Below, piece after piece: positions 1 to 32,000 of a stretch of DNA of 32,000 nucleotides. A program made the translations under genes and the position numbers. Each line of letters starts with the position of its first letter. Position 1 is the stretch's first letter. A model generated the notes under the pieces. That model did not search any database. It was not told the origin of the DNA and was given only the letters and a program-made list of their open reading frames with translations. The stretch covers positions 5,160,001-5,192,000 of the forward strand of contig NZ_CP042911.1 in the NCBI RefSeq assembly GCF_008065095.1. The letters are read 5' to 3'. Source of the DNA: Gemmata obscuriglobus (GTDB lineage Bacteria; Planctomycetota; Planctomycetia; Gemmatales; Gemmataceae).

Positions 1-19
1 CGGGGATTGCCCGCCGCGG

Positions 20-406
20 TCAATCGCCAGACTCGCCGACTGAGGGAAAAAAAGCCCGCCGGCAGGCGGTGCAGTAGGCCGACGGTTCGCTCCACTCCGC
101 TTCCCCGACCCGCGTGGTGAGGATGCGTGGTTCGGGATCACCGGGTGATGGCGTCTGTCGGCACCCCGGGCATTGTTGTCTCTCGGCGGGTATGGTGCCG
201 GCCGCTTGTTTCTGGAGAGCTTGGCGGAGCAGTTCGCGTGACACCGTTTGGCCCAACTGGACGACCAGTTCTTCGAGTTCCTCGAACGTCGTGCCCCACG
301 GCGGCCCATCGGGTCCGAACAGCCTCTCGACCAACGTTTTGGCCACCCCGTCCAGGTACGCCTTATTCGCTGCGACTTCGGGACGAGCGTTATTGGGGCG
401 TGCCAT
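20..406 (-). pseudogene. ISKra4-like transposase, N-terminal fragment only (128 aa, no catalytic part)
   Basis: ORF track 20..406. ATG 406 is preceded by GGAG. The pattern TFEELEELVVQLG...CPGC...(~35 aa)...YCTACRRAFFP recalls the N-terminal zinc-finger region of ISKra4-family transposases. It stops after 128 aa and lies just beyond the last attC-like site (526-616). Confidence 0.45.
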
Positions 407-525
407 ACCTGATCTCCACCAACGACTTGTGTGGCTCGCACGGCCGTTATTTCTTCGAGCCGCGGTCTATCATGATACCCCAACTTGCAAACCGTGTCGT
501 GGACCCGGTCACTTCCGCCTCCGCC

Positions 526-616
526 GCCGAACAATGAGCTCACCTGCACCGCCATGATACAGTCAGCGACGCGTCCCGAATCACATGGCGGTGTCAGGTG
601 CAGCGCCGGGTTCGGC
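526..616 (-). repeat. attC-like site, class A
   Basis: gccgaac-aatg-agctcacctgcaccgcc / loop / ggcggtgTcaggtgCagcgccgg-gttcggc. This is the last (distal) site in the window. Confidence 0.8.
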
Positions 617-1051
617 TTCTGCGCTATCCCGCCAGTAGTCGCGGGGCCACACTCGATCCGGCGGCTGACCCAACTGCCAGGCGACGTACTCGGGCGGCGG
701 GTGGCCGATGTCGAGCACGTGCTCCGCCCGGAACGGTACCTCAGCCCCGAAGCACAGGTACACCCGGTCGGACCGTTCGAGGCACGCTGGCTGGTTGTCC
801 AGGATGCCGATGTACGTGTCGCCGACCCGCTCGGCCACGAGCACCCACATACGCTCCGACCGCACCCCGACCGACCCGTCGTTCTCGTAAGCCTCGATAT
901 GGAACAGCAGCTTAGCGGCGTCGCCGCGCTTGAGGCCGCGGCGCTGGTCGAGCGGGGGCACCCAGAACGTGTCGGGGTGCTGTCGGCTCAACTCCTCACC
1001 GGAGTCGATTTGCCAGTAATCACGCTCGAATGTGGCAAGCCGCACCGCCAC
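581..1051 (-). CDS. cassette protein, DUF2314-like (156 aa including attC-encoded tail)
   Basis: GTG 1051 lies 7 nt after GAGGG and 18 nt after attC 1070-1160. The pattern KLLFHIEAYENDG..SERMWVLV..GDTYIGILDNQP resembles DUF2314. It has no stop of its own and reads into attC 526-616, ending AEPGAAPDTAM. Confidence 0.65.
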   Translation of the reverse strand: MAVRLATFERDYWQIDSGEELSRQHPDTFWVPPLDQRRGLKRGDAAKLLFHIEAYENDGSVGVRSERMWVLVAERVGDTYIGILDNQPACLERSDRVYLCFGAEVPFRAEHVLDIGHPPPEYVAWQLGQPPDRVWPRDYWRDSAEAEPGAAPDTAM

Positions 1052-1069
1052 TCGAAAACCCTCTGGGTG

Positions 1070-1160
1070 GCCGAACAGAAAGCTCACCGGCACCGCCATC
1101 ACCGGATCAGCGATGCGTCCCGAATCAGCGGGCGGTGTCAGGTGCAGCGCCGGGTTCGGC
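1070..1160 (-). repeat. attC-like site, class A
   Basis: Class A palindrome with one stem mismatch (caccGg on the 5' arm). Confidence 0.8.
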
Positions 1161-1251
1161 TTTCTCATTGCTGCACACCTCGGTGACGACCGAGGCTCAC
1201 CAACTCTTGAGCCACGCATCGGGAACACCAACTCTCCTGGCACAGCTCCGG

Positions 1252-1569
1252 TCAAGGCGGCGCCTTCTCTACCCCATGCTTGCGCTCCGACTCCTCTCGT
1301 TCGCGTTGGTTCCTTACCCTTTCCTGAGCGTGCCGCACATGGCCGAGCGTGGCGATGATCGTGGCCCCGAACACCAGCGCCACGGATGCGAGAAGGAACA
1401 TGACCACGAAGCGCGGCCGCTGCGGCCACACGCCGGTGTAGAGCGCGATGAGGAGCCATCCCACCAATACCGCAGCCAATGCCAAGCAGGCACCCCAGAT
1501 CGCCACTTCGCCAGGGGTACTAGTTTCCCAGTCTGGCTCTGGAGTCAAAATGGCGTTGGCAAACACCAA
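1252..1569 (-). CDS. small membrane protein (105 aa, two hydrophobic helices)
   Basis: ORF track 1252..1569. TTG 1569 / GTG 1566 follows GAGGAG, about 15 nt after attC 1584-1674. It has its own stop. Confidence 0.6.
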   Translation of the reverse strand: MVFANAILTPEPDWETSTPGEVAIWGACLALAAVLVGWLLIALYTGVWPQRPRFVVMFLLASVALVFGATIIATLGHVRHAQERVRNQREREESERKHGVEKAPP

Positions 1570-1583
1570 TCGCTCCTCGGGTG

Positions 1584-1674
1584 GCCGAACGAACAGCTCA
1601 CCTGCACCGCCATCATCGGATGAGCGATGCGTCCCGAATCAGATGGCGGTGTCAGGTGCAGCGCCGGGTTCGGC
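1584..1674 (-). repeat. attC-like site, class A
   Basis: Class A palindrome: gccgaac..cacctgcaccgcc|loop|ggcggtgTcaggtg..gttcggc. Confidence 0.8.
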
Positions 1675-2230
1675 GTGCTTTTGGTGAGCCGTGGGTGCCG
1701 GAATCTGCTCCCGGCGCCACGCCACGGCCACGGCGGCCACCGCTCCGACCACCAGCCCCACGAGCAGCCCCTGTGACACGCCCGAACCGATGCCCACGTG
1801 CAGAGGGCTGAACCACGTCCCCACCGGCCGAAAATGCTCGGCGGGAGTACCCGGGGGCCGCCGCTCCGAGGAGATAACCGCCCCCGCCGCCGGCACACGC
1901 CCCGGCGAGGCCACTCAGGCACACGATCAGGTATGCCCGCAGGACCGACACGGCGCCCCCCAGACGCAGCCCCCGGATGAGCACGGTGACCGACCCGATG
2001 CACGCCGCGCCGCACAGGGCGGAGCCGCCCACCATGTCCGCCCACGCATGCTTGCGTGGGGCGTCGAACTCGGGCGAGCTGTACCGGATTAGCCCGGGGT
2101 AGCAACCCGGGAAGAAGCCGGGAGCGAACGTGTCCGTGAACGCAAAGACGATCTCCCCGACCTGCATGAACGCAAACCCGCCGGCCACGGCAGCAGCGAA
2201 CCCCAGTGCCACACAGCCGAGCCACCGCAT
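1639..2230 (-). pseudogene. multi-pass membrane protein cassette, apparently frameshifted
   Basis: The 5' part is frame 1652..2230 (MRWLGCVALGFAAAVAGGFAF...), with GC-rich third positions down to about 1850. After that, only frame 1639..1914 keeps GC3 and a hydrophobic helix (GVSQGLLVGLVVGAVAAVAVAW), and it ends in the usual attC tail AEPGAAPDTAI. The span is 592 nt, which is not a multiple of 3. Confidence 0.45.
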
Positions 2231-2250
2231 CCGCGCCTCCGGCTGGTCTT

Positions 2251-2341
2251 GCCGAACGTAAAGCTCACCTGCACCGCCATCACACGATGAGCGGTGCGTC
2301 CCGAATCAGCCGGCGGTGTCAGGTGCAGCGCCGGGTTCGGC
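2251..2341 (-). repeat. attC-like site, class A
   Basis: Class A palindrome: gccgaac..cacctgcaccgcc|loop|ggcggtgTcaggtg..gttcggc. Confidence 0.8.
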
Positions 2342-2698
2342 TCGCTCACGTCCGCGGTTCCGGGGCACACGCCCCGCGCCGCGCATCTGCGGATGCCCGC
2401 GGCACCGATGCGGCCGAGCGGAGCACCACCGACCCCACGCGCCGTGTCGCGGCCCATCGGAGGCCGGCCACCACCGCACCTCGCGGCGATGAGCCGCGCC
2501 GACCACCGGCGGGCACCACGCGGAGCACCCCCGACCCGAACCGCCGTGTCCCCACCCGCATCCCGGCCACGCCCAACCGCACCTCGCGGCGACGAGCCGC
2601 GCCCGCGCCCACCGGCACTCTGCGGAGCCCGACGCGCGGGGTTCACCCACGCGGACCACACGCACACCGCCGCACGGGCGCTCCAGCACGCGAGGGTG
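2342..2698 (-). repeat. ORF-less repeat cassette family R (2 internal units)
   Basis: Head, then 2 x ~102-nt unit (gcggagcaccaccgac..ccgtgtcc..cgcacctcgcggcgRYgagccgcgcc), then the long tail. There is no frame conserved with other copies. Confidence 0.8.
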
Positions 2699-2789
2699 GC
2701 CGAACAAATAGCTCACCTGCACCGCCCCCTCCCAGGGAGCGATGCGTCACAAACTCGCGGGCGGTGTCAGGTGCAGCGCCGGGTTCGGC
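2699..2789 (-). repeat. attC-like site, class A
   Basis: Class A palindrome with a variant loop (ccctcccagggagcgatgcgtcacaaactcgcg). Confidence 0.8.
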
Positions 2790-3147
2790 TCGATGCCCTC
2801 GGCGGTTCCGAGGTGGCACGCTCAGCATCGCGGCTCCGCGGAAGCCCGCCCACCGTCGCGGCCGAGCGGAGCACCACCGACCCACCCGCCGTGTCCCGGC
2901 CCATTGGAGGCTGGCACCAACCGCACCTGGCGGCGACGAGCCGCGCCAACCACCAGCGGGCGCCACGCGGAGCACCACCGACCCGAACCACCGTGTCCCC
3001 ACGCGCCGCCGGCCACGCCCAACCGCACCTCGCGGCGGCGAGCCGCGCCAGACACGACCGGCACCCCGCGGAACCCGACACAAGGGTTTCACCACCGCGG
3101 ACCACACGCCTCGCACCGCCGCACGCGCACTCATGCACGCGATGGTT
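2790..3147 (-). repeat. ORF-less repeat cassette family R (2 units)
   Basis: Same architecture as 2342-2698. Confidence 0.8.
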
Positions 3148-3238
3148 GCCGAACGAACAGCTCACCTGCACCGCCATCATACCGTCAGCGTTGCGTCCCA
3201 GACCAGATGGCGGTGTCAGGTGCAGCGCCGGGTTCGGC
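3148..3238 (-). repeat. attC-like site, class A
   Basis: Class A palindrome: gccgaac..cacctgcaccgcc|loop|ggcggtgTcaggtg..gttcggc. Confidence 0.8.
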
Positions 3239-3596
3239 TCGCTCACCACCGCGGTTCCGGGCCACGGGCCGAGCGTCGCGCATCCGCGGAGCCCGTGCCA
3301 CCGGTGCGGGCGTGCGGAGCACCACCGACTCGACGCACCGTGTCGCGGCCCACCGGAGGCCACCCACCACCGCCACGCGCGGCGATGAGCCGCGCCCGGC
3401 ACCCACGGGCACCACGCGGAGCACCACCGACTCGAACCGCCGTGTCCCCACGCGCCCCCGGCCACGCCCACCCGCACCTCGCGGCGACGAGCCGCGCCAG
3501 CCCCGCCCGGCCCCACGCGGAGCACCACACGTGGGGTTCACCCACGCGGACCACACGCACACCACCGCCGCACGCGCGCTCAGGAACGCGAGGGTG
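3239..3596 (-). repeat. ORF-less repeat cassette family R (2 units)
   Basis: Same architecture as 2342-2698. Confidence 0.8.
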
Positions 3597-3687
3597 GCCG
3601 AACATAAAGCTCACCTGCACCGCCATCATACCGTCAGCAACGCGTCACAAATCAGCGGGCGGTGTCAGGTGCAGCGCCGGGTTCGGC
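3597..3687 (-). repeat. attC-like site, class A
   Basis: Class A palindrome: gccgaac..cacctgcaccgcc|loop|ggcggtgTcaggtg..gttcggc. Confidence 0.8.
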
Positions 3688-3704
3688 ATCTGCGCAGCCC
3701 CCAG

Positions 3705-4136
3705 CTACCCGCCGTTGACCTCGGCCGCCACGACCCGACCATCCGGGCCGAAGTGAACGTACAGGAAGGCGTCGTCGAAGCCGTATGGGCCGAGGCCGCT
3801 CCAGCATCCCAGCCAGTACACCCACGTCTCCGGGTGGTCCAGTCGAACGCCGTACCCGTCCACCGGCCCCCGCGGGTCACGCGACGGTGGCTCGCCCTCG
3901 CCCAGCAGTTCCCGCACACGCTCTTTGGGCGTCCCAGCGGGCAGGTGGCGGATGGCGTCACGGGCCATCGGCCCCCGCCCCCGCTCGTCGGCGGCCGCCC
4001 ACGCCGCCGGGCTGAATGGGCGGTCGTCGAACGGGTCGAGATACCGGTCGAGCGCGACGAACCCGGCCACGCACCCGCGGGCCAACAGCAACGCGGCCAG
4101 GGCGAGCAAGCCGACGACACACTTCCACCGCCGCAT
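3705..4136 (-). CDS. secreted/lipoprotein-like cassette protein (143 aa)
   Basis: ATG 4136 has GAGG 9 nt upstream and lies 18 nt after attC 4154-4244. The N-terminus MRRWKCVVGLLALAALLLARGC is signal-peptide-like with a Cys. PAGTPKERVRELLGEGEP weakly recalls BamE/SmpA-OmlA small lipoproteins. It has its own stop. Confidence 0.7.
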   Translation of the reverse strand: MRRWKCVVGLLALAALLLARGCVAGFVALDRYLDPFDDRPFSPAAWAAADERGRGPMARDAIRHLPAGTPKERVRELLGEGEPPSRDPRGPVDGYGVRLDHPETWVYWLGCWSGLGPYGFDDAFLYVHFGPDGRVVAAEVNGG

Positions 4137-4153
4137 CTCGCACTGCCTCTGTT

Positions 4154-4244
4154 GCCGAACGAACAGCTCACCTGCACCGCCATCACCGGATGAGCGATGC
4201 GATCCAAACTACATGGCGGTGTCAGGTGCAGCGCCGGGTTCGGC
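4154..4244 (-). repeat. attC-like site, class A
   Basis: Class A palindrome, identical to 12271-12361. Confidence 0.8.
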
Positions 4245-4251
4245 GTCTGGG

Positions 4252-4707
4252 CTACCCCCGCCAGACCACCTGCACGCCGGCAAGCTCGATGCCGCCTGGC
4301 CCGGCGGCGAGTTGCCCGGCCTTGCGGTTAAGCAGGGCCGGCCCGAAGCACTCGCCGAACCCGACCCGCTCCCCGCAGTGCAGGAAGCTGACGTACGGCC
4401 AGCGGTAGAACGACCCCCGCACCTTCTCGGGGGCGTCTCGCCAGCCGAGCAACCGGCCGGGCCGGCCGCACTCCCGCACCCCGGCGTCCGTCACCTCCCA
4501 CCACTGGAAGGTGCTGCCGTGGTCGAACTGCCCGCGCTCCAGGTCGCCGTCCGCGACTTGGTAGATGTACAGCGCGTCGAACGCGGCGAGGTCGGCGACG
4601 CGGACCCCGAATGAGTCGGCCACGTAGTCGAGGAAACGCGGCGTGCGGTGCCACGACCAGACGTCGGCCAGTGCCTCAGCGACCGAACGCGACGGCTGCG
4701 GCTCCAT
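4252..4707 (-). CDS. hypothetical cassette protein family X (151 aa), copy 1 of 3
   Basis: ATG 4707 follows CGAGGG, 21 nt after attC 4728-4818. Its own TAG lies 7 nt before attC 4154-4244. The protein is identical to 10840..11295 and 12369..12824. Confidence 0.75.
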   Translation of the reverse strand: MEPQPSRSVAEALADVWSWHRTPRFLDYVADSFGVRVADLAAFDALYIYQVADGDLERGQFDHGSTFQWWEVTDAGVRECGRPGRLLGWRDAPEKVRGSFYRWPYVSFLHCGERVGFGECFGPALLNRKAGQLAAGPGGIELAGVQVVWRG

Positions 4708-4727
4708 CGGTCGAGCGCCCTCGGGTG

Positions 4728-4818
4728 GCCGAACAAACAGCTCACCTGCACCGCCACCATCGGATGAGCGATGCGTCCCAGATCAGATGGCGGTGTCAGG
4801 TGCAGCGCCGGGTTCGGC
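4728..4818 (-). repeat. attC-like site, class A
   Basis: Class A palindrome, identical to 12845-12935. Confidence 0.8.
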
Positions 4819-5151
4819 TTCTGCGCCCCGCGCCGCGCATCCGCGGAGCCCGCCCACCGACGCGGCCGAGCGGAGCCACCACCGACCCGCACCACCGTGC
4901 CGCGGCACACCGGTGGCCGCCCACCACCGACACCCGCGGCGATGAGCCGCGCCCGGCACCCACGGGCACCACGCGGAGCACCACCGCCACGAACCGCCGT
5001 GTCCCCCCCCGCCACCGGCCACGCCCACCGCAAGCTCGCGGCGACGAGCCGCGCCGGTCGCACTCGGGCACCACGCGGAGCCCGATACTCGCCGTTTACC
5101 ACCGCGGACCACACGCACACCACCGCACGCGCCATCGAGCGGCCTCGGGGT
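4819..5151 (-). repeat. ORF-less repeat cassette family R (2 units, short tail)
   Basis: Short tail type (ttctgcgccccgcgccgcgcatccgcggagc..). About the first 75 nt are identical to 12936-13267. Confidence 0.8.
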
Positions 5152-5242
5152 GCCGAACAACAAGCTCACCTGCACCGCCACGTCCCGAGCCGCGATGCGT
5201 CCCGAATCAGCGGGCGGTGTCAGGTGCAGCGCCGGGTTCGGC
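5152..5242 (-). repeat. attC-like site, class A
   Basis: Class A palindrome: gccgaac..cacctgcaccgcc|loop|ggcggtgTcaggtg..gttcggc. Confidence 0.8.
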
Positions 5243-5251
5243 GCGACCTCC

Positions 5252-5809
5252 TCAACCGAACTTGGCCTTCCGCTCCACAGGGGTCAGGCACCGATAGCAT
5301 ACCTCGCGCTGCGGGTCATCCTCGCGTGCCAGCGTCGGGGCACCGCACCGCTGGCATAGGTAGGCACGCCGCCCGACCTCCCACGGCACCGACGGGTCGA
5401 ATCCGCCCCGCTCTGCGTAGTACCGGGCGGCCCGCACCACCAGCTCCACGTCGCGGCAGATGTGCCGCTCACGGTCCCCGAACCCCTGCTCGATGAGCGG
5501 GCCATAGATCTCCACGTCCCGGTCGCCGCCGGCCGGGTCCTGGAACCGCCGCTGCAGGTAGCCGCCGTGGGTGCCCGCCAGCCAGTACACCCCGTCGCCA
5601 CCGGACACCTCGAACCGCTCGCAGAACTGGTCGTATTCGTGGCACGCCTCGTCCTCGGTCGGCCACAGGATCAGGATGGGGTGGGTCCGGCGGTCCAGCC
5701 GGCGGATCGCGGTCTCGATTGTCTCCCAGGACGGACGCACGGCCTTCTCCCTGCGATCCCGTCGCCCGTCCTGCAGGTAGGAGAGCGTTTCCAGCACCTT
5801 CGCGTGCAT
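5252..5809 (-). CDS. hypothetical cassette protein (185 aa) with C-terminal CxxC..CxxC pair
   Basis: ATG 5809 follows GAGGGGGAG, 17 nt after attC 5826-5917. CQRCG...CYRC lies near the C-terminus. Its own stop is 9 nt before attC 5152-5242. Confidence 0.75.
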   Translation of the reverse strand: MHAKVLETLSYLQDGRRDRREKAVRPSWETIETAIRRLDRRTHPILILWPTEDEACHEYDQFCERFEVSGGDGVYWLAGTHGGYLQRRFQDPAGGDRDVEIYGPLIEQGFGDRERHICRDVELVVRAARYYAERGGFDPSVPWEVGRRAYLCQRCGAPTLAREDDPQREVCYRCLTPVERKAKFG

Positions 5810-5825
5810 CGGCTCCCCCTCGGTT

Positions 5826-5917
5826 GCCGAACAATGAAGCTCACCTGCACCGCCATCATCGGATGAGCAATGCGTTCCAAGTCAGCCGGCGGTGTCAGGT
5901 GCAGCGCCGGGTTCGGC
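5826..5917 (-). repeat. attC-like site, class A
   Basis: Class A palindrome, 92 nt. Confidence 0.8.
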
Positions 5918-5924
5918 TCTGTCC

Positions 5925-6302
5925 TCAGCGCGGTCGGCGCATGACGACGAGAGTGCGTCCTCCGCTCGCGGTGCCCAAGCTCACGACCAGTTGAGCGTAG
6001 GCCGGGTCGCCCTGCAGCCGTACTTCTTCGATCACCGTGCCGTCGTCGTCCTGTGCCCGACAGATCATCGACCCACCTGGACCGAGACATGAACCGCCGG
6101 CAAGGGATTTGCGGTATGGTCCCGGCAATCGGGGCGGGGCCACGACCGCCCACCCATCGTATCCGGCCACGACGGCTTCCAGGGAGACGAACGGTCGCTC
6201 CTGTCGTGTGGCCGATTCCGCGTGCCGGCCCCAGGGTGACAGCCAATAACCGGCACACCCCGCACCGAGTAACACGACGAACACAAGCCACCGCACCCGC
6301 AT
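5925..6302 (-). CDS. small lipoprotein-like cassette protein (125 aa)
   Basis: ATG 6302 follows AAGGGGG, 18 nt after attC 6320-6410. MRVRWLVFVVLLGAGC is a lipobox-like signal. Its own stop is 7 nt before attC 5826-5917. The track ORF 5925..6674 extends upstream through the attC and is not used. Confidence 0.65.
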   Translation of the reverse strand: MRVRWLVFVVLLGAGCAGYWLSPWGRHAESATRQERPFVSLEAVVAGYDGWAVVAPPRLPGPYRKSLAGGSCLGPGGSMICRAQDDDGTVIEEVRLQGDPAYAQLVVSLGTASGGRTLVVMRRPR

Positions 6303-6319
6303 CCGATCCCCCTTCCGGT

Positions 6320-6410
6320 GCCGAACATAAAGCTCACCTGCACCGCCATCACCGGATGAGCGGTGCGTCCCAGAACAGATGGCGGTGTCAGGTGCAGCGC
6401 CGGGTTCGGC
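6320..6410 (-). repeat. attC-like site, class A
   Basis: Class A palindrome: gccgaac..cacctgcaccgcc|loop|ggcggtgTcaggtg..gttcggc. Confidence 0.8.
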
Positions 6411-6746
6411 TTCTGCGCTGGGATGTGCGGTTCCGCGGAGCCCGCGCCCGCGTCGCGGTTCCGCGGAGCCACCACCGACCCGCACCACCGTGCCGCGGCA
6501 CACCGGGGGCCACCCACCACGGCACCGCGCGGCGATGAGCCGCGCCGCCCACCGACCGGTATCGGCGGAGCACCACCGATCCGACGCGCCGTGTCCCCAC
6601 GCGCCTCCGCCCACGCCCAACCGCACCTCGCGGCGATGAGCCGCGCCAGACACGACCGGCACCACGCGGAGCACGACACGCGAGGTTCACCCATGCGGAC
6701 CACACGCTCAGCGCCGCCGCACGCGTGCTCACGCGCCCTCTGGGTG
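6411..6746 (-). repeat. ORF-less repeat cassette family R (2 units, short tail)
   Basis: Same architecture. The head carries an SD-like AGAGGG. Confidence 0.8.
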
Positions 6747-6836
6747 GCCGAACAGAAAGCTCACCTGCACCGCCAAGATGGAGTGAGCGACACAACGGCG
6801 GCTGATGGCGGTGTCAGGTGCAGCGCCGGGTTCGGC
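6747..6836 (-). repeat. attC-like site, class A (minor loop type)
   Basis: Class A stems with the minor loop family (aagatggagtgagcgacacaacggcggctgat). Confidence 0.8.
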
Positions 6837-7196
6837 TCGCTCGCCTCCGCGGTTCCGGGCGACACGCCGAGCTTGGCGCATCCGCGGAACCCGCGGCACC
6901 GGTGCGGCCGAGCGGAGCCCCACCGACTCGAATCGCCGTGTCGCGGCCCACCGGTGGCCACCCATCACCGCACCTCGCGGCGACGAGCCGCGCCCGCCCT
7001 GACGCGCGCCACGCGGAGCACCACCGACCCGAACCGCCGTGTCCCCACCCGCACCCCGGCCACGCCCAACCACACCTCGCGGCGACGAGCCGCGCCCGCC
7101 CCGACCGGCACCACGCGGAGCCACCACCGACGCGTGGGCGTCACCTTCGCGGACCACACGCCCACCACCGCACGCGCGATCCAGAACGCGAAGGTG
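6837..7196 (-). repeat. ORF-less repeat cassette family R (2 units)
   Basis: Same architecture. Confidence 0.8.
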
Positions 7197-7287
7197 GCCG
7201 AACATAAAGCTCACCTGCACCGCCATCACACGATGAGCGGTGCGTCCCAACTCAGCCGGCGGTGTCAGGTGCAGCGCCGGGTTCGGC
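7197..7287 (-). repeat. attC-like site, class A
   Basis: Class A palindrome: gccgaac..cacctgcaccgcc|loop|ggcggtgTcaggtg..gttcggc. Confidence 0.8.
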
Positions 7288-7643
7288 TCGATGCCCTCGG
7301 CGGTTCGGGGTCGCACGCCGAGCGCCGCGCATCCGCAGAGCCCGCGGCACCGACGCGGCTGGGCGGAGCACCACCGACCCGACGCGCCGTGTCCCGGCAC
7401 ACCGGAGGCCGCCCACCACCGCACCTCGCGGCGATGAGCCGCGCCGACCACCCACGGGCCACACGCGGAGCACCACCGACCCGCACCGCCGTGTCCCGAC
7501 ACATCGGAGGCCACGCCCAACCGCAAGCTCGCGGCGATGAGTCGCGCCAGACCCGACCGGCACCACGCGAAGCCCGACGCGCGCGGTTCACCACCGCGGA
7601 CCACACGCACACCGCCGCACGCGCGCTCCTGCACGCGATGGTT
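7288..7643 (-). repeat. ORF-less repeat cassette family R (2 units)
   Basis: Same architecture. Confidence 0.8.
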
Positions 7644-7734
7644 GCCGAACATACAGCTCACCTGCACCGCCATCATCGGATGAGCGGTGCGTCACAAGTC
7701 AGCGGGCGGTGTCAGGTGCAGCGCCGGGTTCGGC
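7644..7734 (-). repeat. attC-like site, class A
   Basis: Class A palindrome: gccgaac..cacctgcaccgcc|loop|ggcggtgTcaggtg..gttcggc. Confidence 0.8.
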
Positions 7735-8075
7735 TTCGTCGCGGGCAGTTGCGGTTCCGCGGAGCCCGCGCCCGCGTCGCACATCCGCGGAGCCACCACC
7801 GACCCGCACCACCGTGCCGCGGCACACCGGTGGCCGCCCACCACCGACACACGCGGCGATGAGCCGCGCCGACCACCGGTGGGCACCACGCGGAGCACCA
7901 CCGACCCGCACCGCCGTGTCCCCATGCGCGGCTGGCCACGCCCAACCACACCTCGCGGCGACGAGCCGCGCCCGCCCCGACCGGCACCACGCGGAGCCAC
8001 CACTGACGAGCGGGGCTTACTCACGCGGACCACACGCCCACCACCACCGCACGCCCGCTCCAGCACGCGAAGGTG
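7735..8075 (-). repeat. ORF-less repeat cassette family R (2 units, short tail)
   Basis: Same architecture. Confidence 0.8.
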
Positions 8076-8166
8076 GCCGAACGTAAAGCTCACCTGCACC
8101 GCCATCACACGATGAGCGGTGCGTCACAACTCAGCGGGCGGTGTCAGGTGCAGCGCCGGGTTCGGC
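8076..8166 (-). repeat. attC-like site, class A
   Basis: Class A palindrome: gccgaac..cacctgcaccgcc|loop|ggcggtgTcaggtg..gttcggc. Confidence 0.8.
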
Positions 8167-8607
8167 CTCTTGGGCCGCCACTCTGCCGGACGCGAGTAGT
8201 TGCCGGAGAGCATGGCAACCGCTCATGGTCGCCTCGCGAAGCTCGACGGCGAACCCATCGAGTGTGGTCGCCGACCGTACCGGCAGCCCGAGTTGATCGG
8301 GGAGATACGATTCGGCATCCCATACAGCACCACGAACGACTTGGCTGGCTGCGCCCGTCTGGATCTTCCACTGATCTTCAGACCAGTCCACCGTTAGCCG
8401 GAGATTGTAGCGGCGGCAGACGGCAGTATCGACCTCGACCCCGATCTCTAAATACCGCCAGGCGTGCATACTGATGCGGATATACGGCTCATGTTGGTCG
8501 GCGACGAGGCCACCATCGGCGAGGTCGTTCGCCAACTGCAGGAGCGTGTGTTGGGCCTGCGTTAACGCACCCAAGAACGCGACGACGTTGCGGCTGCCCT
8601 CGTCCAC
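8131..8607 (-). CDS. hypothetical cassette protein (158 aa including attC tail)
   Basis: ORF track 8131..8607. GTG 8607 follows AGAGG, 18 nt after attC 8625-8715. It reads into attC 8076-8166, ending AEPGAAPDTAR. Confidence 0.65.
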   Translation of the reverse strand: MDEGSRNVVAFLGALTQAQHTLLQLANDLADGGLVADQHEPYIRISMHAWRYLEIGVEVDTAVCRRYNLRLTVDWSEDQWKIQTGAASQVVRGAVWDAESYLPDQLGLPVRSATTLDGFAVELREATMSGCHALRQLLASGRVAAQEAEPGAAPDTAR

Positions 8608-8624
8608 CGCTTACGCCTCTGGTT

Positions 8625-8715
8625 GCCGAACAAGTAGCTCACCTGCACCGCGAGGTCCCGGGCCGCGGTGCGTCATAAGCCGCGCGGCGGTGTCAGGTGC
8701 AGCGCCGGGTTCGGC
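8625..8715 (-). repeat. attC-like site, class A
   Basis: Class A palindrome with a variant loop (gaggtcccgggccgcggtgcgtcataagccgc). Confidence 0.8.
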
Positions 8716-8725
8716 ATGCCGCGCC

Positions 8726-9187
8726 TCACCACGTCAGCCGCTCGATCCGCACCAGCGGGGCGGCCGCGACCATCCCGACACCGGCCGCCGCGAGGGCGGC
8801 CACCATGCCCACCCGGCGGCGGGTCCACCGGCCCGACGTGTGGGCATCCACAGCCAGCCCGACCCCGACAGCGCCCGCGGCGGCGAACGTTAGGTTGTAC
8901 GCCAGGGCGGCCTGGCGGGTGATCCGGCCGGTGCGGGCCATCCGATCGGTCGGCAGGCGGAACGGGGCGGTCTCCAAGGCGGACGGGATAAGTCTGACGT
9001 CGTCCGACTCCCACCGGTCGGCTCGCCAGATTGCCGGGAACCCGAACAACTCGACGATCTCCGCCCCCGGCGGTTGATCCGGCCACCGGCCGCCGATCGA
9101 CGGGGCCCACGACCAGACGTTCAGAAGCAGCAGGACGGCCGCCGTGGCGACCGTGGCGAGCTTCGCCTCCCCAGTCCATCGCCGCAT
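8726..9187 (-). CDS. membrane protein cassette (153 aa)
   Basis: ATG 9187 follows GGGAGGG, 28 nt after attC 9215-9305. Hydrophobic segments are ATVATAAVLLLLNVW and MVAALAAAGVGMVAAA. It has its own stop. The first 20 residues of track ORF 8726..9247 (MMAVQVSFMFGGSWRPREGQ) are the translated attC arm (MMAVQVSFMFG) plus the short leader, so I trimmed the start to ATG 9187. Confidence 0.6.
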   Translation of the reverse strand: MRRWTGEAKLATVATAAVLLLLNVWSWAPSIGGRWPDQPPGAEIVELFGFPAIWRADRWESDDVRLIPSALETAPFRLPTDRMARTGRITRQAALAYNLTFAAAGAVGVGLAVDAHTSGRWTRRRVGMVAALAAAGVGMVAAAPLVRIERLTW

Positions 9188-9214
9188 CTGGCCCTCCCGT
9201 GGTCGCCAACTACC

Positions 9215-9305
9215 GCCGAACATAAAGCTCACCTGCACCGCCATCATACAGTCAGCAATGCGTCACAAACTAGCGGGCGGTGTCAGGTGCAGCGCCGGGT
9301 TCGGC
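9215..9305 (-). repeat. attC-like site, class A
   Basis: Class A palindrome: gccgaac..cacctgcaccgcc|loop|ggcggtgTcaggtg..gttcggc. Confidence 0.8.
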
Positions 9306-9538
9306 TTCTGCGCGGGCAGTTGCGATTCCGCGGAGCCCGCGCTCGTACCGCGCATCGCGGAGCCACCACCGCCGACCCGCGCTACCGTGTCCCACCCGCA
9401 CCCGGCCGCGACCAACCGCACCTCGCGGCGACGAGCCGCGCCCGCAACCACCGGCACCACGCGGAGCCCGACATACGGGCTTTACCACCGCGGACCACAC
9501 GCCCACGCGCCGCACGGGCGCTCATGCGCCCTCTGGGT
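9306..9538 (-). repeat. ORF-less repeat cassette family R (1 unit)
   Basis: A single unit, 233 nt in total. The head has AGAGGGCGCATGAGCGC. Confidence 0.8.
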
Positions 9539-9629
9539 GCCGAACATACAGCTCACCTGCACCGCCATCACCGGATAAGCGGTGTGTCACAAATCAGCCG
9601 GCGGTGTCAGGTGCAGCGACCGGTTCGGC
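9539..9629 (-). repeat. attC-like site, class A
   Basis: Class A palindrome with a variant 3' spacer (cagcgaccggttcggc). Confidence 0.8.
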
Positions 9630-10046
9630 ATGCCTTTGGAGCCAACCCCGCGCCTCCGCGACAACCGACCGGCCCCAAGCTGCCACCGCCGCCTCGCCGT
9701 ACAACCCGTCCCACGTCACTTCGTGAGGGCGGCCCGTTAGGTCGCCGTAGTCGACGTAGAGCCCGTACAGGTGGTGGTAGTCGTGGGACTCACACGCATA
9801 CCGCCACGGATACGACCGCATCTGGAGCTGCACGAGGTAGGGCCATCGCACCTCGGCCTCGATCACCTCCAACCCCGCCCACGGGTCCACTAGCCCGCTG
9901 GCGATGCGCGACAGGTGATGCCGTAACAGCAGCCACGCCGCCGCATCCGCACGGGCAAGGCCCTCCGCGCTGAGCGTTTCCAAGCCGCGATTGGCCGCGG
10001 CGAGGGTTGCTTGCGCCTCGTTGATCGACAGTGCTCCAACTTCCAC
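9594..10046 (-). CDS. hypothetical cassette protein (150 aa including attC tail)
   Basis: GTG 10046 follows CGAGG, 19 nt after attC 10065-10155. It is in frame with track ORF 9594..10157 and ends AEPVAAPDTAG inside variant attC 9539-9629. Confidence 0.6.
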   Translation of the reverse strand: MEVGALSINEAQATLAAANRGLETLSAEGLARADAAAWLLLRHHLSRIASGLVDPWAGLEVIEAEVRWPYLVQLQMRSYPWRYACESHDYHHLYGLYVDYGDLTGRPHEVTWDGLYGEAAVAAWGRSVVAEARGWLQRHAEPVAAPDTAG

Positions 10047-10064
10047 GCCGCGAGACCTCGGGTT

Positions 10065-10155
10065 GCCGAACAAAGAGCTCACCTGCACCGCCATCACCGG
10101 ATGAGCGGTAAGTCCCAAGTCAGATGGCGGTGTCAGGTGCAGCGCCGGGTTCGGC
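10065..10155 (-). repeat. attC-like site, class A
   Basis: Class A palindrome: gccgaac..cacctgcaccgcc|loop|ggcggtgTcaggtg..gttcggc. Confidence 0.8.
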
Positions 10156-10160
10156 ATGCC

Positions 10161-10727
10161 TTATCCTCTCCGCCGACTTGGCGGAAGCGGTGGCTCCTCA
10201 CTCTTCGGGTCTGGCTCCTCGTCGTCGGCGAGCGGCATGCCCATGACAAACCTGCCTGACTCCCAGACCGACGACTCCAGATCTCGCGGTTTGCGAGCGA
10301 GCCGCGGATCGACAGCCACGCACTCCCCGAGGGACGCATGCGTCTGAGCGATCTCGATGCTTGAGCAGAAGAACACCTTCTGCCGGCACTGGCCGCAGAA
10401 GCGGACGCCCTCCTCGGCCGTTGGCTGGAGTTGCTCCCACTGCTTCGGACAGCGGAACCGGAACTCGACCCCACAGCCCTCGACCGGGGCACGACTGATC
10501 GACGCGAGCCAGTCAGGATCAACACCGAGACTGGCCTCCCGCAGGCGACCCTGCATCGCCTCCCGGCACGGATCGGAGGGGGCAAGCGCGGCGAATTCGC
10601 ACTCGGCGCGGAGGAAGCCGCCTCCGGCCCGGTCGTGTTCGTCCAGCCAGTCGGCGTAGACCAATCGCGGCAGGTCGTCCGTCGGGGCAGCTCGAATCGC
10701 TGCCAGGAATGCAGCCTCGTCGCTCAT
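10161..10727 (-). CDS. TIGR02996 (repeat-companion, Gemmata-type) N-terminal domain protein (188 aa)
   Basis: ATG 10727 follows AGAGGG. The N-terminus MSDEAAFLAAIRAAPTDDLPRLVYADWLDEHDR matches the TIGR02996 signature as I remember it. A Cys-rich middle region follows (CPKQWEQL..CGQCRQKVFFC). It has its own stop. Confidence 0.8.
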   Translation of the reverse strand: MSDEAAFLAAIRAAPTDDLPRLVYADWLDEHDRAGGGFLRAECEFAALAPSDPCREAMQGRLREASLGVDPDWLASISRAPVEGCGVEFRFRCPKQWEQLQPTAEEGVRFCGQCRQKVFFCSSIEIAQTHASLGECVAVDPRLARKPRDLESSVWESGRFVMGMPLADDEEPDPKSEEPPLPPSRRRG

Positions 10728-10740
10728 ACGCCCTCTGGTT

Positions 10741-10832
10741 GCCGAACAATGAAGCTCACCTGCACCGCCATCATCGGATGAGCGGTGCGTCCCGCATCAG
10801 CCGGCGGTGTCAGGTGCAGCGCCGGGTTCGGC
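10741..10832 (-). repeat. attC-like site, class A
   Basis: Class A palindrome, 92 nt. Confidence 0.8.
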
Positions 10833-10839
10833 GTCTGGG

Positions 10840-11295
10840 CTACCCCCGCCAGACCACCTGCACGCCGGCAAGCTCGATGCCGCCTGGCCCGGCGGCGAGT
10901 TGCCCGGCCTTGCGGTTGAGCAGGGCCGGCCCGAAGCACTCGCCGAACCCGACCCGCTCCCCGCAGTGCAGGAAGCTGACGTACGGCCAGCGGTAGAACG
11001 ACCCCCGCACCTTCTCGGGGGCGTCTCGCCAGCCGAGCAACCGGCCGGGCCGGCCGCACTCCCGCACCCCGGCGTCCGTCACCTCCCACCACTGGAAGGT
11101 GCTGCCGTGGTCGAACTGCCCGCGCTCCAGGTCGCCGTCCGCGACTTGGTAGATGTACAGCGCGTCGAACGCGGCGAGGTCGGCGACGCGGACCCCGAAT
11201 GAGTCGGCCACGTAGTCGAGGAAACGCGGCGTGCGGTGCCACGACCAGACGTCGGCCAGTGCCTCAGCGACCGAACGCGACGGCTGCGGCTCCAT
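10840..11295 (-). CDS. hypothetical cassette protein family X (151 aa), copy 2 of 3
   Basis: The protein is identical to 4252..4707. The one nucleotide difference I saw is synonymous (gttaag vs gttgag on +). The track fuses it to the upstream cassette (10840..11685) because attC 11316-11406 has no stop in that frame. Confidence 0.75.
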   Translation of the reverse strand: MEPQPSRSVAEALADVWSWHRTPRFLDYVADSFGVRVADLAAFDALYIYQVADGDLERGQFDHGSTFQWWEVTDAGVRECGRPGRLLGWRDAPEKVRGSFYRWPYVSFLHCGERVGFGECFGPALLNRKAGQLAAGPGGIELAGVQVVWRG

Positions 11296-11315
11296 CGGTC
11301 GAGCGCCCTCGGGTG

Positions 11316-11406
11316 GCCGAACAAATAGCTCACCTGCACCGCCAGGATCGAGTGAGCACCACAACGCAGATCCGATGGCGGTGTCAGGTGCAGCGCCGGG
11401 TTCGGC
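11316..11406 (-). repeat. attC-like site, class A (minor loop type, no stop in tail frame)
   Basis: Class A stems with the minor loop (aggatcgagtgagcaccacaacgcagatccgat). It lacks the TGA that normally ends the AEPGAAPDTA frame. Confidence 0.8.
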
Positions 11407-11685
11407 CTCTGCGACCGCGCCCAGGTGAGCCCGCCCCCACGCGACCGCCTCCTCGGCTGACCGGAACACCCGCACCCCGGCACGGCACATCGCCCCCGGG
11501 GCGGCCTCGGCAAGCGCGTTGTCCTCGATGAGCAGCCACAGCGGGAGCCACACGTCTCCGTCCGGCTGCTTGAGCCGCGCCCAAGTGTGGAGCCGGCCGC
11601 CGATCAGGCAGTACCGGGCGAGCGGCAACTCGCGGGTGAGGTCGGCCACCACCTCGGCGTCGCTCCACTCGCCACGCTTCCGCAC
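11407..11685 (-). CDS. hypothetical cassette protein (93 cassette-encoded codons), 3' end undefined because it reads through the attC
   Basis: GTG 11685 follows GGAGGG, 18 nt after attC 11703-11793. It has no stop of its own, enters attC 11316-11406 in the usual AEPGAAPDTA frame, and meets no stop there, so it continues in frame to 10840. Confidence 0.55.
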
Positions 11686-11702
11686 CCCGATGCCCTCCGG
11701 GT

Positions 11703-11793
11703 GCCGAACAATAAGCTCACCTGCACCGCCATCATCGGATGAGCGGAGCGTCGCAGTCTAGCGGGCGGTGTCAGGTGCAGCGCCGGGTTCGGC
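11703..11793 (-). repeat. attC-like site, class A
   Basis: Class A palindrome: gccgaac..cacctgcaccgcc|loop|ggcggtgTcaggtg..gttcggc. Confidence 0.8.
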
Positions 11794-11806
11794 GTGCCTT
11801 TGTGGG

Positions 11807-12181
11807 CTATCGCACATACTGGTACACCAACCACCTCGGCCGCTCGCCCCGCACCAAGTACTCGGCGGCCGCCGCGAAGGCACGCTCCGCCCGCAGGCAC
11901 GACTCCGGCGGGGCCGGCGTCGGCTCCTCGCACGACAGCGCCATCCGCTGGGCCTCGGTCGCCGGCGCGGGGCCATCCGGGTCGGTGGCCCGGTACTCGC
12001 TCCACGCCCCATCAAGGAACATCAGGACCGCTACCCCGCCCGCCTTACCGAGCCAGAAGCACGGCTCGATGTCGCGGGCTGGCAGACTGAGCAGCCGACC
12101 CAGCCAAGTCCGATGACGTGTGCCGCGGTCGAGGAGTACCCACAGATCGCACGCCTCGGCCGCCGCCGCTCGCGTCAACAC
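11807..12181 (-). CDS. hypothetical cassette protein (124 aa as tracked, probably 149 aa from a non-canonical start at 12256)
   Basis: ORF track 11807..12181 (GTG). The same frame stays open and protein-like upstream (IDGASYIVEWDDTETRLPDTAAVGE). ATT at 12256 lies 7 nt after GGAG and 15 nt after attC 12271-12361, the normal cassette start position. Confidence 0.6.
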   Translation of the reverse strand: MLTRAAAAEACDLWVLLDRGTRHRTWLGRLLSLPARDIEPCFWLGKAGGVAVLMFLDGAWSEYRATDPDGPAPATEAQRMALSCEEPTPAPPESCLRAERAFAAAAEYLVRGERPRWLVYQYVR

Positions 12182-12270
12182 CTCTCCGACGGCGGCCGTA
12201 TCGGGCAGTCGGGTTTCGGTGTCGTCCCACTCGACGATGTACGATGCCCCGTCAATCGCGCCACTCCGCG

Positions 12271-12361
12271 GCCGAACGAACAGCTCACCTGCACCGCCAT
12301 CACCGGATGAGCGATGCGATCCAAACTACATGGCGGTGTCAGGTGCAGCGCCGGGTTCGGC
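12271..12361 (-). repeat. attC-like site, class A
   Basis: Class A palindrome, identical to 4154-4244. Confidence 0.8.
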
Positions 12362-12368
12362 GTCTGGG

Positions 12369-12824
12369 CTACCCCCGCCAGACCACCTGCACGCCGGCAA
12401 GCTCGATGCCGCCTGGCCCGGCGGCGAGTTGCCCGGCCTTGCGGTTAAGCAGGGCCGGCCCGAAGCACTCGCCGAACCCGACCCGCTCCCCGCAGTGCAG
12501 GAAGCTGACGTACGGCCAGCGGTAGAACGACCCCCGCACCTTCTCGGGGGCGTCTCGCCAGCCGAGCAACCGGCCGGGCCGGCCGCACTCCCGTACCCCG
12601 GCGTCCGTCACCTCCCACCACTGGAAGGTGCTGCCGTGGTCGAACTGCCCGCGCTCCAGGTCGCCGTCCGCGACTTGGTAGATGTACAGCGCGTCGAACG
12701 CGGCGAGGTCGGCGACGCGGACCCCGAATGAGTCGGCCACGTAGTCGAGGAAACGCGGCGTGCGGTGCCACGACCAGACGTCGGCCAGTGCCTCAGCGAC
12801 CGAACGCGACGGCTGCGGCTCCAT
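12369..12824 (-). CDS. hypothetical cassette protein family X (151 aa), copy 3 of 3
   Basis: The protein is identical to 4252..4707, with one synonymous difference (cccgcac vs cccgtac on +). It is flanked by attCs identical to those of copy 1. Confidence 0.75.
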   Translation of the reverse strand: MEPQPSRSVAEALADVWSWHRTPRFLDYVADSFGVRVADLAAFDALYIYQVADGDLERGQFDHGSTFQWWEVTDAGVRECGRPGRLLGWRDAPEKVRGSFYRWPYVSFLHCGERVGFGECFGPALLNRKAGQLAAGPGGIELAGVQVVWRG

Positions 12825-12844
12825 CGGTCGAGCGCCCTCGGGTG

Positions 12845-12935
12845 GCCGAACAAACAGCTCACCTGCACCGCCACCATCGGATGAGCGATGCGTCCCAGAT
12901 CAGATGGCGGTGTCAGGTGCAGCGCCGGGTTCGGC
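12845..12935 (-). repeat. attC-like site, class A
   Basis: Class A palindrome, identical to 4728-4818. Confidence 0.8.
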
Positions 12936-13267
12936 TTCTGCGCCCCGCGCCGCGCATCCGCGGAGCCCGCCCACCGACGCGGCCGAGCGGAGCCACCACC
13001 GACCCGACCCGCCGTGTCCCGGCACACCGGAGGCCACGCCCACCGCCACACGCGGCGACGAGCCGCGCCAACCACACACGGGCACCACGCGGAGCACCAC
13101 CGAACCGAAACGCCGTGTCCCGGCACACCGGAGGCCACGCCCACCGCACCTCGCGGCGACGAGCCGCGCCAGCCCCAACCGGCACCACGCGAAGCCCGAC
13201 ACCCGGGGTTCACCACCGCGGACCACACGCCCACCGCCGCCCGCGCGCCCTGATGCACGCGAGGGTG
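12936..13267 (-). repeat. ORF-less repeat cassette family R (2 units, short tail)
   Basis: Same architecture. Confidence 0.8.
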
Positions 13268-13359
13268 GCCGAACAATCAAGCTCACCTGCACCGCCATCA
13301 CACGATGAGCGGTGCGCCCCGAATCAGCGGGCGGTGTCAGGTGCAGCGCCGGGTTCGGC
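13268..13359 (-). repeat. attC-like site, class A
   Basis: Class A palindrome, 92 nt, same as 22237-22328. Confidence 0.8.
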
Positions 13360-13367
13360 CTGCCTTG

Positions 13368-13751
13368 CTACCCGCGAACCGCGTGCAGCCCAGTGATGCG
13401 GGTGACGACGCCCTCGGCGACCCGCCGCCCGCCCTCGTGGCAGTAGAACCGGGCGCCGGGGGCAATCCGGCCGCGATGCACCTCGGCCCGCATCTCATCC
13501 ATCACGACCGTCATGCGGGCGGACAACTCCACGCCTACCGGCAGTCCATGATCGGTCGCCAGGCTCTGTCCGTCAGCGGCGAAGAAGTCCGGCCAGATCA
13601 TGTACAGGCTCGGTGGGGTTGGCCCGTCGTCGGCATAGGCGAAGTCCCACCGGATGCCGTTGAACGCCCGCGTCCGCCGCCCACCCTCCTCCGGGCCGTA
13701 CACCCGGATGGCGGCCTCGAAGTCGTCGGGTGGGTAGAGACCTCCGCCCAT
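13368..13751 (-). CDS. hypothetical cassette protein family Y (127 aa), copy 1 of 2
   Basis: ATG 13751 follows GGAGGG, 18 nt after class B attC 13769-13921. It has its own stop. The C-terminal FYCHEGGRRVAEGVVTRI loosely recalls EF-Tu-type beta-barrel motifs (weak). Confidence 0.7.
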   Translation of the reverse strand: MGGGLYPPDDFEAAIRVYGPEEGGRRTRAFNGIRWDFAYADDGPTPPSLYMIWPDFFAADGQSLATDHGLPVGVELSARMTVVMDEMRAEVHRGRIAPGARFYCHEGGRRVAEGVVTRITGLHAVRG

Positions 13752-13768
13752 CGGTGCGCCCTCCGGTT

Positions 13769-13921
13769 GCCGAACCAGGAGCTGAGCTGCAAGCCGCCCC
13801 TCTCAGGGCGGTCTCCCCTTGCTCCCGCGACGGCTTGTCAGCTCCAGCGGGGGGGTCGGCCGACGGCCGCCTCCTTCCGCCAGAGGATGAGTGAGCGTTG
13901 CAGCTCAGCTCCTGGTTCGGC
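13769..13921 (-). repeat. attC-like site, class B composite (153 nt)
   Basis: The inner 92-nt attC homologue is 13769-13860: gccgaac-cagga-gctgagctg-caagccgcc / loop / gacggcttg-T-cagctc-C-agc-ggggg-gGtcggc (inner box carries a point change). It is followed by a 36-nt spacer and a perfect inverted copy of the first 25 nt (cttgcagctcagctcctggttcggc). Confidence 0.7.
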
Positions 13922-14094
13922 CGCCGCCGGATGAGCTCAGCCCACCGGGGACATCGCACGGCGGGAGATCACCATGCGACCTCAGGCCGCTCGGATCGGC
14001 GGGCCCTCGCCGGTCGCCTTCACCAGGGGGGAGGTGGCGACAACCTTACGACCGCCCGCCGATCCGCGGCGCTTGCAACCACCTCACGGCGGCG
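13922..14094 (-). repeat. ORF-less structured cassette S (173 nt), copy 1 of 4
   Basis: There is no ORF above 13 codons in the cassette direction. It has a 17-bp stem, gccgcggatcggcgggc / gcccgccgatccg(a)gcggc, enclosing the nested hairpin gtcgcc-acc..ggt-gaa-ggcgac, and the ends cgccgcc/ggcggcg pair. It is always attached to a class B attC. Confidence 0.7.
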
Positions 14095-14185
14095 GCCGAA
14101 CGAACAGCTCACCTGCACCGCCACATCCCGAGCAGCGATGCGTCATAAATCAGCGGGCGGTGTCAGGTGCAGCGCCGGGTTCGGC
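14095..14185 (-). repeat. attC-like site, class A
   Basis: Class A palindrome: gccgaac..cacctgcaccgcc|loop|ggcggtgTcaggtg..gttcggc. Confidence 0.8.
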
Positions 14186-14538
14186 TCGCTCACCACCGCG
14201 GTTCCGGGCCACGGGCCGAGCGTCGCGCATCCGCGGAGCCCGTGCCACCGGTGCGGGCGTGCGGAGCACCACCGACTCGACGCACCGTGTCGCGGCCCAC
14301 CGGAGGCCACCCACCACCGCCACGCGCGGCGATGAGCCGCGCCCGGCACCCACGGGCACCACGCGGAGCACCACCGACTCGAACCGCCGTGTCCCCACGC
14401 GCCCCCGGCCACGCCCACCCGCACTTCGCGGCGACGAGCCGCGCCAACCACCGACCGGCACCACGCGGAGCCACCACCGTCTGATGCCCCGCGGACCACA
14501 CGCCCACCGCCGCCCGCGCGCTCCAGAACGCCCGGGTG
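14186..14538 (-). repeat. ORF-less repeat cassette family R (2 units)
   Basis: Same architecture. The tail half is near-identical to 3239-3596. Confidence 0.8.
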
Positions 14539-14629
14539 GCCGAACAGTAAGCTCACCTGCACCGCCATCATCGGATGAGCGGTGCGTCCCAAACTCGCTG
14601 GCGGTGTCAGGTGCAGCGCCGGGTTCGGC
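14539..14629 (-). repeat. attC-like site, class A
   Basis: Class A palindrome: gccgaac..cacctgcaccgcc|loop|ggcggtgTcaggtg..gttcggc. Confidence 0.8.
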
Positions 14630-14649
14630 GTGCCTTTGCTGCCCAGCGA

Positions 14650-15048
14650 CTACTCGCGCCACGGCTTGGACAGGCTGCCGTTCCAAGGCAGGAACAGGAA
14701 TCCTTGCGATGCGTCCTGCAGCGCGCCCTGAACCTCCATGAGCGTGTTGATCTCGTCCAGCGCCGCGTCCAGGTCGTCGATGCTGATCTCGAACCGGGCG
14801 GCGCACTCCCGCATGGCGGCCTCGTGCGGGGTGCCCTCGCCGATCTCGGTCGCCTCGGCCGCGACGTGCGGGCCGGCGGCCAGGCGGACGCGGAACCAGC
14901 GGTTGGGGAAACCAGGGATGGCCGGCCGCCCGGCGGTGAGTTCGTCGCCGCGCCGGGTGACAGTCAGCCCGTACCCGGCGAACGCCTTCGCAGCCGCGTC
15001 GAGGTCGCACGCGCCGGCCCGGAAGAACACCATGCAGCCGTCCGCCAC
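14650..15048 (-). CDS. hypothetical cassette protein (132 aa)
   Basis: GTG 15048 lies 7 nt after GGAGGG and 17 nt after attC 15065-15155. Its own TAG is at 14650. Confidence 0.7.
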   Translation of the reverse strand: MADGCMVFFRAGACDLDAAAKAFAGYGLTVTRRGDELTAGRPAIPGFPNRWFRVRLAAGPHVAAEATEIGEGTPHEAAMRECAARFEISIDDLDAALDEINTLMEVQGALQDASQGFLFLPWNGSLSKPWRE

Positions 15049-15064
15049 CCCGAATCCCTCCGGT

Positions 15065-15155
15065 GCCGAACAATAAGCTCACCTGCACCGCCATCATACC
15101 GTCAGCGGTGCGTCGCAGTATAGCGGGCGGTGTCAGGTGCAGCGCCGGGTTCGGC
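15065..15155 (-). repeat. attC-like site, class A
   Basis: Class A palindrome: gccgaac..cacctgcaccgcc|loop|ggcggtgTcaggtg..gttcggc. Confidence 0.8.
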
Positions 15156-15487
15156 TTCTGCGCCCACCATCGCGGTTCCGCGGAGCCCGCGCCCGCGTTG
15201 CGCATCCGCGGAGCCACCACCGACCCCGCGCACCGTGTCGCGGCACACCGGTGGCCGCCCAACACCGCCACACGCGGTGATGAGCCGCGCCTGCTACCAC
15301 CGGCACCACGCGGAGCGCCACCGACCCGAACCGCCGTGTCCCCACGGCACCGCCGGCCACGCCCAACCTCCACTCGCGGCGACGAGCCGCGCCCGTCGCA
15401 CTCGGGCACCACGCGAAGCCCGACGCGCGGGGTTCACCCACGCGGACCACACGCCTACCGCCGCGCGCATCCATGCACGCGATGGTA
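15156..15487 (-). repeat. ORF-less repeat cassette family R (2 units, short tail)
   Basis: Same architecture. Confidence 0.8.
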
Positions 15488-15578
15488 GCCGAACGAACAG
15501 CTCACCTGCACCGCCATCACCGGATGAGCAGCGCGTCTCACGTCAGCCGGCGGTGTCAGGTGCAGCGCCGGGTTCGGC
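15488..15578 (-). repeat. attC-like site, class A
   Basis: Class A palindrome: gccgaac..cacctgcaccgcc|loop|ggcggtgTcaggtg..gttcggc. Confidence 0.8.
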
Positions 15579-16230
15579 CTGCGGCTCTGCGTTCTCAGCC
15601 TCTAACTCGTCGTAGATGCGCTTCTCGGCGGCCCACGCCGCAAGCGGGCTGTCGCCGACATCTTGGACCTCATCCGGCCACGAGAGGTTCCACTGAATGA
15701 CGCGGCCTGGCATGTCCCTCTTGAATGCCCACAGTTGCCTACAAGCGTTGTCCCCGAAAAACAAGCAGGTTGAAGTGATTGCTCGCGGGAACCAGGCCAT
15801 TCACGGTCGTGGTCATATGTCCAGAGGGGTCGCAGTGAAGATTCCCCGGGAAACTGAGGGTTTCTGATCGAGAGCCACGCTGGATATTGAGCAATTGTTC
15901 ACTAATATCAAGCAAGCACTAGATTCGCAAGTAATTGCCTCGCAAATACTTGCGTTGGGACCGTGAATGGCCTGCTCGCGGGAACACATCGTCACTACGG
16001 TAAAGCCGATTCGCTTCCACCAAGCTGAGCTCACCGAACAGCGGCCAGAAGAACGACGCCCCGCTGCATCCAGTGAAACCGTTGAACGCCAAGTACAGCT
16101 CGCGCAACTGCTGGGGTAACGGTTCGCCGAGTGTGGCTTCGGCCCGTGCAAGGTCCGCTTCTGAGCATGGAGCGCCGAAGACATACTCGTCGTAGTCGTT
16201 CGTGAACACCCCGCGGACGTCTTCGGGCAT
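15543..16230 (-). pseudogene. SMI1/KNR4 (SUKH-1) family cassette gene disrupted by a 182-bp MITE
   Basis: The N-part runs from ATG 16230 (..APCSEADLARAEATLGEPLPQQLRELYLAFNGF..RLYRSDDVFPRA) and stops inside the insert. The C-part is 15543..15800 (FPRAITSTCLFFGDNACRQLWAF..). Removing 15793-15974 plus one copy of the direct repeat restores one frame (..DVFPRAITSTCLFFGDN..). Confidence 0.8.
15793..15974. mobile_element. 182-bp MITE-like insertion in the SMI1/KNR4 cassette
   Basis: The 16-bp terminal inverted repeats are caggccattcacggtc (15793-15808) and gaccgtgaatggcctg (15959-15974). They are flanked by an 11-12-bp direct repeat, (g)ctcgcgggaac, at 15781-15792 and 15974-15985. The interior is visibly AT-richer than its surroundings and has no ORF. 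Confidence 0.75.
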
Positions 16231-16256
16231 TCCCACTCGCTGTGCCCTCTCTGTGT

Positions 16257-16347
16257 GCCGAACATAAAGCTCACCTGCACCGCCATGATGCAAGCCGCAA
16301 TGCGTTACAGAGCAGCGGGCGGTGTCAGGTGCAGCGCCGGGTTCGGC
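16257..16347 (-). repeat. attC-like site, class A
   Basis: Class A palindrome: gccgaac..cacctgcaccgcc|loop|ggcggtgTcaggtg..gttcggc. Confidence 0.8.
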
Positions 16348-16703
16348 TCGCTCACGTCCGCGGGTCCGGGTCACGCGCCGAGCGATGCGGCTCCGCGGAG
16401 CCCGGGCCACCGGTGCGACCCGGCGGAGCACCACCGGCTCCCCGCGCCGTGTCCCGGCACACCGAGGGCCACCCACCACCGCACCTCGCGGCGATGAGCC
16501 GCGCCCACCACCCACGGGCACCACGCGGAGCACCACCGACCCGAACCACCGTGTCCCACGATACCACCAGCCACGCTCACCGCAAGCTCGCGGCGACGAG
16601 CCGCGCCCGTCGCACTCGGGCACCACGCGGAGCCCGACACGTAGGGTTCACCCACGCGGACCACACGCACACCGCCGCACGCGCGATCCAGAACGCGAGG
16701 GTG
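16348..16703 (-). repeat. ORF-less repeat cassette family R (2 units)
   Basis: Same architecture. It is followed on the low-coordinate side by attC 16257-16347 and preceded by class B attC 16704-16856. Confidence 0.8.
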
Positions 16704-16856
16704 GCCGAACCAGGAGCTGAGCTGCAAGCCGCCCCTCTCAGGGCGGTCTCCCCTTGCTCCCGCGACGGCTTGTCAGCTCCAGCGGGGGGTTCGGCCGACG
16801 GCCGCCTCCTTCCGCCAGAGGGTGAGTGAGCCTTGCAGCTCAGCTCCTGGTTCGGC
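16704..16856 (-). repeat. attC-like site, class B composite (153 nt)
   Basis: Built as 13769-13921. The inner attC 16704-16795 has an intact gttcggc box. Confidence 0.7.
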
Positions 16857-17029
16857 CGCCGCCGGATCCGCTCAGCCCACCGGGGACATCGCACGGCGGG
16901 AGAACACCATGCGACCTCAGGCCGCTCGGATCGGCGGGCCCTCGCCGGTCGCCTTCACCAGGGGGGAGGTGGCGACAACCTTACGACCGCCCGCCGATCC
17001 GCGGCGCTTGCAACCACCTCACGGCGGCG
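16857..17029 (-). repeat. ORF-less structured cassette S, copy 2 of 4
   Basis: Same element as 13922-14094, with a few substitutions. Confidence 0.7.
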
Positions 17030-17120
17030 GCCGAACATAAAGCTCACCTGCACCGCCCTCACCGGATGAGCGGTGCGTCCCAGAATAGCGGGCGGTGTCA
17101 GGTGCAGCGCCGGGTTCGGC
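17030..17120 (-). repeat. attC-like site, class A
   Basis: Class A palindrome: gccgaac..cacctgcaccgcc|loop|ggcggtgTcaggtg..gttcggc. Confidence 0.8.
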
Positions 17121-17479
17121 TCGCTCACGTCCGCGGTTCCGAGGTGGCACGCTCAGCATCGCGGCTCCGCGGAAGCCCGCCCACCGTCGCGGCCGAGCGG
17201 AGCACCACCGACCCACCCGCCGTGTCCCGGCCCACCGGAGGCCGGCACCAACCGCACCTGGCGGCGACGAGCCGCGCCAACCACCAGCGGGCGCCACGCG
17301 GAGCACCACCGACCCGAACCACCGTGTCCCCACGCGCCGCCGGCCACGCCCAACCGCACCTCGCGGCGGCGAGCCGCGCCAACCACCAGCAGGCCACACG
17401 CGGAGCCCGACACCCGGGGTTCACCCACGCGGACCACACGCCCACTACCGCCGCACGCGCGCTCCTGCACGCGATGGTT
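17121..17479 (-). repeat. ORF-less repeat cassette family R (2 units)
   Basis: Same architecture, closely related to 2790-3147. Confidence 0.8.
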
Positions 17480-17570
17480 GCCGAACATAAAGCTCACCTG
17501 CACCGCCATGATACAGTGAGCGGTGCGTCCCGAATCAGATGGCGGTGTCAGGTGCAGCGCCGGGTTCGGC
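17480..17570 (-). repeat. attC-like site, class A
   Basis: Class A palindrome: gccgaac..cacctgcaccgcc|loop|ggcggtgTcaggtg..gttcggc. Confidence 0.8.
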
Positions 17571-17765
17571 TCGCTGCGAATCCGCGGCGACGCGTCGGAG
17601 GATAAAGTCGGACCACCCGCACCGCCGGCACCGCACCTCGACCTTGCGGACCATCACCGGCGCCGCGACCTCCTGGGGGTCGCCCGCTCGGGCCGGCGGC
17701 CGCACCTCGCGGATGTTAACGACCTCCAGGCGACGGCTTCCGCACTCGTCGCAACGCTCCTCCAC
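17535..17765 (-). CDS. zinc-ribbon miniprotein cassette (76 aa including attC tail)
   Basis: GTG 17765 follows GGAGGG, 18 nt after attC 17783-17873. It has CDEC...CRRC pairs and ends AEPGAAPDTAI in attC 17480-17570. Confidence 0.55.
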   Translation of the reverse strand: MEERCDECGSRRLEVVNIREVRPPARAGDPQEVAAPVMVRKVEVRCRRCGWSDFILRRVAADSQRAEPGAAPDTAI

Positions 17766-17782
17766 TCGGAAGCCCTCCGGTG

Positions 17783-17873
17783 GCCGAACGAACAGCTCAC
17801 CTGCACCGCCATCACACGATGAGCGGTGCGCCCCGAATCAGCGGGCGGTGTCAGGTGCAGCGCCGGGTTCGGC
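17783..17873 (-). repeat. attC-like site, class A
   Basis: Class A palindrome: gccgaac..cacctgcaccgcc|loop|ggcggtgTcaggtg..gttcggc. Confidence 0.8.
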
Positions 17874-17917
17874 GCGGCTACGGATCGCGGTCGGGCAACA
17901 CGCTGCTTGGTTCGGCG

Positions 17918-18265
17918 CTACCACTCCACGGGCCAGCACCGCCACGCAGACTCCGCGGACGCCACCACCCACGTCACCCCACACGCTCCCGCGGCGACGA
18001 GTACGCCGGCCGAGCCAACCGTGGCCCCGAAGGCGAGGGCCGTGCCCGTGGCCAGGGCCGGCAGGCACCCGTTAGCCAAGTTCATGTTCGGGGCGCAACC
18101 GCACCACCCGACGTAGACCAGCGGCAACCCCACGAGGGCCACCCACTCCGACCGCCAGACCGCGAACGCGACCAGCCCGGCGGCCACTACGAGAGGCGAC
18201 TTCAGCTCGCGGCGGTTGAAGACATACACGATCACCGCCGCGACTCCTGCGTTCTGTCGCCGCAT
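17918..18265 (-). CDS. small membrane protein cassette (115 aa), possibly DUF2892/YgaP-like
   Basis: The hydrophobic protein is in frame with track ORF 17918..18400. The first ATG (18265) lies inside the mutated R' box of class C attC 18259-18348. GWCGCAPNMNL weakly resembles the DUF2892 G-x-CP motif. The start is uncertain, and an internal GTG is possible. Confidence 0.5.
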   Translation of the reverse strand: MRRQNAGVAAVIVYVFNRRELKSPLVVAAGLVAFAVWRSEWVALVGLPLVYVGWCGCAPNMNLANGCLPALATGTALAFGATVGSAGVLVAAGACGVTWVVASAESAWRCWPVEW

Positions 18266-18405
18266 GTGGAGCTCACCTGCTCGCGCGCCCTGGAGGGGGC
18301 GATCCCCGAGTTCTGCATGCGCGAGTCTGGTGCAGCGGAGGGTTCGGCCCCGCGCCCCACCACGCCGAACATGGGCTGCCCGTGAAGGTGAGCTCCACAT
18401 TCGGC
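18259..18405 (-). repeat. attC-like site, class C composite (147 nt) with mutated R' box
   Basis: The 90-nt attC homologue is 18259-18348: gccgCAT-gtgga-gctcacctg-ctcgcgc / loop / gcgcgag-T-ctggtg-C-agc-ggagg-gttcggc. It is followed by a spacer with an extra gccgaac (18364-18370) and an inverted copy of the 5' arm (aggtgagctccacattcggc, 18386-18405). Confidence 0.65.
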
Positions 18406-18544
18406 CCCGCTCATGCAGCCCGGCAGATGAGCTACACCGATCCGCTCGCGCCTCGGGGGTGGGCGCGGGTCGGGCCAGCCACTTGGGATGGGGGGCTGGC
18501 TACCCTATCGACATCGCGCCCACCCCCGTGGGTCTCGGCGCGGG
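18406..18544 (-). repeat. ORF-less structured cassette T (139 nt), copy 1 of 2
   Basis: On the minus strand, a 13-bp stem gggggtgggcgcg / cgcgcccaccccc encloses the hairpin gccagcc-loop-ggctggc. There is no credible ORF. It is always attached to a class C attC. Confidence 0.65.
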
Positions 18545-18636
18545 GCCGAACAATGAAGCTCACCTGCACCGCCATCACCGGATGAGCAGTGCGTCACAAT
18601 GCCGATGGCGGTGTCAGGTGCAGCGCCGGGTTCGGC
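18545..18636 (-). repeat. attC-like site, class A
   Basis: Class A palindrome, 92 nt. Confidence 0.8.
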
Positions 18637-18642
18637 GTGTCT

Positions 18643-19242
18643 TTACTTGCCGGCTGCCCCGGGATACCTGACGTGCCGTCGAAGCACCTGGGCCGACAGG
18701 AACGGGCGGTAGCTGTCCGGTGGCGGTCCCTGCGGGCGAAGGCTCGGGTAGACCATCACGTAGTCCGCGAAGTACGCGGCCCGCTTGAGCAACTCCCGCG
18801 GCTCGACCTCGTCGGCCGTCTCGGGCGGGTGAAGCAGGCCTCGCAGCTCGGCCGGGGGCAGCGCCTGGACCTCAGCCACCCAGCGGGCGATGTCCTCGGG
18901 GGCGGTGTTGTAGTCGAGGACGAAGGCCGCGCCCTCCGTGTGCCAGTTGTACTCACTCACCTGCTCGGCGGTGGCCTCACCGGCGAGGAACTGCTCGGCC
19001 AGTTCGACGCCCCGGCGGCTGGCCTCCTGCGGCAGCAGCGGCCAGATGCCGCGGCAGGACGCCAAGTAGAACCGATGGAGCGATAGACCGAACCTGTCGT
19101 CCGCGCCGCCCGCAGCGTCCGACTCCTGCACGTCGCCGCCGAAGCGGAGGCCGATCCCGTCGGGAGACACGCCCCGCCACTCCCACAGGTAGTCGAGCAT
19201 GGCACCCGCGTCGTTGCTCCGGTGCCAGTCCGCCTCGGTCAT
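18643..19242 (-). CDS. hypothetical alpha-helical cassette protein (199 aa), planctomycete W-x(n)-D..ML.YL type
   Basis: ORF track 18643..19242. ATG lies 17 nt after attC 19259-19350. MTEADWHRSNDAGAMLDYL...FYLASCRGIWPLLPQEASRRGVELAEQFLAG is related in pattern to 24542..25033. It has its own stop. Confidence 0.75.
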   Translation of the reverse strand: MTEADWHRSNDAGAMLDYLWEWRGVSPDGIGLRFGGDVQESDAAGGADDRFGLSLHRFYLASCRGIWPLLPQEASRRGVELAEQFLAGEATAEQVSEYNWHTEGAAFVLDYNTAPEDIARWVAEVQALPPAELRGLLHPPETADEVEPRELLKRAAYFADYVMVYPSLRPQGPPPDSYRPFLSAQVLRRHVRYPGAAGK

Positions 19243-19258
19243 GCGCCGCGCCTTTGTT

Positions 19259-19350
19259 GCCGAACAATCAAGCTCACCTGCACCGCCACCATCGGATGAG
19301 CGGTGCGCCCCGAATCAGCGGGCGGTGTCAGGTGCAGCGCCGGGTTCGGC
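19259..19350 (-). repeat. attC-like site, class A
   Basis: Class A palindrome, 92 nt. Confidence 0.8.
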
Positions 19351-19971
19351 CTGCTCGGGAAGGTCTGTGAGACACCGCTCGGCCCAACCGGCGAACCACT
19401 CGGTCAACGTCGGTGGACTGGGCAGTGGGGGCAACTGACGCGGGTGTGGCATCCCGAACTCCCACCAACCCGGCGGTCGGCGCGCCGGCAGCCACTCTCC
19501 CGAGAACCCGACGAAGCACGCAACGTCCCATATACGCCCGGCGAACTCGCCCGTCAGCACCAGTACCGACCAGAACGTGCAGCCTTGGTGGCAGATCGGC
19601 ATGCAGCCGTCGCACGGCCAATCACGGGCGGCTGGGCTGACCTCAGCGTCGCGCAGGTCAGCCGCGGCGAGCGGGAAGGGGCCGGCCGGACGCACCGGCC
19701 GACCCTCCTCGGCCTCGTACTCTTGAGCTCGCCCGAGGAACTCGTCCAGTGACTCGCCAGGACTCCACAGCCCGTAGTAGGGGCCGGCCCCGTGCCCGAG
19801 TTCCAGCATGAGCCGCCGATACTCGGTCGGGAGCGGTACACCGAGCGTGGCTTCGGCGCGGTCCAACTCCGCCTGTCCAACTGGGGCGCTCTGGTAGCGA
19901 TGCGCCCTGGACCCGAACACCTTGTAACCGGGGTCACGCCTCCGCAGTTCAGCGAGGCGCGCTCGCAACAA
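19315..19971 (-). CDS. SMI1/KNR4 (SUKH-1) family cassette protein (~218 aa)
   Basis: FGSRAHRYQSAPVGQAELDRAEATLGVPLPTEYRRLMLELGHGAGPYYGLW is a typical SMI1/KNR4 N-terminal pattern. TTG 19971 is the first canonical start, and ATA 19986 sits at the normal distance from GGAG. It ends AEPGAAPDTAR in attC 19259-19350. Confidence 0.8.
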   Translation of the reverse strand: MLRARLAELRRRDPGYKVFGSRAHRYQSAPVGQAELDRAEATLGVPLPTEYRRLMLELGHGAGPYYGLWSPGESLDEFLGRAQEYEAEEGRPVRPAGPFPLAAADLRDAEVSPAARDWPCDGCMPICHQGCTFWSVLVLTGEFAGRIWDVACFVGFSGEWLPARRPPGWWEFGMPHPRQLPPLPSPPTLTEWFAGWAERCLTDLPEQAEPGAAPDTAR

Positions 19972-20007
19972 CTCGATTTCTGCTATCGCATGACTCCGCT
20001 TTCCGTG

Positions 20008-20098
20008 GCCGAACAAATAGCTCACCTGCACCGCCATCACCGGATGAGCGGTGCGTTCTCAATCAGCGGGCGGTGTCAGGTGCAGCGCCCGGTTCGGC
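20008..20098 (-). repeat. attC-like site, class A
   Basis: Class A palindrome with a variant 3' spacer (cagcgcccggttcggc). Confidence 0.8.
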
Positions 20099-20626
20099 GT
20101 CTGCGACCGCCAGCCACTCCGGCCGGCGCGGGGCGAACCGAACTGCCGACAGCCACAGGCCGAGTACCACACCCGCTCCGGCGTGCCCCCGGCCGGCCAT
20201 GTCGAACGGCCCGTATACCTCGACCGCACGCACGCCGCCCGGCAGGAGGGCCGCCACCGACACCGTGCATAGGTCGGTGCAATCGGCCCCGTACCAGCCA
20301 TCCAGCCCGGCCAGACCGGCAACGCCGGCCGCGGCGACCAGCCCGGCGGGCACCTCCGGGCCGACAGTGCGAGACTCGGACGAGGGCTCGCCGACGTAGT
20401 TGTTATCGGGGGTGCTGACCCGCAGTTCCTGCCGGACGCGGCCGTCGAGGTAGAACCACAGCCGCCAGCACGTCAGGTCCGATGTGAAGCCGGGGCTGAA
20501 CCCGGCCCCGAACACCGCCCCGTCTGCCAAGCCGGCGACCACGCCGAACCTTTCGTGCGGGGCCGGCGGCCGGGGCGGCTCGCCGGCGTCGGGGCGCTGT
20601 CCGAGCAGTCGCCGCCGCCACCCCAT
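20063..20626 (-). CDS. hypothetical cassette protein (187 aa including attC tail)
   Basis: ATG 20626 follows AGAGGG, 18 nt after attC 20644-20735. It is in frame with track ORF 20063..20674 and ends AEPGAAPDTAR in attC 20008-20098. Confidence 0.65.
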   Translation of the reverse strand: MGWRRRLLGQRPDAGEPPRPPAPHERFGVVAGLADGAVFGAGFSPGFTSDLTCWRLWFYLDGRVRQELRVSTPDNNYVGEPSSESRTVGPEVPAGLVAAAGVAGLAGLDGWYGADCTDLCTVSVAALLPGGVRAVEVYGPFDMAGRGHAGAGVVLGLWLSAVRFAPRRPEWLAVADAEPGAAPDTAR

Positions 20627-20643
20627 CAGCTCGCCCTCTGGTT

Positions 20644-20735
20644 GCCGAACAATGAAGCTCACCTGCACCGCCATGATGCAGGCCGCAATGCGCTACGAAT
20701 CAGATGGCGGTGTCAGGTGCAGCGCCGGGTTCGGC
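20644..20735 (-). repeat. attC-like site, class A
   Basis: Class A palindrome, 92 nt. Confidence 0.8.
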
Positions 20736-20741
20736 CTGCCT

Positions 20742-21266
20742 TTACTGCGCCCCAAGTCCCTCGCCCCATTCGAAGTCGGGGGCGGTGAGCGGGGCCACCG
20801 GCTGGCCGGGGCTGGGCACCCGCATGTGGGCCGGCACCCGCTCCAACTCCTCCGGCGTGTACCCCGCCAGGAAGCTGAACCCCTTGAACGCGGCCGGATC
20901 GAACCGCACCAAAGCAGACGGGTATGCCCCGGCCGCGCACCGCCCGGCGATCTCGCGGACCAACTCGTGCCGCTCGCGGTCCCACCCGCCGGCCGGCTCG
21001 CTCCCGTACTCGTGCACCGGCGAGTTCCGCCAGAAGATGAGCAGCGCCGTGCCCTGGTCGCACAGCCGATGGTCGAGCAACCGCCGCCACTCGGCAACGC
21101 CCTGGGCCGGGTGGCACTCGGAGGCGTGAAGGAACAGTTCTTCGGGCGATGCGAGGGCCGCGAACTGCCGCCACCACCGGGCGTCGAAGGTGCCCTCGTC
21201 CTCGTCGTCCAAGTGCCCGTCCTTCAGCCACGCGACCCGCTTTCGCTGTTCTGGCGACAACGTCAT
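20742..21266 (-). CDS. hypothetical cassette protein (174 aa), DUF4274-like
   Basis: ORF track 20742..21266. ATG follows AGAGG, 17 nt after attC 21283-21372. WWRQFAALASPEELFLHASECHP...RLLDHRLCDQGTALLIFW resembles the DUF4274 pattern (from memory, weak). It has its own stop. Confidence 0.7.
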   Translation of the reverse strand: MTLSPEQRKRVAWLKDGHLDDEDEGTFDARWWRQFAALASPEELFLHASECHPAQGVAEWRRLLDHRLCDQGTALLIFWRNSPVHEYGSEPAGGWDRERHELVREIAGRCAAGAYPSALVRFDPAAFKGFSFLAGYTPEELERVPAHMRVPSPGQPVAPLTAPDFEWGEGLGAQ

Positions 21267-21282
21267 CCCCGCGCCTCTAGTT

Positions 21283-21372
21283 GCCGAACAGAAAGCTCAC
21301 CTGCACCGCCAAGATACAGTGAGCACTACAACGGCGGCGGATGGCGGTGTCAGGTGCAGCGCCGGGTTCGGC
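21283..21372 (-). repeat. attC-like site, class A (minor loop type)
   Basis: Class A stems with the minor loop (aagatacagtgagcactacaacggcggcggat). Confidence 0.8.
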
Positions 21373-21810
21373 TTCTGCGCGGGCCGTTGCGGTTCCGCGG
21401 AGCCCGCGCTCGTACCGCGCATCCGCGGAGCCACCACCGACCCGCACCACCGTGTCGCGGCCCACCGGTGGCCGCCCAACACCGCACCTCGCGGCGATGA
21501 GCCGCGCCAGACACCCACGGGCACCACGCGGAGCACCACCGACCCCACCCGCCGTGTCCCGATGCACCGCCGGCCACACCCAACCGCCACCTCGCGGCGG
21601 TGAGCCGCGCCAGACCCGATCGGCACCACGCGAAGCACCACCGACCTGAACCGCCGTGTCCGCACCCGCTCCCGGCCGCGCCCACCGCACCTCGCGGCGG
21701 TGAGCCGCGCCCGCCACCCACGGGCACCACGCGGAGCCCGACGCGCGGGCGTCACCTTCGCGGACCACACGCCCACCGCCGCCGCACGCGCGATCATGCA
21801 CCGTTGGGTT
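21373..21810 (-). repeat. ORF-less repeat cassette family R (3 units)
   Basis: The gRYgagccgcgcc motif starts at about 21496, 21599 and 21699, giving a period of 100-103 nt. Confidence 0.8.
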
Positions 21811-21900
21811 GCCGAACAAACAGCTCACCTGCACCGCCCGTCCCGATGAGCGATGCCTCCCGAATCAGCCGGCGGTGTCAGGTGCAGCGCCGGGTTCGGC
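21811..21900 (-). repeat. attC-like site, class A
   Basis: Class A palindrome, 90 nt, with loop cgtcccgatgagcgatgcctcccgaatcagcc. Confidence 0.8.
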
Positions 21901-22236
21901 TTCTGCGCCCACCGTCGCGGTTCCGCGGAGCCCGCGCCCGCGCCGCGCATCCGCGGAGCCACCACCGACCCGCACCACCGTGCCGCGGCACACCGGTGGC
22001 CGCCCACCACCGACACCCGCGGCGGTGAGCCGCGCCCGCCAACCACGGGCACCACGCGGAGCACCACCGACCCGCACCACCGTGTCCCCACCCACACCGG
22101 GCCACGACCACCCGCACCTCGCGGCGGCGAGCCGCGCCAACCACCAGCAGGCCACACGCGGAGCCCGACACCCGGGGTTCACCACCGCGGACCACACGCC
22201 CACCGCCGCCCGCGCGCCCTGATGCACGCGAGGGTG
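21901..22236 (-). repeat. ORF-less repeat cassette family R (2 units, short tail)
   Basis: Same architecture. Confidence 0.8.
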
Positions 22237-22328
22237 GCCGAACAATCAAGCTCACCTGCACCGCCATCACACGATGAGCGGTGCGCCCCGAATCAGCGGG
22301 CGGTGTCAGGTGCAGCGCCGGGTTCGGC
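22237..22328 (-). repeat. attC-like site, class A
   Basis: Class A palindrome, 92 nt, same as 13268-13359. Confidence 0.8.
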
Positions 22329-22336
22329 CTGCCTTG

Positions 22337-22720
22337 CTACCCGCGAACCGCGTGCAGCCCAGTGATGCGGGTGACGACGCCCTCGGCGACCCGCCGCCCG
22401 CCCTCGTGGCAGTAGAACCGGGCGCCGGGGGCAATCCGGCCGCGATGCACCTCGGCCCGCATCTCATCCATCACGACCGTCATGCGGGCGGACAACTCCA
22501 CGCCTACCGGCAGTCCATGATCGGTCGCCAGGCTCTGTCCGTCAGCGGCGAAGAAGTCCGGCCAGATCATGTACAGGCTCGGTGGGGTTGGCCCGTCGTC
22601 GGCATAGGCGAAGTCCCACCGGATGCCGTTGAACGCCCGCGTCCGCCGCCCACCCTCCTCCGGGCCGTACACCCGGATGGCGGCCTCGAAGTCGTCGGGT
22701 GGGTAGAGACCTCCGCCCAT
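22337..22720 (-). CDS. hypothetical cassette protein family Y (127 aa), copy 2 of 2
   Basis: The protein is identical to 13368..13751, and the flanks are the same (attC 22237-22328 and class B attC 22738-22890). Confidence 0.7.
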   Translation of the reverse strand: MGGGLYPPDDFEAAIRVYGPEEGGRRTRAFNGIRWDFAYADDGPTPPSLYMIWPDFFAADGQSLATDHGLPVGVELSARMTVVMDEMRAEVHRGRIAPGARFYCHEGGRRVAEGVVTRITGLHAVRG

Positions 22721-22737
22721 CGGTGCGCCCTCCGGTT

Positions 22738-22890
22738 GCCGAACCAGGAGCTGAGCTGCAAGCCGCCCCTCTCAGGGCGGTCTCCCCTTGCTCCCGCGAC
22801 GGCTTGTCAGCTCCAGCGGGGGGGTCGGCCGACGGCCGCCTCCTTCCGCCAGAGGGTGAGTGAGCCTTGCAGCTCAGCTCCTGGTTCGGC
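22738..22890 (-). repeat. attC-like site, class B composite (153 nt)
   Basis: Built as 13769-13921, with the inner box ggtcggc. Confidence 0.7.
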
Positions 22891-23063
22891 CGCCGCCGGA
22901 TCCGCTCAGCCCACCGGGGACATCGCACGGCGGGAGAACACCATGCGACCTCAGGCCGCTCGGATCGGCGGGCCCTCGCCGGTCGCCTTCACCAGGGGGG
23001 AGGTGGCGACAACCTTACGACCGCCCGCCGATCCGCGGCGCTTGCAACCACCTCACGGCGGGT
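22891..23063 (-). repeat. ORF-less structured cassette S, copy 3 of 4
   Basis: Same element. It is followed directly by a second S unit. Confidence 0.7.
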
Positions 23064-23216
23064 GCCGAACCAGGAGCTGAGCTGCAAGCCGCCCCTCTCA
23101 GGGCGGTCTCCCCTTGCTCCCGCGACGGCTTGTCAGCTCCAGCGGGGGGTTCGGCCGACGGCCGCCTCCTTCCGCCAGAGGATGAGTGAGCCTTGCAGCT
23201 CAGCTCCTGGTTCGGC
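23064..23216 (-). repeat. attC-like site, class B composite (153 nt)
   Basis: Built as 16704-16856, with the inner box intact. Confidence 0.7.
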
Positions 23217-23389
23217 ACCCGCCGGATGAGCTCAGCCCACCGGGGACATCGCACGGCGGGAGATCACCATGCGACCTCAGGCCGCTCGGATCGGCGGGCC
23301 CTCGCCGGTCGCCTTCACCAGGGTGGAGGTGGCGACAACCTTACGACCGCCCGCCGATCCGCGGCGCTTGCAACCACCTCACGGCGGCG
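23217..23389 (-). repeat. ORF-less structured cassette S, copy 4 of 4
   Basis: Same element. Confidence 0.7.
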
Positions 23390-23480
23390 GCCGAACGAAC
23401 AGCTCACCTGCACCGCCATCACACGATGAGCGATGCGTCGCAGTATAGCGGGCGGTGTCAGGTGCAGCGCCGGGTTCGGC
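23390..23480 (-). repeat. attC-like site, class A
   Basis: Class A palindrome: gccgaac..cacctgcaccgcc|loop|ggcggtgTcaggtg..gttcggc. Confidence 0.8.
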
Positions 23481-23816
23481 TCGCGCACGTCCGCGCCGCG
23501 CATCCGCGGAAGCCCGCCCACCGGTGCGGGCGGGCGGAGCACCACCGACCCCGCGCGCCGTGTCCCGGCCCACCGAGGGCCACCCACCACCGCACCTCGC
23601 GGCGATGAGCCGCGCCGACCACCGGCGGGCACCACGCGGAGCACCACCGACCTGAACCGCCGTGTCCCAACGCATCGGAGGCCACGCCCAACCGCACCTC
23701 GCGGCGATGAGCCGCGCCAGCCACGATCGGTATCACGCGGAGCACGACGCGCGAGGTACACCCACGCGGACCACACCGTCAGCGCCGCCGCACCCGCGCT
23801 CCTGCACGCGAGGGTT
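23481..23816 (-). repeat. ORF-less repeat cassette family R (2 units)
   Basis: Same architecture. Confidence 0.8.
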
Positions 23817-23907
23817 GCCGAACATAAAGCTCACCTGCACCGCCATCACCGGATGAGCGGTGCGCCCCGAATCAGCGGGCGGTGTCAGGTGCAGCGCCGG
23901 GTTCGGC
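23817..23907 (-). repeat. attC-like site, class A
   Basis: Class A palindrome: gccgaac..cacctgcaccgcc|loop|ggcggtgTcaggtg..gttcggc. Confidence 0.8.
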
Positions 23908-24008
23908 CCTCGCGCCGGGACCGCGGACGCCGCGACCCACCGGCGGAGCGGCGCGACCAGCTCGGCGCGATGGCCCGCACCACCCACGCAGAACGGCGGA
24001 GCGGCACC

Positions 24009-24100
24009 GCCGAACGACCTAACTCACCTACCGTGGGGTGAGCGACACGGTAAGGAAGCCACACACTCAAAAGCGGCCCGGTGCAGCGCGTGGGACTTAC
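24009..24100 (-). repeat. decayed attC-like site
   Basis: A 92-nt stretch, gccgaac-gacct-aactcaccta...ggtgagcg...cggcccggtgcagcgcgtgggacttac. It keeps the 5' box, part of the arms and ggtgcagcgc, but the inner stem and the gttcggc box are lost. It sits exactly at the stop codon of CDS 24097..24405. Confidence 0.5.
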
Positions 24101-24405
24101 CGCCAAGCCAGCGGAAGCCAGCAGCCGAGTGCTAAAAGGGCTGCGAATCCGACCAAACCCCACTCGAACGCCGCCTCGGCCCAGCCCATCCGCGCTGCCC
24201 CCGGCCCCGGGGCGCGCAGCCAAGCGTGCCTCACTACCCAGGCTCCTGTGACCAGGATCGCGGCCGGGGCCGCCACACGCTGCCACGGTTCGTGCTCCGG
24301 GGAGAGCCACACATGCACCCCACCGGCCAACCCTATCAGCCACATCAGCAGCACCCCGGCGCGCAGCGCCCAACATTGACCCGGGGAGAGTTCCCGCTCC
24401 GCCAT
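24097..24405 (-). CDS. small membrane protein cassette (102 aa)
   Basis: ATG 24405 lies 8 nt after GGAG and 40 nt after attC 24445-24535. Hydrophobic segments are GVLLMWLIGLAGGVHVW and WGLVGFAALLALGCWLPL. The TAA stop overlaps the decayed attC 24009-24100. Confidence 0.55.
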   Translation of the reverse strand: MAERELSPGQCWALRAGVLLMWLIGLAGGVHVWLSPEHEPWQRVAAPAAILVTGAWVVRHAWLRAPGPGAARMGWAEAAFEWGLVGFAALLALGCWLPLAWR

Positions 24406-24444
24406 CACCGAGACTCCACGGAACTCCAATGCCGGGCTTCTTCC

Positions 24445-24535
24445 GCCGAACATAAAGCTCACCTGCACCGCCATCACCCGATGAGCGATGCGTCCCGAAT
24501 CAGATGGCGGTGTCAGGTGCAGCGCCGGGTTCGGC
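24445..24535 (-). repeat. attC-like site, class A
   Basis: Class A palindrome: gccgaac..cacctgcaccgcc|loop|ggcggtgTcaggtg..gttcggc. Confidence 0.8.
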
Positions 24536-24541
24536 GTGCCT

Positions 24542-25033
24542 TTACTCGGGCGGATGGCTGACCAGCTCGCGAAGTAGCGCCGCCTGTGCCGCCAACTCCG
24601 CAACCCGTGCTGCCTCGAACGCCTCGTCGTACCGCTCCGCATTGGCCTCGCCCGCGGCACATCCGACGGCCGATGCCGCGCAGGATGTGGCGGCCAGCAC
24701 GTTGGATGCCGAGCGGGGCCAGACCGACGACGCATCGACGGCGGCCGATGCCGCATACCCGCGAGCGTCCGGGGCCGAGTGACCGGGGAACGCTTCCTGG
24801 GCCTCGCCGCCCGCGACGGCAACTGCGGACGCCAACTCCGACACGCCGATACGCCCCGCCGCGAACCGCTCAGACGCGTCGACAGCGGCTCGGCAGCCTG
24901 GCGGGAGCAAGTGCCAGGCGCGGCGGACACACCCCGCCGCAAATAGCCGCAGTTCGCGCTGGTAGCGGTCGGCAGGCATCGCCCGTACCATCGCATCGGG
25001 ATCGAGACACGCCCACCAGTCTGAGGCTGTCAC
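24542..25033 (-). CDS. hypothetical alpha-helical cassette protein (163 aa), W-x-C-x-DP...RELRLFAAGCVRRAWHLL type
   Basis: GTG 25033 follows CGAGGG, 21 nt after attC 25054-25143. The N-terminal pattern ASDWWACLDPDAMVRAM..RELRLFAAGCVRRAWHLLPPGCRAAVDASERFAAG is common in planctomycete proteins. It has its own stop. Confidence 0.7.
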   Translation of the reverse strand: MTASDWWACLDPDAMVRAMPADRYQRELRLFAAGCVRRAWHLLPPGCRAAVDASERFAAGRIGVSELASAVAVAGGEAQEAFPGHSAPDARGYAASAAVDASSVWPRSASNVLAATSCAASAVGCAAGEANAERYDEAFEAARVAELAAQAALLRELVSHPPE

Positions 25034-25053
25034 CGCCGAAAAGCCCTCGGGTT

Positions 25054-25143
25054 GCCGAACATACAGCTCACCTGCACCGCCAGGATACAGTGAGCACCAC
25101 AACGGCGGCAGATGGCGGTGTCAGGTGCAGCGCCGGGTTCGGC
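25054..25143 (-). repeat. attC-like site, class A (minor loop type)
   Basis: Class A stems with the minor loop (aggatacagtgagcaccacaacggcggcagat). Identical to 25502-25591. Confidence 0.8.
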
Positions 25144-25501
25144 TCGCTCGCCTCCGCGGTTCCGAGCGACACGTCCAGCGCCGCGCATCCGCGGAGCCCG
25201 GGCCACCGGTGCGGCCGAGCGGAGCAGCACCGACCCGACGCGCCGTGCGCGGCCCATCGGAGGCCGGCCACCACCGCACCTCGCGGCGACGAGCCGCGCC
25301 CGCCCTGACGCGCGCCCCGCGGAGCACCACCGACCCGGACCGCCGTGTCCCCACCCGCCGACGGCCACGCCCAACCGCACCGCGCGGCGGCGAGCCGCGC
25401 CACACACCCACGGGCGCCACGCGGAGCGCCACACCACCGCCGGACGCCCCGCGGACCACACGCCCAGCTCTGCCGCACGCGCCCTCATGCACGCGATGGT
25501 A
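25144..25501 (-). repeat. ORF-less repeat cassette family R (2 units)
   Basis: Identical to 25592-25949. Confidence 0.8.
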
Positions 25502-25591
25502 GCCGAACATACAGCTCACCTGCACCGCCAGGATACAGTGAGCACCACAACGGCGGCAGATGGCGGTGTCAGGTGCAGCGCCGGGTTCGGC
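25502..25591 (-). repeat. attC-like site, class A (minor loop type)
   Basis: Identical to 25054-25143 (tandem duplication). Confidence 0.8.
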
Positions 25592-25949
25592 TCGCTCGCC
25601 TCCGCGGTTCCGAGCGACACGTCCAGCGCCGCGCATCCGCGGAGCCCGGGCCACCGGTGCGGCCGAGCGGAGCAGCACCGACCCGACGCGCCGTGCGCGG
25701 CCCATCGGAGGCCGGCCACCACCGCACCTCGCGGCGACGAGCCGCGCCCGCCCTGACGCGCGCCCCGCGGAGCACCACCGACCCGGACCGCCGTGTCCCC
25801 ACCCGCCGACGGCCACGCCCAACCGCACCGCGCGGCGGCGAGCCGCGCCACACACCCACGGGCGCCACGCGGAGCGCCACACCACCGCCGGACGCCCCGC
25901 GGACCACACGCCCAGCTCTGCCGCACGCGCCCTCATGCACGCGATGGTA
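25592..25949 (-). repeat. ORF-less repeat cassette family R (2 units)
   Basis: Identical to 25144-25501. Confidence 0.8.
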
Positions 25950-26040
25950 GCCGAACGAACAGCTCACCTGCACCGCCATCACACGATGAGCGGTGCGTCA
26001 CAATACAGCGGGCGGTGTCAGGTGCAGCGCCGGGTTCGGC
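25950..26040 (-). repeat. attC-like site, class A
   Basis: Class A palindrome: gccgaac..cacctgcaccgcc|loop|ggcggtgTcaggtg..gttcggc. Confidence 0.8.
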
Positions 26041-26396
26041 TCGCTGCCGTCCGCGGTTCCGGGCGACACGCCGAGCGCCGCGCATCTGCGGATGCCCGCG
26101 GCACCGGTGCGACCGGGCGGAGTGCTACCGACTCGATGCGCCGTGTCCCGGCCCATCGAGGGCCACGCCCACCGCTACACGCGGCGACGAGCCGCGCCCC
26201 TACCCACGGGCACCACGCGGAGCGCCACCGACCCGAACCGCCGTGTCCCCACACACCGCCGGCCACGCCCAACCGCACCTCGCGGCGACGAGCCGCGCCA
26301 GCACCGACCGGCACCACGCGAAGCCCGACACGCGAGACTCACCACCGCGGACCACACGCTCAGCGCCGCCGCACGCGCCCTCATGCCCTCGGGGTT
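26041..26396 (-). repeat. ORF-less repeat cassette family R (2 units)
   Basis: Same architecture. Confidence 0.8.
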
Positions 26397-26486
26397 GCCG
26401 AACATAAAGCTCACCTGCACCGCCATCACCGGATGAGCGGTGCGTCCAAATCAGATGGCGGTGTCAGGTGCAGCGCCGGGTTCGGC
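26397..26486 (-). repeat. attC-like site, class A
   Basis: Class A palindrome, 90 nt. Confidence 0.8.
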
Positions 26487-26750
26487 CTCTGCCGCTCGCA
26501 GGTGGAGGAAACTGCCGTCGGACGCAAGCTCCCGCACCCGCTGCCACACCTCGGCCCCGATGCCGACCAACACCGGCCCGGTGGCCTCCTCGCCCTCGCG
26601 GAACACGGCGACCCGATGGTTGATGGTCGGCCCGACGGCGCACCACGAGGTGCAGTTGTAGTTGGCCCCGCACGCCGGGCACCGCAGCAGGAAGCTGCCG
26701 TGCTGGACGGCGCTAACGAGCGGGCCATTGCATTGGACGCACGGAATCAT
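26451..26750 (-). CDS. zinc-ribbon miniprotein cassette (99 aa including attC tail)
   Basis: ATG 26750 lies 19 nt after attC 26769-26859. It has CVQCNG...CPACG pairs and ends AEPGAAPDTAI in attC 26397-26486. Confidence 0.6.
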   Translation of the reverse strand: MIPCVQCNGPLVSAVQHGSFLLRCPACGANYNCTSWCAVGPTINHRVAVFREGEEATGPVLVGIGAEVWQRVRELASDGSFLHLRAAEAEPGAAPDTAI

Positions 26751-26768
26751 CGCAGCGCCCTTCCGGTG

Positions 26769-26859
26769 GCCGAACGAACAGCTCACCTGCACCGCCATCA
26801 CCGGATGAGCGGTGCGTCCCAAACCCGATGGCGGTGTCAGGTGCAGCGCCGGGTTCGGC
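26769..26859 (-). repeat. attC-like site, class A
   Basis: Class A palindrome: gccgaac..cacctgcaccgcc|loop|ggcggtgTcaggtg..gttcggc. Confidence 0.8.
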
Positions 26860-26861
26860 TT

Positions 26862-27275
26862 CTATCGAGCTGCTGGGAAGTCCGAAAACGAAGCCGTCAC
26901 GAACACCAGCGCGCCGTCCGCGGTTGAGCGGAAGCCCAGCAGCATCGTACCCGTTGGCGTGTCAATTACGCCCAGGTGGTACACCAGTTCCTCGGAAAGC
27001 AGGTGATAACCACTGGCCCCATTCCGGACGACCGACACACGGTACCCACCGACCAGAGCCGGCTGATGTCGGAGGAGCCAATCGACTGTTCCCGCGTCCC
27101 CGCGGAGCAGCGGCTCGACGGCCAGCGCGGTGCGATCGGACGCGACAACCGCAGCGGCCACGCGCTCTGTTGCCGCGATGGCTTCAGGTGGGGCGGCGGA
27201 GCGCTGACGAACCGCCACGACGGCCACGACCGAGAGGGTGGTGGCAACCGCCAGGACCGCGACGCGGGATCGCAT
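26862..27275 (-). CDS. signal-anchored/secreted cassette protein (137 aa)
   Basis: ATG 27275 lies 7 nt after AGAGGG and 19 nt after variant attC 27294-27384. The N-terminus is MRSRVAVLAVATTLSVVAVVAV. Its own TAG is 2 nt before attC 26769-26859. Confidence 0.6.
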   Translation of the reverse strand: MRSRVAVLAVATTLSVVAVVAVRQRSAAPPEAIAATERVAAAVVASDRTALAVEPLLRGDAGTVDWLLRHQPALVGGYRVSVVRNGASGYHLLSEELVYHLGVIDTPTGTMLLGFRSTADGALVFVTASFSDFPAAR

Positions 27276-27293
27276 TCTTGCGCCCTCTGGGTT

Positions 27294-27384
27294 GCCGAAC
27301 ATAAAGCTCACCGGCCGCGGGACCACGCGACACGGTCGGGAAAGTACGTATTTGACCGCGGTCCGGTGCAGCGCCGGGTTCGGC
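27294..27384 (-). repeat. attC-like site, class A with covarying inner stems
   Basis: gccgaac-ataa-agctcaccgg-ccgcgg / loop / ccgcgg-T-ccggtg-C-agcgccgg-gttcggc. Both inner stems are replaced by compensatory sequences, while the boxes and both bulged bases are kept. Confidence 0.75.
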
Positions 27385-27511
27385 TTCTTCGCTCACCGTC
27401 GCGCATCTGCGTAGCCCGCGCCCGCATGGCGCATCCGCAGCGACCGCGCCCACCGCCGCGCATCCGCGGAGCGGGACCGGCACGCCGGTGTGAGTCCCCG
27501 GCCATAATAAC

Positions 27512-27778
27512 TCAGCCGCTCGGAGCAGCGAATGCACAGGTCCCACCCACCCTGACCTCGGCCACATCCGTGAGCGCGAAGTTCATGAACGCCCCAACCG
27601 GGATGGAACCCGCCGCGACAGTCAGGATCTCGGCAATGACATCGCCGCCGGCATCCGCGTGAGCCGTCGAGATGACCCGCACCCCATACGCCTCGCCGTC
27701 GTAGAAGCGGATCACTGCATCCGCGGATGAGCGATCTAACTCGTGCAGGAGAGATAAGAGGTTGCCGTCTATCGCCAC
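27512..27778 (-). CDS. hypothetical cassette protein (88 aa)
   Basis: ORF track 27512..27778. GTG lies 7 nt after GGAGG. Its own stop is followed by a 127-nt non-coding tail (27385-27511) that resembles the R-cassette tail. Confidence 0.55.
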   Translation of the reverse strand: MAIDGNLLSLLHELDRSSADAVIRFYDGEAYGVRVISTAHADAGGDVIAEILTVAAGSIPVGAFMNFALTDVAEVRVGGTCAFAAPSG

Positions 27779-27803
27779 CTTCGCGCCTCCGTCTCCTTCT
27801 GCC

Positions 27804-27894
27804 GCCGAACATAAAGCTCACCTGCACCGCCATCACCGGATGAGCGGTGCGCCCCCAATCAGCCGGCGGTGTCAGGTGCAGCGCCGGGTTCGGC
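27804..27894 (-). repeat. attC-like site, class A
   Basis: Class A palindrome, differing by 1 nt from 28860-28950. Confidence 0.8.
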
Positions 27895-28302
27895 GTTTGG
27901 GGATAACCCGGCGGCCAGGAACGCGGGGAACGAAGGGGCCATCTCGTGGATGCCGCCAAAGTCGTGATCCTCGACCAGCACTCGCCCGGACGAGAGCTCG
28001 ATGCCGAACGGGTTGCCGCCGCCATCCCAACCGATGATGAACACTCCTCGCATGTGCCAGAACTCGTTGTCCGCTCGGAACTGGCGGTGCGAATCGGCCA
28101 ACTCGGGCAGCCCGTCGATCCACTCGCCGTCACCGCCCACGCGCCCGCCGCACACCGTCAGGTACTCGCGGAACGCTGGCGGGATCGTCCCGAACTCGAC
28201 CTCGAACGCCCGCAGGTCGCCCTCGGCGGCCGGCGGGTGGCGTTCCTCCTCAGGGCAGGCGTGCCACGCCGCGACAAGGAGTTGCCGCAGTCGCTCGTTC
28301 AC
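27859..28302 (-). CDS. SMI1/KNR4 (SUKH-1) family cassette protein (147 aa), copy 1 of 2
   Basis: EGDLRAFEVEFGTIPPAFREYLTVCGG...FIIGWDGGGNPFGIELSSGRVLVEDHDFG is a classic SMI1/KNR4 pattern. GTG 28302 lies 7 nt after AGAGGG, whereas the track start TTG 28308 is too close to the SD. It ends AEPGAAPDTAG in attC 27804-27894. Confidence 0.85.
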   Translation of the reverse strand: MNERLRQLLVAAWHACPEEERHPPAAEGDLRAFEVEFGTIPPAFREYLTVCGGRVGGDGEWIDGLPELADSHRQFRADNEFWHMRGVFIIGWDGGGNPFGIELSSGRVLVEDHDFGGIHEMAPSFPAFLAAGLSPNAEPGAAPDTAG

Positions 28303-28318
28303 ATGCAAGCCCTCTGTG

Positions 28319-28409
28319 GCCGAACATAAAGCTCACCTGCACCGCCATCATCGGACAAGCGATGCGTTCCAGATCAGCGGGCGGTGTCAGGTGCAGCGCC
28401 GGGTTCGGC
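28319..28409 (-). repeat. attC-like site, class A
   Basis: Class A palindrome: gccgaac..cacctgcaccgcc|loop|ggcggtgTcaggtg..gttcggc. Confidence 0.8.
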
Positions 28410-28439
28410 TTGCCTTCGGGCACTGTGACTCCGTAAGCA

Positions 28440-28808
28440 TCAAGTGGAACCGGACAACTCGGCGTGGGTCAGCACCCACGGGCACTCCATGCTCGCGTCG
28501 TGACGGAGCGTGAGCCGGTATGGGCCGCCGGGCAACGTGTCGCTCTCGGTCGTGCGCTCGGCGGTTGCGACCACGAAGCCGTCGCCGACTTCGACGACGC
28601 GCCCCGTGAGGATGGCCCATCCCCCGTCCTCTGTCCACACCTGCACCTTGACGCGGTGCCGCACGGCCGGCGGTTCGCCTGGCAGTAGCCACTCGCCGCG
28701 CTGCTCGGGGCGCACTTGGAGGATGTGGGCGACGAGGTCGTCCCTATGGAACCCCTCGACGATTCCGCACGCCATCGTTGGGGGTGGGTCGGCATCAACG
28801 TCGCTCAT
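28440..28808 (-). CDS. hypothetical cassette protein (122 aa)
   Basis: ORF track 28440..28808. ATG follows TGAGG, with a 51-nt leader after attC 28860-28950. It has its own stop. Confidence 0.65.
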   Translation of the reverse strand: MSDVDADPPPTMACGIVEGFHRDDLVAHILQVRPEQRGEWLLPGEPPAVRHRVKVQVWTEDGGWAILTGRVVEVGDGFVVATAERTTESDTLPGGPYRLTLRHDASMECPWVLTHAELSGST

Positions 28809-28859
28809 GGACGACCTCAGGAAGCGAAATCTGCCGGTTCACTCCCGCAGGCTTCCGCC

Positions 28860-28950
28860 GCCGAACATAAAGCTCACCTGCACCGCCCTCACCGGATGAG
28901 CGGTGCGCCCCCAATCAGCCGGCGGTGTCAGGTGCAGCGCCGGGTTCGGC
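28860..28950 (-). repeat. attC-like site, class A
   Basis: Class A palindrome, differing by 1 nt from 27804-27894. Confidence 0.8.
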
Positions 28951-29358
28951 GTTTGGGGATAACCCGGCGGCCAGGAACGCGGGGAACGAAGGGGCCATCT
29001 CGTGGATGCCGCCAAAGTCGTGATCCTCGACCAGCACTCGCCCGGACGAGAGCTCGATGCCGAACGGGTTGCCGCCGCCATCCCAACCGATGATGAACAC
29101 TCCTCGCATGTGCCAGAACTCGTTGTCCGCTCGGAACTGGCGGTGCGAATCGGCCAACTCGGGCAGCCCGTCGATCCACTCGCCGTCACCGCCCACGCGC
29201 CCGCCGCACACCGTCAGGTACTCGCGGAACGCTGGCGGGATCGTCCCGAACTCGACCTCGAACGCCCGCAGGTCGCCCTCGGCGGCCGGCGGGTGGCGTT
29301 CCTCCTCAGGGCAGGCGTGCCACGCCGCGACAAGGAGTTGCCGCAGTCGCTCGTTCAC
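28915..29358 (-). CDS. SMI1/KNR4 (SUKH-1) family cassette protein (147 aa), copy 2 of 2
   Basis: The protein is identical to 27859..28302, shifted by 1056 nt. It is part of the duplicated attC+cassette block 28860-29374. Confidence 0.85.
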   Translation of the reverse strand: MNERLRQLLVAAWHACPEEERHPPAAEGDLRAFEVEFGTIPPAFREYLTVCGGRVGGDGEWIDGLPELADSHRQFRADNEFWHMRGVFIIGWDGGGNPFGIELSSGRVLVEDHDFGGIHEMAPSFPAFLAAGLSPNAEPGAAPDTAG

Positions 29359-29374
29359 ATGCAAGCCCTCTGTG

Positions 29375-29465
29375 GCCGAACATAAAGCTCACCTGCACCG
29401 CCATCATCGGATGAGCGGCGGGGTCCGAATCACATGGCGGTGTCAGGTGCAGCGCCGGGTTCGGC
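29375..29465 (-). repeat. attC-like site, class A
   Basis: Class A palindrome: gccgaac..cacctgcaccgcc|loop|ggcggtgTcaggtg..gttcggc. Confidence 0.8.
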
Positions 29466-29732
29466 TTCTTGCGGCGCCTCTGCCAGACCGCGCATCTGGT
29501 ATCGACGAGGCCCCTCGACGGTGACCGCGGCCCCGCCTTCGCAGATGACATGCGTGCCGTAGGCCGACTCGACAACCGTCAGCGACGGCACCGCGTCCAA
29601 CCCGACAGCGGTAACGACGCACTCCTCGCCGGGTCGAAGGGCGACGCTGAAGTCGCTTGGGACGACCTCCACTAACCGGTCGGCCCCGCTGTCAGCGTCG
29701 TTGCACACACACAGGCGAACGACGAGGCTCAT
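29430..29732 (-). CDS. hypothetical cassette protein (100 aa including attC tail)
   Basis: ATG 29732 lies 9 nt after AGAGGG and 19 nt after attC 29751-29841. It is in frame with track ORF 29430..29858 and ends AEPGAAPDTAM in attC 29375-29465. Confidence 0.6.
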   Translation of the reverse strand: MSLVVRLCVCNDADSGADRLVEVVPSDFSVALRPGEECVVTAVGLDAVPSLTVVESAYGTHVICEGGAAVTVEGPRRYQMRGLAEAPQEAEPGAAPDTAM

Positions 29733-29750
29733 CCGATGCGTCCCTCTGGT

Positions 29751-29841
29751 GCCGAACATAAAGCTCACCTGCACCGCCATCACACGATGAGCAGTGCGTC
29801 CCAAATCAGCGGGCGGTGTCAGGTGCAGCGCCGGGTTCGGC
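29751..29841 (-). repeat. attC-like site, class A
   Basis: Class A palindrome: gccgaac..cacctgcaccgcc|loop|ggcggtgTcaggtg..gttcggc. Confidence 0.8.
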
Positions 29842-30249
29842 GTCTGGGGCGCCGCCAACCACCTGCCGCCGGTACGCCTGCCACGCCGTGTAAGCCGCCC
29901 CCAACTCCGAAGGCTCGAAGAACCCGCTGTCGGTGCCAGGGGCGAGTGCCCTCAGCCGCAACTCGCGGAGTATGTCGGCGATGACAAACCGCGCCTCCTC
30001 GGCGCCGCGAACGTGGAAGGCGAAGCTGTCCAGTACTTCCGCGGGGCCGATGTTGACCTCGATGCTGAACCCCGGCCCGTCGATCACGCCCCACGTCGGG
30101 TCGGCGAAGTTGGTCGCCGGTACCGCTCGGAGGATGCCGGCCACGATGTCCGCTCGCCGGCCGATGGGCTGTGGGGCGAAGTCGTCCGGGATCTCCGCCA
30201 CCGTGCGGGTGTCGAGCGGCAGGTCTTGGACAAACACGTCGAAGCTCAC
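29806..30249 (-). CDS. hypothetical cassette protein (147 aa including attC tail)
   Basis: ORF track 29806..30249. GTG follows GGAGGG, 14 nt after class C attC 30263-30352. It ends AEPGAAPDTAR in attC 29751-29841. Confidence 0.7.
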   Translation of the reverse strand: MSFDVFVQDLPLDTRTVAEIPDDFAPQPIGRRADIVAGILRAVPATNFADPTWGVIDGPGFSIEVNIGPAEVLDSFAFHVRGAEEARFVIADILRELRLRALAPGTDSGFFEPSELGAAYTAWQAYRRQVVGGAPDAEPGAAPDTAR

Positions 30250-30262
30250 CGCGCCCTCCGCC

Positions 30263-30409
30263 GCCGCATGTGGAGCTCACCTGCTCGCGCGCCCTGGAGG
30301 GGGCGATCCCCGAGTTCTGCATGCGCGAGTCTGGTGCAGCGGAGGGTTCGGCCCCGCGCCCCACCACGCCGAACATGGGCTGCCCGTGAAGGTGAGCTCC
30401 ACATTCGGC
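30263..30409 (-). repeat. attC-like site, class C composite (147 nt) with mutated R' box
   Basis: Duplicate of 18259-18405 (offset 12004). Confidence 0.65.
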
Positions 30410-30548
30410 CCCGCTCATGCAGCCCGGCAGATGAGCTACACCGATCCGCTCGCGCCTCGGGGGTGGGCGCGGGTCGGGCCAGCCACTTGGGATGGGGGGC
30501 TGGCTACCCTATCGACATCGCGCCCACCCCCGTGGGTCTCGGCGCGGG
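30410..30548 (-). repeat. ORF-less structured cassette T, copy 2 of 2
   Basis: Duplicate of 18406-18544. Confidence 0.65.
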
Positions 30549-30639
30549 GCCGAACAATGAGCTCACCTGCACCGCCATCACCGGATGAGCGGTGCGTCCC
30601 AAGTCCGATGGCGGTGTCAGGTGCAGCGCTGGGTTCGGC
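30549..30639 (-). repeat. attC-like site, class A
   Basis: Class A palindrome with a variant 3' spacer (cagcgctgggttcggc). Confidence 0.8.
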
Positions 30640-30895
30640 TCGATGCCCTCGGCGTTTCCGGGTTGCACGCCGAGCGCCGCGCCTCCGCGGAGCCCGCGGC
30701 ACCGGTGCGTGCGGGCGGAGCATCACCGCCTCGATGCGCCGTGTCGCGGCCCACCGAGGGCCACCCACCACTGCACCTCGCGGCGATGAGCCGCGCCAGC
30801 ACCGACCGGCACCAGGCGGAGCCCGACACACGGGTTTCACCACCGCGGGCCACACGCCTACTGCCGCCGCACGCGCGCTCCTGCGACCTCGGGTT
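30640..30895 (-). repeat. ORF-less repeat cassette family R (1 unit)
   Basis: A single unit, 256 nt in total. Confidence 0.8.
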
Positions 30896-30985
30896 GCCGA
30901 ACAAATAGCTCACCTGCACCGCCCGTCCCGATGAGCGATGCGTCCCAAGTCAGACGGCGGTGTCAGGTGCAGCGCCGGGTTCGGC
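30896..30985 (-). repeat. attC-like site, class A
   Basis: Class A palindrome, 90 nt, with a loop related to 21811-21900. Confidence 0.8.
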
Positions 30986-30992
30986 GTCCGGG

Positions 30993-31592
30993 CTACCCAA
31001 GCCGCTGAGCCATCCCAGGCATCGACCGGACCCACTCGACACCCCCGATCCGGGCGTTCTCGGCTGGGTCGCGCCGGCACTTCTCGTACACGCCCTGCCA
31101 ATAGTCGAGTCGGGCCTCGTGCCCGTCCACCGCCCCGAACACCCAAGCGGAGAAAGACTCGGGCGGCCGCTCCTCATCCGTGATTGGCTCCGGGTCGCCG
31201 TCGAACCCGCAATGCGTCAGCGGGTCGTCCGCCGCGAGGTGTGCGGCGAACACCATCCCGCTGTGGCTGTGGAACGCGAACACCATGTGCGGCCCCGCCG
31301 ACCAGTGGACGACCGGCGGCGGGTCGCCCTCGATCATGGTGGCGAGATCGGTCAGGAACACCTCGCCGTCGATCGTGGCCTCCAGGAAGCAAGCTAGTGG
31401 CAGGGAGGCGTAGAGCTCCCGCACAGCCGCCGGAATCTGGAACCCATGCCGGGCCTCGAACTCCGCAACCCCGGAATCGGTGCCGAGGGCGCGGAACCAG
31501 TCCGGCACCCTGTCGTGAGCGGCCAGTACCTCCGGGTAACGGAGGTAGCCGCGGACTTCAGCGAGGTCGAGAGCACGCTGCAAGTACCGCAT
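30993..31592 (-). CDS. SUKH/SMI1-KNR4-like cassette protein (199 aa)
   Basis: ORF track 30993..31592. ATG lies 5 nt after GGAGG. VAEFEARHGFQIPAAVRELYASLPL...MVFAFHSHSGMVFAAHL fits the SUKH layout, less clearly than 27859..28302. It has its own stop. Confidence 0.7.
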   Translation of the reverse strand: MRYLQRALDLAEVRGYLRYPEVLAAHDRVPDWFRALGTDSGVAEFEARHGFQIPAAVRELYASLPLACFLEATIDGEVFLTDLATMIEGDPPPVVHWSAGPHMVFAFHSHSGMVFAAHLAADDPLTHCGFDGDPEPITDEERPPESFSAWVFGAVDGHEARLDYWQGVYEKCRRDPAENARIGGVEWVRSMPGMAQRLG

Positions 31593-31605
31593 CCGCGCCT
31601 CCGCC

Positions 31606-31696
31606 GCCGAATAACAAGCTCACCTGCACCGCCATCGCCGAGTGAGCGGTGCGCTCCAAGTCAGCGGGCGGTGTCAGGTGCAGCGCCGGGTTCGGC
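31606..31696 (-). repeat. attC-like site, class A with variant R' box
   Basis: The 5' box on + is gccgaaT, so the top-strand R' reads ATTCGGC instead of GTTCGGC. The rest is class A. Confidence 0.7.
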
Positions 31697-32000
31697 TCGC
31701 TCACGTCCGCGCCGCGCATCCGCGGATGCCCGCGCCACCGATGCGGCCACGCGGAGCACCGCCGACCCGGAGCACCGTGTCGCCGCACGTCGGAGGCCAC
31801 CCACCACCCCCACTCGCGGCGACGAGCCGCGCCGACCACCGACCGGTGTTGGCGGAGCGCCACCGACCCGAACCGCCGTGTCCCCACCCGCCGCCCGCCA
31901 CGCCCAACCGCACCTCGCGGCGACGAGCCGCGCCCGCGCCCACCGGCACTCTGCGGAGCCCGACGCGCGGGGTTCACCCACGCGGACCACACGCACACCG
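31697..32000 (-). repeat. ORF-less repeat cassette family R (at least 2 units, truncated by window end)
   Basis: The tail and two units are visible. The head lies beyond 32000. Confidence 0.75.

What the first reader, a model, noticed from the sequence alone, without database searches (positions are those of the whole stretch)
526..31696. The whole window is one unidirectional integron-type cassette array with 65 attC-like sites and a slightly non-canonical core (GCCGAAC / GTTCGGC)
Seen in the sequence: there are 58 near-identical ~91-nt elements, plus 4 class B, 2 class C and 1 decayed copy. All lie in one orientation with a mean spacing of about 490 bp. Each is an imperfect palindrome with outer boxes GCCGAAC...GTTCGGC. 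These compare with integron R'' RYYYAAC and R' GTTRRRY, with one position off consensus. The inner stems are CACCTG+CACCGCC / GGCGGTG+CAGGTG. Two unpaired bases (T and C, with 6 paired bases between them) always sit on the 3' arm of the + strand. Every credible ORF is on the minus strand, starts 15-25 nt after GTTCGGC, and ends 0-20 nt before or inside the next GCCGAAC. The structure is therefore [ORF-attC] cassettes, with the minus strand as top strand and the + strand as the folded bottom strand carrying the extrahelical bases. Identical cassettes occur next to different neighbours. Family X appears at 4245, 10833 and 12362. The S+B unit follows Y, R and S cassettes. The T+C unit sits upstream of two unrelated genes. 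In each case homology breaks at the boxes. Established knowledge: this is the defining architecture of integron cassette arrays and CALINs. Extrahelical bases on one arm are what IntI uses for strand choice. High attC homogeneity is typical of sedentary chromosomal integrons. Inference: intI/attI, if present, lies beyond 32000, and the array is at least 31 kb long. The host is probably a Gemmata-like planctomycete, judged from the TIGR02996 protein and the high GC content.
Basis: partly seen in the sequence, partly recalled or inferred. Interest (0 to 1): 0.85.

Follow-up and report, generated by a model that had tools for sequence, protein, structure and literature searches.

The report
Gemmata integron cassette array without integrase
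The window is about half of a very large integron gene-cassette array in the chromosome of the planctomycete Gemmata obscuriglobus, a real and well-formed example of a known kind of element that a published genome survey has already catalogued.

Summary
The window carries 64 co-oriented ~91-nt imperfect palindromes (GCCGAAC...GTTCGGC), on average 493 bp apart. Compensatory changes support the fold, and two bulged bases always sit on the same arm. The window is the reverse complement of Gemmata obscuriglobus CP025958.1:2828374-2860373. The array runs at least 66.8 kb with at least 131 sites, and I did not reach its upstream end.

The integron reading is supported. Identical cassettes recur in shuffled order. 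Some recur in a second array 3.8 Mb away. Identity typically starts inside the upstream GTTCGGC box and ends at the cassette's own GTTCGGC box, which is the unit TTCGGC-body-attC-G. The second array starts with a genuine integron integrase (TIGR02249, 415 bits against a cutoff of 265) and an attI site ending in GTTCGGC.

I found no integrase or attI in the 34.8 kb examined beyond position 32000. The array fits the 133-attC cluster without integrase (CALIN) that IntegronFinder 2.0 Table S3 lists for this assembly, next to one complete integron and three other CALINs.

So the finding is already known. The residual interest is that about 43% of the cassettes are gene-less. One non-coding family supplies 21 of the 63 cassettes and the first three cassettes at attI.

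The parts
526..31696 (-). Integron-type cassette array: 64 attC sites and 63 complete cassettes. The top (coding) strand is the minus strand. The array continues past 32000.
1..506 (-). Left end of a multicopy IS-like element (128-aa ORF at 20-406) that bounds the distal end of the array. Its homology to other copies starts at 502-506, which is 20-24 nt after the last attC.
31697..32000 (-). Partial cassette 64 body: S-family, gene-less, with units starting at 31933 and 31832
526..616 (+). attC site 1, class A (+ strand is the folding bottom strand, as for all sites below)
1070..1160 (+). attC site 2, class A
1584..1674 (+). attC site 3, class A
2251..2341 (+). attC site 4, class A
2699..2789 (+). 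attC site 5, class A
3148..3238 (+). attC site 6, class A
3597..3687 (+). attC site 7, class A
4154..4244 (+). attC site 8, class A
4728..4818 (+). attC site 9, class A
5152..5242 (+). attC site 10, class A
5826..5917 (+). attC site 11, class A
6320..6410 (+). attC site 12, class A
6747..6836 (+). attC site 13, class A
7197..7287 (+). attC site 14, class A
7644..7734 (+). attC site 15, class A
8076..8166 (+). attC site 16, class A
8625..8715 (+). attC site 17, class A
9215..9305 (+). attC site 18, class A
9539..9629 (+). attC site 19, class A
10065..10155 (+). attC site 20, class A
10741..10832 (+). attC site 21, class A
11316..11406 (+). attC site 22, class A
11703..11793 (+). attC site 23, class A
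12271..12361 (+). attC site 24, class A
12845..12935 (+). attC site 25, class A
13268..13359 (+). attC site 26, class A
13769..13860 (+). attC site 27, class B (different inner-stem sequence, same bulged T and C; right box GGTCGGC)
14095..14185 (+). attC site 28, class A
14539..14629 (+). attC site 29, class A
15065..15155 (+). attC site 30, class A
15488..15578 (+). attC site 31, class A
16257..16347 (+). attC site 32, class A
16704..16795 (+). attC site 33, class B
17030..17120 (+). attC site 34, class A
17480..17570 (+). attC site 35, class A
17783..17873 (+). attC site 36, class A
18259..18348 (+). attC site 37, class C. The left box on the + strand is GCCGCAT, so the top-strand R' reads ATGCGGC (degenerate).
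18545..18636 (+). attC site 38, class A
19259..19350 (+). attC site 39, class A
20008..20098 (+). attC site 40, class A
20644..20735 (+). attC site 41, class A
21283..21372 (+). attC site 42, class A
21811..21900 (+). attC site 43, class A
22237..22328 (+). attC site 44, class A
22738..22829 (+). attC site 45, class B (right box GGTCGGC)
23064..23155 (+). attC site 46, class B
23390..23480 (+). attC site 47, class A
23817..23907 (+). attC site 48, class A
24445..24535 (+). attC site 49, class A (best-scoring site; folded)
25054..25143 (+). attC site 50, class A
25502..25591 (+). attC site 51, class A
25950..26040 (+). attC site 52, class A
26397..26486 (+). attC site 53, class A
26769..26859 (+). 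attC site 54, class A
27294..27384 (+). attC site 55, class A variant whose inner stems changed on both sides and still pair
27804..27894 (+). attC site 56, class A
28319..28409 (+). attC site 57, class A
28860..28950 (+). attC site 58, class A
29375..29465 (+). attC site 59, class A
29751..29841 (+). attC site 60, class A
30263..30352 (+). attC site 61, class C (top-strand R' reads ATGCGGC)
30549..30639 (+). attC site 62, class A
30896..30985 (+). attC site 63, class A
31606..31696 (+). attC site 64, class A with left box GCCGAAT
617..1069 (-). cassette 1 body: ORF 581-1051, 156 aa
1161..1583 (-). cassette 2 body: ORF 1252-1569, 105 aa
1675..2250 (-). cassette 3 body: ORF 1652-2230, 192 aa (weak periodicity)
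2342..2698 (-). cassette 4 body: S-family, gene-less
2790..3147 (-). cassette 5 body: S-family, gene-less
3239..3596 (-). cassette 6 body: S-family, gene-less
3688..4153 (-). cassette 7 body: ORF 3705-4136, 143 aa
4245..4727 (-). cassette 8 body: ORF 4252-4707, 151 aa, family X
4819..5151 (-). cassette 9 body: S-family, gene-less
5243..5825 (-). cassette 10 body: ORF 5252-5809, 185 aa
5918..6319 (-). cassette 11 body: probable ORF 5925-6302, 125 aa
6411..6746 (-). cassette 12 body: S-family, gene-less
6837..7196 (-). cassette 13 body: S-family, gene-less
7288..7643 (-). cassette 14 body: S-family, gene-less
7735..8075 (-). cassette 15 body: S-family, gene-less
8167..8624 (-). cassette 16 body: probable ORF 8131-8607, 158 aa
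8716..9214 (-). cassette 17 body: ORF 8726-9187, 153 aa
9306..9538 (-). cassette 18 body: S-family (one unit), gene-less
9630..10064 (-). cassette 19 body: ORF 9594-10046, 150 aa
10156..10740 (-). cassette 20 body: ORF 10161-10727, 188 aa, TIGR02996 domain
10833..11315 (-). cassette 21 body: ORF 10840-11295, 151 aa, family X
11407..11702 (-). cassette 22 body: has a coding signal; the ORF from 11685 reads through its attC in frame into family X
11794..12270 (-). cassette 23 body: ORF 11807-12181, 124 aa, Imm1
12362..12844 (-). cassette 24 body: ORF 12369-12824, 151 aa, family X
12936..13267 (-). cassette 25 body: S-family, gene-less
13360..13768 (-). cassette 26 body: ORF 13368-13751, 127 aa, family Y
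13861..14094 (-). cassette 27 body: B unit, gene-less, ending in an extra perfect half-site
14186..14538 (-). cassette 28 body: S-family, gene-less
14630..15064 (-). cassette 29 body: ORF 14650-15048, 132 aa
15156..15487 (-). cassette 30 body: S-family, gene-less
15579..16256 (-). cassette 31 body: ORF 15919-16236, 105 aa, SMI1_KNR4 fragment; lower G+C
16348..16703 (-). cassette 32 body: S-family, gene-less
16796..17029 (-). cassette 33 body: B unit, gene-less, ending in an extra perfect half-site (16832-16856)
17121..17479 (-). cassette 34 body: S-family, gene-less
17571..17782 (-). cassette 35 body: ORF 17535-17765, 76 aa
17874..18258 (-). cassette 36 body: ORF 17918-18235, 105 aa
18349..18544 (-). 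cassette 37 body: T unit, gene-less
18637..19258 (-). cassette 38 body: ORF 18643-19242, 199 aa
19351..20007 (-). cassette 39 body: ORF 19315-19971, 218 aa, SMI1_KNR4
20099..20643 (-). cassette 40 body: ORF 20063-20626, 187 aa
20736..21282 (-). cassette 41 body: ORF 20742-21266, 174 aa
21373..21810 (-). cassette 42 body: S-family (three units), gene-less
21901..22236 (-). cassette 43 body: S-family, gene-less
22329..22737 (-). cassette 44 body: ORF 22337-22720, 127 aa, family Y
22830..23063 (-). cassette 45 body: B unit, gene-less
23156..23389 (-). cassette 46 body: B unit, gene-less
23481..23816 (-). cassette 47 body: S-family, gene-less
23908..24444 (-). cassette 48 body: ORF 24097-24429, 110 aa (uncertain)
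24536..25053 (-). cassette 49 body: ORF 24542-25033, 163 aa
25144..25501 (-). cassette 50 body: S-family, gene-less
25592..25949 (-). cassette 51 body: S-family, gene-less (identical to cassette 50)
26041..26396 (-). cassette 52 body: S-family, gene-less; 100% identical copies in array 2
26487..26768 (-). cassette 53 body: ORF 26451-26750, 99 aa
26860..27293 (-). cassette 54 body: ORF 26862-27302, 146 aa; 100% identical copies in array 2
27385..27803 (-). cassette 55 body: ORF 27512-27778, 88 aa
27895..28318 (-). cassette 56 body: ORF 27859-28308, 149 aa, SMI1_KNR4
28410..28859 (-). cassette 57 body: ORF 28440-28808, 122 aa
28951..29374 (-). cassette 58 body: ORF 28915-29364, 149 aa, SMI1_KNR4 (identical to cassette 56)
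29466..29750 (-). cassette 59 body: ORF 29430-29732, 100 aa
29842..30262 (-). cassette 60 body: ORF 29806-30249, 147 aa
30353..30548 (-). cassette 61 body: T unit, gene-less (identical to cassette 37)
30640..30895 (-). cassette 62 body: S-family (shortened), gene-less
30986..31605 (-). cassette 63 body: ORF 30993-31592, 199 aa

Best explanation
The window is the distal 31 kb of a sedentary chromosomal integron cassette array in Gemmata obscuriglobus. The array spans at least CP025958.1:2793836-2859848 and has at least 131 attC sites. It has no integrase of its own in the DNA I could see, which makes it a CALIN. Each cassette is TTCGGC, then a body (an ORF or a non-coding sequence), then a ~91-nt attC ending in G.

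Inferred from the established integron mechanism, not shown here:
- When the DNA is single-stranded, the + strand (bottom strand) of an attC folds into a hairpin. The hairpin has a 7-bp R box, a 5x5 unpaired spacer, and an L stem with bulged C and T on the 3' arm. These bulges tell the integron integrase which strand to use.
- The integrase is encoded 3.8 Mb away (WP_010036109.1) at the head of a complete integron with the same attC type. It cuts between A and C of GCCGAA|C (G|TTCGGC on the top strand).
- It excises cassettes by attC x attC recombination and reinserts them, mainly at attI (...CACTAAACACTG|GTTCGGC) of the complete integron.
- The CALIN thus serves as a cassette store that exchanges with the complete integron.
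- An IS-like element bounds the array's distal end and another IS lies inside it. This suggests that IS-mediated rearrangement separated the array from an integrase.

Shown here: the site architecture and its covariation; the strand polarity relative to the ORFs; cassette-exact duplication and shuffling within and between arrays; and the presence of intI and attI in the genome and next to homologous arrays in related species. Not shown: the recombination chemistry, current activity, and how the cassettes are expressed.
For: Sites: 64 co-oriented sites against 0.01 expected. The fold is the minimum-free-energy structure. Pairing is 99.2% in the window, with 8 compensated pairs. Across 150 sites from other Gemmata genomes pairing is 96.5%, with 103 doubly changed cells in the L stem while the R box shows no compensatory change.

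Polarity: the ORFs lie on the strand whose 5' arm carries the extra bases, and each attC lies downstream of its ORF, as in canonical cassettes.

Mobility: among 176 cassettes from two arrays, 22 bodies occur two or more times. In 30 of 45 pairs identity upstream ends within the 7-12 nt of the upstream R' box. In 18 of 45 pairs (23 if up to 6 nt of chance extension is allowed) it ends exactly at the cassette's own R' box, after carrying the variable loop and the 3' spacer. Fourteen pairs link the two arrays. Cassette order is shuffled between segments.

Integrase: the G. obscuriglobus IntI scores 415 bits on TIGR02249 (cutoff 265). The six catalytic positions, taken from my recollection of IntI1, are conserved, and the stretch I recall as the IntI-specific segment aligns without a gap. 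It is followed by an attI ending in GTTCGGC and then by cassettes with the same attC type. The same intI-attI-array layout occurs in four related loci.

Distribution: there are no sites in about 46 kb of non-array DNA from the same genome.

Independent support: IntegronFinder 2.0 Table S3 lists a 133-attC CALIN and a 78-attC complete integron for this assembly (PMC9024848).
Against: The outer boxes depart from the RYYYAAC/GTTRRRY consensus at one position. The L-box bulged base is C, whereas I recall G as the usual base. No intI or attI lies within the array or in the 34.8 kb examined upstream of the window. The last roughly 1-19 kb upstream were not seen. In 17 of 45 duplicate pairs identity breaks inside the cassette's own attC (at the loop or the 3' spacer), which points to mutation or homologous exchange alongside site-specific events. 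No experimental evidence for recombination or excision exists here.
Confidence: 0.92

Rival explanations
1. The array is the cassette part of a second complete integron whose own intI and attI lie just upstream of the DNA I could fetch (between CP025958.1:2774805 and 2793597).
For: The array is still running at the upstream edge of L068. About 18.8 kb between L003 and L068 was never seen. A divergent second intI could hide as a non-representative member of a 90% cluster, as the known one did.
Against: The exact IntI sequence occurs at only one place in the chromosome. IntegronFinder 2.0 lists one complete integron (78 attC) and classes the 133-attC element as a CALIN. My count of 131 leaves room for only about two more sites. 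No IntI-like or attI-like sequence is present in L068 or L070.
Confidence: 0.05
2. The array is a fossil. The sites once served an integrase, but the present duplications and reshuffling come from homologous recombination and unequal crossing-over between the near-identical 91-nt repeats, not from site-specific recombination.
For: The repeats share 30-nt and 17-nt identical stretches that could support homologous exchange. In 17 of 45 pairs identity breaks inside the cassette's own attC, and some blocks of two or three cassettes are duplicated together.
Against: Upstream breakpoints fall in the 7-nt R' box in 30 of 45 pairs (67%). If crossovers were spread over the conserved stretches by length, about 13% would be expected (7 of 54 nt; my calculation). 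An intact integrase with all catalytic residues and an attI is kept in the genome. Identical cassettes are shared between arrays 3.8 Mb apart.
Confidence: 0.08
3. The 91-nt elements are intergenic repeated palindromes of the REP/BIME or MITE kind, or transcription terminators of a long operon, unrelated to integrons.
For: They are GC-rich imperfect palindromes located between genes.
Against: All copies share one orientation and occur only in arrays. None was found in about 46 kb of other DNA from the genome. The asymmetric bulges are conserved through compensatory change. Whole [body + site] units recur with box-exact boundaries. Homologous arrays start at an integron integrase and an attI in five loci. 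No T tract follows the hairpins.
Confidence: 0.01

Closest known systems
CALIN (cluster of attC sites lacking an integron integrase), as defined by IntegronFinder (Cury et al. 2016, PMC4889954; Neron et al. 2022, PMC9024848)
   Same: It has two or more attC sites with no intI nearby. IS elements sit at and inside the cluster. intI is encoded elsewhere in the same replicon. This very assembly is listed with a 133-attC CALIN.
   Different: It is far larger than the typical CALIN. Cury et al. report that 83% have fewer than six sites and that the maximum in their 2016 set was 114.
Vibrio cholerae superintegron with VCR-type attC sites (a sedentary chromosomal integron)
   Same: Both have well over a hundred cassettes, highly homogeneous attC sites shared across a genus, mostly unknown small ORFs, paralogous cassettes, and gene-less cassettes (the rest from my own knowledge).
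   Different: intI is divergent from the cassettes in Vibrio but co-oriented here. The attC is ~91 nt with GTTCGGC boxes and C/T bulges. My recollection, not tested here, is that VCRs are ~120-130 nt with T and G bulges. Gene-less cassettes number 9 in V. cholerae N16961 but make up about 43% here. The G. obscuriglobus cassettes are split over five clusters.
Treponema denticola-type 'atypical' integrons with intI transcribed towards attI
   Same: intI is upstream of and co-oriented with the cassettes (PMC3607928; seen here in L065, L038, L023, L009 and L010). Gene-less cassettes with promoters have been reported in Treponema (cited in PMC11014356).
   Different: The phylum, array size and attC sequence all differ. 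I made no phylogeny of the integrases.
Planctomycetes attC class of Ghaly et al. 2021 (covariance model from 188 chromosomal attCs; PMC8352920)
   Same: It shows that chromosomal integrons with phylum-typical attC sites are already recognised in Planctomycetes.
   Different: I could not run that model, so I do not know whether the Gemmata sites were among its 188 training sequences.

Membership tests
integron attC site | Outer inverted boxes R'' and R' with the conserved AAC...GTT triplets at the crossover | tested here: met
   GCCGAAC...GTTCGGC occurs in 59 of 64 sites exactly. The R-box pairs show no compensatory change across 150 sites from other genomes.
integron attC site | Full box consensus RYYYAAC / GTTRRRY | tested here: not met
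   One position is off: GCCGAAC has G where Y is expected, and GTTCGGC has C where R is expected (read directly). The attI sites of this lineage end in the same GTTCGGC, so this is a lineage variant.
integron attC site | Unpaired central spacer between the R box and the L box | tested here: met
   A 5x5 internal loop (for example ATAAA opposite GCCGG) is present in every fold.
integron attC site | Imperfect L''/L' pairing with an extrahelical base on the 3' ('') arm of the bottom strand, three base pairs after the spacer | tested here: met
   A bulged C follows the 3-bp GCT/AGC helix, and a second bulged T lies 6 bp further in. Both are on the 3' arm of the + strand in all classes. The model scores 58-111 bits on that strand and 33-44 on the other. 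The base is C, whereas I recall G as the usual one.
integron attC site | Structure conserved more than sequence (compensatory change in stems, variable loop) | tested here: met
   8 compensated pairs in the window and 103 doubly changed cells in relatives; 0 of 500 shuffles reach this.
integron attC site | One site downstream of each cassette body, all co-oriented, with the ORF on the top strand | tested here: met
integron attC site | Detected by the IntegronFinder attC covariance model | not testable with these tools
   The model is not available here. The published run on this assembly reports 345 attC sites in five elements, one of them with 133 (PMC9024848 Table S3).
integron attC site | Recombined by an integron integrase as folded single-stranded DNA | not testable with these tools
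   This needs experiments. There is indirect support only, from the box-exact cassette boundaries.
complete integron | intI next to the array | tested here: not met
   No IntI-like sequence was found in 66.8 kb of merged array plus about 6 kb distal flank. The upstream edge was not reached.
complete integron | attI site at the head of the array | tested here: not met
   The attI motif TCGCACACTAAAC and the attI region of array 2 have no counterpart in the window, L001, L061, L068 or L070.
CALIN | Two or more attC sites with no intI nearby | tested here: met
   At least 131 sites with no intI in the DNA seen. The element is also listed as a CALIN in the published table.
integron integrase IntI (for the genome's WP_010036109.1, outside the window) | Passes the integron-integrase model, keeps the RKHRHY catalytic residues, and carries the IntI-specific extra segment | tested here: met
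   TIGR02249 gives 415 bits (cutoff 265) on the 301 residues available. All six catalytic columns are invariant, and the segment corresponding to IntI1 ~210-250 aligns without a gap. The IntI1 reference sequence and the identity of these positions come from my memory.
sedentary chromosomal integron | Chromosomal, more than 10-19 attC sites, homogeneous attC sites shared within a taxon | tested here: met
   At least 131 sites, with identical arms in class A sites. The same 30-mer is present in G. algarum, Gemmata sp. SMAG_U3706, Gemmata sp. IIL30 and Gemmataceae CJuql4.
REP/BIME or MITE | Copies scattered over the genome in both orientations | tested here: not met
   There were no hits in L003, L005, L066 1-10000 or the distal flank, about 46 kb in all. 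This sampling is limited. The source genome was not returned by the whole-collection scan.

The most novel reading that the evidence does not exclude
The gene-less cassettes are functional non-coding modules rather than debris. The S family consists of bodies of about 230-440 nt built from 100-103-nt tandem units. It makes up 21 of the 63 cassettes in the window, supplies the first three cassettes after attI in G. obscuriglobus and the first in another lineage, and is conserved at 80-86% identity in G. algarum. The B unit carries a second, perfectly complementary half-site and is the first cassette after attI in three other lineages. These could be promoter or regulatory cassettes that drive expression of an otherwise promoter-less array whose intI is co-oriented. 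Alternatively they could be a self-amplifying non-coding cassette lineage.
Probability: 0.35. Interest if true: 0.55.

Novelty: already known. Interest (0 to 1): 0.3.

Why it matters
It shows that a reader working from raw sequence alone can recognise an integron array, its polarity and its host. The genome carries 345 predicted attC sites, most of them away from the single integrase. That makes it a good natural case for asking how clusters without an integrase arise (IS elements bound and interrupt this one) and whether they still exchange cassettes with the complete integron. Identical cassettes in both arrays suggest they do. The coding cassettes with a family match are mainly toxin-immunity-type proteins (SMI1_KNR4/SUKH, Imm1, and Barstar just outside the window). 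The very high share of gene-less cassettes is the one feature for which I found no description in the papers I searched.

Tried and rejected
- Rfam found nothing at gathering thresholds over the whole window. A permissive scan of three S cassettes gave only a chance miRNA hit.
- The consensus fold of 39 S-family units showed essentially no covariation (term -0.07). No RNA structure is claimed.
- The sigma-70 promoter scan of 13000-19000 gave 0 sites, and terminator-like sites were at chance level.
- Two searches of the protein collection with Gemmata-type IntI seemed to show no G. obscuriglobus integrase. This was an artefact: the protein is a non-representative member of the P0071 cluster.
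- Looking up three near relatives (P0085, P0029, P0054) led only to metagenome contigs. These were still useful for the attI comparison.
It then worked through a homologue search and through duplicated cassettes, but stopped at CP025958.1:2793597 without reaching the end of the array.
- The whole-collection DNA scan did not return G. obscuriglobus itself, so a genome-wide census of the sites was not possible.
- Full-text searches for Gemmata plus integron found no paper that discusses this array.
- CRISPR-like and Xer/dif-module readings were considered and dropped. The repeats are 91-nt structured sites in one orientation that flank coding bodies, and the associated recombinase is an IntI.

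Full report
**Observation.** An exact pattern search finds 59 copies of GCCGAAC-N50-80-GTTCGGC, all on the + strand, where shuffles give 0.01. Reading the remaining isolated boxes adds two class B copies whose right box is GGTCGGC, two class C copies whose left box is GCCGCAT, and one copy with GCCGAAT. A covariance model built from the 64 aligned elements finds exactly these 64 on the + strand at 58-111 bits. The same loci score only 33-44 bits on the other strand. The elements are therefore asymmetric, not simple palindromes. Mean spacing is 493 bp.

**Structure.** Folded as single-stranded DNA, the + strand forms a 7-bp outer helix, a 5x5 internal loop, 3 bp, a bulged C, 6 bp, a bulged T, 7 bp or more, and a variable loop. 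On the window alignment 99.2% of cells pair and 8 pairs show changes on both sides. No shuffle out of 500 reaches this, and slid controls pair at 26-43%. In 150 further sites taken from other Gemmata genomes, pairing is 96.5% and there are 103 doubly changed cells, all in the inner stem, while the outer box shows no compensatory change. That pattern fits a recombinase site whose outer box is read by sequence and whose inner stem is read by shape. Classes B and C and the variant at 27294 have different inner-stem sequences but keep both bulges.

**Source and extent.**
- A window protein maps to Gemmata obscuriglobus CP025958.1.
- Merging the loci I fetched with the reverse complement of the window gives a conflict-free 66,777-bp stretch, CP025958.1:2793597-2860373 (window = 2828374-2860373), holding 131 sites.
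- The array is still running at the upstream edge of this stretch.
- A DDE transposase gene interrupts the array.
- At the distal end, a multicopy IS-like element begins 20-24 nt after the last site. It encodes a 128-aa and a ~403-aa protein with no Pfam match and is 99% identical to a copy at 2.764 Mb.
- No site occurs in the next several kb.

**Coding content.** About 36 cassettes carry a minus-strand ORF with GC1/GC2/GC3 near 0.72/0.50/0.87. The ORFs start mostly 10-25 nt (up to about 50) after GTTCGGC, and mostly stop 2-30 nt before the next site (a few further upstream) or inside it at +23 or +36. In the +36 cases the protein ends with the attC-encoded tail AEPGAAPDTA. Pfam recognises SMI1_KNR4/SUKH in four distinct proteins (five cassettes) and Imm1 in one, and NCBIfam finds a TIGR02996 domain in one. 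The rest have no family match above cutoff. Just outside the window the gene tables show Barstar, ribosomal S21-like and DUF6959 proteins. Twenty-seven cassettes show no codon periodicity: 21 of an S family, four B units and two T units.

**Is it an integron array? Cassette boundaries.** The decisive test was where identity between repeated cassettes begins and ends.
- Cassettes 52 and 54 are 100% identical to copies in a second array at 6.64 Mb.
- Cassettes 7, 9, 13, 37, 49, 50, 54, 56, 59 and family X recur upstream in a different order.
- In individual pairs, identity runs through the body and the whole downstream site, including its variable loop and 3' spacer. It stops right after GTTCGGC. 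Upstream it covers only the 7-8 nt of the preceding GTTCGGC.
- Over 176 cassettes and 45 duplicate pairs, the upstream break lies in the R' box in 30 pairs. The downstream break lies at the cassette's own R' box in 18 pairs, or 23 if a few chance matches are allowed. Fourteen pairs link the two arrays.
- If crossovers were spread over the conserved stretches by length, I calculate that about 13% would fall in the 7-nt box. The observed figure is 67%.
- The repeated unit is therefore TTCGGC-body-attC-G, which is the definition of an integron cassette.
- The remaining pairs break inside the site. Mutation or homologous exchange also contributes.

**Is it an integron array? Integrase and attI.**
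- A lookup of cassette 54's protein brought in the head of the second array. It starts with a 322-aa tyrosine recombinase, WP_010036109.1, which NCBI names 'integron integrase [Gemmata obscuriglobus]'.
- The 301 residues I could read score 415 bits on TIGR02249 (cutoff 265).
- Aligned with IntI1, whose sequence I supplied from memory, the six catalytic columns are invariant and the segment I recall as IntI-specific aligns without a gap.
- Downstream lies an attI region with two GTTATTG(C/T)GC repeats, ending in TCGCACACTAAACACTG-GTTCGGC. It is followed by cassettes with the same attC type.
- No sites occur upstream of intI.
- The same layout occurs in Gemmataceae CJuql4, a Planctomycetota MAG, Gemmata sp. 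SMAG_U3706 and several metagenome contigs: intI co-oriented with the cassettes, then an attI ending in GTTCGGC (GTTATGG in L010).
- Co-oriented intI is a known atypical arrangement, described for Treponema (PMC3607928).

**What the window's array lacks.**
- No IntI-like or attI-like sequence is present anywhere in the 66.8 kb.
- The exact IntI sequence occurs only once in the chromosome.
- IntegronFinder 2.0 Table S3 lists five elements for this assembly (GCF_003149495.1): CALINs with 39, 47, 133 and 48 attC sites and one complete integron with 78 (PMC9024848).
- With at least 131 sites, the window's array can only be the 133-site CALIN.
- The finding is thus correct and already catalogued, although I found no paper that discusses it.

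**Mechanism.** By analogy with characterised integrons, the + strand folds when single-stranded. IntI binds the R and L boxes, with the bulged bases fixing the strand. It cuts at GCCGAA|C, excises cassettes by attC x attC recombination, and inserts them at attI of the complete integron. This step is established knowledge, not tested here. The CALIN would act as a store served in trans, an idea Cury et al. raise for CALINs in genomes that encode IntI. The IS elements at and within the array fit their proposal that IS-mediated rearrangement creates CALINs. Expression is unknown. [quoted passage not shown]

**Departures from the textbook.** The boxes miss the RYYYAAC/GTTRRRY consensus at one position. 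The L-box bulge is C. There is a second conserved bulged T. intI is co-oriented with the cassettes. About 43% of cassettes are gene-less, whereas V. cholerae N16961 has nine gene-less cassettes. All of these are variations within the known kind.

**Verdict.** Novelty: already known. Interest is modest and rests on the gene-less cassette families.

Noticed in passing
window 2342-3596, 4819-5151, 6411-8075 and 15 further cassette bodies; L065 1073-2257: S family: 21 of 63 cassette bodies are 75-100% alike. They have no codon periodicity, contain 1-nt indels, and are built from one to three tandem units of 100-103 nt (43 units in the window, all on the top strand). Each unit starts with an invariant hairpin, CGCGGC-TCRYC-GCCGCG. 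S cassettes are the first three after attI in G. obscuriglobus and the first in L055-57, and they occur at 80-86% identity in G. algarum and Gemmata sp. SMAG_U3706. Their function is unknown.
   Followed up: partly
window 13769-14094, 16704-17029, 22738-23063, 23064-23389; L059 1394-1722; L038 957-1290: B unit: a 234-nt gene-less body plus a class B attC. About 36 nt upstream of the attC (top strand) lies a second GCCGAAC half-site. It is perfectly complementary to the 3' arm, with no bulges and no spacer. In the 150-nt fold this 25-bp perfect helix outcompetes the attC fold (-50.9 kcal/mol). The unit is conserved in other lineages and is the first cassette after attI in L038, L058 and L059/L060.
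   Followed up: partly
window 18259-18544 and 30263-30548; L061 4472-4757: T unit with class C attC. In both window copies the top-strand R' box reads ATGCGGC and is followed by unrelated genes. In the copy in L061 it reads ATTCGGC. How a site without GTT came to sit in front of two different cassettes is unexplained.
   Followed up: partly
window, every class A attC, e.g. 24445-24535: Read on the top strand, the attC supplies stop codons in two frames. One is TGA at positions 21-23, which contains the bulged base. The other is TGA at 34-36 at the start of the loop. Twelve of the 28 distinct ORFs end inside the site with the tail AEPGAAPDTA plus one residue.
   Followed up: yes
window 1-506; L003 10001-11654; L070 14726-15937: A multicopy element encodes a 128-aa and a ~403-413-aa protein with no Pfam match. 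Copies are 99% identical. One copy bounds the distal end of the array (about 2.860 Mb) and another lies at 2.764 Mb in the same orientation, so the two bracket the whole array. It is probably an unclassified insertion sequence.
   Followed up: partly
L068 5286-6281 (CP025958.1 about 2798882-2799877): A DDE_Tnp_1/DDE_5 transposase gene sits inside the array between two attC sites.
   Followed up: no
window 27294-27302: The start codon called for cassette 54's ORF (ATG TTC GGC) is formed by the 3' spacer of the upstream attC plus its R' box. That start therefore depends on which cassette lies upstream. A second in-frame ATG follows eight codons later.
   Followed up: no
window 10840-11685: The ORF of cassette 22 has no stop codon before or inside its attC. 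It runs in frame into the family X ORF of cassette 21, giving a 281-aa reading frame that genome annotation calls as one gene.
   Followed up: no
L010 (CAZKIQ010000141.1): A contig binned as 'uncultured Alcaligenaceae' carries a Gemmata-type intI fragment, an attI ending in GTTATGG, and attC sites including the exact Gemmata 30-mer. It is probably a mis-binned planctomycete contig.
   Followed up: no
window and L001/L061/L062 gene tables: The cassettes with a family match are mostly immunity-type proteins (SMI1_KNR4/SUKH, Imm1, Barstar). Repeated ribosomal-protein-S21-like cassettes also occur. The arrays look like stores of toxin-immunity genes.
   Followed up: partly

What the first reader, a model, noticed from the sequence alone, without database searches (positions are those of the whole stretch)
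2342..3596. Amplified family of ORF-less cassettes (R: 22 copies, ~7.5 kb, ~23% of the window) built from a 100-103-nt unit present 1, 2 or 3 times
Seen in the sequence: the 22 R cassettes (listed in features) have no frame-consistent ORF. All six frames are open only because the sequence is GC-rich and T-poor. Copy lengths are 233, 256, 332-360 and 438 nt, so they differ by indels that are not multiples of 3. Track ORFs crossing them change frame between copies (compare 2089..2667, 2643..3134 and 3185..3565), and the ATG seen in some heads is CTG or CAG in others. The architecture has three parts. A conserved head sits next to R' (minus strand GTTCGGC-CACCCTCGCGTGC..GCGTGCGGCGGTGTGCGTGTGGTCCGCG). 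Then come 1 unit (9306-9538, 30640-30895), 2 units (most copies) or 3 units (21373-21810, motif starts at about 21496/21599/21699). One of two tail types closes the cassette. Each unit has a conserved block gcggagcaccaccgacccgaaccgccgtgtcc, about 25 variable nt, a conserved block cgcacctcgcggcgRYgagccgcgcc containing a 6-bp hairpin (cgcggc-gatga-gccgcg), and about 20 variable nt. Strand asymmetry is strong: my hand count of + strand 2421-2480 gives C 27, G 21, A 9, T 3. R cassettes occur singly or in runs of up to four between protein cassettes. Inference: conservation appears to act at the DNA or RNA level. Candidates are a structured or G-rich ncRNA transcribed with the array, an iteron-like protein-binding array, or an insulator or expression module for neighbouring cassettes. 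None of these is established, and I know of no described cassette family like this.
Basis: partly seen in the sequence, partly recalled or inferred. Interest (0 to 1): 0.85.

Follow-up and report, generated by a model that had tools for sequence, protein, structure and literature searches.

The report
Amplified non-coding integron cassette family
More than a third of the cassettes in this Gemmata obscuriglobus integron array belong to one old, non-coding cassette family built from a ~102-nt module, kept intact by selection on the nucleotide sequence itself; what the family does is still unknown.

Summary
The window is part of a Gemmata obscuriglobus chromosomal integron array with 58 near-identical 91-nt attC sites. 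Of about 59 cassettes, 22 (7,507 nt, 23.5% of the window) belong to family R. Each R cassette has a head, then 1, 2 or 3 units of 100-103 nt, then one of two tails.

R is not protein-coding. The head-to-tail distance takes nine values with no preferred residue modulo 3. No frame shows excess synonymous change or a codon-position GC signature. Pfam and an exhaustive HMMER search of 1.84 billion proteins found nothing.

Copies are only 66-93% identical, and are as far from each other as from copies in G. algarum. Even so, blocks of columns stay about 96% identical while the remaining columns stay about 61% identical. This indicates long-term selection on the nucleotide sequence.

The only robust structural element is a 6-bp G+C inverted repeat. 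No larger RNA fold has covariation support, and there is no Rfam match.

R occurs only in attC-bounded cassettes of four Gemmata genomes. Homologous recombination between copies reshuffles the array.

Verdict: a new, unusually amplified variant of the known class of ORF-less integron cassettes. Its function is unresolved; multivalent recognition sites are my favoured reading.

The parts
2342..2698 (-). R cassette, 2 units, long tail (357 nt)
2790..3147 (-). R cassette, 2 units, long tail (358 nt)
3239..3596 (-). R cassette used as the worked example (358 nt). Head 3524-3596, unit 1 3423-3523, unit 2 3321-3422, tail 3239-3320. Inverted repeats CGCGGC-N5-GCCGCG at 3480-3496 and 3378-3394.
   Evidence: anchor positions; motif positions
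4819..5151 (-). R cassette, 2 units, short tail (333 nt). Its tail end (4819-4889) lies inside a segmental duplication shared with 12936-~13006.
6411..6746 (-). R cassette, 2 units, short tail (336 nt)
6837..7196 (-). R cassette, 2 units, long tail (360 nt)
7288..7643 (-). R cassette, 2 units, long tail (356 nt)
7735..8075 (-). R cassette, 2 units, short tail (341 nt)
9306..9538 (-). R cassette, 1 unit, short tail (233 nt)
12936..13267 (-). R cassette, 2 units, short tail (332 nt)
14186..14538 (-). R cassette, 2 units, long tail (353 nt). 93% identical to 3239-3596.
15156..15487 (-). R cassette, 2 units, short tail (332 nt)
16348..16704 (-). R cassette, 2 units, long tail (357 nt). Preceded at 16705-16794 by an attC of a different sequence type.
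17121..17479 (-). R cassette, 2 units, long tail (359 nt)
21373..21810 (-). R cassette, 3 units, short tail (438 nt)
21901..22236 (-). R cassette, 2 units, short tail (336 nt)
23481..23816 (-). R cassette, 2 units, truncated long tail (336 nt)
25144..25501 (-). R cassette, 2 units, long tail (358 nt). Identical to 25592-25949.
25592..25949 (-). R cassette, 2 units, long tail (358 nt). Identical to 25144-25501, so a recent duplicate.
26041..26396 (-). R cassette, 2 units, long tail (356 nt)
30640..30895 (-). R cassette with one hybrid unit, consistent with a deletion between unit 1 and unit 2; long tail (256 nt)
31697..32000 (-). R cassette cut by the window end. The full copy is 333 nt in L033:9564-9896.
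2251..2341 (-). attC belonging to R 2342-2698 (91 nt). It has a 7-bp R box, a 5-nt unpaired spacer and two extrahelical bases.
2699..2789 (-). attC belonging to R 2790-3147
3148..3238 (-). attC belonging to R 3239-3596

Best explanation
R is a family of non-coding (ORF-less) integron gene cassettes specific to the genus Gemmata. Each copy is an ordinary cassette. It begins just after the R' core of one attC and ends at its own attC. All copies share the orientation of the protein cassettes, which are coded on the minus strand.

The payload is a ~75-nt head, then 1-3 tandem ~102-nt modules, then one of two tails.

Shown:
- The family is old and diverged.
- It has no reading frame.
- It is under block-wise purifying selection at the nucleotide level.
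- Its only robust structural element is a perfect 6-bp G+C inverted repeat in every module.
- It is confined to attC-bounded cassettes.
- The copies recombine with one another. This shows as changes in unit number, mosaic tails, and a segmental duplication whose breakpoint lies inside R.

Inferred:
- Copies multiply and move by integrase-mediated cassette excision and reinsertion, and by RecA-type recombination between copies.
- The invariant blocks are GCGTGTGGTCCGC, GGCGCGGCTC-RY-CGCCGCG, GGGACACGG and TCGGTGGTGCTCCGC. They recur every ~100 nt. I read them as recognition sites for a sequence-specific binding partner, presented several times per cassette and dozens of times per array.
- The sites could be read on the double-stranded DNA. 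They could equally be read on a single strand: the G/T-rich sense transcript made with the array, or single-stranded DNA.
- They do not look like parts of a large folded RNA.
- The consequence is probably local, acting on expression or recombination of the array. This last step is a guess.
For: Cassette status:
- R sits among 58 attC sites.
- The attC fold is canonical. The extrahelical bases lie on the + strand's 3' arm, which makes the + strand the bottom strand.

Non-coding:
- The head-to-tail anchor distance ranges over 264-272 nt. Residues modulo 3 are 7/11/11 (chi-square P = 0.58).
- Sub-interval spacings vary by plus or minus 1 nt in about 20-45% of units.
- No frame shows a synonymous excess.
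- GC at codon positions 1/2/3 is 0.80/0.78/0.75 in R, against 0.71/0.56/0.81 in 15 real cassette ORFs of the window.
- Pfam gave no hit in any of six frames.
- A word-indexed search of 5.8 billion proteins gave one hit, a partial hypothetical protein of Gemmata sp. JC717.
- An exhaustive phmmer search of 1.84 billion representatives gave no hit.

Selection on sequence:
- 174 of 321 alignment columns are conserved in at least 28 of 30 copies.
- These columns cluster into 53 runs, against 80.2 +/- 4.5 in shuffles.
- Pairwise identity is 96.4% in those columns and 60.6% elsewhere.

Age:
- Copies are 66-93% identical.
- G. obscuriglobus copies are as far from each other as from G. algarum copies.
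- The other duplicated cassettes in the window are 99.6-100% identical.

Structure:
- Only the 6-bp hairpin survives as a consensus. Its alifold z-score is -2.8 on the G-rich strand and -3.1 on the C-rich strand, against column shuffles.

Distribution:
- True hits occur only in G. algarum JC673, Gemmata sp. MAG SMAG_U3706 and Gemmata sp. JC717. An attC is present whenever the contig is long enough.
- There are no true hits in metagenome contigs, viral contigs or plasmids.

Recombination:
- The duplicated block 4154-4889 is shared with 12271-~13006 and ends inside the R tail.
- Copies with 1 and 3 units exist.
Against: - No binding partner is known, and nothing here shows binding.
- I had no transcription data.
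- Selection at the level of the cassette (the selfish reading) would conserve blocks equally well.
- The strong strand asymmetry is not explained by sites on double-stranded DNA. It points to a single-stranded form, or to mutational skew acting on unconstrained sequence.
- The modal anchor spacings (33, 27, 51, 24 nt) are all multiples of 3, and one frame stays open through 4 of 29 copies. This leaves room for a coding ancestor.
- The integrase and attI were not within reach. I therefore saw this as an attC array, not as a complete integron.
Confidence: 0.5

Rival explanations
1. R encodes a functional non-coding RNA. Two forms are possible. It could be a module co-transcribed with the array that acts in cis. 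Or it could be a processed small RNA or RNA sponge whose repeated units bind a protein or other RNAs, in the way sRNA-Xcc1 cassettes or repeat-built RNAs such as RsmZ and ToxI work.
For: - The sense strand is strongly G+T-rich (G 46.9, T 15.8, C 30.3, A 7.1%), the composition that allows G-U pairing on one strand only.
- The two polymorphic positions in the hairpin loop vary by transitions only (A44/G36 and T59/C21), whereas 44 of 55 variable columns show transversions. This would fit wobble pairing of the loop with GGUGGYG, as RNAalifold proposes under RIBOSUM scoring.
- ORF-less cassettes that encode sRNAs are documented (PMC8876359).
Against: - The covariation term is about zero (+0.24 and -1.1 kcal/mol).
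- Only 7 of 68 predicted pairs show a change on both sides, against 4.2 in shuffles (21 of 500 shuffles reach 7). Those changes sit mostly in the two tail alleles.
- The predicted consensus changes from one alignment to the next.
- Single-sequence folding z-scores are -0.44 and -0.06.
- There is no Rfam match at the gathering threshold or at E <= 5.
- No sigma-70-like promoter or intrinsic terminator was found in R.
Confidence: 0.22
2. R is a selfish, otherwise functionless cassette. Its conserved blocks serve only its own propagation, for example by promoting strand opening, pausing or hairpin extrusion near its attC so that it is excised and reinserted more often. Its abundance would reflect drive rather than benefit to the host.
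For: - R makes up 22 of about 59 cassettes here, and 26 within 42 kb.
- It is also abundant in the G. algarum and JC717 arrays.
- It is small and non-coding.
- Copies are scattered at random through the array.
- One identical adjacent pair shows that duplication is ongoing.
- G-quadruplex propensity on the sense strand is higher than in other cassettes (mean G4Hunter score 0.43 against 0.12).
Against: - The attC sites of R cassettes are not a distinct subtype, so any drive would have to come from the payload.
- A canonical G4 motif is present in only 7 of 22 copies.
- Most copies are old (66-85% identical), which does not fit a recent burst.
- No mechanism linking the conserved blocks to recombination is known.
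Confidence: 0.18
3. R is an expression module for neighbouring cassettes. It could be a promoter of a non-sigma-70 type, for example an ECF-type promoter with a GGAAC -35 element in the long tail. It could instead be a directional insulator or terminator, for example a C-rich Rho loading site for antisense transcripts.
For: - Promoter-bearing ORF-less cassettes have been demonstrated experimentally in Treponema (PMC6557892).
- The long tail carries a mostly conserved CGGAACCGCGGA.
- The antisense strand has a C/G ratio of about 1.55 over 350 nt.
- Large arrays need internal promoters if distal cassettes are to be expressed (established integron biology, as reviewed in PMC8876359).
Against: - No sigma-70-like promoter or intrinsic terminator was found in R.
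- R has only about 23% A+T.
- The GGAAC element is absent from short-tail copies and varies among long-tail copies.
- At 30%, G is not low enough for a typical rut site.
- No particular cassette family consistently follows R (and the cassette order).
Confidence: 0.1
4. R is a decayed protein-coding cassette family. The ancestor would have encoded a ~115-aa protein with 34-aa repeats (frame reading ..ARLIAARCGGGWPPVGRDTVVRVGGAPRGA..), and most present copies would be frameshifted pseudogenes.
For: - The modal spacings between anchors (33, 27, 51, 24 nt) and the modal unit length (102 nt) are all multiples of 3.
- One frame is continuous through all anchors in 4 of 29 copies.
- One copy (4819-5151) has GAGG-N7-ATG in front of that frame.
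Against: - In that frame the fraction of synonymous changes is not raised (0.19-0.38 per block).
- Third codon positions inside the conserved blocks are invariant, and GC3 is not raised.
- Pseudogenes would not keep 96% identity in blocks across species while the rest of the sequence falls to 61%.
- The translation has no relatives among 1.84 billion protein representatives.
Confidence: 0.05

Closest known systems
ORF-less (non-coding) integron gene cassettes as a class, e.g. the promoter-carrying ORF-less cassettes of oral Treponema integrons (PMC6557892; review PMC8876359 section 2.4.3)
   Same: R is bounded by attC sites, sits in a cassette array in the common orientation, and has no ORF. 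ORF-less cassettes are already known to form a sizeable minority of cassettes: 13 of 63 in the oral metagenome study.
   Different: - The Treponema cassettes are A+T-rich and carry sigma-70-like promoters. R is 77% G+C and has no such motif.
- R is a single family that supplies about 37% of the cassettes.
- R has an internal tandem-module architecture.
- R is conserved block-wise across species.
sRNA-Xcc1 cassettes of Xanthomonas integrons (an integron-encoded trans-acting sRNA; cited in PMC8876359 and PMC6557892)
   Same: A non-coding cassette whose product acts as nucleic acid rather than protein.
   Different: - There is no sequence or structure match to any Rfam family.
- R has no supported fold and no evidence of a discrete transcript.
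- R is present in dozens of diverged copies per array.
Repeat-built regulatory RNAs such as the type III antitoxin ToxI (tandem 36-nt repeats) or RsmY/RsmZ sponges. This is a resemblance in possible mode of action only, recalled from my own knowledge.
   Same: Tandem repetition of a module with invariant recognition motifs. This suggests multivalent binding of one partner.
   Different: - No toxin gene or any other constant neighbour follows R.
- The modules are about three times longer.
- No processing sites or binding partner are known.
- I do not claim membership.
Dispersed intergenic repeats (REP/BIME elements, MITEs). From my own knowledge.
   Same: Short, G+C-rich, hairpin-containing, non-coding and highly amplified. 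They serve as substrates for homologous recombination.
   Different: - R is not dispersed through the genome in the data I could reach.
- Every copy is a cassette between attC sites.
- R has no terminal inverted repeats or target-site duplications of its own.

Membership tests
Integron gene cassette | Bounded by attC sites with inverted core sites (R'' RYYYAAC / R' GTTRRRY), with the recombination point in R' | tested here: met
   Every R copy lies between GTTCGGC (R') and GCCGAAC (R'') of 90-92-nt attC sites. The R' reads GTTCGGC, so one position (C) departs from the textbook GTTRRRY consensus, which I recall from my own knowledge.
Integron gene cassette | attC folds as a single strand into a hairpin with an R box, an unpaired central spacer, extrahelical bases and a variable terminal loop | tested here: met
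   DNA folds show a 7-bp R box, a 5-nt unpaired spacer on each side, an L stem with two single-base bulges on the 3' arm of the + strand, and a variable loop. Z-scores are -2.9 to -4.6.
Integron gene cassette | The array lies next to an integron integrase gene (intI) and attI, making a complete integron rather than a CALIN | not testable with these tools
   The array continues at least 10 kb beyond window position 32000 (L033).
ORF-less cassette | No reading frame conserved among copies | tested here: met
   anchor distance modulo 3 uniform; no synonymous excess; flat GC1/2/3; no Pfam match; one hit and no hits among protein relatives.
Promoter-carrying ORF-less cassette | A recognisable promoter inside the cassette | tested here: not met
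   No sigma-70-like site was found in any R cassette within 2000-10000. Other promoter types cannot be scanned with these tools.
Known RNA family (Rfam, including integron-associated sRNAs) | A match to a curated covariance model | tested here: not met
   No matches at gathering score over the whole window. At E <= 5 on 2250-3700, the only match is a chance miRNA hit lying in an attC.
Structured non-coding RNA (generic) | A conserved secondary structure supported by compensatory changes | tested here: inconclusive
   Only the invariant 6-bp hairpin is robust, and an invariant pair says nothing about covariation. Larger predicted folds are unstable between alignments and lack covariation.
Protein-coding gene | Frame preservation, codon-position signature and protein homologues | tested here: not met
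CRISPR array | Identical short repeats alternating with unrelated spacers, with adjacent cas genes | tested here: not met
   The variable segments are homologous between copies and between species. There are only 1-3 units per locus. No cas domains appear among the called genes.
Type III toxin-antitoxin antitoxin repeats | Tandem RNA repeats immediately upstream of a cognate toxin ORF | tested here: not met
   The cassette following R differs in nearly every case, and an attC intervenes.
Genome-wide dispersed repeat (REP/MITE) | Copies scattered outside cassette arrays | tested here: not met
   All true hits in G. algarum, the Gemmata MAG and JC717 lie in contigs that carry attC, or in contigs too short to tell. 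Two non-array regions of G. obscuriglobus have none (L035, L037). The complete G. obscuriglobus genome could not be scanned.

The most novel reading that the evidence does not exclude
R may be a regulatory or structural cassette that serves the integron itself. On this reading it is a genus-wide, selected, multivalent platform recognised by a host or integron factor, with two to three modules per cassette and dozens of cassettes per array. It would control how neighbouring attC sites fold and recombine, or how far transcription travels through a very long array. It would also supply dispersed homology that lets RecA-type recombination duplicate and delete blocks of cassettes independently of the integrase.
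Probability: 0.2. Interest if true: 0.8.

Novelty: new variant of a known kind. Interest (0 to 1): 0.58.

Why it matters
Non-coding cassettes make up 10-20% of integron cassettes in surveys, and almost none has a known role. In this array a single non-coding family supplies more than a third of the cassettes of a very large chromosomal array. It has persisted across Gemmata species, and its sequence blocks are clearly under selection. That makes it a tractable model for asking what non-coding cassettes do. The candidate roles are expression control, control of recombination, an RNA product, or pure self-propagation.

Two practical points follow.
- Automatic annotation produces long spurious ORFs across these T-poor repeats.
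- The repeats break short-read assemblies of Gemmata genomes into contigs of 300-400 bp.

Tried and rejected
- Rfam at gathering and at permissive thresholds: nothing.
- tRNA and tmRNA scan: nothing.
- Sigma-70 promoter and intrinsic terminator scan: nothing in R.
- G-quadruplex idea: the G4Hunter score is raised, but a canonical motif occurs in only 7 of 22 copies and is not conserved by position. I dropped it as a defining feature.
- Pseudo-attC or integrase-site idea: the GGTTCGG inside the unit resembles the R' core, but its GTT is not conserved among copies. Rejected.
- Distinct attC subtype for R cassettes: not seen. One loop subtype recurs with one R subfamily, but the rest match those of the protein cassettes.
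- Clustering of R into runs: not above chance.
- Mutual-information scan of 65 units: the top pairs mostly reflect the difference between unit 1 and unit 2, not base pairing.
- RNAalifold with RIBOSUM scoring proposed that the two hairpin halves pair with the flanking conserved blocks. All of those columns are invariant or vary on one side only, so the proposal cannot be tested.
- Metagenome scan: 18 hits, all chance matches in unrelated genes.
- Viral contig scan: no hits.
- Plasmid BLAST: no hits.
- Literature searches for Gemmata with integron or attC found no description of this array.
Full report
**Where the window comes from.** A protein cassette of the window is encoded exactly on Gemmata obscuriglobus chromosome CP025958.1 (8.99 Mb) and on a contig of the UQM 2246 draft assembly. 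The window is the reverse complement of roughly 2.828-2.860 Mb. Pattern searches find 58 attC right halves and 57 left halves, all in one orientation. Folded as single-stranded DNA, the 90-92-nt sites have these features:
- a 7-bp R box (GCCGAAC/GTTCGGC);
- 5-nt unpaired spacers;
- an L stem with two extrahelical bases;
- a variable loop;
- z-scores of -2.9 to -4.6.

The extrahelical bases lie on the 3' arm of the + strand, so the + strand is the bottom strand. The clear protein ORFs lie on the minus strand. The array is therefore read on the minus strand.

The array continues for at least 10 kb past window position 32000 and holds four more R copies there (L033). At the other end, the ORF at 20-406 is a multi-copy gene that sits next to transposase genes, so the array probably ends near position 526. 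The integrase was not within reach.

**The observation.**
- Lengths are 233, 256, 332-360 and 438 nt. They total 7,507 nt, or 23.5% of the window.
- Tandem Repeats Finder reports the 101-103-nt unit at 76-83% match. It reports a 449-451-nt period for runs of R plus attC.
- Alignments show the architecture. First comes a ~75-nt head with the invariant GCGTGTGGTCCGC. Then come one, two or three units. Then comes a short tail (..GCGCAGAA) or a long tail (..CGGAACCGCGGA..GAGCGA).
- Each unit reads GCTCCGCGTGGTGCC, variable, GGCGCGGCTC-RY-CGCCGCGAGGTGCGG, variable, GGGACACGG, variable, TCGGTGGTG.
- The 1-unit and 3-unit copies look like products of unequal recombination between units.
- All motifs are on one strand.
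- Composition is strongly asymmetric.
- R-R adjacency is not above chance.

**Is it coding? No.**
- The distance from the head anchor to the tail anchor takes nine values (264-272 nt). These fall 7/11/11 into the three residues modulo 3 (P = 0.58).
- The sub-intervals vary by plus or minus 1 nt in a large fraction of units.
- In ungapped alignment blocks, no frame on either strand has a consistent excess of synonymous differences.
- GC content at the three codon positions is flat in every frame (0.75-0.81). Fifteen real cassette ORFs of the window show the usual 0.71/0.56/0.81.
- Six-frame translations hit no Pfam family.
- The most ORF-like frame found one relative in 5.8 billion proteins, a partial hypothetical protein of Gemmata sp. 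JC717 that is itself an R cassette.
- An exhaustive HMMER pass over 1.84 billion representatives found none.

One oddity remains. The modal spacings (33, 27, 51, 24 nt) are all multiples of three, and one frame runs through all anchors in 4 of 29 copies. A coding ancestor cannot be excluded. The present copies, however, are not evolving as a gene: third positions inside the conserved blocks are invariant.

**What is conserved.**
- In 30 two-unit copies from three genomes, 174 of 321 columns are conserved in at least 28 copies.
- These columns are clustered: 53 runs, against 80.2 +/- 4.5 when column order is shuffled.
- Mean pairwise identity is 96.4% in those columns and 60.6% in the others.
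- Whole copies are 66-93% identical, with one identical adjacent pair.
- Copies within G. obscuriglobus are no closer to each other than to G. algarum copies.
- The other duplicated cassettes of the window are 99.6-100% identical.

R is therefore an old family in which each copy has kept the same blocks. That is purifying selection on the nucleotide sequence, acting either for the host or for the cassette.

**Structure.**
- RNAalifold on 17 and on 30 cassettes gives covariation terms of +0.24 and -1.1 kcal/mol, and it gives different consensus folds for the two alignments.
- Counting pairs on the 30-copy fold shows 7 pairs with changes on both sides, against 4.2 in shuffles. Most of these lie in the two tail alleles.
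- Single sequences fold no better than shuffles.
- On 80 distinct units with default parameters, the only consensus element is the hairpin CGCGGC-N5-GCCGCG. It scores equally well on both strands (z = -2.8 and -3.1).
- Its two polymorphic loop positions vary by transitions only, whereas most variable columns include transversions. This could mean wobble pairing, a shape constraint for a protein, or transition bias. I cannot tell which.
- There is no Rfam family, tRNA-like element, sigma-70 promoter or intrinsic terminator.

**Distribution.**
- An exact-pattern scan of one genome per species found true R units only in G. algarum JC673 (nine contigs) and in a Gemmata MAG. Both carry the Gemmata attC.
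- The other roughly 19 hits are single chance matches in unrelated G+C-rich genomes.
- G. obscuriglobus itself did not appear among the hits. Its region is presumably masked in that collection.
- Gemmata sp. JC717 adds two more copies.
- Metagenome contigs, viral contigs and plasmids gave nothing real.
- I found no paper describing this array.

**Dynamics.**
- The attC sites of R cassettes are not a separate type.
- A duplicated block (attC, a 483-nt protein cassette, attC, and the last ~70 nt of R) is identical between 4154-4889 and 12271-~13006. Identity drops to 80-85% inside R.
- Homologous recombination between R copies therefore moves blocks of cassettes. This also explains the mosaic heads, variable segments and tails seen in the alignments.

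**Interpretation.** R is a new and unusually amplified family within the known class of ORF-less integron cassettes (PMC8876359, PMC6557892). The evidence favours short invariant sequence blocks, repeated at ~100-nt spacing, as the selected feature. It does not favour a protein or a large RNA fold.

The most economical mechanism is recognition of those blocks by a sequence-specific partner. The inverted repeat would act either as a dimer site on duplex DNA or as a small hairpin on a single strand. The strand asymmetry leans towards a single-stranded form (transcript or ssDNA). It could also be mutational skew showing through in unconstrained sequence.

Alternatives not excluded are a functional RNA, a selfish cassette whose blocks aid its own recombination, or a non-sigma-70 promoter or directional terminator. 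A decayed gene is unlikely.

I put about 0.85 on the descriptive part: a non-coding, selected, Gemmata-specific cassette family that spreads by cassette mobility and recombination. I put about 0.35 on the recognition-site mechanism. The overall confidence is 0.5.

Noticed in passing
window 16705-16794 (minus strand); also L056:888-1000: Inside the otherwise homogeneous array sits one attC of a clearly different sequence type (GCCGAACCAGGAGCTGAGCTGCAAG...CTTGCAGCTCAGCTCCTGGTTCGGC). It follows a 235-nt cassette (16795-17029). Gemmata sp. JC717 shows a third attC type in front of an R cassette. These look like cassettes imported from other integrons.
   Followed up: partly
window 26860-27803: This stretch seems to hold two cassettes separated by a degenerate attC. 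A right half is present at 27358-27384 (GCGGTCCGGTGCAGCGCCGGGTTCGGC), but my pattern found no canonical left half. It may be a fused cassette.
   Followed up: no
window 4245-4727, 10833-11315, 12362-12844; 27895-28318 and 28951-29374: Protein cassettes are duplicated at 99.6-100% identity. These are recent duplications, in contrast to the old R copies. One of them is part of a block whose breakpoint lies inside an R cassette.
   Followed up: partly
window 20-406 (minus strand): This 128-aa ORF occurs on 8 contigs, including another place in the same chromosome. In the UQM 2246 draft it sits next to DDE and rve transposase genes. It is probably part of an insertion sequence that marks or truncates the distal end of the array near position 526.
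   Followed up: partly
L002:2836-3603, 9715-10884 and 13821-15290 (UQM 2246 draft; equivalent to runs of R in the window): The draft annotation calls ORFs of 255-489 aa on the T-poor strand. They run straight through several R cassettes and their attC sites. These are almost certainly artefacts of the scarcity of stop codons.
   Followed up: partly
L033 (CP025958.1 2818782-2839381), upstream continuation of the array: Cassettes there include a ribosomal protein S21 homologue, Barstar, DUF6959 and several SMI1_KNR4/SUKH immunity-type proteins. The window region also has Imm1 and SMI1_KNR4 hits. The array is rich in immunity proteins of polymorphic-toxin systems.
   Followed up: no
R cassettes generally, e.g. 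window 14186-14538 and 4819-5151: The modal spacings between conserved anchors (33, 27, 51, 24 nt; unit 102 nt) are all multiples of three. One frame (..ARLIAAR..GDTAVRVGGAPRGA..) stays open through 4 of 29 copies, and one copy has GAGG-N7-ATG in front of it. This may be a relic of a coding ancestor, but no selection on that frame is detectable.
   Followed up: yes
G. algarum JC673 contigs L009, L013, L018, L020, L022, L026 (292-431 bp): Many contigs of this short-read assembly consist of a single R fragment. The family evidently breaks Gemmata assemblies, so copy numbers in draft genomes are underestimates.
   Followed up: no

What the first reader, a model, noticed from the sequence alone, without database searches (positions are those of the whole stretch)
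8131..8166. The attC supplies a fixed C-terminal tail (AEPGAAPDTA-x) and the stop codon to 14 of 36 cassette ORFs, always in the same frame
Seen in the sequence: 14 cassette ORFs have no stop of their own and run into the downstream attC. They end at 581, 1639, 8131, 9594, 15543, 17535, 19315, 20063, 26451, 27859, 28915, 29430 and 29806, and the fourteenth is the read-through ORF starting at 11685. All 14 enter the attC in the same frame, GCC GAA CCC GGC GCT GCA CCT GAC ACC GCC NNN TGA. All therefore gain the tail A-E-P-G-A-A-P-D-T-A-x and stop at a TGA provided by the conserved loop motif (aaTCAg on the + strand). The other two frames would give RTRRCT-stop or PNPALHLTPP.... Among ORFs I judge real, the only one that reaches either of them is the 5' frame of the apparently frameshifted 1639-2230 cassette, which ends RTRRCT. 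The RTRRCT frame would be an equally short extension. Established knowledge: stop codons inside attC sites are known for some integron cassettes. Inference: the strict frame bias suggests one of two things. Either the tail is functional or specifically tolerated (a tag, linker or degradation signal), or cassette genesis fixes the phase between ORF and attC.
Basis: partly seen in the sequence, partly recalled or inferred. Interest (0 to 1): 0.7.

Follow-up and report, generated by a model that had tools for sequence, protein, structure and literature searches.

The report
attC-encoded tail on integron cassette proteins
In the chromosomal integron of the planctomycete Gemmata, about a third of the gene cassettes have no stop codon of their own and read into the recombination site (attC), almost always in the one frame that adds a short, unstructured 11-residue tail and a stop codon; this looks like a built-in fail-safe kept by selection, not a rule of how cassettes are made.

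Summary
The window is a Gemmata obscuriglobus integron array on the - strand, with 57 near-identical 90-92 nt attC sites. All 14 listed ORFs (13 distinct, otherwise unrelated) enter the attC as GCC GAA CCC..., gain AEPGAAPDTA-x and stop at +34..36.

In 231 attCs from three or more Gemmata genomes (190 distinct cassettes), ORFs without their own stop split 50:2:2 by phase (p=9e-20). ORFs with their own stop use all phases (48:35:35 overall; 6:6:6 in the window), so cassette genesis does not fix the phase.

Homologues show that c56, c5 and one related-locus ORF are full-length proteins extended past their native C-terminus, not truncated pseudogenes. The +34 stop is present in 48/50 read-in attCs against 79/140 others.

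Phase 1 gives long extensions (median 37 codons). Phase 2 gives the equally short (R/S/G)RTRRCT but is almost never used, and this is unexplained.

Best reading: a tolerated tail plus an attC-borne back-up stop, so that losing the cassette's own stop is harmless only in phase 0. This is a new quantitative variant of the known overlap between cassette genes and attC.

The parts
1..32000 (-). Integron cassette array: 57 typical attC sites and 56 complete cassettes of 303-1153 bp, all in one orientation
8076..8166 (-). attC of cassette c41, 91 nt. R'' GCCGAAC 8166-8160; spacer 8159-8155; L'' 8154-8137; variable terminal structure 8136-8104; L' 8103-8088; R' GTTCGGC 8082-8076
8134..8166 (-). 11 codons of the attC 5' arm read in phase 0, GCC GAA CCC GGC GCT GCA CCT GAC ACC GCC CGC = AEPGAAPDTAR
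8131..8133 (-). TGA stop supplied by the start of the attC variable region (+34..36)
8131..8607 (-). c41 ORF, 158 aa, no stop of its own. Annotated as GobsT_43840 hypothetical protein of G. obscuriglobus; no other homologue found
29806..30249 (-). c3 read-in ORF, 147 aa, phase 0, tail AEPGAAPDTAR
29430..29732 (-). c4 read-in ORF, 100 aa, phase 0, tail ...AM
28915..29364 (-). c5 read-in ORF, 149 aa, complete SUKH-1/SMI1_KNR4 domain, phase 0. Homologues end at the attC junction
27859..28308 (-). c7, identical duplicate of c5
26451..26750 (-). c9 read-in ORF, 99 aa, phase 0
20063..20626 (-). c20 read-in ORF, 187 aa, phase 0
19315..19971 (-). c21 read-in ORF, about 218 aa (start uncertain), SUKH-1 domain, phase 0
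17535..17765 (-). c24 read-in ORF, 76 aa, phase 0
15543..15800 (-). c27 read-in ORF, 85 aa, phase 0, weaker coding signature; second ORF of its cassette
10840..11685 (-). c35 ORF. It enters the attC (11406-11316) in phase 0, but that attC reads ATC GGA at +31..36 (no stop), so it runs through and fuses in frame with the c36 ORF (281 aa)
9594..10046 (-). c38 read-in ORF, 150 aa, phase 0, tail AEPVAAPDTAG from an attC variant
1639..2230 (-). c54. Coding frame is phase 2 from 2230 to about 1915, then phase 0 to the attC: a frameshifted gene whose intact form was a phase-0 read-in. The 5' frame runs on to RTRRCT*
581..1051 (-). c56 read-in ORF, 156 aa: a full-length member of a family of 135-137 aa proteins, plus YWRDSAE, plus AEPGAAPDTAM

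Best explanation
The attC of this Gemmata chromosomal integron doubles as a fail-safe translation terminator that works in only one of its three frames.

Cassettes here are packed tightly. An SD-like GAGGG lies about 10 nt after the crossover site, the start codon about 23 nt after it, and the ORF's stop is usually within 10 nt of the attC. Any loss of that stop therefore sends ribosomes into the invariant 5' arm of the attC (R''-spacer-L''). The three frames then differ:
- Phase 0 gives 11 small, polar, acidic residues (AEPGAAPDTA-x) that are predicted to be disordered, followed by a T(G/A)(A/G) at the first bases of the variable loop.
- Phase 1 is open through the whole attC and beyond (median 37 extra codons, partly hydrophobic).
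- Phase 2 gives a strongly basic, cysteine-containing (R/S/G)RTRRCT.

Only the phase-0 product persists. In phase 0 an ORF can lose its own stop at no cost. The ORF is then locked in that phase, because any later frame change near its end is harmful. ORFs that keep their own stop can drift between phases through small indels in the spacer. Read-in ORFs therefore accumulate in phase 0 like a ratchet.

Shown: the frame bias, the full-length nature of three read-in proteins, the dependence on the attC stop, and the uniform phase of ORFs with their own stop.
Inferred: that selection on the protein product causes the bias, and the ratchet dynamics.
For: 1. Read-in ORFs in distinct cassettes split 50:2:2 by phase (binomial p=9e-20). 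The bias repeats in three genomes: 12:0:0, 26:1:1 and 11:1:0.
2. ORFs with their own stop are spread over the phases: 6:6:6 in the window, 48:35:35 overall and 37:22:21 for stops within 100 nt of the attC.
3. The read-in proteins that could be compared are complete.
   - c56 aligns end to end with more than 300 homologues of 135-137 aa that stop one residue after ...WPRD. It then continues with YWRDSAE plus the tail, with TGG at the codon where the stop of most homologues falls.
   - Homologues of c5 end within 1-5 residues of the attC junction, and its SUKH domain is complete.
   - In the family ending ...HVRGCWVVDLVLGKE*, four members stop at TAG in phase 0 and one at TAA in phase 1. One member (L007) has lost the stop and reads ...LGRGFVSE-AEPSAAPDATR*.
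4. The attC stop is kept where it is used: 48/50 read-in attCs against 79/140 others (p=5e-8). Among phase-0 ORFs the read-in:own-stop ratio is 48:18 when the attC has the stop and 2:19 when it lacks it (p=3e-7).
5. Extension lengths have medians of 11, 37 and 7 codons for phases 0, 1 and 2.
6. The AlphaFold2 model of c56 has pLDDT 76-97 for residues 10-139 and below 50 for residues 140-156.
7. Two adjacent paralogues with 31% identity are both read-in, so the state is long-lived.
8. Homologous ORFs with their own stop sit in different phases, showing phase drift.
9. [quoted passage not shown]
Against: - Phase 2 also has a conserved stop (TGA at +21..23 in 136 of 190 attCs) and an even shorter tail, yet it is used only 2 times against 16 ORFs with their own stop. 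Phase 0 has 48 against 18 (p=3e-6). That RTRRCT is harmful is an assumption; nothing here tests it.
- Total phase-0 use among ORFs ending near the attC (87 against 24 and 23) needs either the ratchet or a filter at cassette birth. Neither is observed directly.
- The attC-arm variants are preferentially synonymous in frame 0 (54% against 22% and 12%). This would also fit a functional peptide.
- The native C-terminus could be placed for only three read-in ORFs. c41 itself has no homologue outside G. obscuriglobus. For c38, the two homologues also read through the same region.
- There are no expression or proteomic data.
Confidence: 0.6

Rival explanations
1. Reading into the attC is positively selected for expression. 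Ribosomes that translate the 5' arm up to the hairpin apex keep the attC stem-loop of the mRNA open and shorten the untranslated stretch. This relieves the polar effect on the next cassette. Phase 0 is the frame that carries ribosomes furthest into the arm and still stops.
For: - In class 1 integrons, translating up to the attC raised expression of the next cassette 2-fold, and untranslated stretches lowered it (PMC11511950).
- attC stem-loops hinder translation, and short ORFs inside the attC relieve this (PMC8876359).
- The attC is a strong hairpin.
- The next cassette's SD lies about 10 nt after R'.
- 73% of phase-0 ORFs whose attC has the stop have given up their own stop.
Against: - A ribosome stopping at +23 in phase 2 would unwind nearly the same arm, so this does not explain 48:18 against 2:16.
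- The high read-in share in phase 0 can be reached by neutral stop loss alone. This is my own estimate, not a computed result.
- The simple scan does not flag the attCs as intrinsic terminators.
- There are no expression data for Gemmata.
Confidence: 0.15
2. The tail is a functional C-terminal tag, for stability, localisation or interaction. The integron places it on a third of its cassette proteins, and the attC arm is under protein-coding selection.
For: - There is a strict single frame, although a second short frame exists.
- attC-arm variants are 54% synonymous in frame 0, against 22% and 12% in the other frames and about 30% expected. Variable sites are +9, +15, +21 and +27, all third codon positions.
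- Tail-like codons persist at the 3' end of a c56 homologue after the rest of the attC has gone (L055).
- The read-in state is retained in paralogues with 31% identity.
Against: - The synonymous bias is the same in attCs that are never translated (p=0.52). It rests on a few subtype lineages with compensatory changes in L'.
- The tail is appended to unrelated, otherwise complete proteins whose many homologues lack it.
- It is predicted to be disordered.
- It has no hydrophobic or basic anchor like known sorting signals, and no ssrA-like end.
- About half of phase-0 ORFs, and all ORFs in phases 1 and 2, do without it.
Confidence: 0.1
3. Cassette genesis joins the ORF to the attC in a fixed phase. 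For example, the 3' end of the captured template could be set by the ribosome. The ORFs with their own stop in other phases would then come from a second route or from later indels.
For: - Total phase-0 use (87) is well above phases 1 and 2 (24 and 23) among ORFs ending near the attC.
- Both cassette junctions are very tight, and conserved sequence extends outside the attC: A at -2, no T at -5..-1, recurrent (T)AGCAAAGGCAC and (T)AGCCCAGAC upstream, and GAGGG downstream.
Against: - ORFs with their own stop are spread evenly over the phases.
- In the three ORFs whose native end could be placed, the native C-terminus is intact. In c56 and L007 it is followed by a translated former spacer. This is what stop loss predicts, not joining at a truncated end.
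- Homologues occupy different phases.
Confidence: 0.07
4. The pattern is an artefact of ORF calling. In 70% G+C DNA long open frames are common, and the reader simply picked the frame that is open through the attC.
For: Many cassettes have open frames of more than 60 codons in two or three phases.
Against: - Frames were chosen by the GC1/GC2/GC3 signature upstream of the attC only, with the same thresholds for all phases.
- Phase 2 is equally open up to +23.
- Public annotation and homologues confirm c41, c56, c38 and c5 as proteins.
- The c56 fold is predicted with high confidence.
Confidence: 0.02

Closest known systems
Cassette genes of mobile (class 1) integrons whose stop codon overlaps or lies inside the attC (59-base element)
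   Same: The recombination site begins at or before the end of the coding sequence, and cassettes are tightly packed. PMC11511950 states that in most resistance cassettes the attC overlaps the stop codon, and that translating up to the attC helps downstream expression.
   Different: Those attCs are all different, so no shared peptide arises and no frame rule has been described. Here one near-invariant attC gives the same 11-residue tail to about a third of the ORF cassettes. The overlap is 36 nt; the ACID database allowed at most 15 bp of overlap. The frame use is 50:2:2.
[quoted passage not shown]
   Same: An integron recombination site supplies a translation signal (a stop codon) in a fixed frame, with consequences for translation of the neighbouring gene (PMC8876359).
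   Different: ORF-11 is a leader peptide in attI that couples translation to the first cassette. Here the attC ends the cassette protein itself and lengthens it.
Sedentary chromosomal integrons with taxon-specific, homogeneous attCs, including a Planctomycetes attC model (Ghaly et al. 2021, PMC8352920)
   Same: A large array of highly similar attCs, specific to one taxon, carrying mostly proteins of unknown function.
   Different: That work does not report the ORF/attC phase or a shared tail. A full-text search found no paper that mentions both Gemmata and attC.
Back-up (tandem) in-frame stop codons downstream of genes (from my own knowledge, not checked in the papers)
   Same: A second in-frame stop a few codons downstream limits the damage from read-through or stop loss.
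   Different: Here the back-up stop belongs to a mobile recombination site, is shared by all cassettes, and has become the only stop for many genes.
Palindromic repeats tolerated inside or at the ends of genes in a preferred frame, such as Rickettsia palindromic elements and mycobacterial MIRUs (from my own knowledge, not checked in the papers)
   Same: A repeated hairpin-forming element is translated in the frame or frames that give a harmless peptide or overlap stop and start codons. Selection filters the frame.
   Different: Those are insertions of selfish or intergenic repeats. Here the element is the functional attC of each cassette, and only its 5' arm is translated.

Membership tests
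Integron attC site | Inverted core sites R'' (RYYYAAC) and R' (GTTRRRY) at the two ends | tested here: met
   GCCGAAC ... GTTCGGC is present in 56 of 57 copies. The AAC/GTT triplets are invariant. One position of each box departs from the R/Y consensus, but the two boxes remain complementary.
Integron attC site | Imperfect internal palindrome L''/L' with extrahelical bases on the folded strand, a variable central region, and length of about 57-141 nt | tested here: met
   The sites are 90-92 nt long. The DNA fold of 8076-8166 gives a 7-bp R box, an unpaired spacer, an L box with two bulged bases and a variable terminal stem-loop, dG -28.5 kcal/mol, z -4.9.
Integron cassette array | Several attCs in one orientation, separated by short promoterless cassettes, with ORFs co-oriented and the attC at their 3' end | tested here: met
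   There are 57 attCs in 32 kb and the cassettes are 303-1153 bp. All ORFs with a coding signature are on the attC strand.
Complete integron (as opposed to an attC cluster without integrase) | An intI tyrosine recombinase gene with attI and the Pc promoter next to the array | not testable with these tools
   The window contains only cassettes, and no integrase was seen in L012 upstream of an array. A tyrosine recombinase lies next to a c56 homologue in L056 from another genome; this is only a hint.
Integron attC site | Recombination by IntI through the folded bottom strand | not testable with these tools
   Indirect evidence only: identical cassettes occur at several positions (c5=c7; c33=c36=c49; c16 and c31), and cassettes are shared between genomes.
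Cassette CDS ending inside the attC | No in-frame stop before R''; the first in-frame stop lies within the attC | tested here: met
   This holds for 14 ORFs in the window and 50 distinct cassettes overall, with the stop at +34..36 in 48 of the 50.
C-terminal sorting or degradation tags (PEP-CTERM-like, LPXTG-like, ssrA-like) | A motif followed by a hydrophobic helix and a basic cluster, or a non-polar ...LAA-type end | tested here: not met
   The tail AEPGAAPDTA-x has GRAVY -0.78 and net charge -1, has no hydrophobic stretch, and ends in R, G, I, M or V. It is predicted to be disordered. The motifs were compared from memory only.
   Homologues of c56 end 7 residues before the attC. Homologues of c5 end within 1-5 residues of the junction. 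Relatives of the L007 ORF end 5 residues before it. This could not be tested for c41.

The most novel reading that the evidence does not exclude
The 5' arm of the Gemmata attC is a true dual-purpose element. Besides being the integrase substrate, it has been shaped by protein-level selection to encode a standard C-terminal peptide, and the integron deliberately puts this peptide on a large share of cassette proteins as a tag for stability, localisation or recognition. Two things would then have the same cause: the preference of attC variants for changes that are synonymous in frame 0, and the near absence of the equally short phase-2 read-in.
Probability: 0.12. Interest if true: 0.8.

Novelty: new variant of a known kind. 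Interest (0 to 1): 0.5.

Why it matters
- It shows that a recombination site can act as shared translation punctuation for a whole gene pool. In this integron the attC region supplies the stop and an 11-residue tail at one end of the ORF, and a Shine-Dalgarno-like motif lies just after it at the other end.
- The 50:2:2 frame use is indirect evidence that cassette proteins of a huge, supposedly mostly silent chromosomal integron are translated, and are exposed to purifying selection often enough to police their C-termini.
- It bears on the open question of how cassettes are made. The ORF/attC phase is not fixed at birth, and at least some read-in cassettes descend from ORFs that had their own stop.
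- The common peptide gives a handle for mass spectrometry or antibodies to measure which cassettes are expressed.
- Gene callers and integron annotators that cap ORF/attC overlap at about 15 bp would miscall a third of these genes.

Tried and rejected
- Phase-fixed genesis was rejected as a general rule, because ORFs with their own stop are evenly spread over the phases.
- Truncated pseudogenes were rejected for c56, c5 and the L007 ORF.
- Shared ancestry of the 14 ORFs was rejected. Only c5 and c7 are duplicates, and the other similarities are confined to attC-derived ends.
- An ORF-calling artefact was rejected.
- 'The frame is chosen only because it has a stop' was rejected. Phase 2 has a conserved TGA in 136 of 190 attCs and is still not used.
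- I guessed that c38 arose by a TAA to CAA change at -9. This is not supported: its two homologues also read ...WL(Q/E)RHA... without a stop there.
- I considered the attC as an intrinsic terminator whose formation is blocked by translation. The simple scan does not flag the attCs as terminator-like, so this stays an untested idea.
- The Rfam search of the window found nothing.
- RNAalifold on the repeat unit of the non-coding cassette family gave almost no covariation.
- No integrase gene was found in the locus upstream of a G. algarum array.
- c41, the ORF at the finding's own coordinates, has no homologue outside G. obscuriglobus, so its native end cannot be placed.
- Literature searches found no report of an attC frame rule, and no paper that mentions both Gemmata and attC.

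Full report
WHAT THE WINDOW IS

Each copy is the 5' arm of a 90-92 nt imperfect palindrome: GCCGAAC-CCGGC-GCTGCACCTGACACCGCC-(variable)-GGCGGTGCAGGTGAGC-(5 nt)-GTTCGGC. The copy at 8076-8166 folds as a canonical attC, with a 7-bp R box, an unpaired spacer, an L box with two bulged bases and a variable terminal structure (dG -28.5 kcal/mol, z -4.9).

The window is therefore a cassette array of an integron, with 56 complete cassettes of 303-1153 bp. A scan of one genome per species with the attC 21-mer hit almost only Gemmata and Gemmataceae contigs. The ORF at the finding's coordinates is GobsT_43840 of Gemmata obscuriglobus. Planctomycete chromosomal attCs are a known class (PMC8352920). I found no paper that mentions both Gemmata and attC, and the few that mention G. 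obscuriglobus and integrons do so only in passing.

CHECK OF THE OBSERVATION

Twenty-one of the 56 cassettes belong to one non-coding repeat family. The other 35 (31 distinct) carry ORFs with the GC1/GC2/GC3 signature of coding DNA.

Fourteen of these ORFs have no in-frame stop before the attC. All 14 enter it as GCC GAA CCC GGC GCT GCA CCT GAC ACC GCC NNN. The fourteenth (11685-) meets an attC that reads ATC GGA instead of NNN TGA, and runs on into the next cassette ORF.

Two of the 14 are identical duplicates. The 13 distinct proteins share only the tail. The 1639-2230 cassette is indeed frameshifted: its coding signature switches from phase 2 to phase 0 near 1915-1900.

A LARGER SAMPLE

I located 231 attC 5' arms (5 or fewer mismatches) in the window and in 54 related loci. 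For each I took the open frame of at least 60 codons upstream of the attC with a coding GC signature, using identical rules for all phases. I removed duplicates by the 200 nt upstream of each attC, which left 190 distinct cassettes.

ORFs without their own stop fall 50:2:2 in phases 0:1:2 (p=9e-20). By genome the counts are 12:0:0 (window), 26:1:1 (Gemmata sp. SMAG_U3706) and 11:1:0 (G. algarum). The rule also holds for attC subtypes with a different L box, for example AEPGAAPDPAT*.

Of the four exceptions, one is a clean phase-2 case ending ...EARRTRRCT* (L053). One involves a degenerate attC next to a 657-codon gene. One is a phase-1 ORF ending at +43 in a degenerate attC. One is ambiguous.

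WHAT THE BIAS IS NOT

It is not a fixed phase at cassette birth. ORFs with their own stop are evenly spread: 6:6:6 distinct types in the window, 48:35:35 overall, and 37:22:21 for stops within 100 nt of the attC. Homologous cassette proteins also sit in different phases.

It is not truncation:
- c56 aligns from end to end with more than 300 homologues of 135-137 aa that stop one residue after ...ERVWPRD. c56 continues with YWRDSAE and then AEPGAAPDTAM. Its TGG sits at the codon where the stop of most homologues falls.
- Homologues of the SUKH protein c5 end within 1-5 residues of the attC junction, and its Pfam domain is complete.
- In a family ending ...HVRGCWVVDLVLGKE*, four members stop at TAG in phase 0 and one at TAA in phase 1. 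One member has lost the stop and reads ...LGRGFVSE-AEPSAAPDATR*.
- The AlphaFold2 model of c56 is confident for residues 10-139 and below pLDDT 50 for residues 140-156.

The tail is therefore an unstructured extension of complete proteins.

WHAT DISTINGUISHES THE FRAMES

Across distinct attCs, the median extension is 11 codons in phase 0, 37 in phase 1 and 7 in phase 2. The peptides are:
- Phase 0: AEPGAAPDTA-x, small and polar, net charge -1.
- Phase 1: PNPALHLTPP...MAVQVSFMFG..., which runs on into the next cassette.
- Phase 2: (R/S/G)RTRRCT, net charge +3 to +4, with a cysteine.

The attC stop at +34..36 is present in 48/50 read-in attCs but only 79/140 others (p=5e-8). Among phase-0 ORFs the read-in:own-stop ratio is 48:18 when the attC has that stop and 2:19 when it lacks it (p=3e-7). 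Dispensing with the cassette's own stop is therefore conditional on the attC-borne stop, and that stop is under selection where it is used. This is indirect evidence that these ORFs are translated to +36.

Phase 1 is excluded simply by the length of the extension. Phase 2 is not. With a TGA available at +21..23 it is used 2 times against 16 ORFs with their own stop, compared with 48:18 for phase 0 (p=3e-6). This gap is the part of the phenomenon that I cannot explain from sequence. A harmful basic, cysteine-containing end is the simplest assumption.

MECHANISM PROPOSED

Cassettes here are extremely compact. GAGG or GGAG lies 9-11 nt after the crossover site in most of the 28 (of 35) ORF cassettes that carry it. 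The start codon is at 22-24 nt in the nine read-in cassettes whose ORF begins at the cassette 5' end, and the cassette's own stops are mostly within 10 nt of R''. Any stop loss therefore sends ribosomes into the invariant 5' arm.

In phase 0 this costs nothing, so the stop decays. The ORF is then locked in phase 0. ORFs with their own stop can change phase through indels in the short spacer. Over time this ratchet enriches phase-0 read-ins, which also accounts for the total excess of phase 0 (87 against 24 and 23) without any rule at genesis. Two adjacent paralogues with 31% identity are both read-in, so the state is stable over long times.

The steps shown are the frame bias, the dependence on the attC stop, the completeness of the proteins, and one family with a reconstructed stop loss. 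The inferred steps are selection against the other two peptides and the ratchet dynamics.

A benefit for expression of the next cassette is plausible. Translation up to the attC raised downstream expression in class 1 integrons (PMC11511950), and attC hairpins hinder translation (PMC8876359). This benefit does not by itself discriminate phase 0 from phase 2.

A HINT THAT THE PEPTIDE ITSELF MAY MATTER

Variation among attC 5' arms is concentrated at +9, +15, +21 and +27, all third codon positions of phase 0. 54% of codon changes are synonymous in frame 0, against 22% and 12% in the other frames and about 30% expected.

The pattern is the same in attCs that are never translated. Several of the changes are compensated in L' and define subtype lineages, so the number of independent events is small. 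I treat this as suggestive only. It is the main support for the more novel reading, that the arm is shaped by protein-level selection or that the tail is a functional tag.

COMPARISON WITH WHAT IS KNOWN

Overlap of a cassette's stop codon with its attC is standard knowledge for resistance cassettes. Integron sites that supply stop codons are also known, for example attI1 ORF-11.

What is new here:
- One near-invariant attC gives the same 11-residue tail to about a third of the ORF cassettes of a planctomycete chromosomal integron.
- The frame use is almost exclusive (50:2:2).
- The overlap is 36 nt, well beyond the 15 bp that the ACID annotation rules allowed.

I therefore class it as a new variant of a known kind, of moderate interest.

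LIMITS

- ORF calls rest on composition, not on expression data.
- Many related loci are fragments of metagenome-assembled genomes.
- Only three read-in proteins could be compared with homologues that show the native end.
- c41, the ORF under the finding's own coordinates, has no homologue outside G. obscuriglobus.

Noticed in passing
window 7650-8081 (c42), 7203-7649 (c43), 25060-25955 (c11, c12) and 17 other cassettes: 21 of 56 cassettes (37%) are one family with 75-100% identity and 75-78% G+C. Each is built from 1-4 tandem copies of a unit of about 102 nt; 43 units are in the window. The unit has an invariant small hairpin GGCGCGGCTC(G/A)TCGCCGCG. One-nucleotide indels between copies argue against protein coding. 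There is no Rfam match and almost no covariation. A gene-less cassette family of unknown role.
   Followed up: partly
window 16704-16856, 22738-22890, 23064-23216: Three copies of a second, atypical attC-like element of 153 nt. It has perfect 25-nt inverted ends, GCCGAACCAGGAGCTGAGCTGCAAG...CTTGCAGCTCAGCTCCTGGTTCGGC. They split cassettes c16 and c26 (and probably c31) into smaller units that share a 5' segment of about 330 nt.
   Followed up: partly
first 25 nt of most cassettes, e.g. window 8630-8605, 20649-20624, 1075-1050 (- strand): An SD-like GAGG/GGAG lies within 20 nt of the crossover site in 28 of 35 ORF cassettes, mostly 9-11 nt after it. In the nine read-in cassettes whose ORF begins at the cassette 5' end the start codon is at 22-24 nt. 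Conserved translation signals therefore flank the attC on both sides.
   Followed up: partly
12 nt upstream of each attC, e.g. window 24536-24547, 20736-20747, 12362-12373: Conservation extends upstream of R''. There is A at -2 in 50-74% of attCs and almost no T at -5..-1. The motifs (T)AGCAAAGGCAC|GCC, (T)AGCCCAGAC|GCC and GAGTAGCATCGA|GCC recur in unrelated cassettes. The TAG/TAA that serves as the ORF's stop often forms the first three bases of the motif, and read-in ORFs carry CAG or GAG there.
   Followed up: partly
window 10840-11685: The attC after c35 lacks the +34 stop. The ORF therefore reads through the entire attC in phase 0 and fuses in frame with the next cassette ORF, giving a 281-aa two-cassette fusion.
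   Followed up: partly
L055 4332-4370; L057 4409-4444: Homologues of c56 (P0031) and c38 (P0223) on contigs without a recognisable attC still end with codons resembling the attC extension and 5' arm. In L055 the match is 22/30 to the arm, in phase 0, giving the tail EPGAEADNGSM, with no L'/R' arm following. In L057 the sequence reads GAA AGG CAC GCT GAA... These may be fossil tails of former cassettes.
   Followed up: partly
attC positions +9, +15, +21, +27 (e.g. window 8158, 8152, 8146, 8140): The variable sites of the attC 5' arm are spaced 6 nt apart and all fall on third codon positions of phase 0. 54% of codon changes are synonymous in that frame, against 22% and 12% in the others. The pattern is the same whether or not the arm is translated.
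   Followed up: partly
window 29757-30554 (c3) and 17789-18550 (c23): Two otherwise different cassettes begin with the same 5' segment (TTCGGCCCCGCGCCGAGACCCACGGGGGTGGGCGCGATGTCGATAGGG...). In c3 the ORF occupies only the last 440 bp. This may be a shared non-coding leader or a fused remnant.
   Followed up: no
L056 1320-2330 and 3590-5083: In another planctomycete-like genome (a 9.3 Mb contig), a c56 homologue with its own stop lies between a tyrosine recombinase gene (Phage_int_SAM_4 + Phage_integrase) and an IS110-family transposase gene. It may be a first cassette next to intI.
   Followed up: no
window: c5=c7 (28866-29380, 27810-28324); c33=c36=c49 (12277-12850, 10747-11321, 4160-4733); c16 and c31: Identical or more than 99% identical cassettes occur at several positions of the array. 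This is consistent with recent duplication or re-insertion by the integrase.
   Followed up: no

What the first reader, a model, noticed from the sequence alone, without database searches (positions are those of the whole stretch)
22738..23389. A second attC class (B) has covarying stems and conserved bulges, carries an inverted copy of its own arm, and is always coupled to a 173-nt structured ORF-less cassette (S)
Seen in the sequence: four 153-nt elements lie at 13769-13921, 16704-16856, 22738-22890 and 23064-23216. Each contains a 92-nt attC homologue, gccgaac-cagga-gct-gagctg-caagccg.. / loop / ..cggcttg-T-cagctc-C-agc-ggggg-gttcggc. Both inner stems differ from class A (cacctg becomes gagctg, caccgcc becomes caagccg) yet remain complementary. 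The bulged T and C are at the same positions as in class A. Beyond this comes a 36-nt spacer and a perfect 25-nt inverted copy of the R'/L' arm. The element can therefore fold either as an attC with bulges or as a longer perfect hairpin. Two copies (13855-13860 and the 22738 copy) carry GTT to GGT in the inner box. Each B site is attached to an S cassette, with no ORF above 13 codons and a 17-bp stem with a nested hairpin. At 22738-23389 two S+B units lie in tandem. Inference: S+B is a mobile non-coding cassette. The alternative perfect hairpin could switch the site between recombinogenic and inert folds. S could be a structured RNA or a protein-binding DNA hairpin.
Basis: partly seen in the sequence, partly recalled or inferred. 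Interest (0 to 1): 0.65.

Follow-up and report, generated by a model that had tools for sequence, protein, structure and literature searches.

The report
Gene-less integron cassette with self-locking attC
This is a 326-bp mobile integron cassette with no gene, found in Gemmata and related bacteria, whose recombination site carries a conserved extra arm that can fold the site into a shape predicted to be inactive, so the cassette may limit its own mobility.

Summary
The window is a giant Gemmata obscuriglobus integron array with 61 attC sites in 32 kb. Four near-identical 326-bp units (B 153 nt + S 173 nt) lie at the stated coordinates. B's first 92 nt are a genuine attC: a covariance model of the array's main attC class matches them end to end, with bulges at the same positions.

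A third arm pairs perfectly with the cleaved arm. This helix is about 30 kcal/mol more stable than the attC fold, whose predicted probability is 1e-5 to 2e-4, against a median of 0.94 for neighbouring sites.

I found 12 complete S+B units, plus a gap-truncated thirteenth, in five Gemmataceae lineages. S and B are always together, edges fall at the integrase crossover, and contexts differ. Arm1 changes are compensated in both arm2 and arm3.

S has no conserved ORF, protein homologue or Rfam match. It has a covarying hairpin (H1) and a sequence-invariant hairpin (H3).

Best reading: a gene-less, structured, mobile cassette whose third arm acts as an intramolecular lock on its own attC. Published work shows a bulge-less attC with a paired spacer recombines about 1e5-fold worse. 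The lock's function is inferred, not shown.

The parts
22738..22765 (+). B unit 1, arm1: R box GCCGAAC, spacer CAGGA, L stems. This is the cleaved arm of the attC bottom strand (window + strand).
   Evidence: attC covariance model match over 22738-22829, 41.9 bits
22766..22799 (+). B unit 1, variable terminal loop of the attC
   Evidence: low conservation between lineages, 0.57
22800..22829 (+). B unit 1, arm2: bulged partner of arm1 (extrahelical T and C, unpaired GGGGG). Its R box is mutated to GGTCGGC.
22830..22865 (+). 36-nt spacer between arm2 and arm3 (poorly conserved, variable length)
22866..22890 (+). B unit 1, arm3: perfect 25-nt reverse complement of arm1, with no bulges and the spacer paired
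22891..23063 (+). S unit 1: P0a 22891-22898, H1 22923-22948, H2 22954-22974, H3 22982-23010, conserved tail block 23015-23026, P0b 23056-23063 (variant CGGCGGGT)
23064..23091 (+). B unit 2, arm1
   Evidence: attC covariance model match over 23064-23155, 48.5 bits
23126..23155 (+). B unit 2, arm2 (bulged partner, R box intact as GTTCGGC)
23192..23216 (+). B unit 2, arm3. With flanks 23056-23063 and 23217-23224 it forms a 33-bp perfect helix, 23056-23088 paired with 23192-23224.
23217..23389 (+). S unit 2: P0a 23217-23224 (variant ACCCGCCG), H1 23249-23274, H2 23280-23300, H3 23308-23336, tail block 23341-23352, P0b 23382-23389
13769..14094 (+). S+B unit (B 13769-13921, S 13922-14094). It shares the downstream 127-aa gene cassette with the 22738 unit, as part of a two-cassette duplication.
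16704..17029 (+). S+B unit (B 16704-16856, S 16857-17029) in a different context
23390..23480 (+). Class A attC of the upstream cassette. Its R box GCCGAAC marks the upstream (sense-orientation) crossover edge of the S+B cassette.
   Evidence: 106 bits

Best explanation
S+B is a single 326-bp gene-less integron cassette belonging to a family shared by several Gemmataceae.

Shown:
- Cassettes read on the window's minus strand, so the plus strand is the attC bottom strand.
- B's arm1:arm2 hairpin (92 nt) is an ordinary attC of this integron type. It has R boxes, a 5x5 unpaired central spacer, L stems and two extrahelical bases on the 3' arm.
- The unit's edges coincide with the integrase crossover in the R boxes.
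- The cassette carries a second, 'perfected' copy of the right half-site (arm3 plus the octamer P0a). Arm3 pairs with arm1 over 23-25 bp. In a tandem or an excised circle the helix extends through P0b:P0a to 31-37 bp, with no bulges and the central spacer paired.
- This helix is conserved and co-varies with arm1 in five lineages.
- S is non-coding and has conserved structure: P0, the covarying H1, H2, and the sequence-invariant H3.

Inferred:
- The long helix outcompetes the attC fold whenever all 153 nt are single-stranded. Because it lacks the unpaired features the integrase needs, it acts as an intramolecular lock (an 'anti-attC').
- The site would then be recombinogenic only when arm3 is unavailable, for example while it is still duplex or already copied.
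- The lock would therefore throttle excision and insertion of this cassette and keep it in the array.
- S probably works at the level of the same single strand, or as a protein-binding hairpin (H3). Its role is the least determined part.
For: Identity of B as an attC:
- The window is G. obscuriglobus CP025958.1. It holds 61 attC sites, with genes and their codon-position GC signature on the minus strand.
- A covariance model of the class A attC sites matches B over model positions 1-91 at 48.5 and 41.9 bits. The + strand scores above the - strand, and the bulges sit at the same model positions. The same match is found in relatives.
- The fold energy of the 92-nt part is -25.8 to -27.8 kcal/mol, against -26.7 +/- 1.8 for class A.

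The competing long helix:
- The long helix folds at -55 to -57 kcal/mol.
- The equilibrium pair probability of the attC fold is 1e-5 to 2e-4 for B. For 55 class A sites given equal flank the median is 0.94 and the minimum 0.13.
- The third arm is unique to B.

Distribution and conservation:
- There are 12 complete units, plus one gap-truncated, in five lineages, and S and B are always coupled.
- The units have exact R-box edges and different neighbours.
- Arm1 positions 14, 20 and 23 changed, with compensation in both arm2 and arm3.
- Arm3 identity between lineages is 0.84, against 0.46 for the adjacent spacer.
- The arm3 R box is invariant, while the arm2 R box decays in some copies.
- P0 shows a co-insertion A:T. 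In the tandem, a complementary double variant (GT/AC) gives a 33-bp perfect helix across B(23064).
- Folded as a circular single strand, the cassette shows the 31-37 bp helix in all five lineages, with a free-energy difference of -23 to -34 kcal/mol.

Published precedent:
- VCR lacking extrahelical bases and with a paired spacer recombines 8.5e4-fold less (PMC2727003).
- The propensity to form the recombinogenic fold regulates excision (PMC5371416).
Against: - The unit is multi-copy and sits in many contexts: at least 3 independent placements in G. obscuriglobus and at least 4 in CJuql4. It has clearly moved, which fits poorly with a tight lock.
- The energies are equilibrium nearest-neighbour values. 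They ignore SSB, integrase capture, the order of strand exposure, and the 103-nt loop kinetics.
- Only five lineages and three covarying arm positions are available. Two lineages (L037 and L041) are close relatives.
- Perfect complementarity could be kept by templated correction of a quasi-palindrome without any selection.
- For some attC sites, deleting the extrahelical bases alone does not reduce recombination (PMC5027507), so 'inert' rests on the paired spacer.
- No integrase gene was seen within the window or 10 kb upstream.
- No function can be assigned to S.
Confidence: 0.45

Rival explanations
1. The third arm has no function. A duplicated right half-site was 'perfected' against arm1 by template switching at a quasi-palindrome. 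Repeated templated correction keeps it perfect. S+B is simply a selfish or junk gene-less cassette that hitch-hikes in arrays.
For: - Arm2 plus its flank (GTTCGGC-CGCCGYCC) and arm3 plus P0a (GTTCGGC-CG(A)CCGCCG) look like a direct duplication.
- In the tandem, two adjacent bases changed together on both arms of the helix across B(23064), in copies that are otherwise 98% identical. This is the signature expected of templated correction.
- About 40% of cassettes in this array are gene-less anyway.
Against: - Long perfect palindromes are usually unstable. Yet arm3 keeps its full length in all five lineages, while the adjacent spacer varies from about 18 to 36 nt at 46% identity.
- S contains a sequence-invariant hairpin and a covarying hairpin. 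That is hard to explain for junk.
Confidence: 0.25
2. S, perhaps together with the long B stem, acts as RNA. It could be a cis-acting element or small RNA within cassette-array transcripts. The 25-bp perfect stem could serve as a processing (RNase III-type) or stabilising structure upstream of the next cassette's ribosome-binding site.
For: - H1 covaries, with 5 of 9 pairs changed on both sides. Conserved unpaired blocks and a hairpin with conserved 1x1 mismatches (H3) are typical of structured RNAs.
- There are invariant U-G pairs in H2 and H3, and a U-G in arm1:arm3 of L037/L041, all on the + strand.
Against: - There is no Rfam match even at E = 10.
- There is no promoter-like or terminator-like site.
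- The strand is not resolved.
- Watson-Crick covariation fits single-stranded DNA equally well, and single-stranded DNA is the known working form of integron sites.
- No expression data are available.
Confidence: 0.17
3. S+B is a promoter cassette, like the gene-less cassettes of Vibrio superintegrons, driving expression of the cassette downstream.
For: - Most gene-less Vibrio cassettes have sense-strand promoter activity, and this cannot be predicted in silico (PMC11014356).
- In 10 of the 12 complete units a gene cassette lies immediately downstream. The two exceptions are the 16704 unit (a module cassette) and the 23064 unit (the second S+B).
Against: - No sigma-70-like site is present.
- S is 72-76% GC, with no conserved A/T-rich hexamer.
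- The 25-bp hairpin lies between S and the downstream gene.
- A promoter role does not explain arm3 or the covarying hairpin.
Confidence: 0.08
4. S is the remnant of a decayed gene or encodes a small protein. Alternatively, S+B is a MITE or insertion-sequence derivative that targeted an attC.
For: - ORFs of 59-153 aa cross the unit.
- CJuql4 has an open 114-aa sense frame.
- The 25-bp terminal inverted repeats of B resemble those of a MITE.
Against: - No frame is conserved between lineages, and the indels between them do not preserve a reading frame.
- GC1/2/3 is flat.
- There are no homologues among 5.8 billion proteins and no significant Pfam match, the best being E = 0.12, below the family cut-off.
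- The unit's edges are the R-box crossovers, with no target-site duplication.
- There are no matches in the plasmid or viral collections.
Confidence: 0.04

Closest known systems
Gene-less (ORF-less) integron cassettes, e.g. the promoter cassettes of Vibrio superintegrons (PMC11014356) and Treponema ORF-less cassettes (PMC6557892)
   Same: It is a cassette bounded by integrase crossover points. It has one attC at its 3' end, no protein-coding gene, and sits inside a large chromosomal array.
   Different: It has no promoter-like sequence. It has conserved, covarying secondary structure and is conserved across genera in multiple copies. It carries an extra arm that competes with its own attC.
Canonical attC sites (59-be; VCR, attCaadA7) recombined as folded bottom strands (PMC2727003, PMC5027507)
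   Same: It has R boxes with AAC/GTT, an unpaired central spacer, L stems and extrahelical bases on the R''-L'' arm. It has a variable terminal loop. The structure is conserved through compensatory changes, and pairing extends a few bases beyond the R boxes.
   Different: It has a third arm. This is a bulge-free, spacer-paired complement of the cleaved arm, lying 44-61 nt further 3' (R box to R box) and conserved with three-way covariation. I know of no described natural attC with this feature (from my own knowledge; the literature searches did not target this feature and listed nothing like it).
Engineered VCR mut20/mut21 (extrahelical bases deleted and/or central spacer paired; PMC2727003)
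   Same: The arm1:arm3 helix has exactly these properties. It has no extrahelical bases and a fully annealed spacer.
   Different: Those are laboratory mutants in which the only fold available is the perfect one. Here the perfect fold and the native fold coexist in one natural site.
Alternative attC conformations and 'pfold' control of excision (PMC6393395, PMC5371416)
   Same: Competing hairpin conformations set how often the recombinogenic structure forms.
   Different: The known cases are subtle (straight versus kinked hairpin, spacer bases). Here a dedicated 25-bp competitor arm shifts the predicted equilibrium by more than three orders of magnitude.
Quasi-palindrome template-switch correction; terminator/antiterminator-type alternative hairpins (general knowledge)
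   Same: One arm has two mutually exclusive partners. Clustered complementary changes on both arms keep the palindrome perfect.
   Different: Here the structures would act on single-stranded DNA at a site-specific recombination site, not on nascent RNA.

Membership tests
attC recombination site | Inverted R''/R' boxes with conserved AAC...GTT at the base of the hairpin | tested here: met
   The boxes are GCCGAAC...GTTCGGC, as in all 57 other sites. Two copies have GGT in the non-cleaved box.
attC recombination site | L''/L' stems conserved in structure rather than sequence | tested here: met
   Relative to class A, both inner stems change and stay complementary. Among lineages, 3 pairs are compensated and 96% of cells are paired, against 18-41% when the partner is slid.
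attC recombination site | Unpaired central spacer between the R and L boxes | tested here: met
   CAGGA faces GGGGG, GACCC or GGATT. These are unpaired in every lineage, and the arm2 side varies freely at identity 0.39.
attC recombination site | Extrahelical bases on the R''-L'' arm of the bottom strand | tested here: met
   Two single-base bulges sit at the same model positions as in class A. Their identity varies (T/C, A/G) but their position is fixed. The + strand scores above the - strand.
attC recombination site | Match to a covariance model of bona fide attC sites of the same array | tested here: met
   Model R2 matches full length at 48.5 and 41.9 bits (E 1e-9 to 1e-11). Relatives score 25-42 bits.
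attC recombination site | Recombined by an integron integrase | not testable with these tools
   This needs an in vivo or in vitro recombination assay.
Integron cassette | A discrete unit bounded by the crossover points, found in different array positions | tested here: met
   Identity starts and ends at the R boxes. There are 12 complete units with different neighbours.
Integron cassette | Array attached to an intI gene and attI site | tested here: inconclusive
   No integrase lies in the window or in the 10 kb upstream, and the array continues there. The CJuql4 array start in L020 adjoins moeA/panD-like genes, not intI. Further walking was not possible.
Gene-less cassette | No conserved protein-coding frame | tested here: met
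   No frame is shared between lineages. GC1/2/3 is flat at 0.74/0.68/0.77, against 0.73/0.52/0.88 in gene cassettes. There are no homologues or significant Pfam families.
Known RNA family (Rfam 15) | Covariance model match at gathering score | tested here: not met
   There are 0 matches at gathering score in the window. The best sub-threshold match is 17.6 bits against a cut-off of 60.7.
Structured non-coding element (generic) | Base pairs supported by compensatory change | tested here: met
   In S, 8 pairs show changes on both sides (12 of 500 shuffles reach this), and the covariation score is 0.184 against 0.070. H1 has 5 of 9 pairs covarying. Only five lineages are available.
Promoter cassette | Promoter on the sense strand | tested here: inconclusive
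   There is no sigma-70-type match, but planctomycete promoters are not covered by that scan.
MITE / transposon derivative | Terminal inverted repeats plus a target-site duplication, and insertion independent of attC crossover points | tested here: not met
   The inverted repeat exists. However, the conserved unit includes S and ends at the R boxes, and no target-site duplication is present.

The most novel reading that the evidence does not exclude
S+B could be a self-regulating, parasitic integron cassette. Its only 'payload' would be DNA structure. A dedicated anti-attC arm, extended to a 31-37 bp helix in the excised single-stranded circle, would gate when the integrase can act on it. The conserved S hairpins would form a single-strand DNA module that recruits a protein (the integrase or a host factor) or protects the circle. 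That would be a new layer of integron control encoded in the cassette itself.
Probability: 0.25. Interest if true: 0.8.

Novelty: new variant of a known kind. Interest (0 to 1): 0.58.

Why it matters
Integron cassettes are usually seen as passive genes attached to a recombination hairpin, with mobility set by the integrase, by replication and by subtle properties of the hairpin. Here a conserved cassette family has no gene at all and carries a built-in competitor arm for its own site. It is predicted to shift the recombinogenic fold by more than a thousand-fold.

If the lock works, cassettes can encode their own mobility control. That bears on how very large chromosomal arrays stay stable and on how selfish DNA lives inside integrons. 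It would also offer a natural design for switchable structure-specific recombination sites.

About 40% of cassettes in this Gemmata array are gene-less, which raises the question of what such arrays are for.

Tried and rejected
- Rfam, at gathering score and at E = 10: nothing.
- Promoter and terminator scan: nothing.
- Protein search with the only long sense-strand frame (CJuql4, 114 aa): no homologue.
- Pfam on five ORFs crossing S or B: nothing significant.
- Viral contig scans with the S and B patterns: 0 hits.
- Plasmid blastn: no match.
- Covariance model of S against all held loci: only the known units, so no S without B and no divergent S in other cassettes.
- blastn-short of S against masked loci: only a gap-truncated extra copy in L017 (3006-3073). 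There is no similarity to the non-attC DNA upstream of the L020 and L037 units.
- Genome scan hits outside Gemmataceae: 14 chance matches inside coding DNA, none with a partner arm.
- Deciding the active strand from G-U versus A-C counts and alignment folding of both strands: not decisive.
- Treating the G. obscuriglobus 13-17 bp stem of S as the core of S: rejected, because it is not conserved.

Full report
**Check of the observation**

The quoted anatomy is correct base for base. The third arm is a perfect 25-nt reverse complement of arm1 in three units and 24/25 in the 13769 unit. GTT>GGT in the inner R box occurs in the 13769 and 22738 copies.

As single-stranded DNA, the 153-mer folds far better than shuffled sequence (z = -6.9 and -7.7).

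Two details need correcting. First, ORFs of 59-153 aa with GTG/TTG starts cross the unit on both strands, although none is meaningful (see the section on S). Second, the '17-bp stem' of S has a 13-bp perfect core and is peculiar to this species.

**Context**

The window comes from the Gemmata obscuriglobus chromosome (CP025958.1, about 2.83-2.86 Mb). It is one long integron cassette array with 61 attC sites in 32 kb: 56 of a very uniform class A, one odd variant and the four B sites. The array continues for at least 10 kb beyond the right end.

Genes and their codon-position GC signature are on the minus strand. The single-base bulges of all attC sites lie on the 3' arm of the plus strand. The plus strand is therefore the recombined bottom strand, and cassettes read right to left. 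In that orientation S comes first and B is its attC, so S+B is one 326-bp cassette.

**B is a real attC**

- A covariance model built from 34 class A sites, with the textbook structure, matches the first 92 nt of B from the first to the last model position. The scores are 48.5 and 41.9 bits. The plus strand scores higher than the minus strand, and the two bulges sit at the same model positions.
- Its fold energy is -25.8 to -27.8 kcal/mol, the same as class A at -26.7 +/- 1.8.
- A rare second attC type inside a uniform chromosomal array is not unusual in itself.

**The third arm**

Only B has one. Arm1:arm3 lacks both bulges and pairs the central spacer (CAGGA:TCCTG). It gives -55 to -57 kcal/mol on either strand, against about -26 for the attC fold.

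In the equilibrium ensemble of the 153-mer, the attC pairs have a mean probability of 1e-5 to 2e-4 and the long helix 0.95-0.99. Class A sites given the same length of 3' flank keep their attC fold at a median of 0.94 and a minimum of 0.13.

**Relatives**

- A scan of one genome per species with the arm pattern gave true hits only in Gemmataceae bacterium CJuql4. That genome has four identical units next to four different gene cassettes, plus a fifth truncated by an assembly gap.
- A metagenome scan with the H3 hairpin of S gave four true hits: L024, L037, L039 and L041.
- Every S has a B with all three arms, and every B has an S. That makes 12 complete units in five lineages.
- A covariance model of S finds nothing else in any held locus.
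- Conservation starts and stops at the R boxes, as expected for integrase-made joints.
- In CJuql4 locus L020 the unit is the first one after moeA-, panD- and DUF1080-like genes. It is joined at an orphan R box with no integrase gene nearby.
- In L041 a GC-rich unit with a replaced arm1 R box abuts a low-GC gene.
- These contexts show movement by site-specific recombination, including between genomes.

**Covariation and conservation**

- Arm1 positions 14, 20 and 23 changed in some lineages. Each change is compensated in arm2 and also in arm3.
- The bulged bases differ in identity (T/C against A/G) but not in position.
- Mean identity between lineages is 0.91 for arm1, 0.84 for arm3, 0.46 for the spacer, 0.57 for the loop and 0.39 for arm2's unpaired spacer.
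- The arm3 R box is invariant. The arm2 R box is altered in two G. obscuriglobus copies and in L039.
- S begins and ends with complementary octamers, P0a and P0b. They share an A:T co-insertion in four lineages.
- In an excised circle or a tandem, P0b+arm1 and arm3+P0a become one uninterrupted helix. Circular single-strand folds give 31-37 bp in all five lineages, 23-34 kcal/mol better than with arm3 blocked.
- In the tandem in this window, P0b of the first unit (CGGCGGGT, 23056-23063) and P0a of the second (ACCCGCCG, 23217-23224) are both unique variants. They are complementary to each other, not to their partners within the same S. The result is a 33-bp perfect helix across B(23064). That points either to templated correction in place or to selection on this helix.
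- Arm2 is followed by a P0a-like sequence, so arm3+P0a looks like a duplicated right half-site made perfect against arm1.

**S**

- No reading frame is shared between lineages. The indels between them do not preserve a reading frame.
- S has flat GC at the three codon positions, unlike the gene cassettes around it.
- The one long sense frame has no homologue among 5.8 billion proteins and no Pfam match.
- Rfam gives nothing. There is no sigma-70-like promoter or intrinsic terminator.
- The consensus structure has P0, a hairpin H1 with 5 of 9 pairs compensated, H2 with a conserved CGGNTC loop, and H3. H3 is 92% identical, loop and two 1x1 mismatches included.
- Watson-Crick covariation cannot tell RNA from single-stranded DNA. 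Wobble counts and alignment folds of the two strands do not settle the strand.

**Mechanism**

Shown: S+B is a mobile gene-less cassette with a normal attC, a conserved competitor arm and a structured body.

Inferred: the competitor helix is a lock.

- Published mutants give the precedent. A VCR site without extrahelical bases and with a paired spacer integrates 8.5e4-fold less well (PMC2727003).
- The propensity to adopt the recombinogenic fold is known to regulate cassette excision (PMC5371416). Natural attC strands already partition between active and inactive conformations (PMC6393395).
- The lock would open only when arm3 is not available as a single strand.

Several points count against a tight lock.

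- The unit has clearly spread.
- Deleting the extrahelical bases alone is tolerated by some sites (PMC5027507).
- Equilibrium energies ignore proteins and kinetics.

The main rival is that arm3 is a mutational by-product kept perfect by template switching. RNA-level function and promoter activity, as in Vibrio gene-less cassettes (PMC11014356), remain possible. A decayed gene or a transposon remnant is unlikely.

**Novelty**

Gene-less cassettes and attC diversity are known. I did not find, and do not know of, a natural attC with a conserved third arm. The same goes for a gene-less cassette family with covarying structure shared across genera. The literature searches listed nothing like it, though none was aimed at this feature. 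I rate it a new variant of a known kind.

**Limits**

- Only five lineages were available, and two of them are close relatives.
- No integrase gene or attI site was located.
- There are no expression or recombination data.

Noticed in passing
window, e.g. 2342-2698, 2790-3147, 3239-3596, 23481-23816, 25144-25501; marker CGCGGCGRYGAGCCGCGCC: About 21 of 60 cassettes are a second gene-less family built from 1-3 tandem modules of about 101 nt. The marker occurs 43 times on the + strand, against 0.02 expected. These cassettes have flat GC at all codon positions. The marker was seen only in the G. obscuriglobus loci held here. Together with S+B, about 40% of the cassettes in the window lack a coding signature.
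   Followed up: partly
window 27294-27384: This is a third attC type. Its outer boxes match class A, but the inner stem is replaced by CCGCGG../..CCGCGG. That is another structure-preserving variant.
   Followed up: no
window 13174-14094 and 22143-23063: This is a two-cassette duplication: a class A attC, the 127-aa gene cassette, B and S. It extends 595 nt to the left of B with fewer than 6 mismatches. Other cassettes also occur 2-3 times (for example 4165-4464, 10753-11052 and 12282-12581).
   Followed up: partly
window and flanks (L001, L002, L048): Many gene cassettes encode SMI1/KNR4-SUKH, Imm1 or Barstar-type proteins. These are immunity-protein families. A ribosomal S21-like cassette also appears.
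   Followed up: no
L020 2840-2952 (Gemmataceae bacterium CJuql4): The DNA just upstream of the first S+B unit carries four copies of AGGTTGCG in alternating orientation, next to an orphan GTTCGGC. This could be an attI-like site. The neighbouring genes are moeA-, panD- and DUF1080-like, not an integrase.
   Followed up: partly
L041 1-1060: A decayed S+B unit abuts a low-GC gene for a prepilin-like protein. Its arm1 R box is replaced by GCCTATC, and 3 nt are missing from arm2's inner stem. This suggests transfer of the GC-rich cassette into a different genome, yet arm3 and S remain intact.
   Followed up: partly
window 1-32000: GC skew is negative on the + strand throughout (cumulative -3.3). 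The attC bottom strands therefore lie on the C-rich strand. This may reflect array orientation relative to replication, or simply gene strand bias.
   Followed up: no
window 23015-23026, 23341-23352 and equivalents: The conserved tail block CGACCGCCC in S resembles P0a and the sequence after arm2. P0b therefore has three possible pairing partners, and the block can also pair with the 5' strand of H3. This hints at further alternative structures.
   Followed up: no

What the first reader, a model, noticed from the sequence alone, without database searches (positions are those of the whole stretch)
27804..29465. The cargo looks like an integron-organised poly-immunity locus (five SMI1/KNR4-SUKH cassettes plus other small immunity-like proteins), with no toxin, integrase or resistance gene
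Seen in the sequence: the SMI1/KNR4-type cassettes are 15543..16230 (disrupted), 19315..19971, 27859..28302, 28915..29358 and 30993..31592. There are also DUF2314-like (581..1051) and DUF4274-like (20742..21266) proteins. Two related alpha-helical proteins of the W-x-C-x-DP / RELRLFAAGCVRRAW type are present (18643..19242 and 24542..25033). A TIGR02996-domain protein (10161..10727) and many 75-190 aa orphans complete the set. Nothing in the window is large enough to be a polymorphic toxin or a multi-gene defence system. Established knowledge: SUKH/SMI1-KNR4 proteins are the archetypal immunity proteins of polymorphic toxin systems. They are known to accumulate in toxin-less tandem 'polyimmunity' loci. 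Inference: here that kind of locus is physically organised as attC-bounded cassettes. It would act as a recombinase-shufflable bank of orphan immunity genes. I am not aware of this link between integrons and contact-dependent or polymorphic-toxin immunity having been described.
Basis: partly seen in the sequence, partly recalled or inferred. Interest (0 to 1): 0.7.

Follow-up and report, generated by a model that had tools for sequence, protein, structure and literature searches.

The report
Orphan immunity cassettes in Gemmata integron arrays
The window is part of a very large integron-type gene-cassette array in the chromosome of the planctomycete Gemmata obscuriglobus; predicted anti-toxin "immunity" genes of the SUKH family are its commonest recognisable cargo and have been copied and shuffled between arrays, but they are a minority among mostly unknown and non-coding cassettes.

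Summary
The attC-bounded cassette organisation is real. About 60 co-oriented ~91-nt attC sites fold canonically, and the window lies in the Gemmata obscuriglobus chromosome. The flagged region holds two copies (514/515 nt identical) of a promoterless SUKH-1 cassette flanking an unrelated cassette.

Of the five claimed SUKH cassettes, three intact ones and one disrupted one pass Pfam's cut-off. The fifth (30993..31592) is unproven. DUF2314 and DUF4274 are hints only. An Imm1 cassette was missed. TIGR02996 is confirmed. The window contains no toxin, integrase or defence gene.

"Poly-immunity locus" overstates the case. SUKH is the top recognisable family, in about 12 of 86 coding cassettes across three arrays on this chromosome. 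Most cassettes are unclassified and about a third are non-coding repeat cassettes.

The flagged SUKH cassette occurs at least five times in five different contexts, which shows cassette-level shuffling.

The novelty is partial:
- The SUKH expansion in G. obscuriglobus was reported in 2011.
- Recombinase-linked polyimmunity loci were noted in 2012.
- Integron-like orphan-immunity arrays (rAID-1) were described in 2019.

What is new is that true attC cassettes carry these genes. The immunity function itself is inferred, not shown.

The parts
1..32000 (-). Segment of a chromosomal attC cassette array of Gemmata obscuriglobus. It corresponds to about CP025958.1:2,828,374-2,860,373, with the cassette top strand on the window's minus strand. 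The array continues beyond both ends of the window.
   Evidence: 60 co-oriented attC sites and 59 cassettes. Source contig. An organism name is attached to the protein at 18643..19242.
29375..29465 (-). attC site upstream of the first SUKH cassette. It belongs to the cassette at 29381..29756.
28866..29380 (-). Cassette c06 (515 bp). It is promoterless. The SUKH-1 ORF runs 28915..29364 (or starts at 29358 as in the GenBank call), and its stop codon lies inside its own attC.
   Evidence: PF09346, 43.4 bits. Cassette limits. No sigma-70-like promoter.
28860..28950 (-). attC of cassette c06
28325..28865 (-). Cassette c07. ORF 28440..28808 (122 aa), no recognisable family.
28319..28409 (-). attC of cassette c07
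27810..28324 (-). Cassette c08, a duplicate of c06 (514/515 nt identical). SUKH-1 ORF 27859..28308.
27804..27894 (-). attC of cassette c08
19315..19971 (-). SUKH-1 cassette gene (218 aa)
   Evidence: PF09346, 31.7 bits
15543..16236 (-). Disrupted SUKH-1 cassette gene. The N-terminal half is at 15919..16236. The C-terminal-like half is at 15543..15800 in another frame.
   Evidence: PF09346, 34.2 bits for the N-terminal half. Frame analysis.
30993..31592 (-). 199-aa cassette protein from a small family. It shares only the SUKH N-terminal motif, so SUKH membership is unproven.
11807..12181 (-). Imm1-family cassette gene (124 aa)
   Evidence: PF14430, 26.4 bits against a cut-off of 22.4
10161..10727 (-). 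Cassette protein with a TIGR02996 domain
   Evidence: 65.4 bits
581..1051 (-). 156-aa cassette protein with only a marginal DUF2314 (Imm34) hint. The last ~19 residues are encoded by the attC.
20742..21266 (-). 174-aa cassette protein with a sub-threshold DUF4274 hit
   Evidence: 14.7 bits against a cut-off of 27
18643..19242 (-). 199-aa helical protein (GobsT_43990) from an unannotated family
24542..25033 (-). 163-aa ORF with a weak coding signature. It shares a 40-residue motif with the protein at 18643..19242.

Best explanation
The window is a stretch of one of at least three large attC cassette arrays in the Gemmata obscuriglobus chromosome. They are integron-type arrays with no integrase in the sampled DNA.

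The flagged region is three promoterless cassettes. Two are near-identical copies of a SUKH-1 gene, and they flank an unrelated gene. Each cassette ends in a ~91-nt attC.

Shown:
- These are genuine attC cassettes.
- The SUKH assignment holds for three intact genes and one disrupted gene in the window.
- Cassettes, including this SUKH cassette, have been duplicated and re-inserted one at a time into different positions and different arrays.

Inferred:
- The SUKH, Imm1 and Barstar cassettes are orphan immunity proteins. They would bind and neutralise nuclease or deaminase toxins delivered by competing bacteria.
- An IntI-type recombinase acting on the folded bottom strand of attC excises, captures, amplifies and reorders them.
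- Expression depends on read-through transcription and position in the array.

The arrays as a whole are general cassette banks. Immunity is their most visible theme, not their only one.
For: ATTC ANATOMY
- 7-bp R''/R' stem, a 5-nt unpaired spacer, and a 16-bp L stem with two extrahelical bases on the L'' side of the bottom strand.
- The 23 base pairs are kept in 54 sites. One divergent site preserves four pairs by double changes.
- All sites are co-oriented with the genes, and ORF stop codons lie inside the attC.

LINEAGE AND INTEGRASE
- The same attC arm occurs in arrays of other Gemmata/Gemmataceae genomes.
- In four of those loci it follows an integron integrase: TIGR02249, 450 bits against a cut-off of 265.

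FAMILY HITS ABOVE CURATED CUT-OFFS
- SUKH-1 and Imm1.
- Barstar and further SUKH genes in the upstream flank.
- SMI1_KNR4 is the top family in every census: 4 of 149 ORFs and 6 of 38 ORFs.

MOBILITY
- c06/c08 are 514/515 identical, and identity falls to background at the crossover point.
- The same SUKH cassette occurs 5 times in 3 arrays at 99.3-100% protein identity.
- 17 multi-copy cassette families almost always have different neighbours.

EXPRESSION SIGNALS
- No promoter-like or terminator-like sites in the flagged region.

LITERATURE
- SUKH proteins as immunity proteins, and the expansion of 21 paralogs in G. obscuriglobus (PMC3113570).
- Orphan immunity arrays protect experimentally in Bacteroidales (10.1101/471110).
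Against: - No cognate toxin was identified in the window, its flanks or the genome, and the genome could not be surveyed here.
- About 80% of coding cassettes have no family, and about a third of cassettes are non-coding.
- The SUKH count is inflated by five copies of one cassette.
- The SUKH share in other Gemmata arrays is only about 2-3%.
- No intI or intI remnant was found in the ~82 kb sampled from this chromosome, although L058 includes the start of an array. No G. obscuriglobus IntI appeared among the 120 best IntI homologues.
- Promoterless cassettes deep in an array may be silent.
- SUKH proteins also have non-immunity roles, such as Smi1/Knr4 and Syd.
Confidence: 0.6

Rival explanations
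1. This is a generic chromosomal cassette bank with no functional theme. SUKH genes are simply abundant small genes in Planctomycetes that happened to be captured. Their high count reflects neutral or selfish amplification of a few cassettes, and most are silent and without adaptive role.
For: - Most cassettes are unclassified or non-coding.
- Five of about 12 SUKH cassettes are copies of one cassette.
- One SUKH cassette is a pseudogene.
- Non-coding cassettes are amplified just as much.
- There are no promoters.
- The SUKH share is low in other Gemmata arrays.
Against: - SUKH is the top family in three independent censuses.
- About seven distinct SUKH sequence types are present, not one.
- Other immunity families co-occur: Imm1, Barstar, SuFu, Imm22 and ankyrin.
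- About 82 kb (<1% of the genome) holds at least 12 SUKH genes, against 21 reported for the whole genome.
Confidence: 0.27
2. The cassettes form a biobank of anti-phage defence systems, as shown for Vibrio sedentary chromosomal integrons. On this view the SUKH proteins act in phage defence or counter-defence rather than against bacterial toxins.
For: - Sedentary chromosomal integrons are reported to hold many compact defence systems (10.1101/2024.07.02.601686).
- Many cassettes here have unknown function.
Against: - PADLOC gave 0 hits for 32 window proteins at E <= 0.01.
- No nuclease, NTPase or other effector domain appears in any Pfam scan of the window.
- Cassettes are single small genes of 75-220 aa.
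Confidence: 0.06
3. The SUKH and other small proteins are antitoxin-like partners of toxins encoded within the array. They would act as toxin-antitoxin modules that stabilise the array, as in Vibrio superintegrons, rather than as immunity to incoming toxins.
For: TA cassettes are common stabilisers of large chromosomal integrons. This rests on established knowledge and on a remark in PMC3710099.
Against: - Each SUKH cassette contains a single ORF.
- No RelE, ParE, HigB, Doc, PIN or HEPN-type toxin was detected in the window.
- The neighbours of the SUKH cassette differ in each of its five copies, so there is no conserved partner.
Confidence: 0.05
4. The repeats are not attC sites but another interspersed repeat (REP/MITE-like), so the array is not integron-related.
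For: - No integrase was found in the sampled G. obscuriglobus DNA.
- Rfam has no match.
Against: - The sites show canonical attC architecture with extrahelical bases and strand asymmetry.
- Orientation and spacing are strictly one gene per unit.
- Duplications are cassette-precise.
- A TIGR02249 integron integrase lies directly upstream of the same repeat in four related genomes.
Confidence: 0.02

Closest known systems
Sedentary chromosomal integrons and CALIN elements (e.g. the Vibrio cholerae superintegron; IntegronFinder classes, Cury et al. 2016, PMC4889954)
   Same: - Tens to hundreds of promoterless single-gene cassettes.
- Highly homogeneous, lineage-specific attC sites.
- Mostly genes of unknown function.
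- Duplicated cassettes and IS insertions.
- Arrays without an adjacent integrase are a recognised class (CALIN, up to 114 attC sites).
   Different: - The host is a planctomycete with 70% GC.
- There are at least three separate arrays on one chromosome, with no intI found in the sampled DNA.
- In related Gemmataceae, intI is co-oriented with the cassettes.
- No TA modules were detected.
- SUKH is the top cargo family.
- A third of the cassettes belong to one non-coding repeat family.
Polyimmunity loci of polymorphic toxin systems (Zhang et al. 2012, PMC3482391; SUKH arrays, Zhang et al. 2011, PMC3113570)
   Same: - Toxin-less clusters with several SUKH paralogs plus other Imm families (Imm1, Barstar, SuFu, ankyrin).
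- Content is variable between relatives.
- Recombinases were suggested to drive accumulation.
- G. obscuriglobus was named as a SUKH expansion.
   Different: - Here the immunity genes are interspersed among many unrelated and non-coding cassettes.
- Each is bounded by an attC site, a structure not noted in those papers.
rAID-1, recombinase-associated acquired interbacterial defence clusters of Bacteroidales (Ross et al. 2019, bioRxiv 10.1101/471110)
   Same: - Co-oriented arrays of up to 31 small orphan immunity genes.
- Repetitive intergenic sequences.
- A tyrosine recombinase at the head of the array.
- A structure suggesting active gene acquisition.
- The authors themselves call these 'hallmarks of integrons'.
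   Different: - rAID-1 uses a XerD-family recombinase restricted to Bacteroidales, with its own repeats and low GC.
- Its immunity function is experimentally validated.
- Here the sites are canonical attC, and relatives carry true IntI (TIGR02249).
- Immunity genes are a minority here, and their function is untested.
Orphan T6SS immunity gene arrays of Vibrio cholerae (Kirchberger et al. 2017, PMC5361080)
   Same: Accumulation of orphan immunity genes by successive displacement. The authors compare this explicitly with integron cassette insertion.
   Different: - Those arrays lie in T6SS auxiliary clusters next to effectors.
- They have no attC sites or integrase.
- They change slowly.
Sedentary chromosomal integrons as biobanks of anti-phage defence (Darracq et al. 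2024, bioRxiv 10.1101/2024.07.02.601686)
   Same: The idea that unknown cassettes of large chromosomal integrons store conflict-related genes that can be reshuffled.
   Different: The conflict is of a different kind: phage versus bacterial toxins. No PADLOC family is detected here.

Membership tests
attC recombination site | Imperfect palindrome with R''/R' boxes (RYYYAAC ... GTTRRRY) that pair | tested here: met
   GCCGAAC ... GTTCGGC forms a 7-bp stem that is invariant in 54 of 54 sites.
attC recombination site | Unpaired central spacer, plus an L''/L' stem with extrahelical bases on one strand that mark the recombinogenic bottom strand | tested here: met
   A 5-nt spacer and a 16-bp L stem with two single-base bulges on the L'' side of the window's + strand.
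attC recombination site | Variable terminal loop, with structure rather than sequence conserved | tested here: met
   The loop of about 33 nt is variable. The divergent site 27294-27384 keeps four pairs by double changes. The arms are too conserved to show more covariation.
attC recombination site | Recombined by an integron integrase | not testable with these tools
   Only indirect evidence: cassette-precise duplicates and shuffled neighbours.
Complete integron | intI gene (tyrosine recombinase with the IntI-specific insertion) adjacent to the array | tested here: not met
   tblastn with a Gemmataceae IntI finds nothing in the window, L001, L058 or L059. No G. obscuriglobus protein is among the top 120 IntI homologues. 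The feature is met in relatives L038, L020, L003 and L004. The upstream end of the window's own array was not reached.
Complete integron | attI site and Pc promoter | not tested
   The array head is not in the available sequence.
CALIN (cluster of attC sites lacking an integron integrase) | At least 2 attC sites with no intI nearby | tested here: met
   Met for L058, whose array starts about 1 kb after unrelated genes with no intI within 5 kb. It is provisional for the window's array because its head was not seen.
SUKH-1 / SMI1_KNR4 (PF09346) | Profile match above the curated cut-off (25.4 bits) | tested here: met
   28915..29364 and 27859..28308 score 43.4 bits. 19315..19971 scores 31.7 bits. 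15919..16236 scores 34.2 bits.
SUKH-1 / SMI1_KNR4 (PF09346), for 30993..31592 | Profile match above the cut-off, or a SUKH fold | tested here: inconclusive
   The protein scores 15 bits. 7 of 40 relatives hit weakly. hhalign gives 47% probability over 24 residues. Foldseek finds no PDB match for a pLDDT-97 model.
Polymorphic-toxin immunity protein (functional class) | Binds and neutralises a cognate toxin, or has a toxin gene adjacent in at least some relatives | not tested
   No toxin is found in the window or its flanks. The claim rests on family-level literature (PMC3113570).
Polyimmunity locus (Zhang et al. 2012) | A cluster made up predominantly of diverse immunity genes without a toxin | tested here: not met
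   Several immunity families are present and no toxin is. However, immunity-type genes make up only about 14-17% of coding cassettes and are interspersed with unrelated and non-coding cassettes.
rAID-1 (Ross et al. 2019) | A 5' XerD-like recombinase >44% identical to BF9343_RS08045, low-GC co-oriented genes, and a Bacteroidales host | tested here: not met
   The host is a planctomycete, GC is 70%, and the recombinase in relatives is IntI (TIGR02249), not the rAID XerD type. The relationship is an analogy only.
Imm1 (PF14430) | Profile match above the cut-off (22.4 bits) | tested here: met
   11807..12181 scores 26.4 bits, E = 1.3e-5. The margin is modest.
DUF2314 / Imm34 (PF10077), for 581..1051 | Profile match above the cut-off | tested here: not met
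   The protein gives no hit. Homologues are unannotated. 3 of 33 relatives hit at E >= 0.046. There is no fold match.
DUF4274 (PF14096), for 20742..21266 | Profile match above the cut-off (27 bits) | tested here: not met
   14.7 bits over 21 residues.
TIGR02996 domain, for 10161..10727 | Profile match above the cut-off (29.05 bits) | tested here: met
   65.4 bits, residues 3-46.
Known anti-phage defence systems (PADLOC) | Match to any PADLOC model | tested here: not met
   0 of 32 window proteins match at E <= 0.01.

The most novel reading that the evidence does not exclude
In Gemmata and related Planctomycetes, true integron cassettes are a main vehicle for acquiring, amplifying and exchanging orphan immunity genes against interbacterial toxins. 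The long-noted SUKH expansion of G. obscuriglobus would then be largely a product of IntI/attC recombination. On this reading interbacterial immunity joins antibiotic resistance and phage defence as a major adaptive function of integrons. It would also be a convergent counterpart of the Bacteroidales rAID system, built on a different recombinase.
Probability: 0.3. Interest if true: 0.65.

Novelty: new variant of a known kind. Interest (0 to 1): 0.45.

Why it matters
What the hundreds of unknown cassettes in large chromosomal integrons do is a long-standing question. Phage defence was recently proposed as one answer. This locus suggests a second, testable answer: stored immunity against toxins from competing bacteria.

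It also gives a mechanistic explanation, cassette capture and amplification, for the unusually large SUKH family reported in G. obscuriglobus in 2011.

It links three literatures that have developed separately: integrons, polyimmunity loci and acquired interbacterial defence.

The organism is culturable, so transcription, cassette excision and competition phenotypes can be tested directly.

Tried and rejected
- Rfam at gathering threshold and tRNA scans of the window found nothing.
- Look-ups of three proteins found no record, because the gene calls differ or the protein is not indexed: 581..1051, 1252..1569 and P0241. As a result the window's downstream flank was not obtained.
- The upstream head of the window's array could not be reached. 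L001 stops 9.6 kb beyond the window and is still array. Further walking was blocked by tool restrictions and by the exhausted homologue searches.
- The IntI homologue search did not return a G. obscuriglobus protein. My recollection that an intI has been reported for this species could not be verified in the held literature.
- The single genome-collection scan did not return G. obscuriglobus itself. A genome-wide toxin survey was therefore impossible.
- Supplements of the two Aravind-lab papers are not held or contain no Gemmata entries.
- The context of a Stieleria homologue of the 18643..19242 family showed no toxin.
- Sequence searches of the PDB were uninformative for the flagged SUKH protein, the c01 family and the c59 family.
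- Fold searches for c01 and c59 gave no significant match.
- The anti-phage reading was rejected for lack of any PADLOC hit.
- The TA-module reading was rejected because cassettes hold single genes and their neighbours vary.
- A consensus RNA structure for the 102-nt repeat units gave only a 6-bp hairpin.
- My first ORF filter wrongly discarded ORFs that start upstream of the cassette boundary. This was corrected.
Full report
WHAT THE WINDOW IS

The window is about 70% G+C, with C-rich skew on the + strand. A repeat search found about 58 copies of a conserved unit spaced 320-1500 bp apart.

Read on the minus strand, each unit is GCCGAAC-CCGGCGCTGCACCTGAC ... loop ... GGTGCAGGTGAGCT-nnnn-GTTCGGC. 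The stop codons of the upstream ORFs fall inside it.

A pattern search found 64 left arms on the minus strand and none on the plus strand. Sixty complete sites, mostly 91 nt, delimit 59 cassettes of 286-1153 bp.

Folded as single-stranded DNA, the sites give the textbook attC shape:
- a 7-bp R''/R' stem;
- a 5-nt unpaired spacer;
- an L''/L' stem broken by two single extrahelical bases on the L'' side of the window's + strand, which is therefore the bottom strand;
- a variable loop.

Mean folding energy is about -26 kcal/mol. In an alignment of 54 sites all 23 pairs are kept. The one divergent site (27294-27384) preserves four pairs through double changes. Rfam and tRNA scans were empty.

SOURCE AND RELATIVES

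The protein at 30993..31592 is encoded on CP025958.1 (GCA_003149495.1, 8,998,893 bp) and on a draft contig of GCA_000171775.1. The protein at 18643..19242 is named GobsT_43990 of Gemmata obscuriglobus.

The window corresponds to about 2.828-2.860 Mb of that chromosome, reverse-complemented. The array continues at least 9.6 kb upstream, with Barstar, ribosomal protein S21, DUF6959 and two more SUKH genes there.

The exact 24-nt attC arm occurs in cassette arrays of G. algarum, Gemmata sp. SMAG_U3706, Gemmata sp. IIL30 and other Gemmataceae.

I used an IntI1 sequence recalled from memory as a probe only. It found ORFs in four of these loci. Two of those ORFs were then confirmed as integron integrases: TIGR02249 at 450 and 399 bits against a cut-off of 265. 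In all four loci intI lies upstream of the attC array and is co-oriented with it.

No intI or remnant was found by tblastn in the window, L001, L058 or L059. No G. obscuriglobus protein appeared among the best 120 IntI homologues.

THE CARGO

Codon-position GC separates real genes (about 0.72/0.50/0.87) from non-coding DNA. About 35 cassettes carry a gene on the minus strand, and about 20 show no coding signal.

Pfam and NCBIfam scans gave the following:
- SUKH-1 above cut-off for 28915..29364 and its twin 27859..28308 (43.4 bits), for 19315..19971 (31.7 bits), and for 15919..16236 (34.2 bits).
- Imm1 for 11807..12181 (26.4 against 22.4).
- TIGR02996 for 10161..10727 (65.4 against 29).
- Only sub-threshold hits for 30993..31592 (SUKH, 15 bits) and 20742..21266 (DUF4274, 14.7 bits).
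- Nothing for 581..1051, 18643..19242 or 24542..25033.

The cassette at 15543..16236 is a pseudogene. Its SUKH N-terminal and C-terminal halves are in different frames, separated by about 120 nt containing stops.

The doubtful fifth SUKH (c01, 30993..31592) belongs to a small family of 63 representatives among 1.84 billion proteins. The tests gave:
- 7 of 40 members weakly hit SMI1_KNR4.
- hhalign against the confirmed SUKH cassettes aligns only the 24-residue N-terminal motif, at 47% probability.
- A pLDDT-97 model has no significant PDB neighbour.

For 581..1051 (c59), homologues are unannotated. Only 3 of 33 give marginal DUF2314 hits. The model (pLDDT 88) has no fold match.

The two helical proteins share only 40 residues, E = 3e-4.

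PADLOC found nothing in 32 window proteins.

IS IMMUNITY A THEME?

A census of 149 non-redundant cassette ORFs from the upstream flank and other Gemmata arrays put SMI1_KNR4 first, with 4 members. There were single SuFu and Imm22 hits, and most ORFs matched nothing.

A look-up of the protein at 3705..4136 then revealed two further arrays on the same chromosome:
- one at about 3.61 Mb (L058, at least 25 attC sites, including the start of an array and two IS elements);
- one at about 6.66 Mb (L059, at least 44 attC sites).

In these two arrays, 6 of 38 cassette ORFs are SMI1_KNR4. There is also an ankyrin-repeat protein and a DUF1877 protein.

Altogether about 12 of about 86 coding cassettes sampled from G. 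obscuriglobus are SUKH, representing about seven sequence types. They sit in about 82 kb, which is under 1% of the genome. Zhang et al. 2011 reported 21 SUKH paralogs for the whole genome. So a large part of that expansion is cassette-borne.

Immunity-type genes nevertheless remain a minority of the cargo.

EVIDENCE FOR SHUFFLING

The two SUKH cassettes of the flagged region are 514/515 nt identical. Identity drops to background immediately beyond the crossover point. Cassettes 13 and 14 are 448/448 identical with equally sharp edges.

The same SUKH cassette occurs five times: twice in the window, twice in L058 and once in L059, at 99.3-100% protein identity.

Clustering all cassettes at >=95% identity over >=90% of their length gave 17 multi-copy families. 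Their copies almost always have different upstream and downstream neighbours. This is what cassette-by-cassette site-specific recombination predicts, and block duplication does not predict it.

The flagged region has no sigma-70-like promoter or intrinsic terminator. That fits promoterless cassettes, although planctomycete promoters may differ from this consensus.

Cassette content is barely shared with other species. Only the cassette at 26451..26750 has a 97% identical copy in G. algarum.

LITERATURE

No paper in the held library links integron cassettes with SMI1/SUKH or polymorphic-toxin immunity. The concept, however, is not new:
- Zhang et al. 2011 named G. obscuriglobus as the largest SUKH expansion and proposed that supernumerary copies protect against non-self toxins.
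- Zhang et al. 2012 described polyimmunity loci and noted adjacent XerC/D recombinases that might drive accumulation.
- Kirchberger et al. 2017 compared orphan T6SS immunity arrays with integrons.
- Ross et al. 2019 described rAID-1: a XerD-like recombinase, up to 31 orphan immunity genes, and repeats 'reminiscent of integrons'. They showed that it protects.
- Ghaly et al. 2024 mention 'immunity proteins' in passing among cassette-encoded predicted effectors.
- Large attC arrays without an integrase (CALIN) are a recognised class.

VERDICT

What is new is that true attC cassettes, not merely integron-like arrays, carry, amplify and shuffle SUKH and other immunity-type genes in a planctomycete.

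The immunity function, the toxins it would counter, the expression of the cassettes and the location of an active integrase all remain untested.

Noticed in passing
window, e.g. 3154-3602, 2705-3153, 2257-2704, 6326-8081, 25060-26402, 21289-22242: About 20 of the 59 cassettes are ~425-450 bp, show no coding signature, and carry 2-3 tandem ~102-nt units. There are 43 units, all on the cassette top strand, and they are G-rich. They share a conserved core hairpin CGCGGC-TCGT-GCCGCG. This paralogous family of non-coding cassettes makes up a third of the array, and Rfam has no match.
   Followed up: partly
window 13860, 16795, 22829, 23155 (within 326-nt repeats, e.g. 22733-23396): A second attC-like type (GCCGA[A/C]CCCCCCGCTGGAGCTGAC ... 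) lies in four ~300-nt repeats that are 98% identical. It subdivides the long cassettes c18, c29 and c34, so the true cassette count is slightly higher than 59.
   Followed up: no
window, C-termini of ORFs such as 28915..29364, 19315..19971, 581..1051, 8131..8607, 26451..26750: At least 13 cassette ORFs read into their own attC and share an attC-encoded C-terminal tail, AEPGAAPDTA(R/G/I/M). Homologues of 581..1051 elsewhere are about 19 residues shorter.
   Followed up: partly
L058 (CP025958.1:3,607,750-3,628,181) and L059 (6,655,345-6,675,776): The same chromosome carries at least two more arrays of the same attC type, far from the window's array. L058 contains two DDE transposase genes inside the array, which might have split an ancestral array.
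   Followed up: partly
window 27810-29380 and L058 ~8100-9950: In both arrays the two copies of the SUKH cassette flank a single intervening cassette (SUKH-X-SUKH), but X differs between the two arrays.
   Followed up: no
window 12369..12824, 10840..11295, 4252..4707: A 151-aa protein with no recognisable family is encoded by three identical cassettes. Another unknown, 127 aa with a weak EF-Tu domain-3-like hit of 24.6 bits, is present twice (22337..22720 and 13368..13751).
   Followed up: no
L001 7444-7698; L059 3912-4166: Cassettes encode a ribosomal protein S21 homologue (PF01165). Two members also appeared in the census of other arrays. This is an unusual housekeeping-type cargo for an integron cassette.
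   Followed up: no
L058 1-4031 (minus strand): A giant gene (annotated as 1831 aa) with an N-terminal phage Mu portal domain (103.7 bits) abuts the start of the L058 array. Its C-terminal part lies outside the available sequence.
   Followed up: partly
L038, L020, L003, L004: In related Gemmataceae the integron integrase is co-oriented with the cassette array rather than divergent as in class 1 integrons.
   Followed up: partly
L004 (Alcaligenaceae MAG), L019 (beta-proteobacterium MAG), L056 (Deltaproteobacteria MAG): The exact 24-nt Gemmata-type attC arm also occurs in MAGs labelled as non-Planctomycetes, and in L004 it sits next to an IntI. This could be a binning error or cross-phylum transfer of cassettes.
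   Followed up: no
window 26451..26750 vs L008 52-393 (Gemmata algarum): One cassette protein (99 aa, Cys-rich, zinc-ribbon-like) is 97% identical between G. obscuriglobus and G. algarum, whereas almost no other cassette is shared. This suggests recent exchange of that cassette.
   Followed up: no
window 30263-30352 and 18259-18348: Two identical atypical attC-like sites (79 nt, no GTT R' box) close two identical 286-bp cassettes that have no ORF.
   Followed up: no
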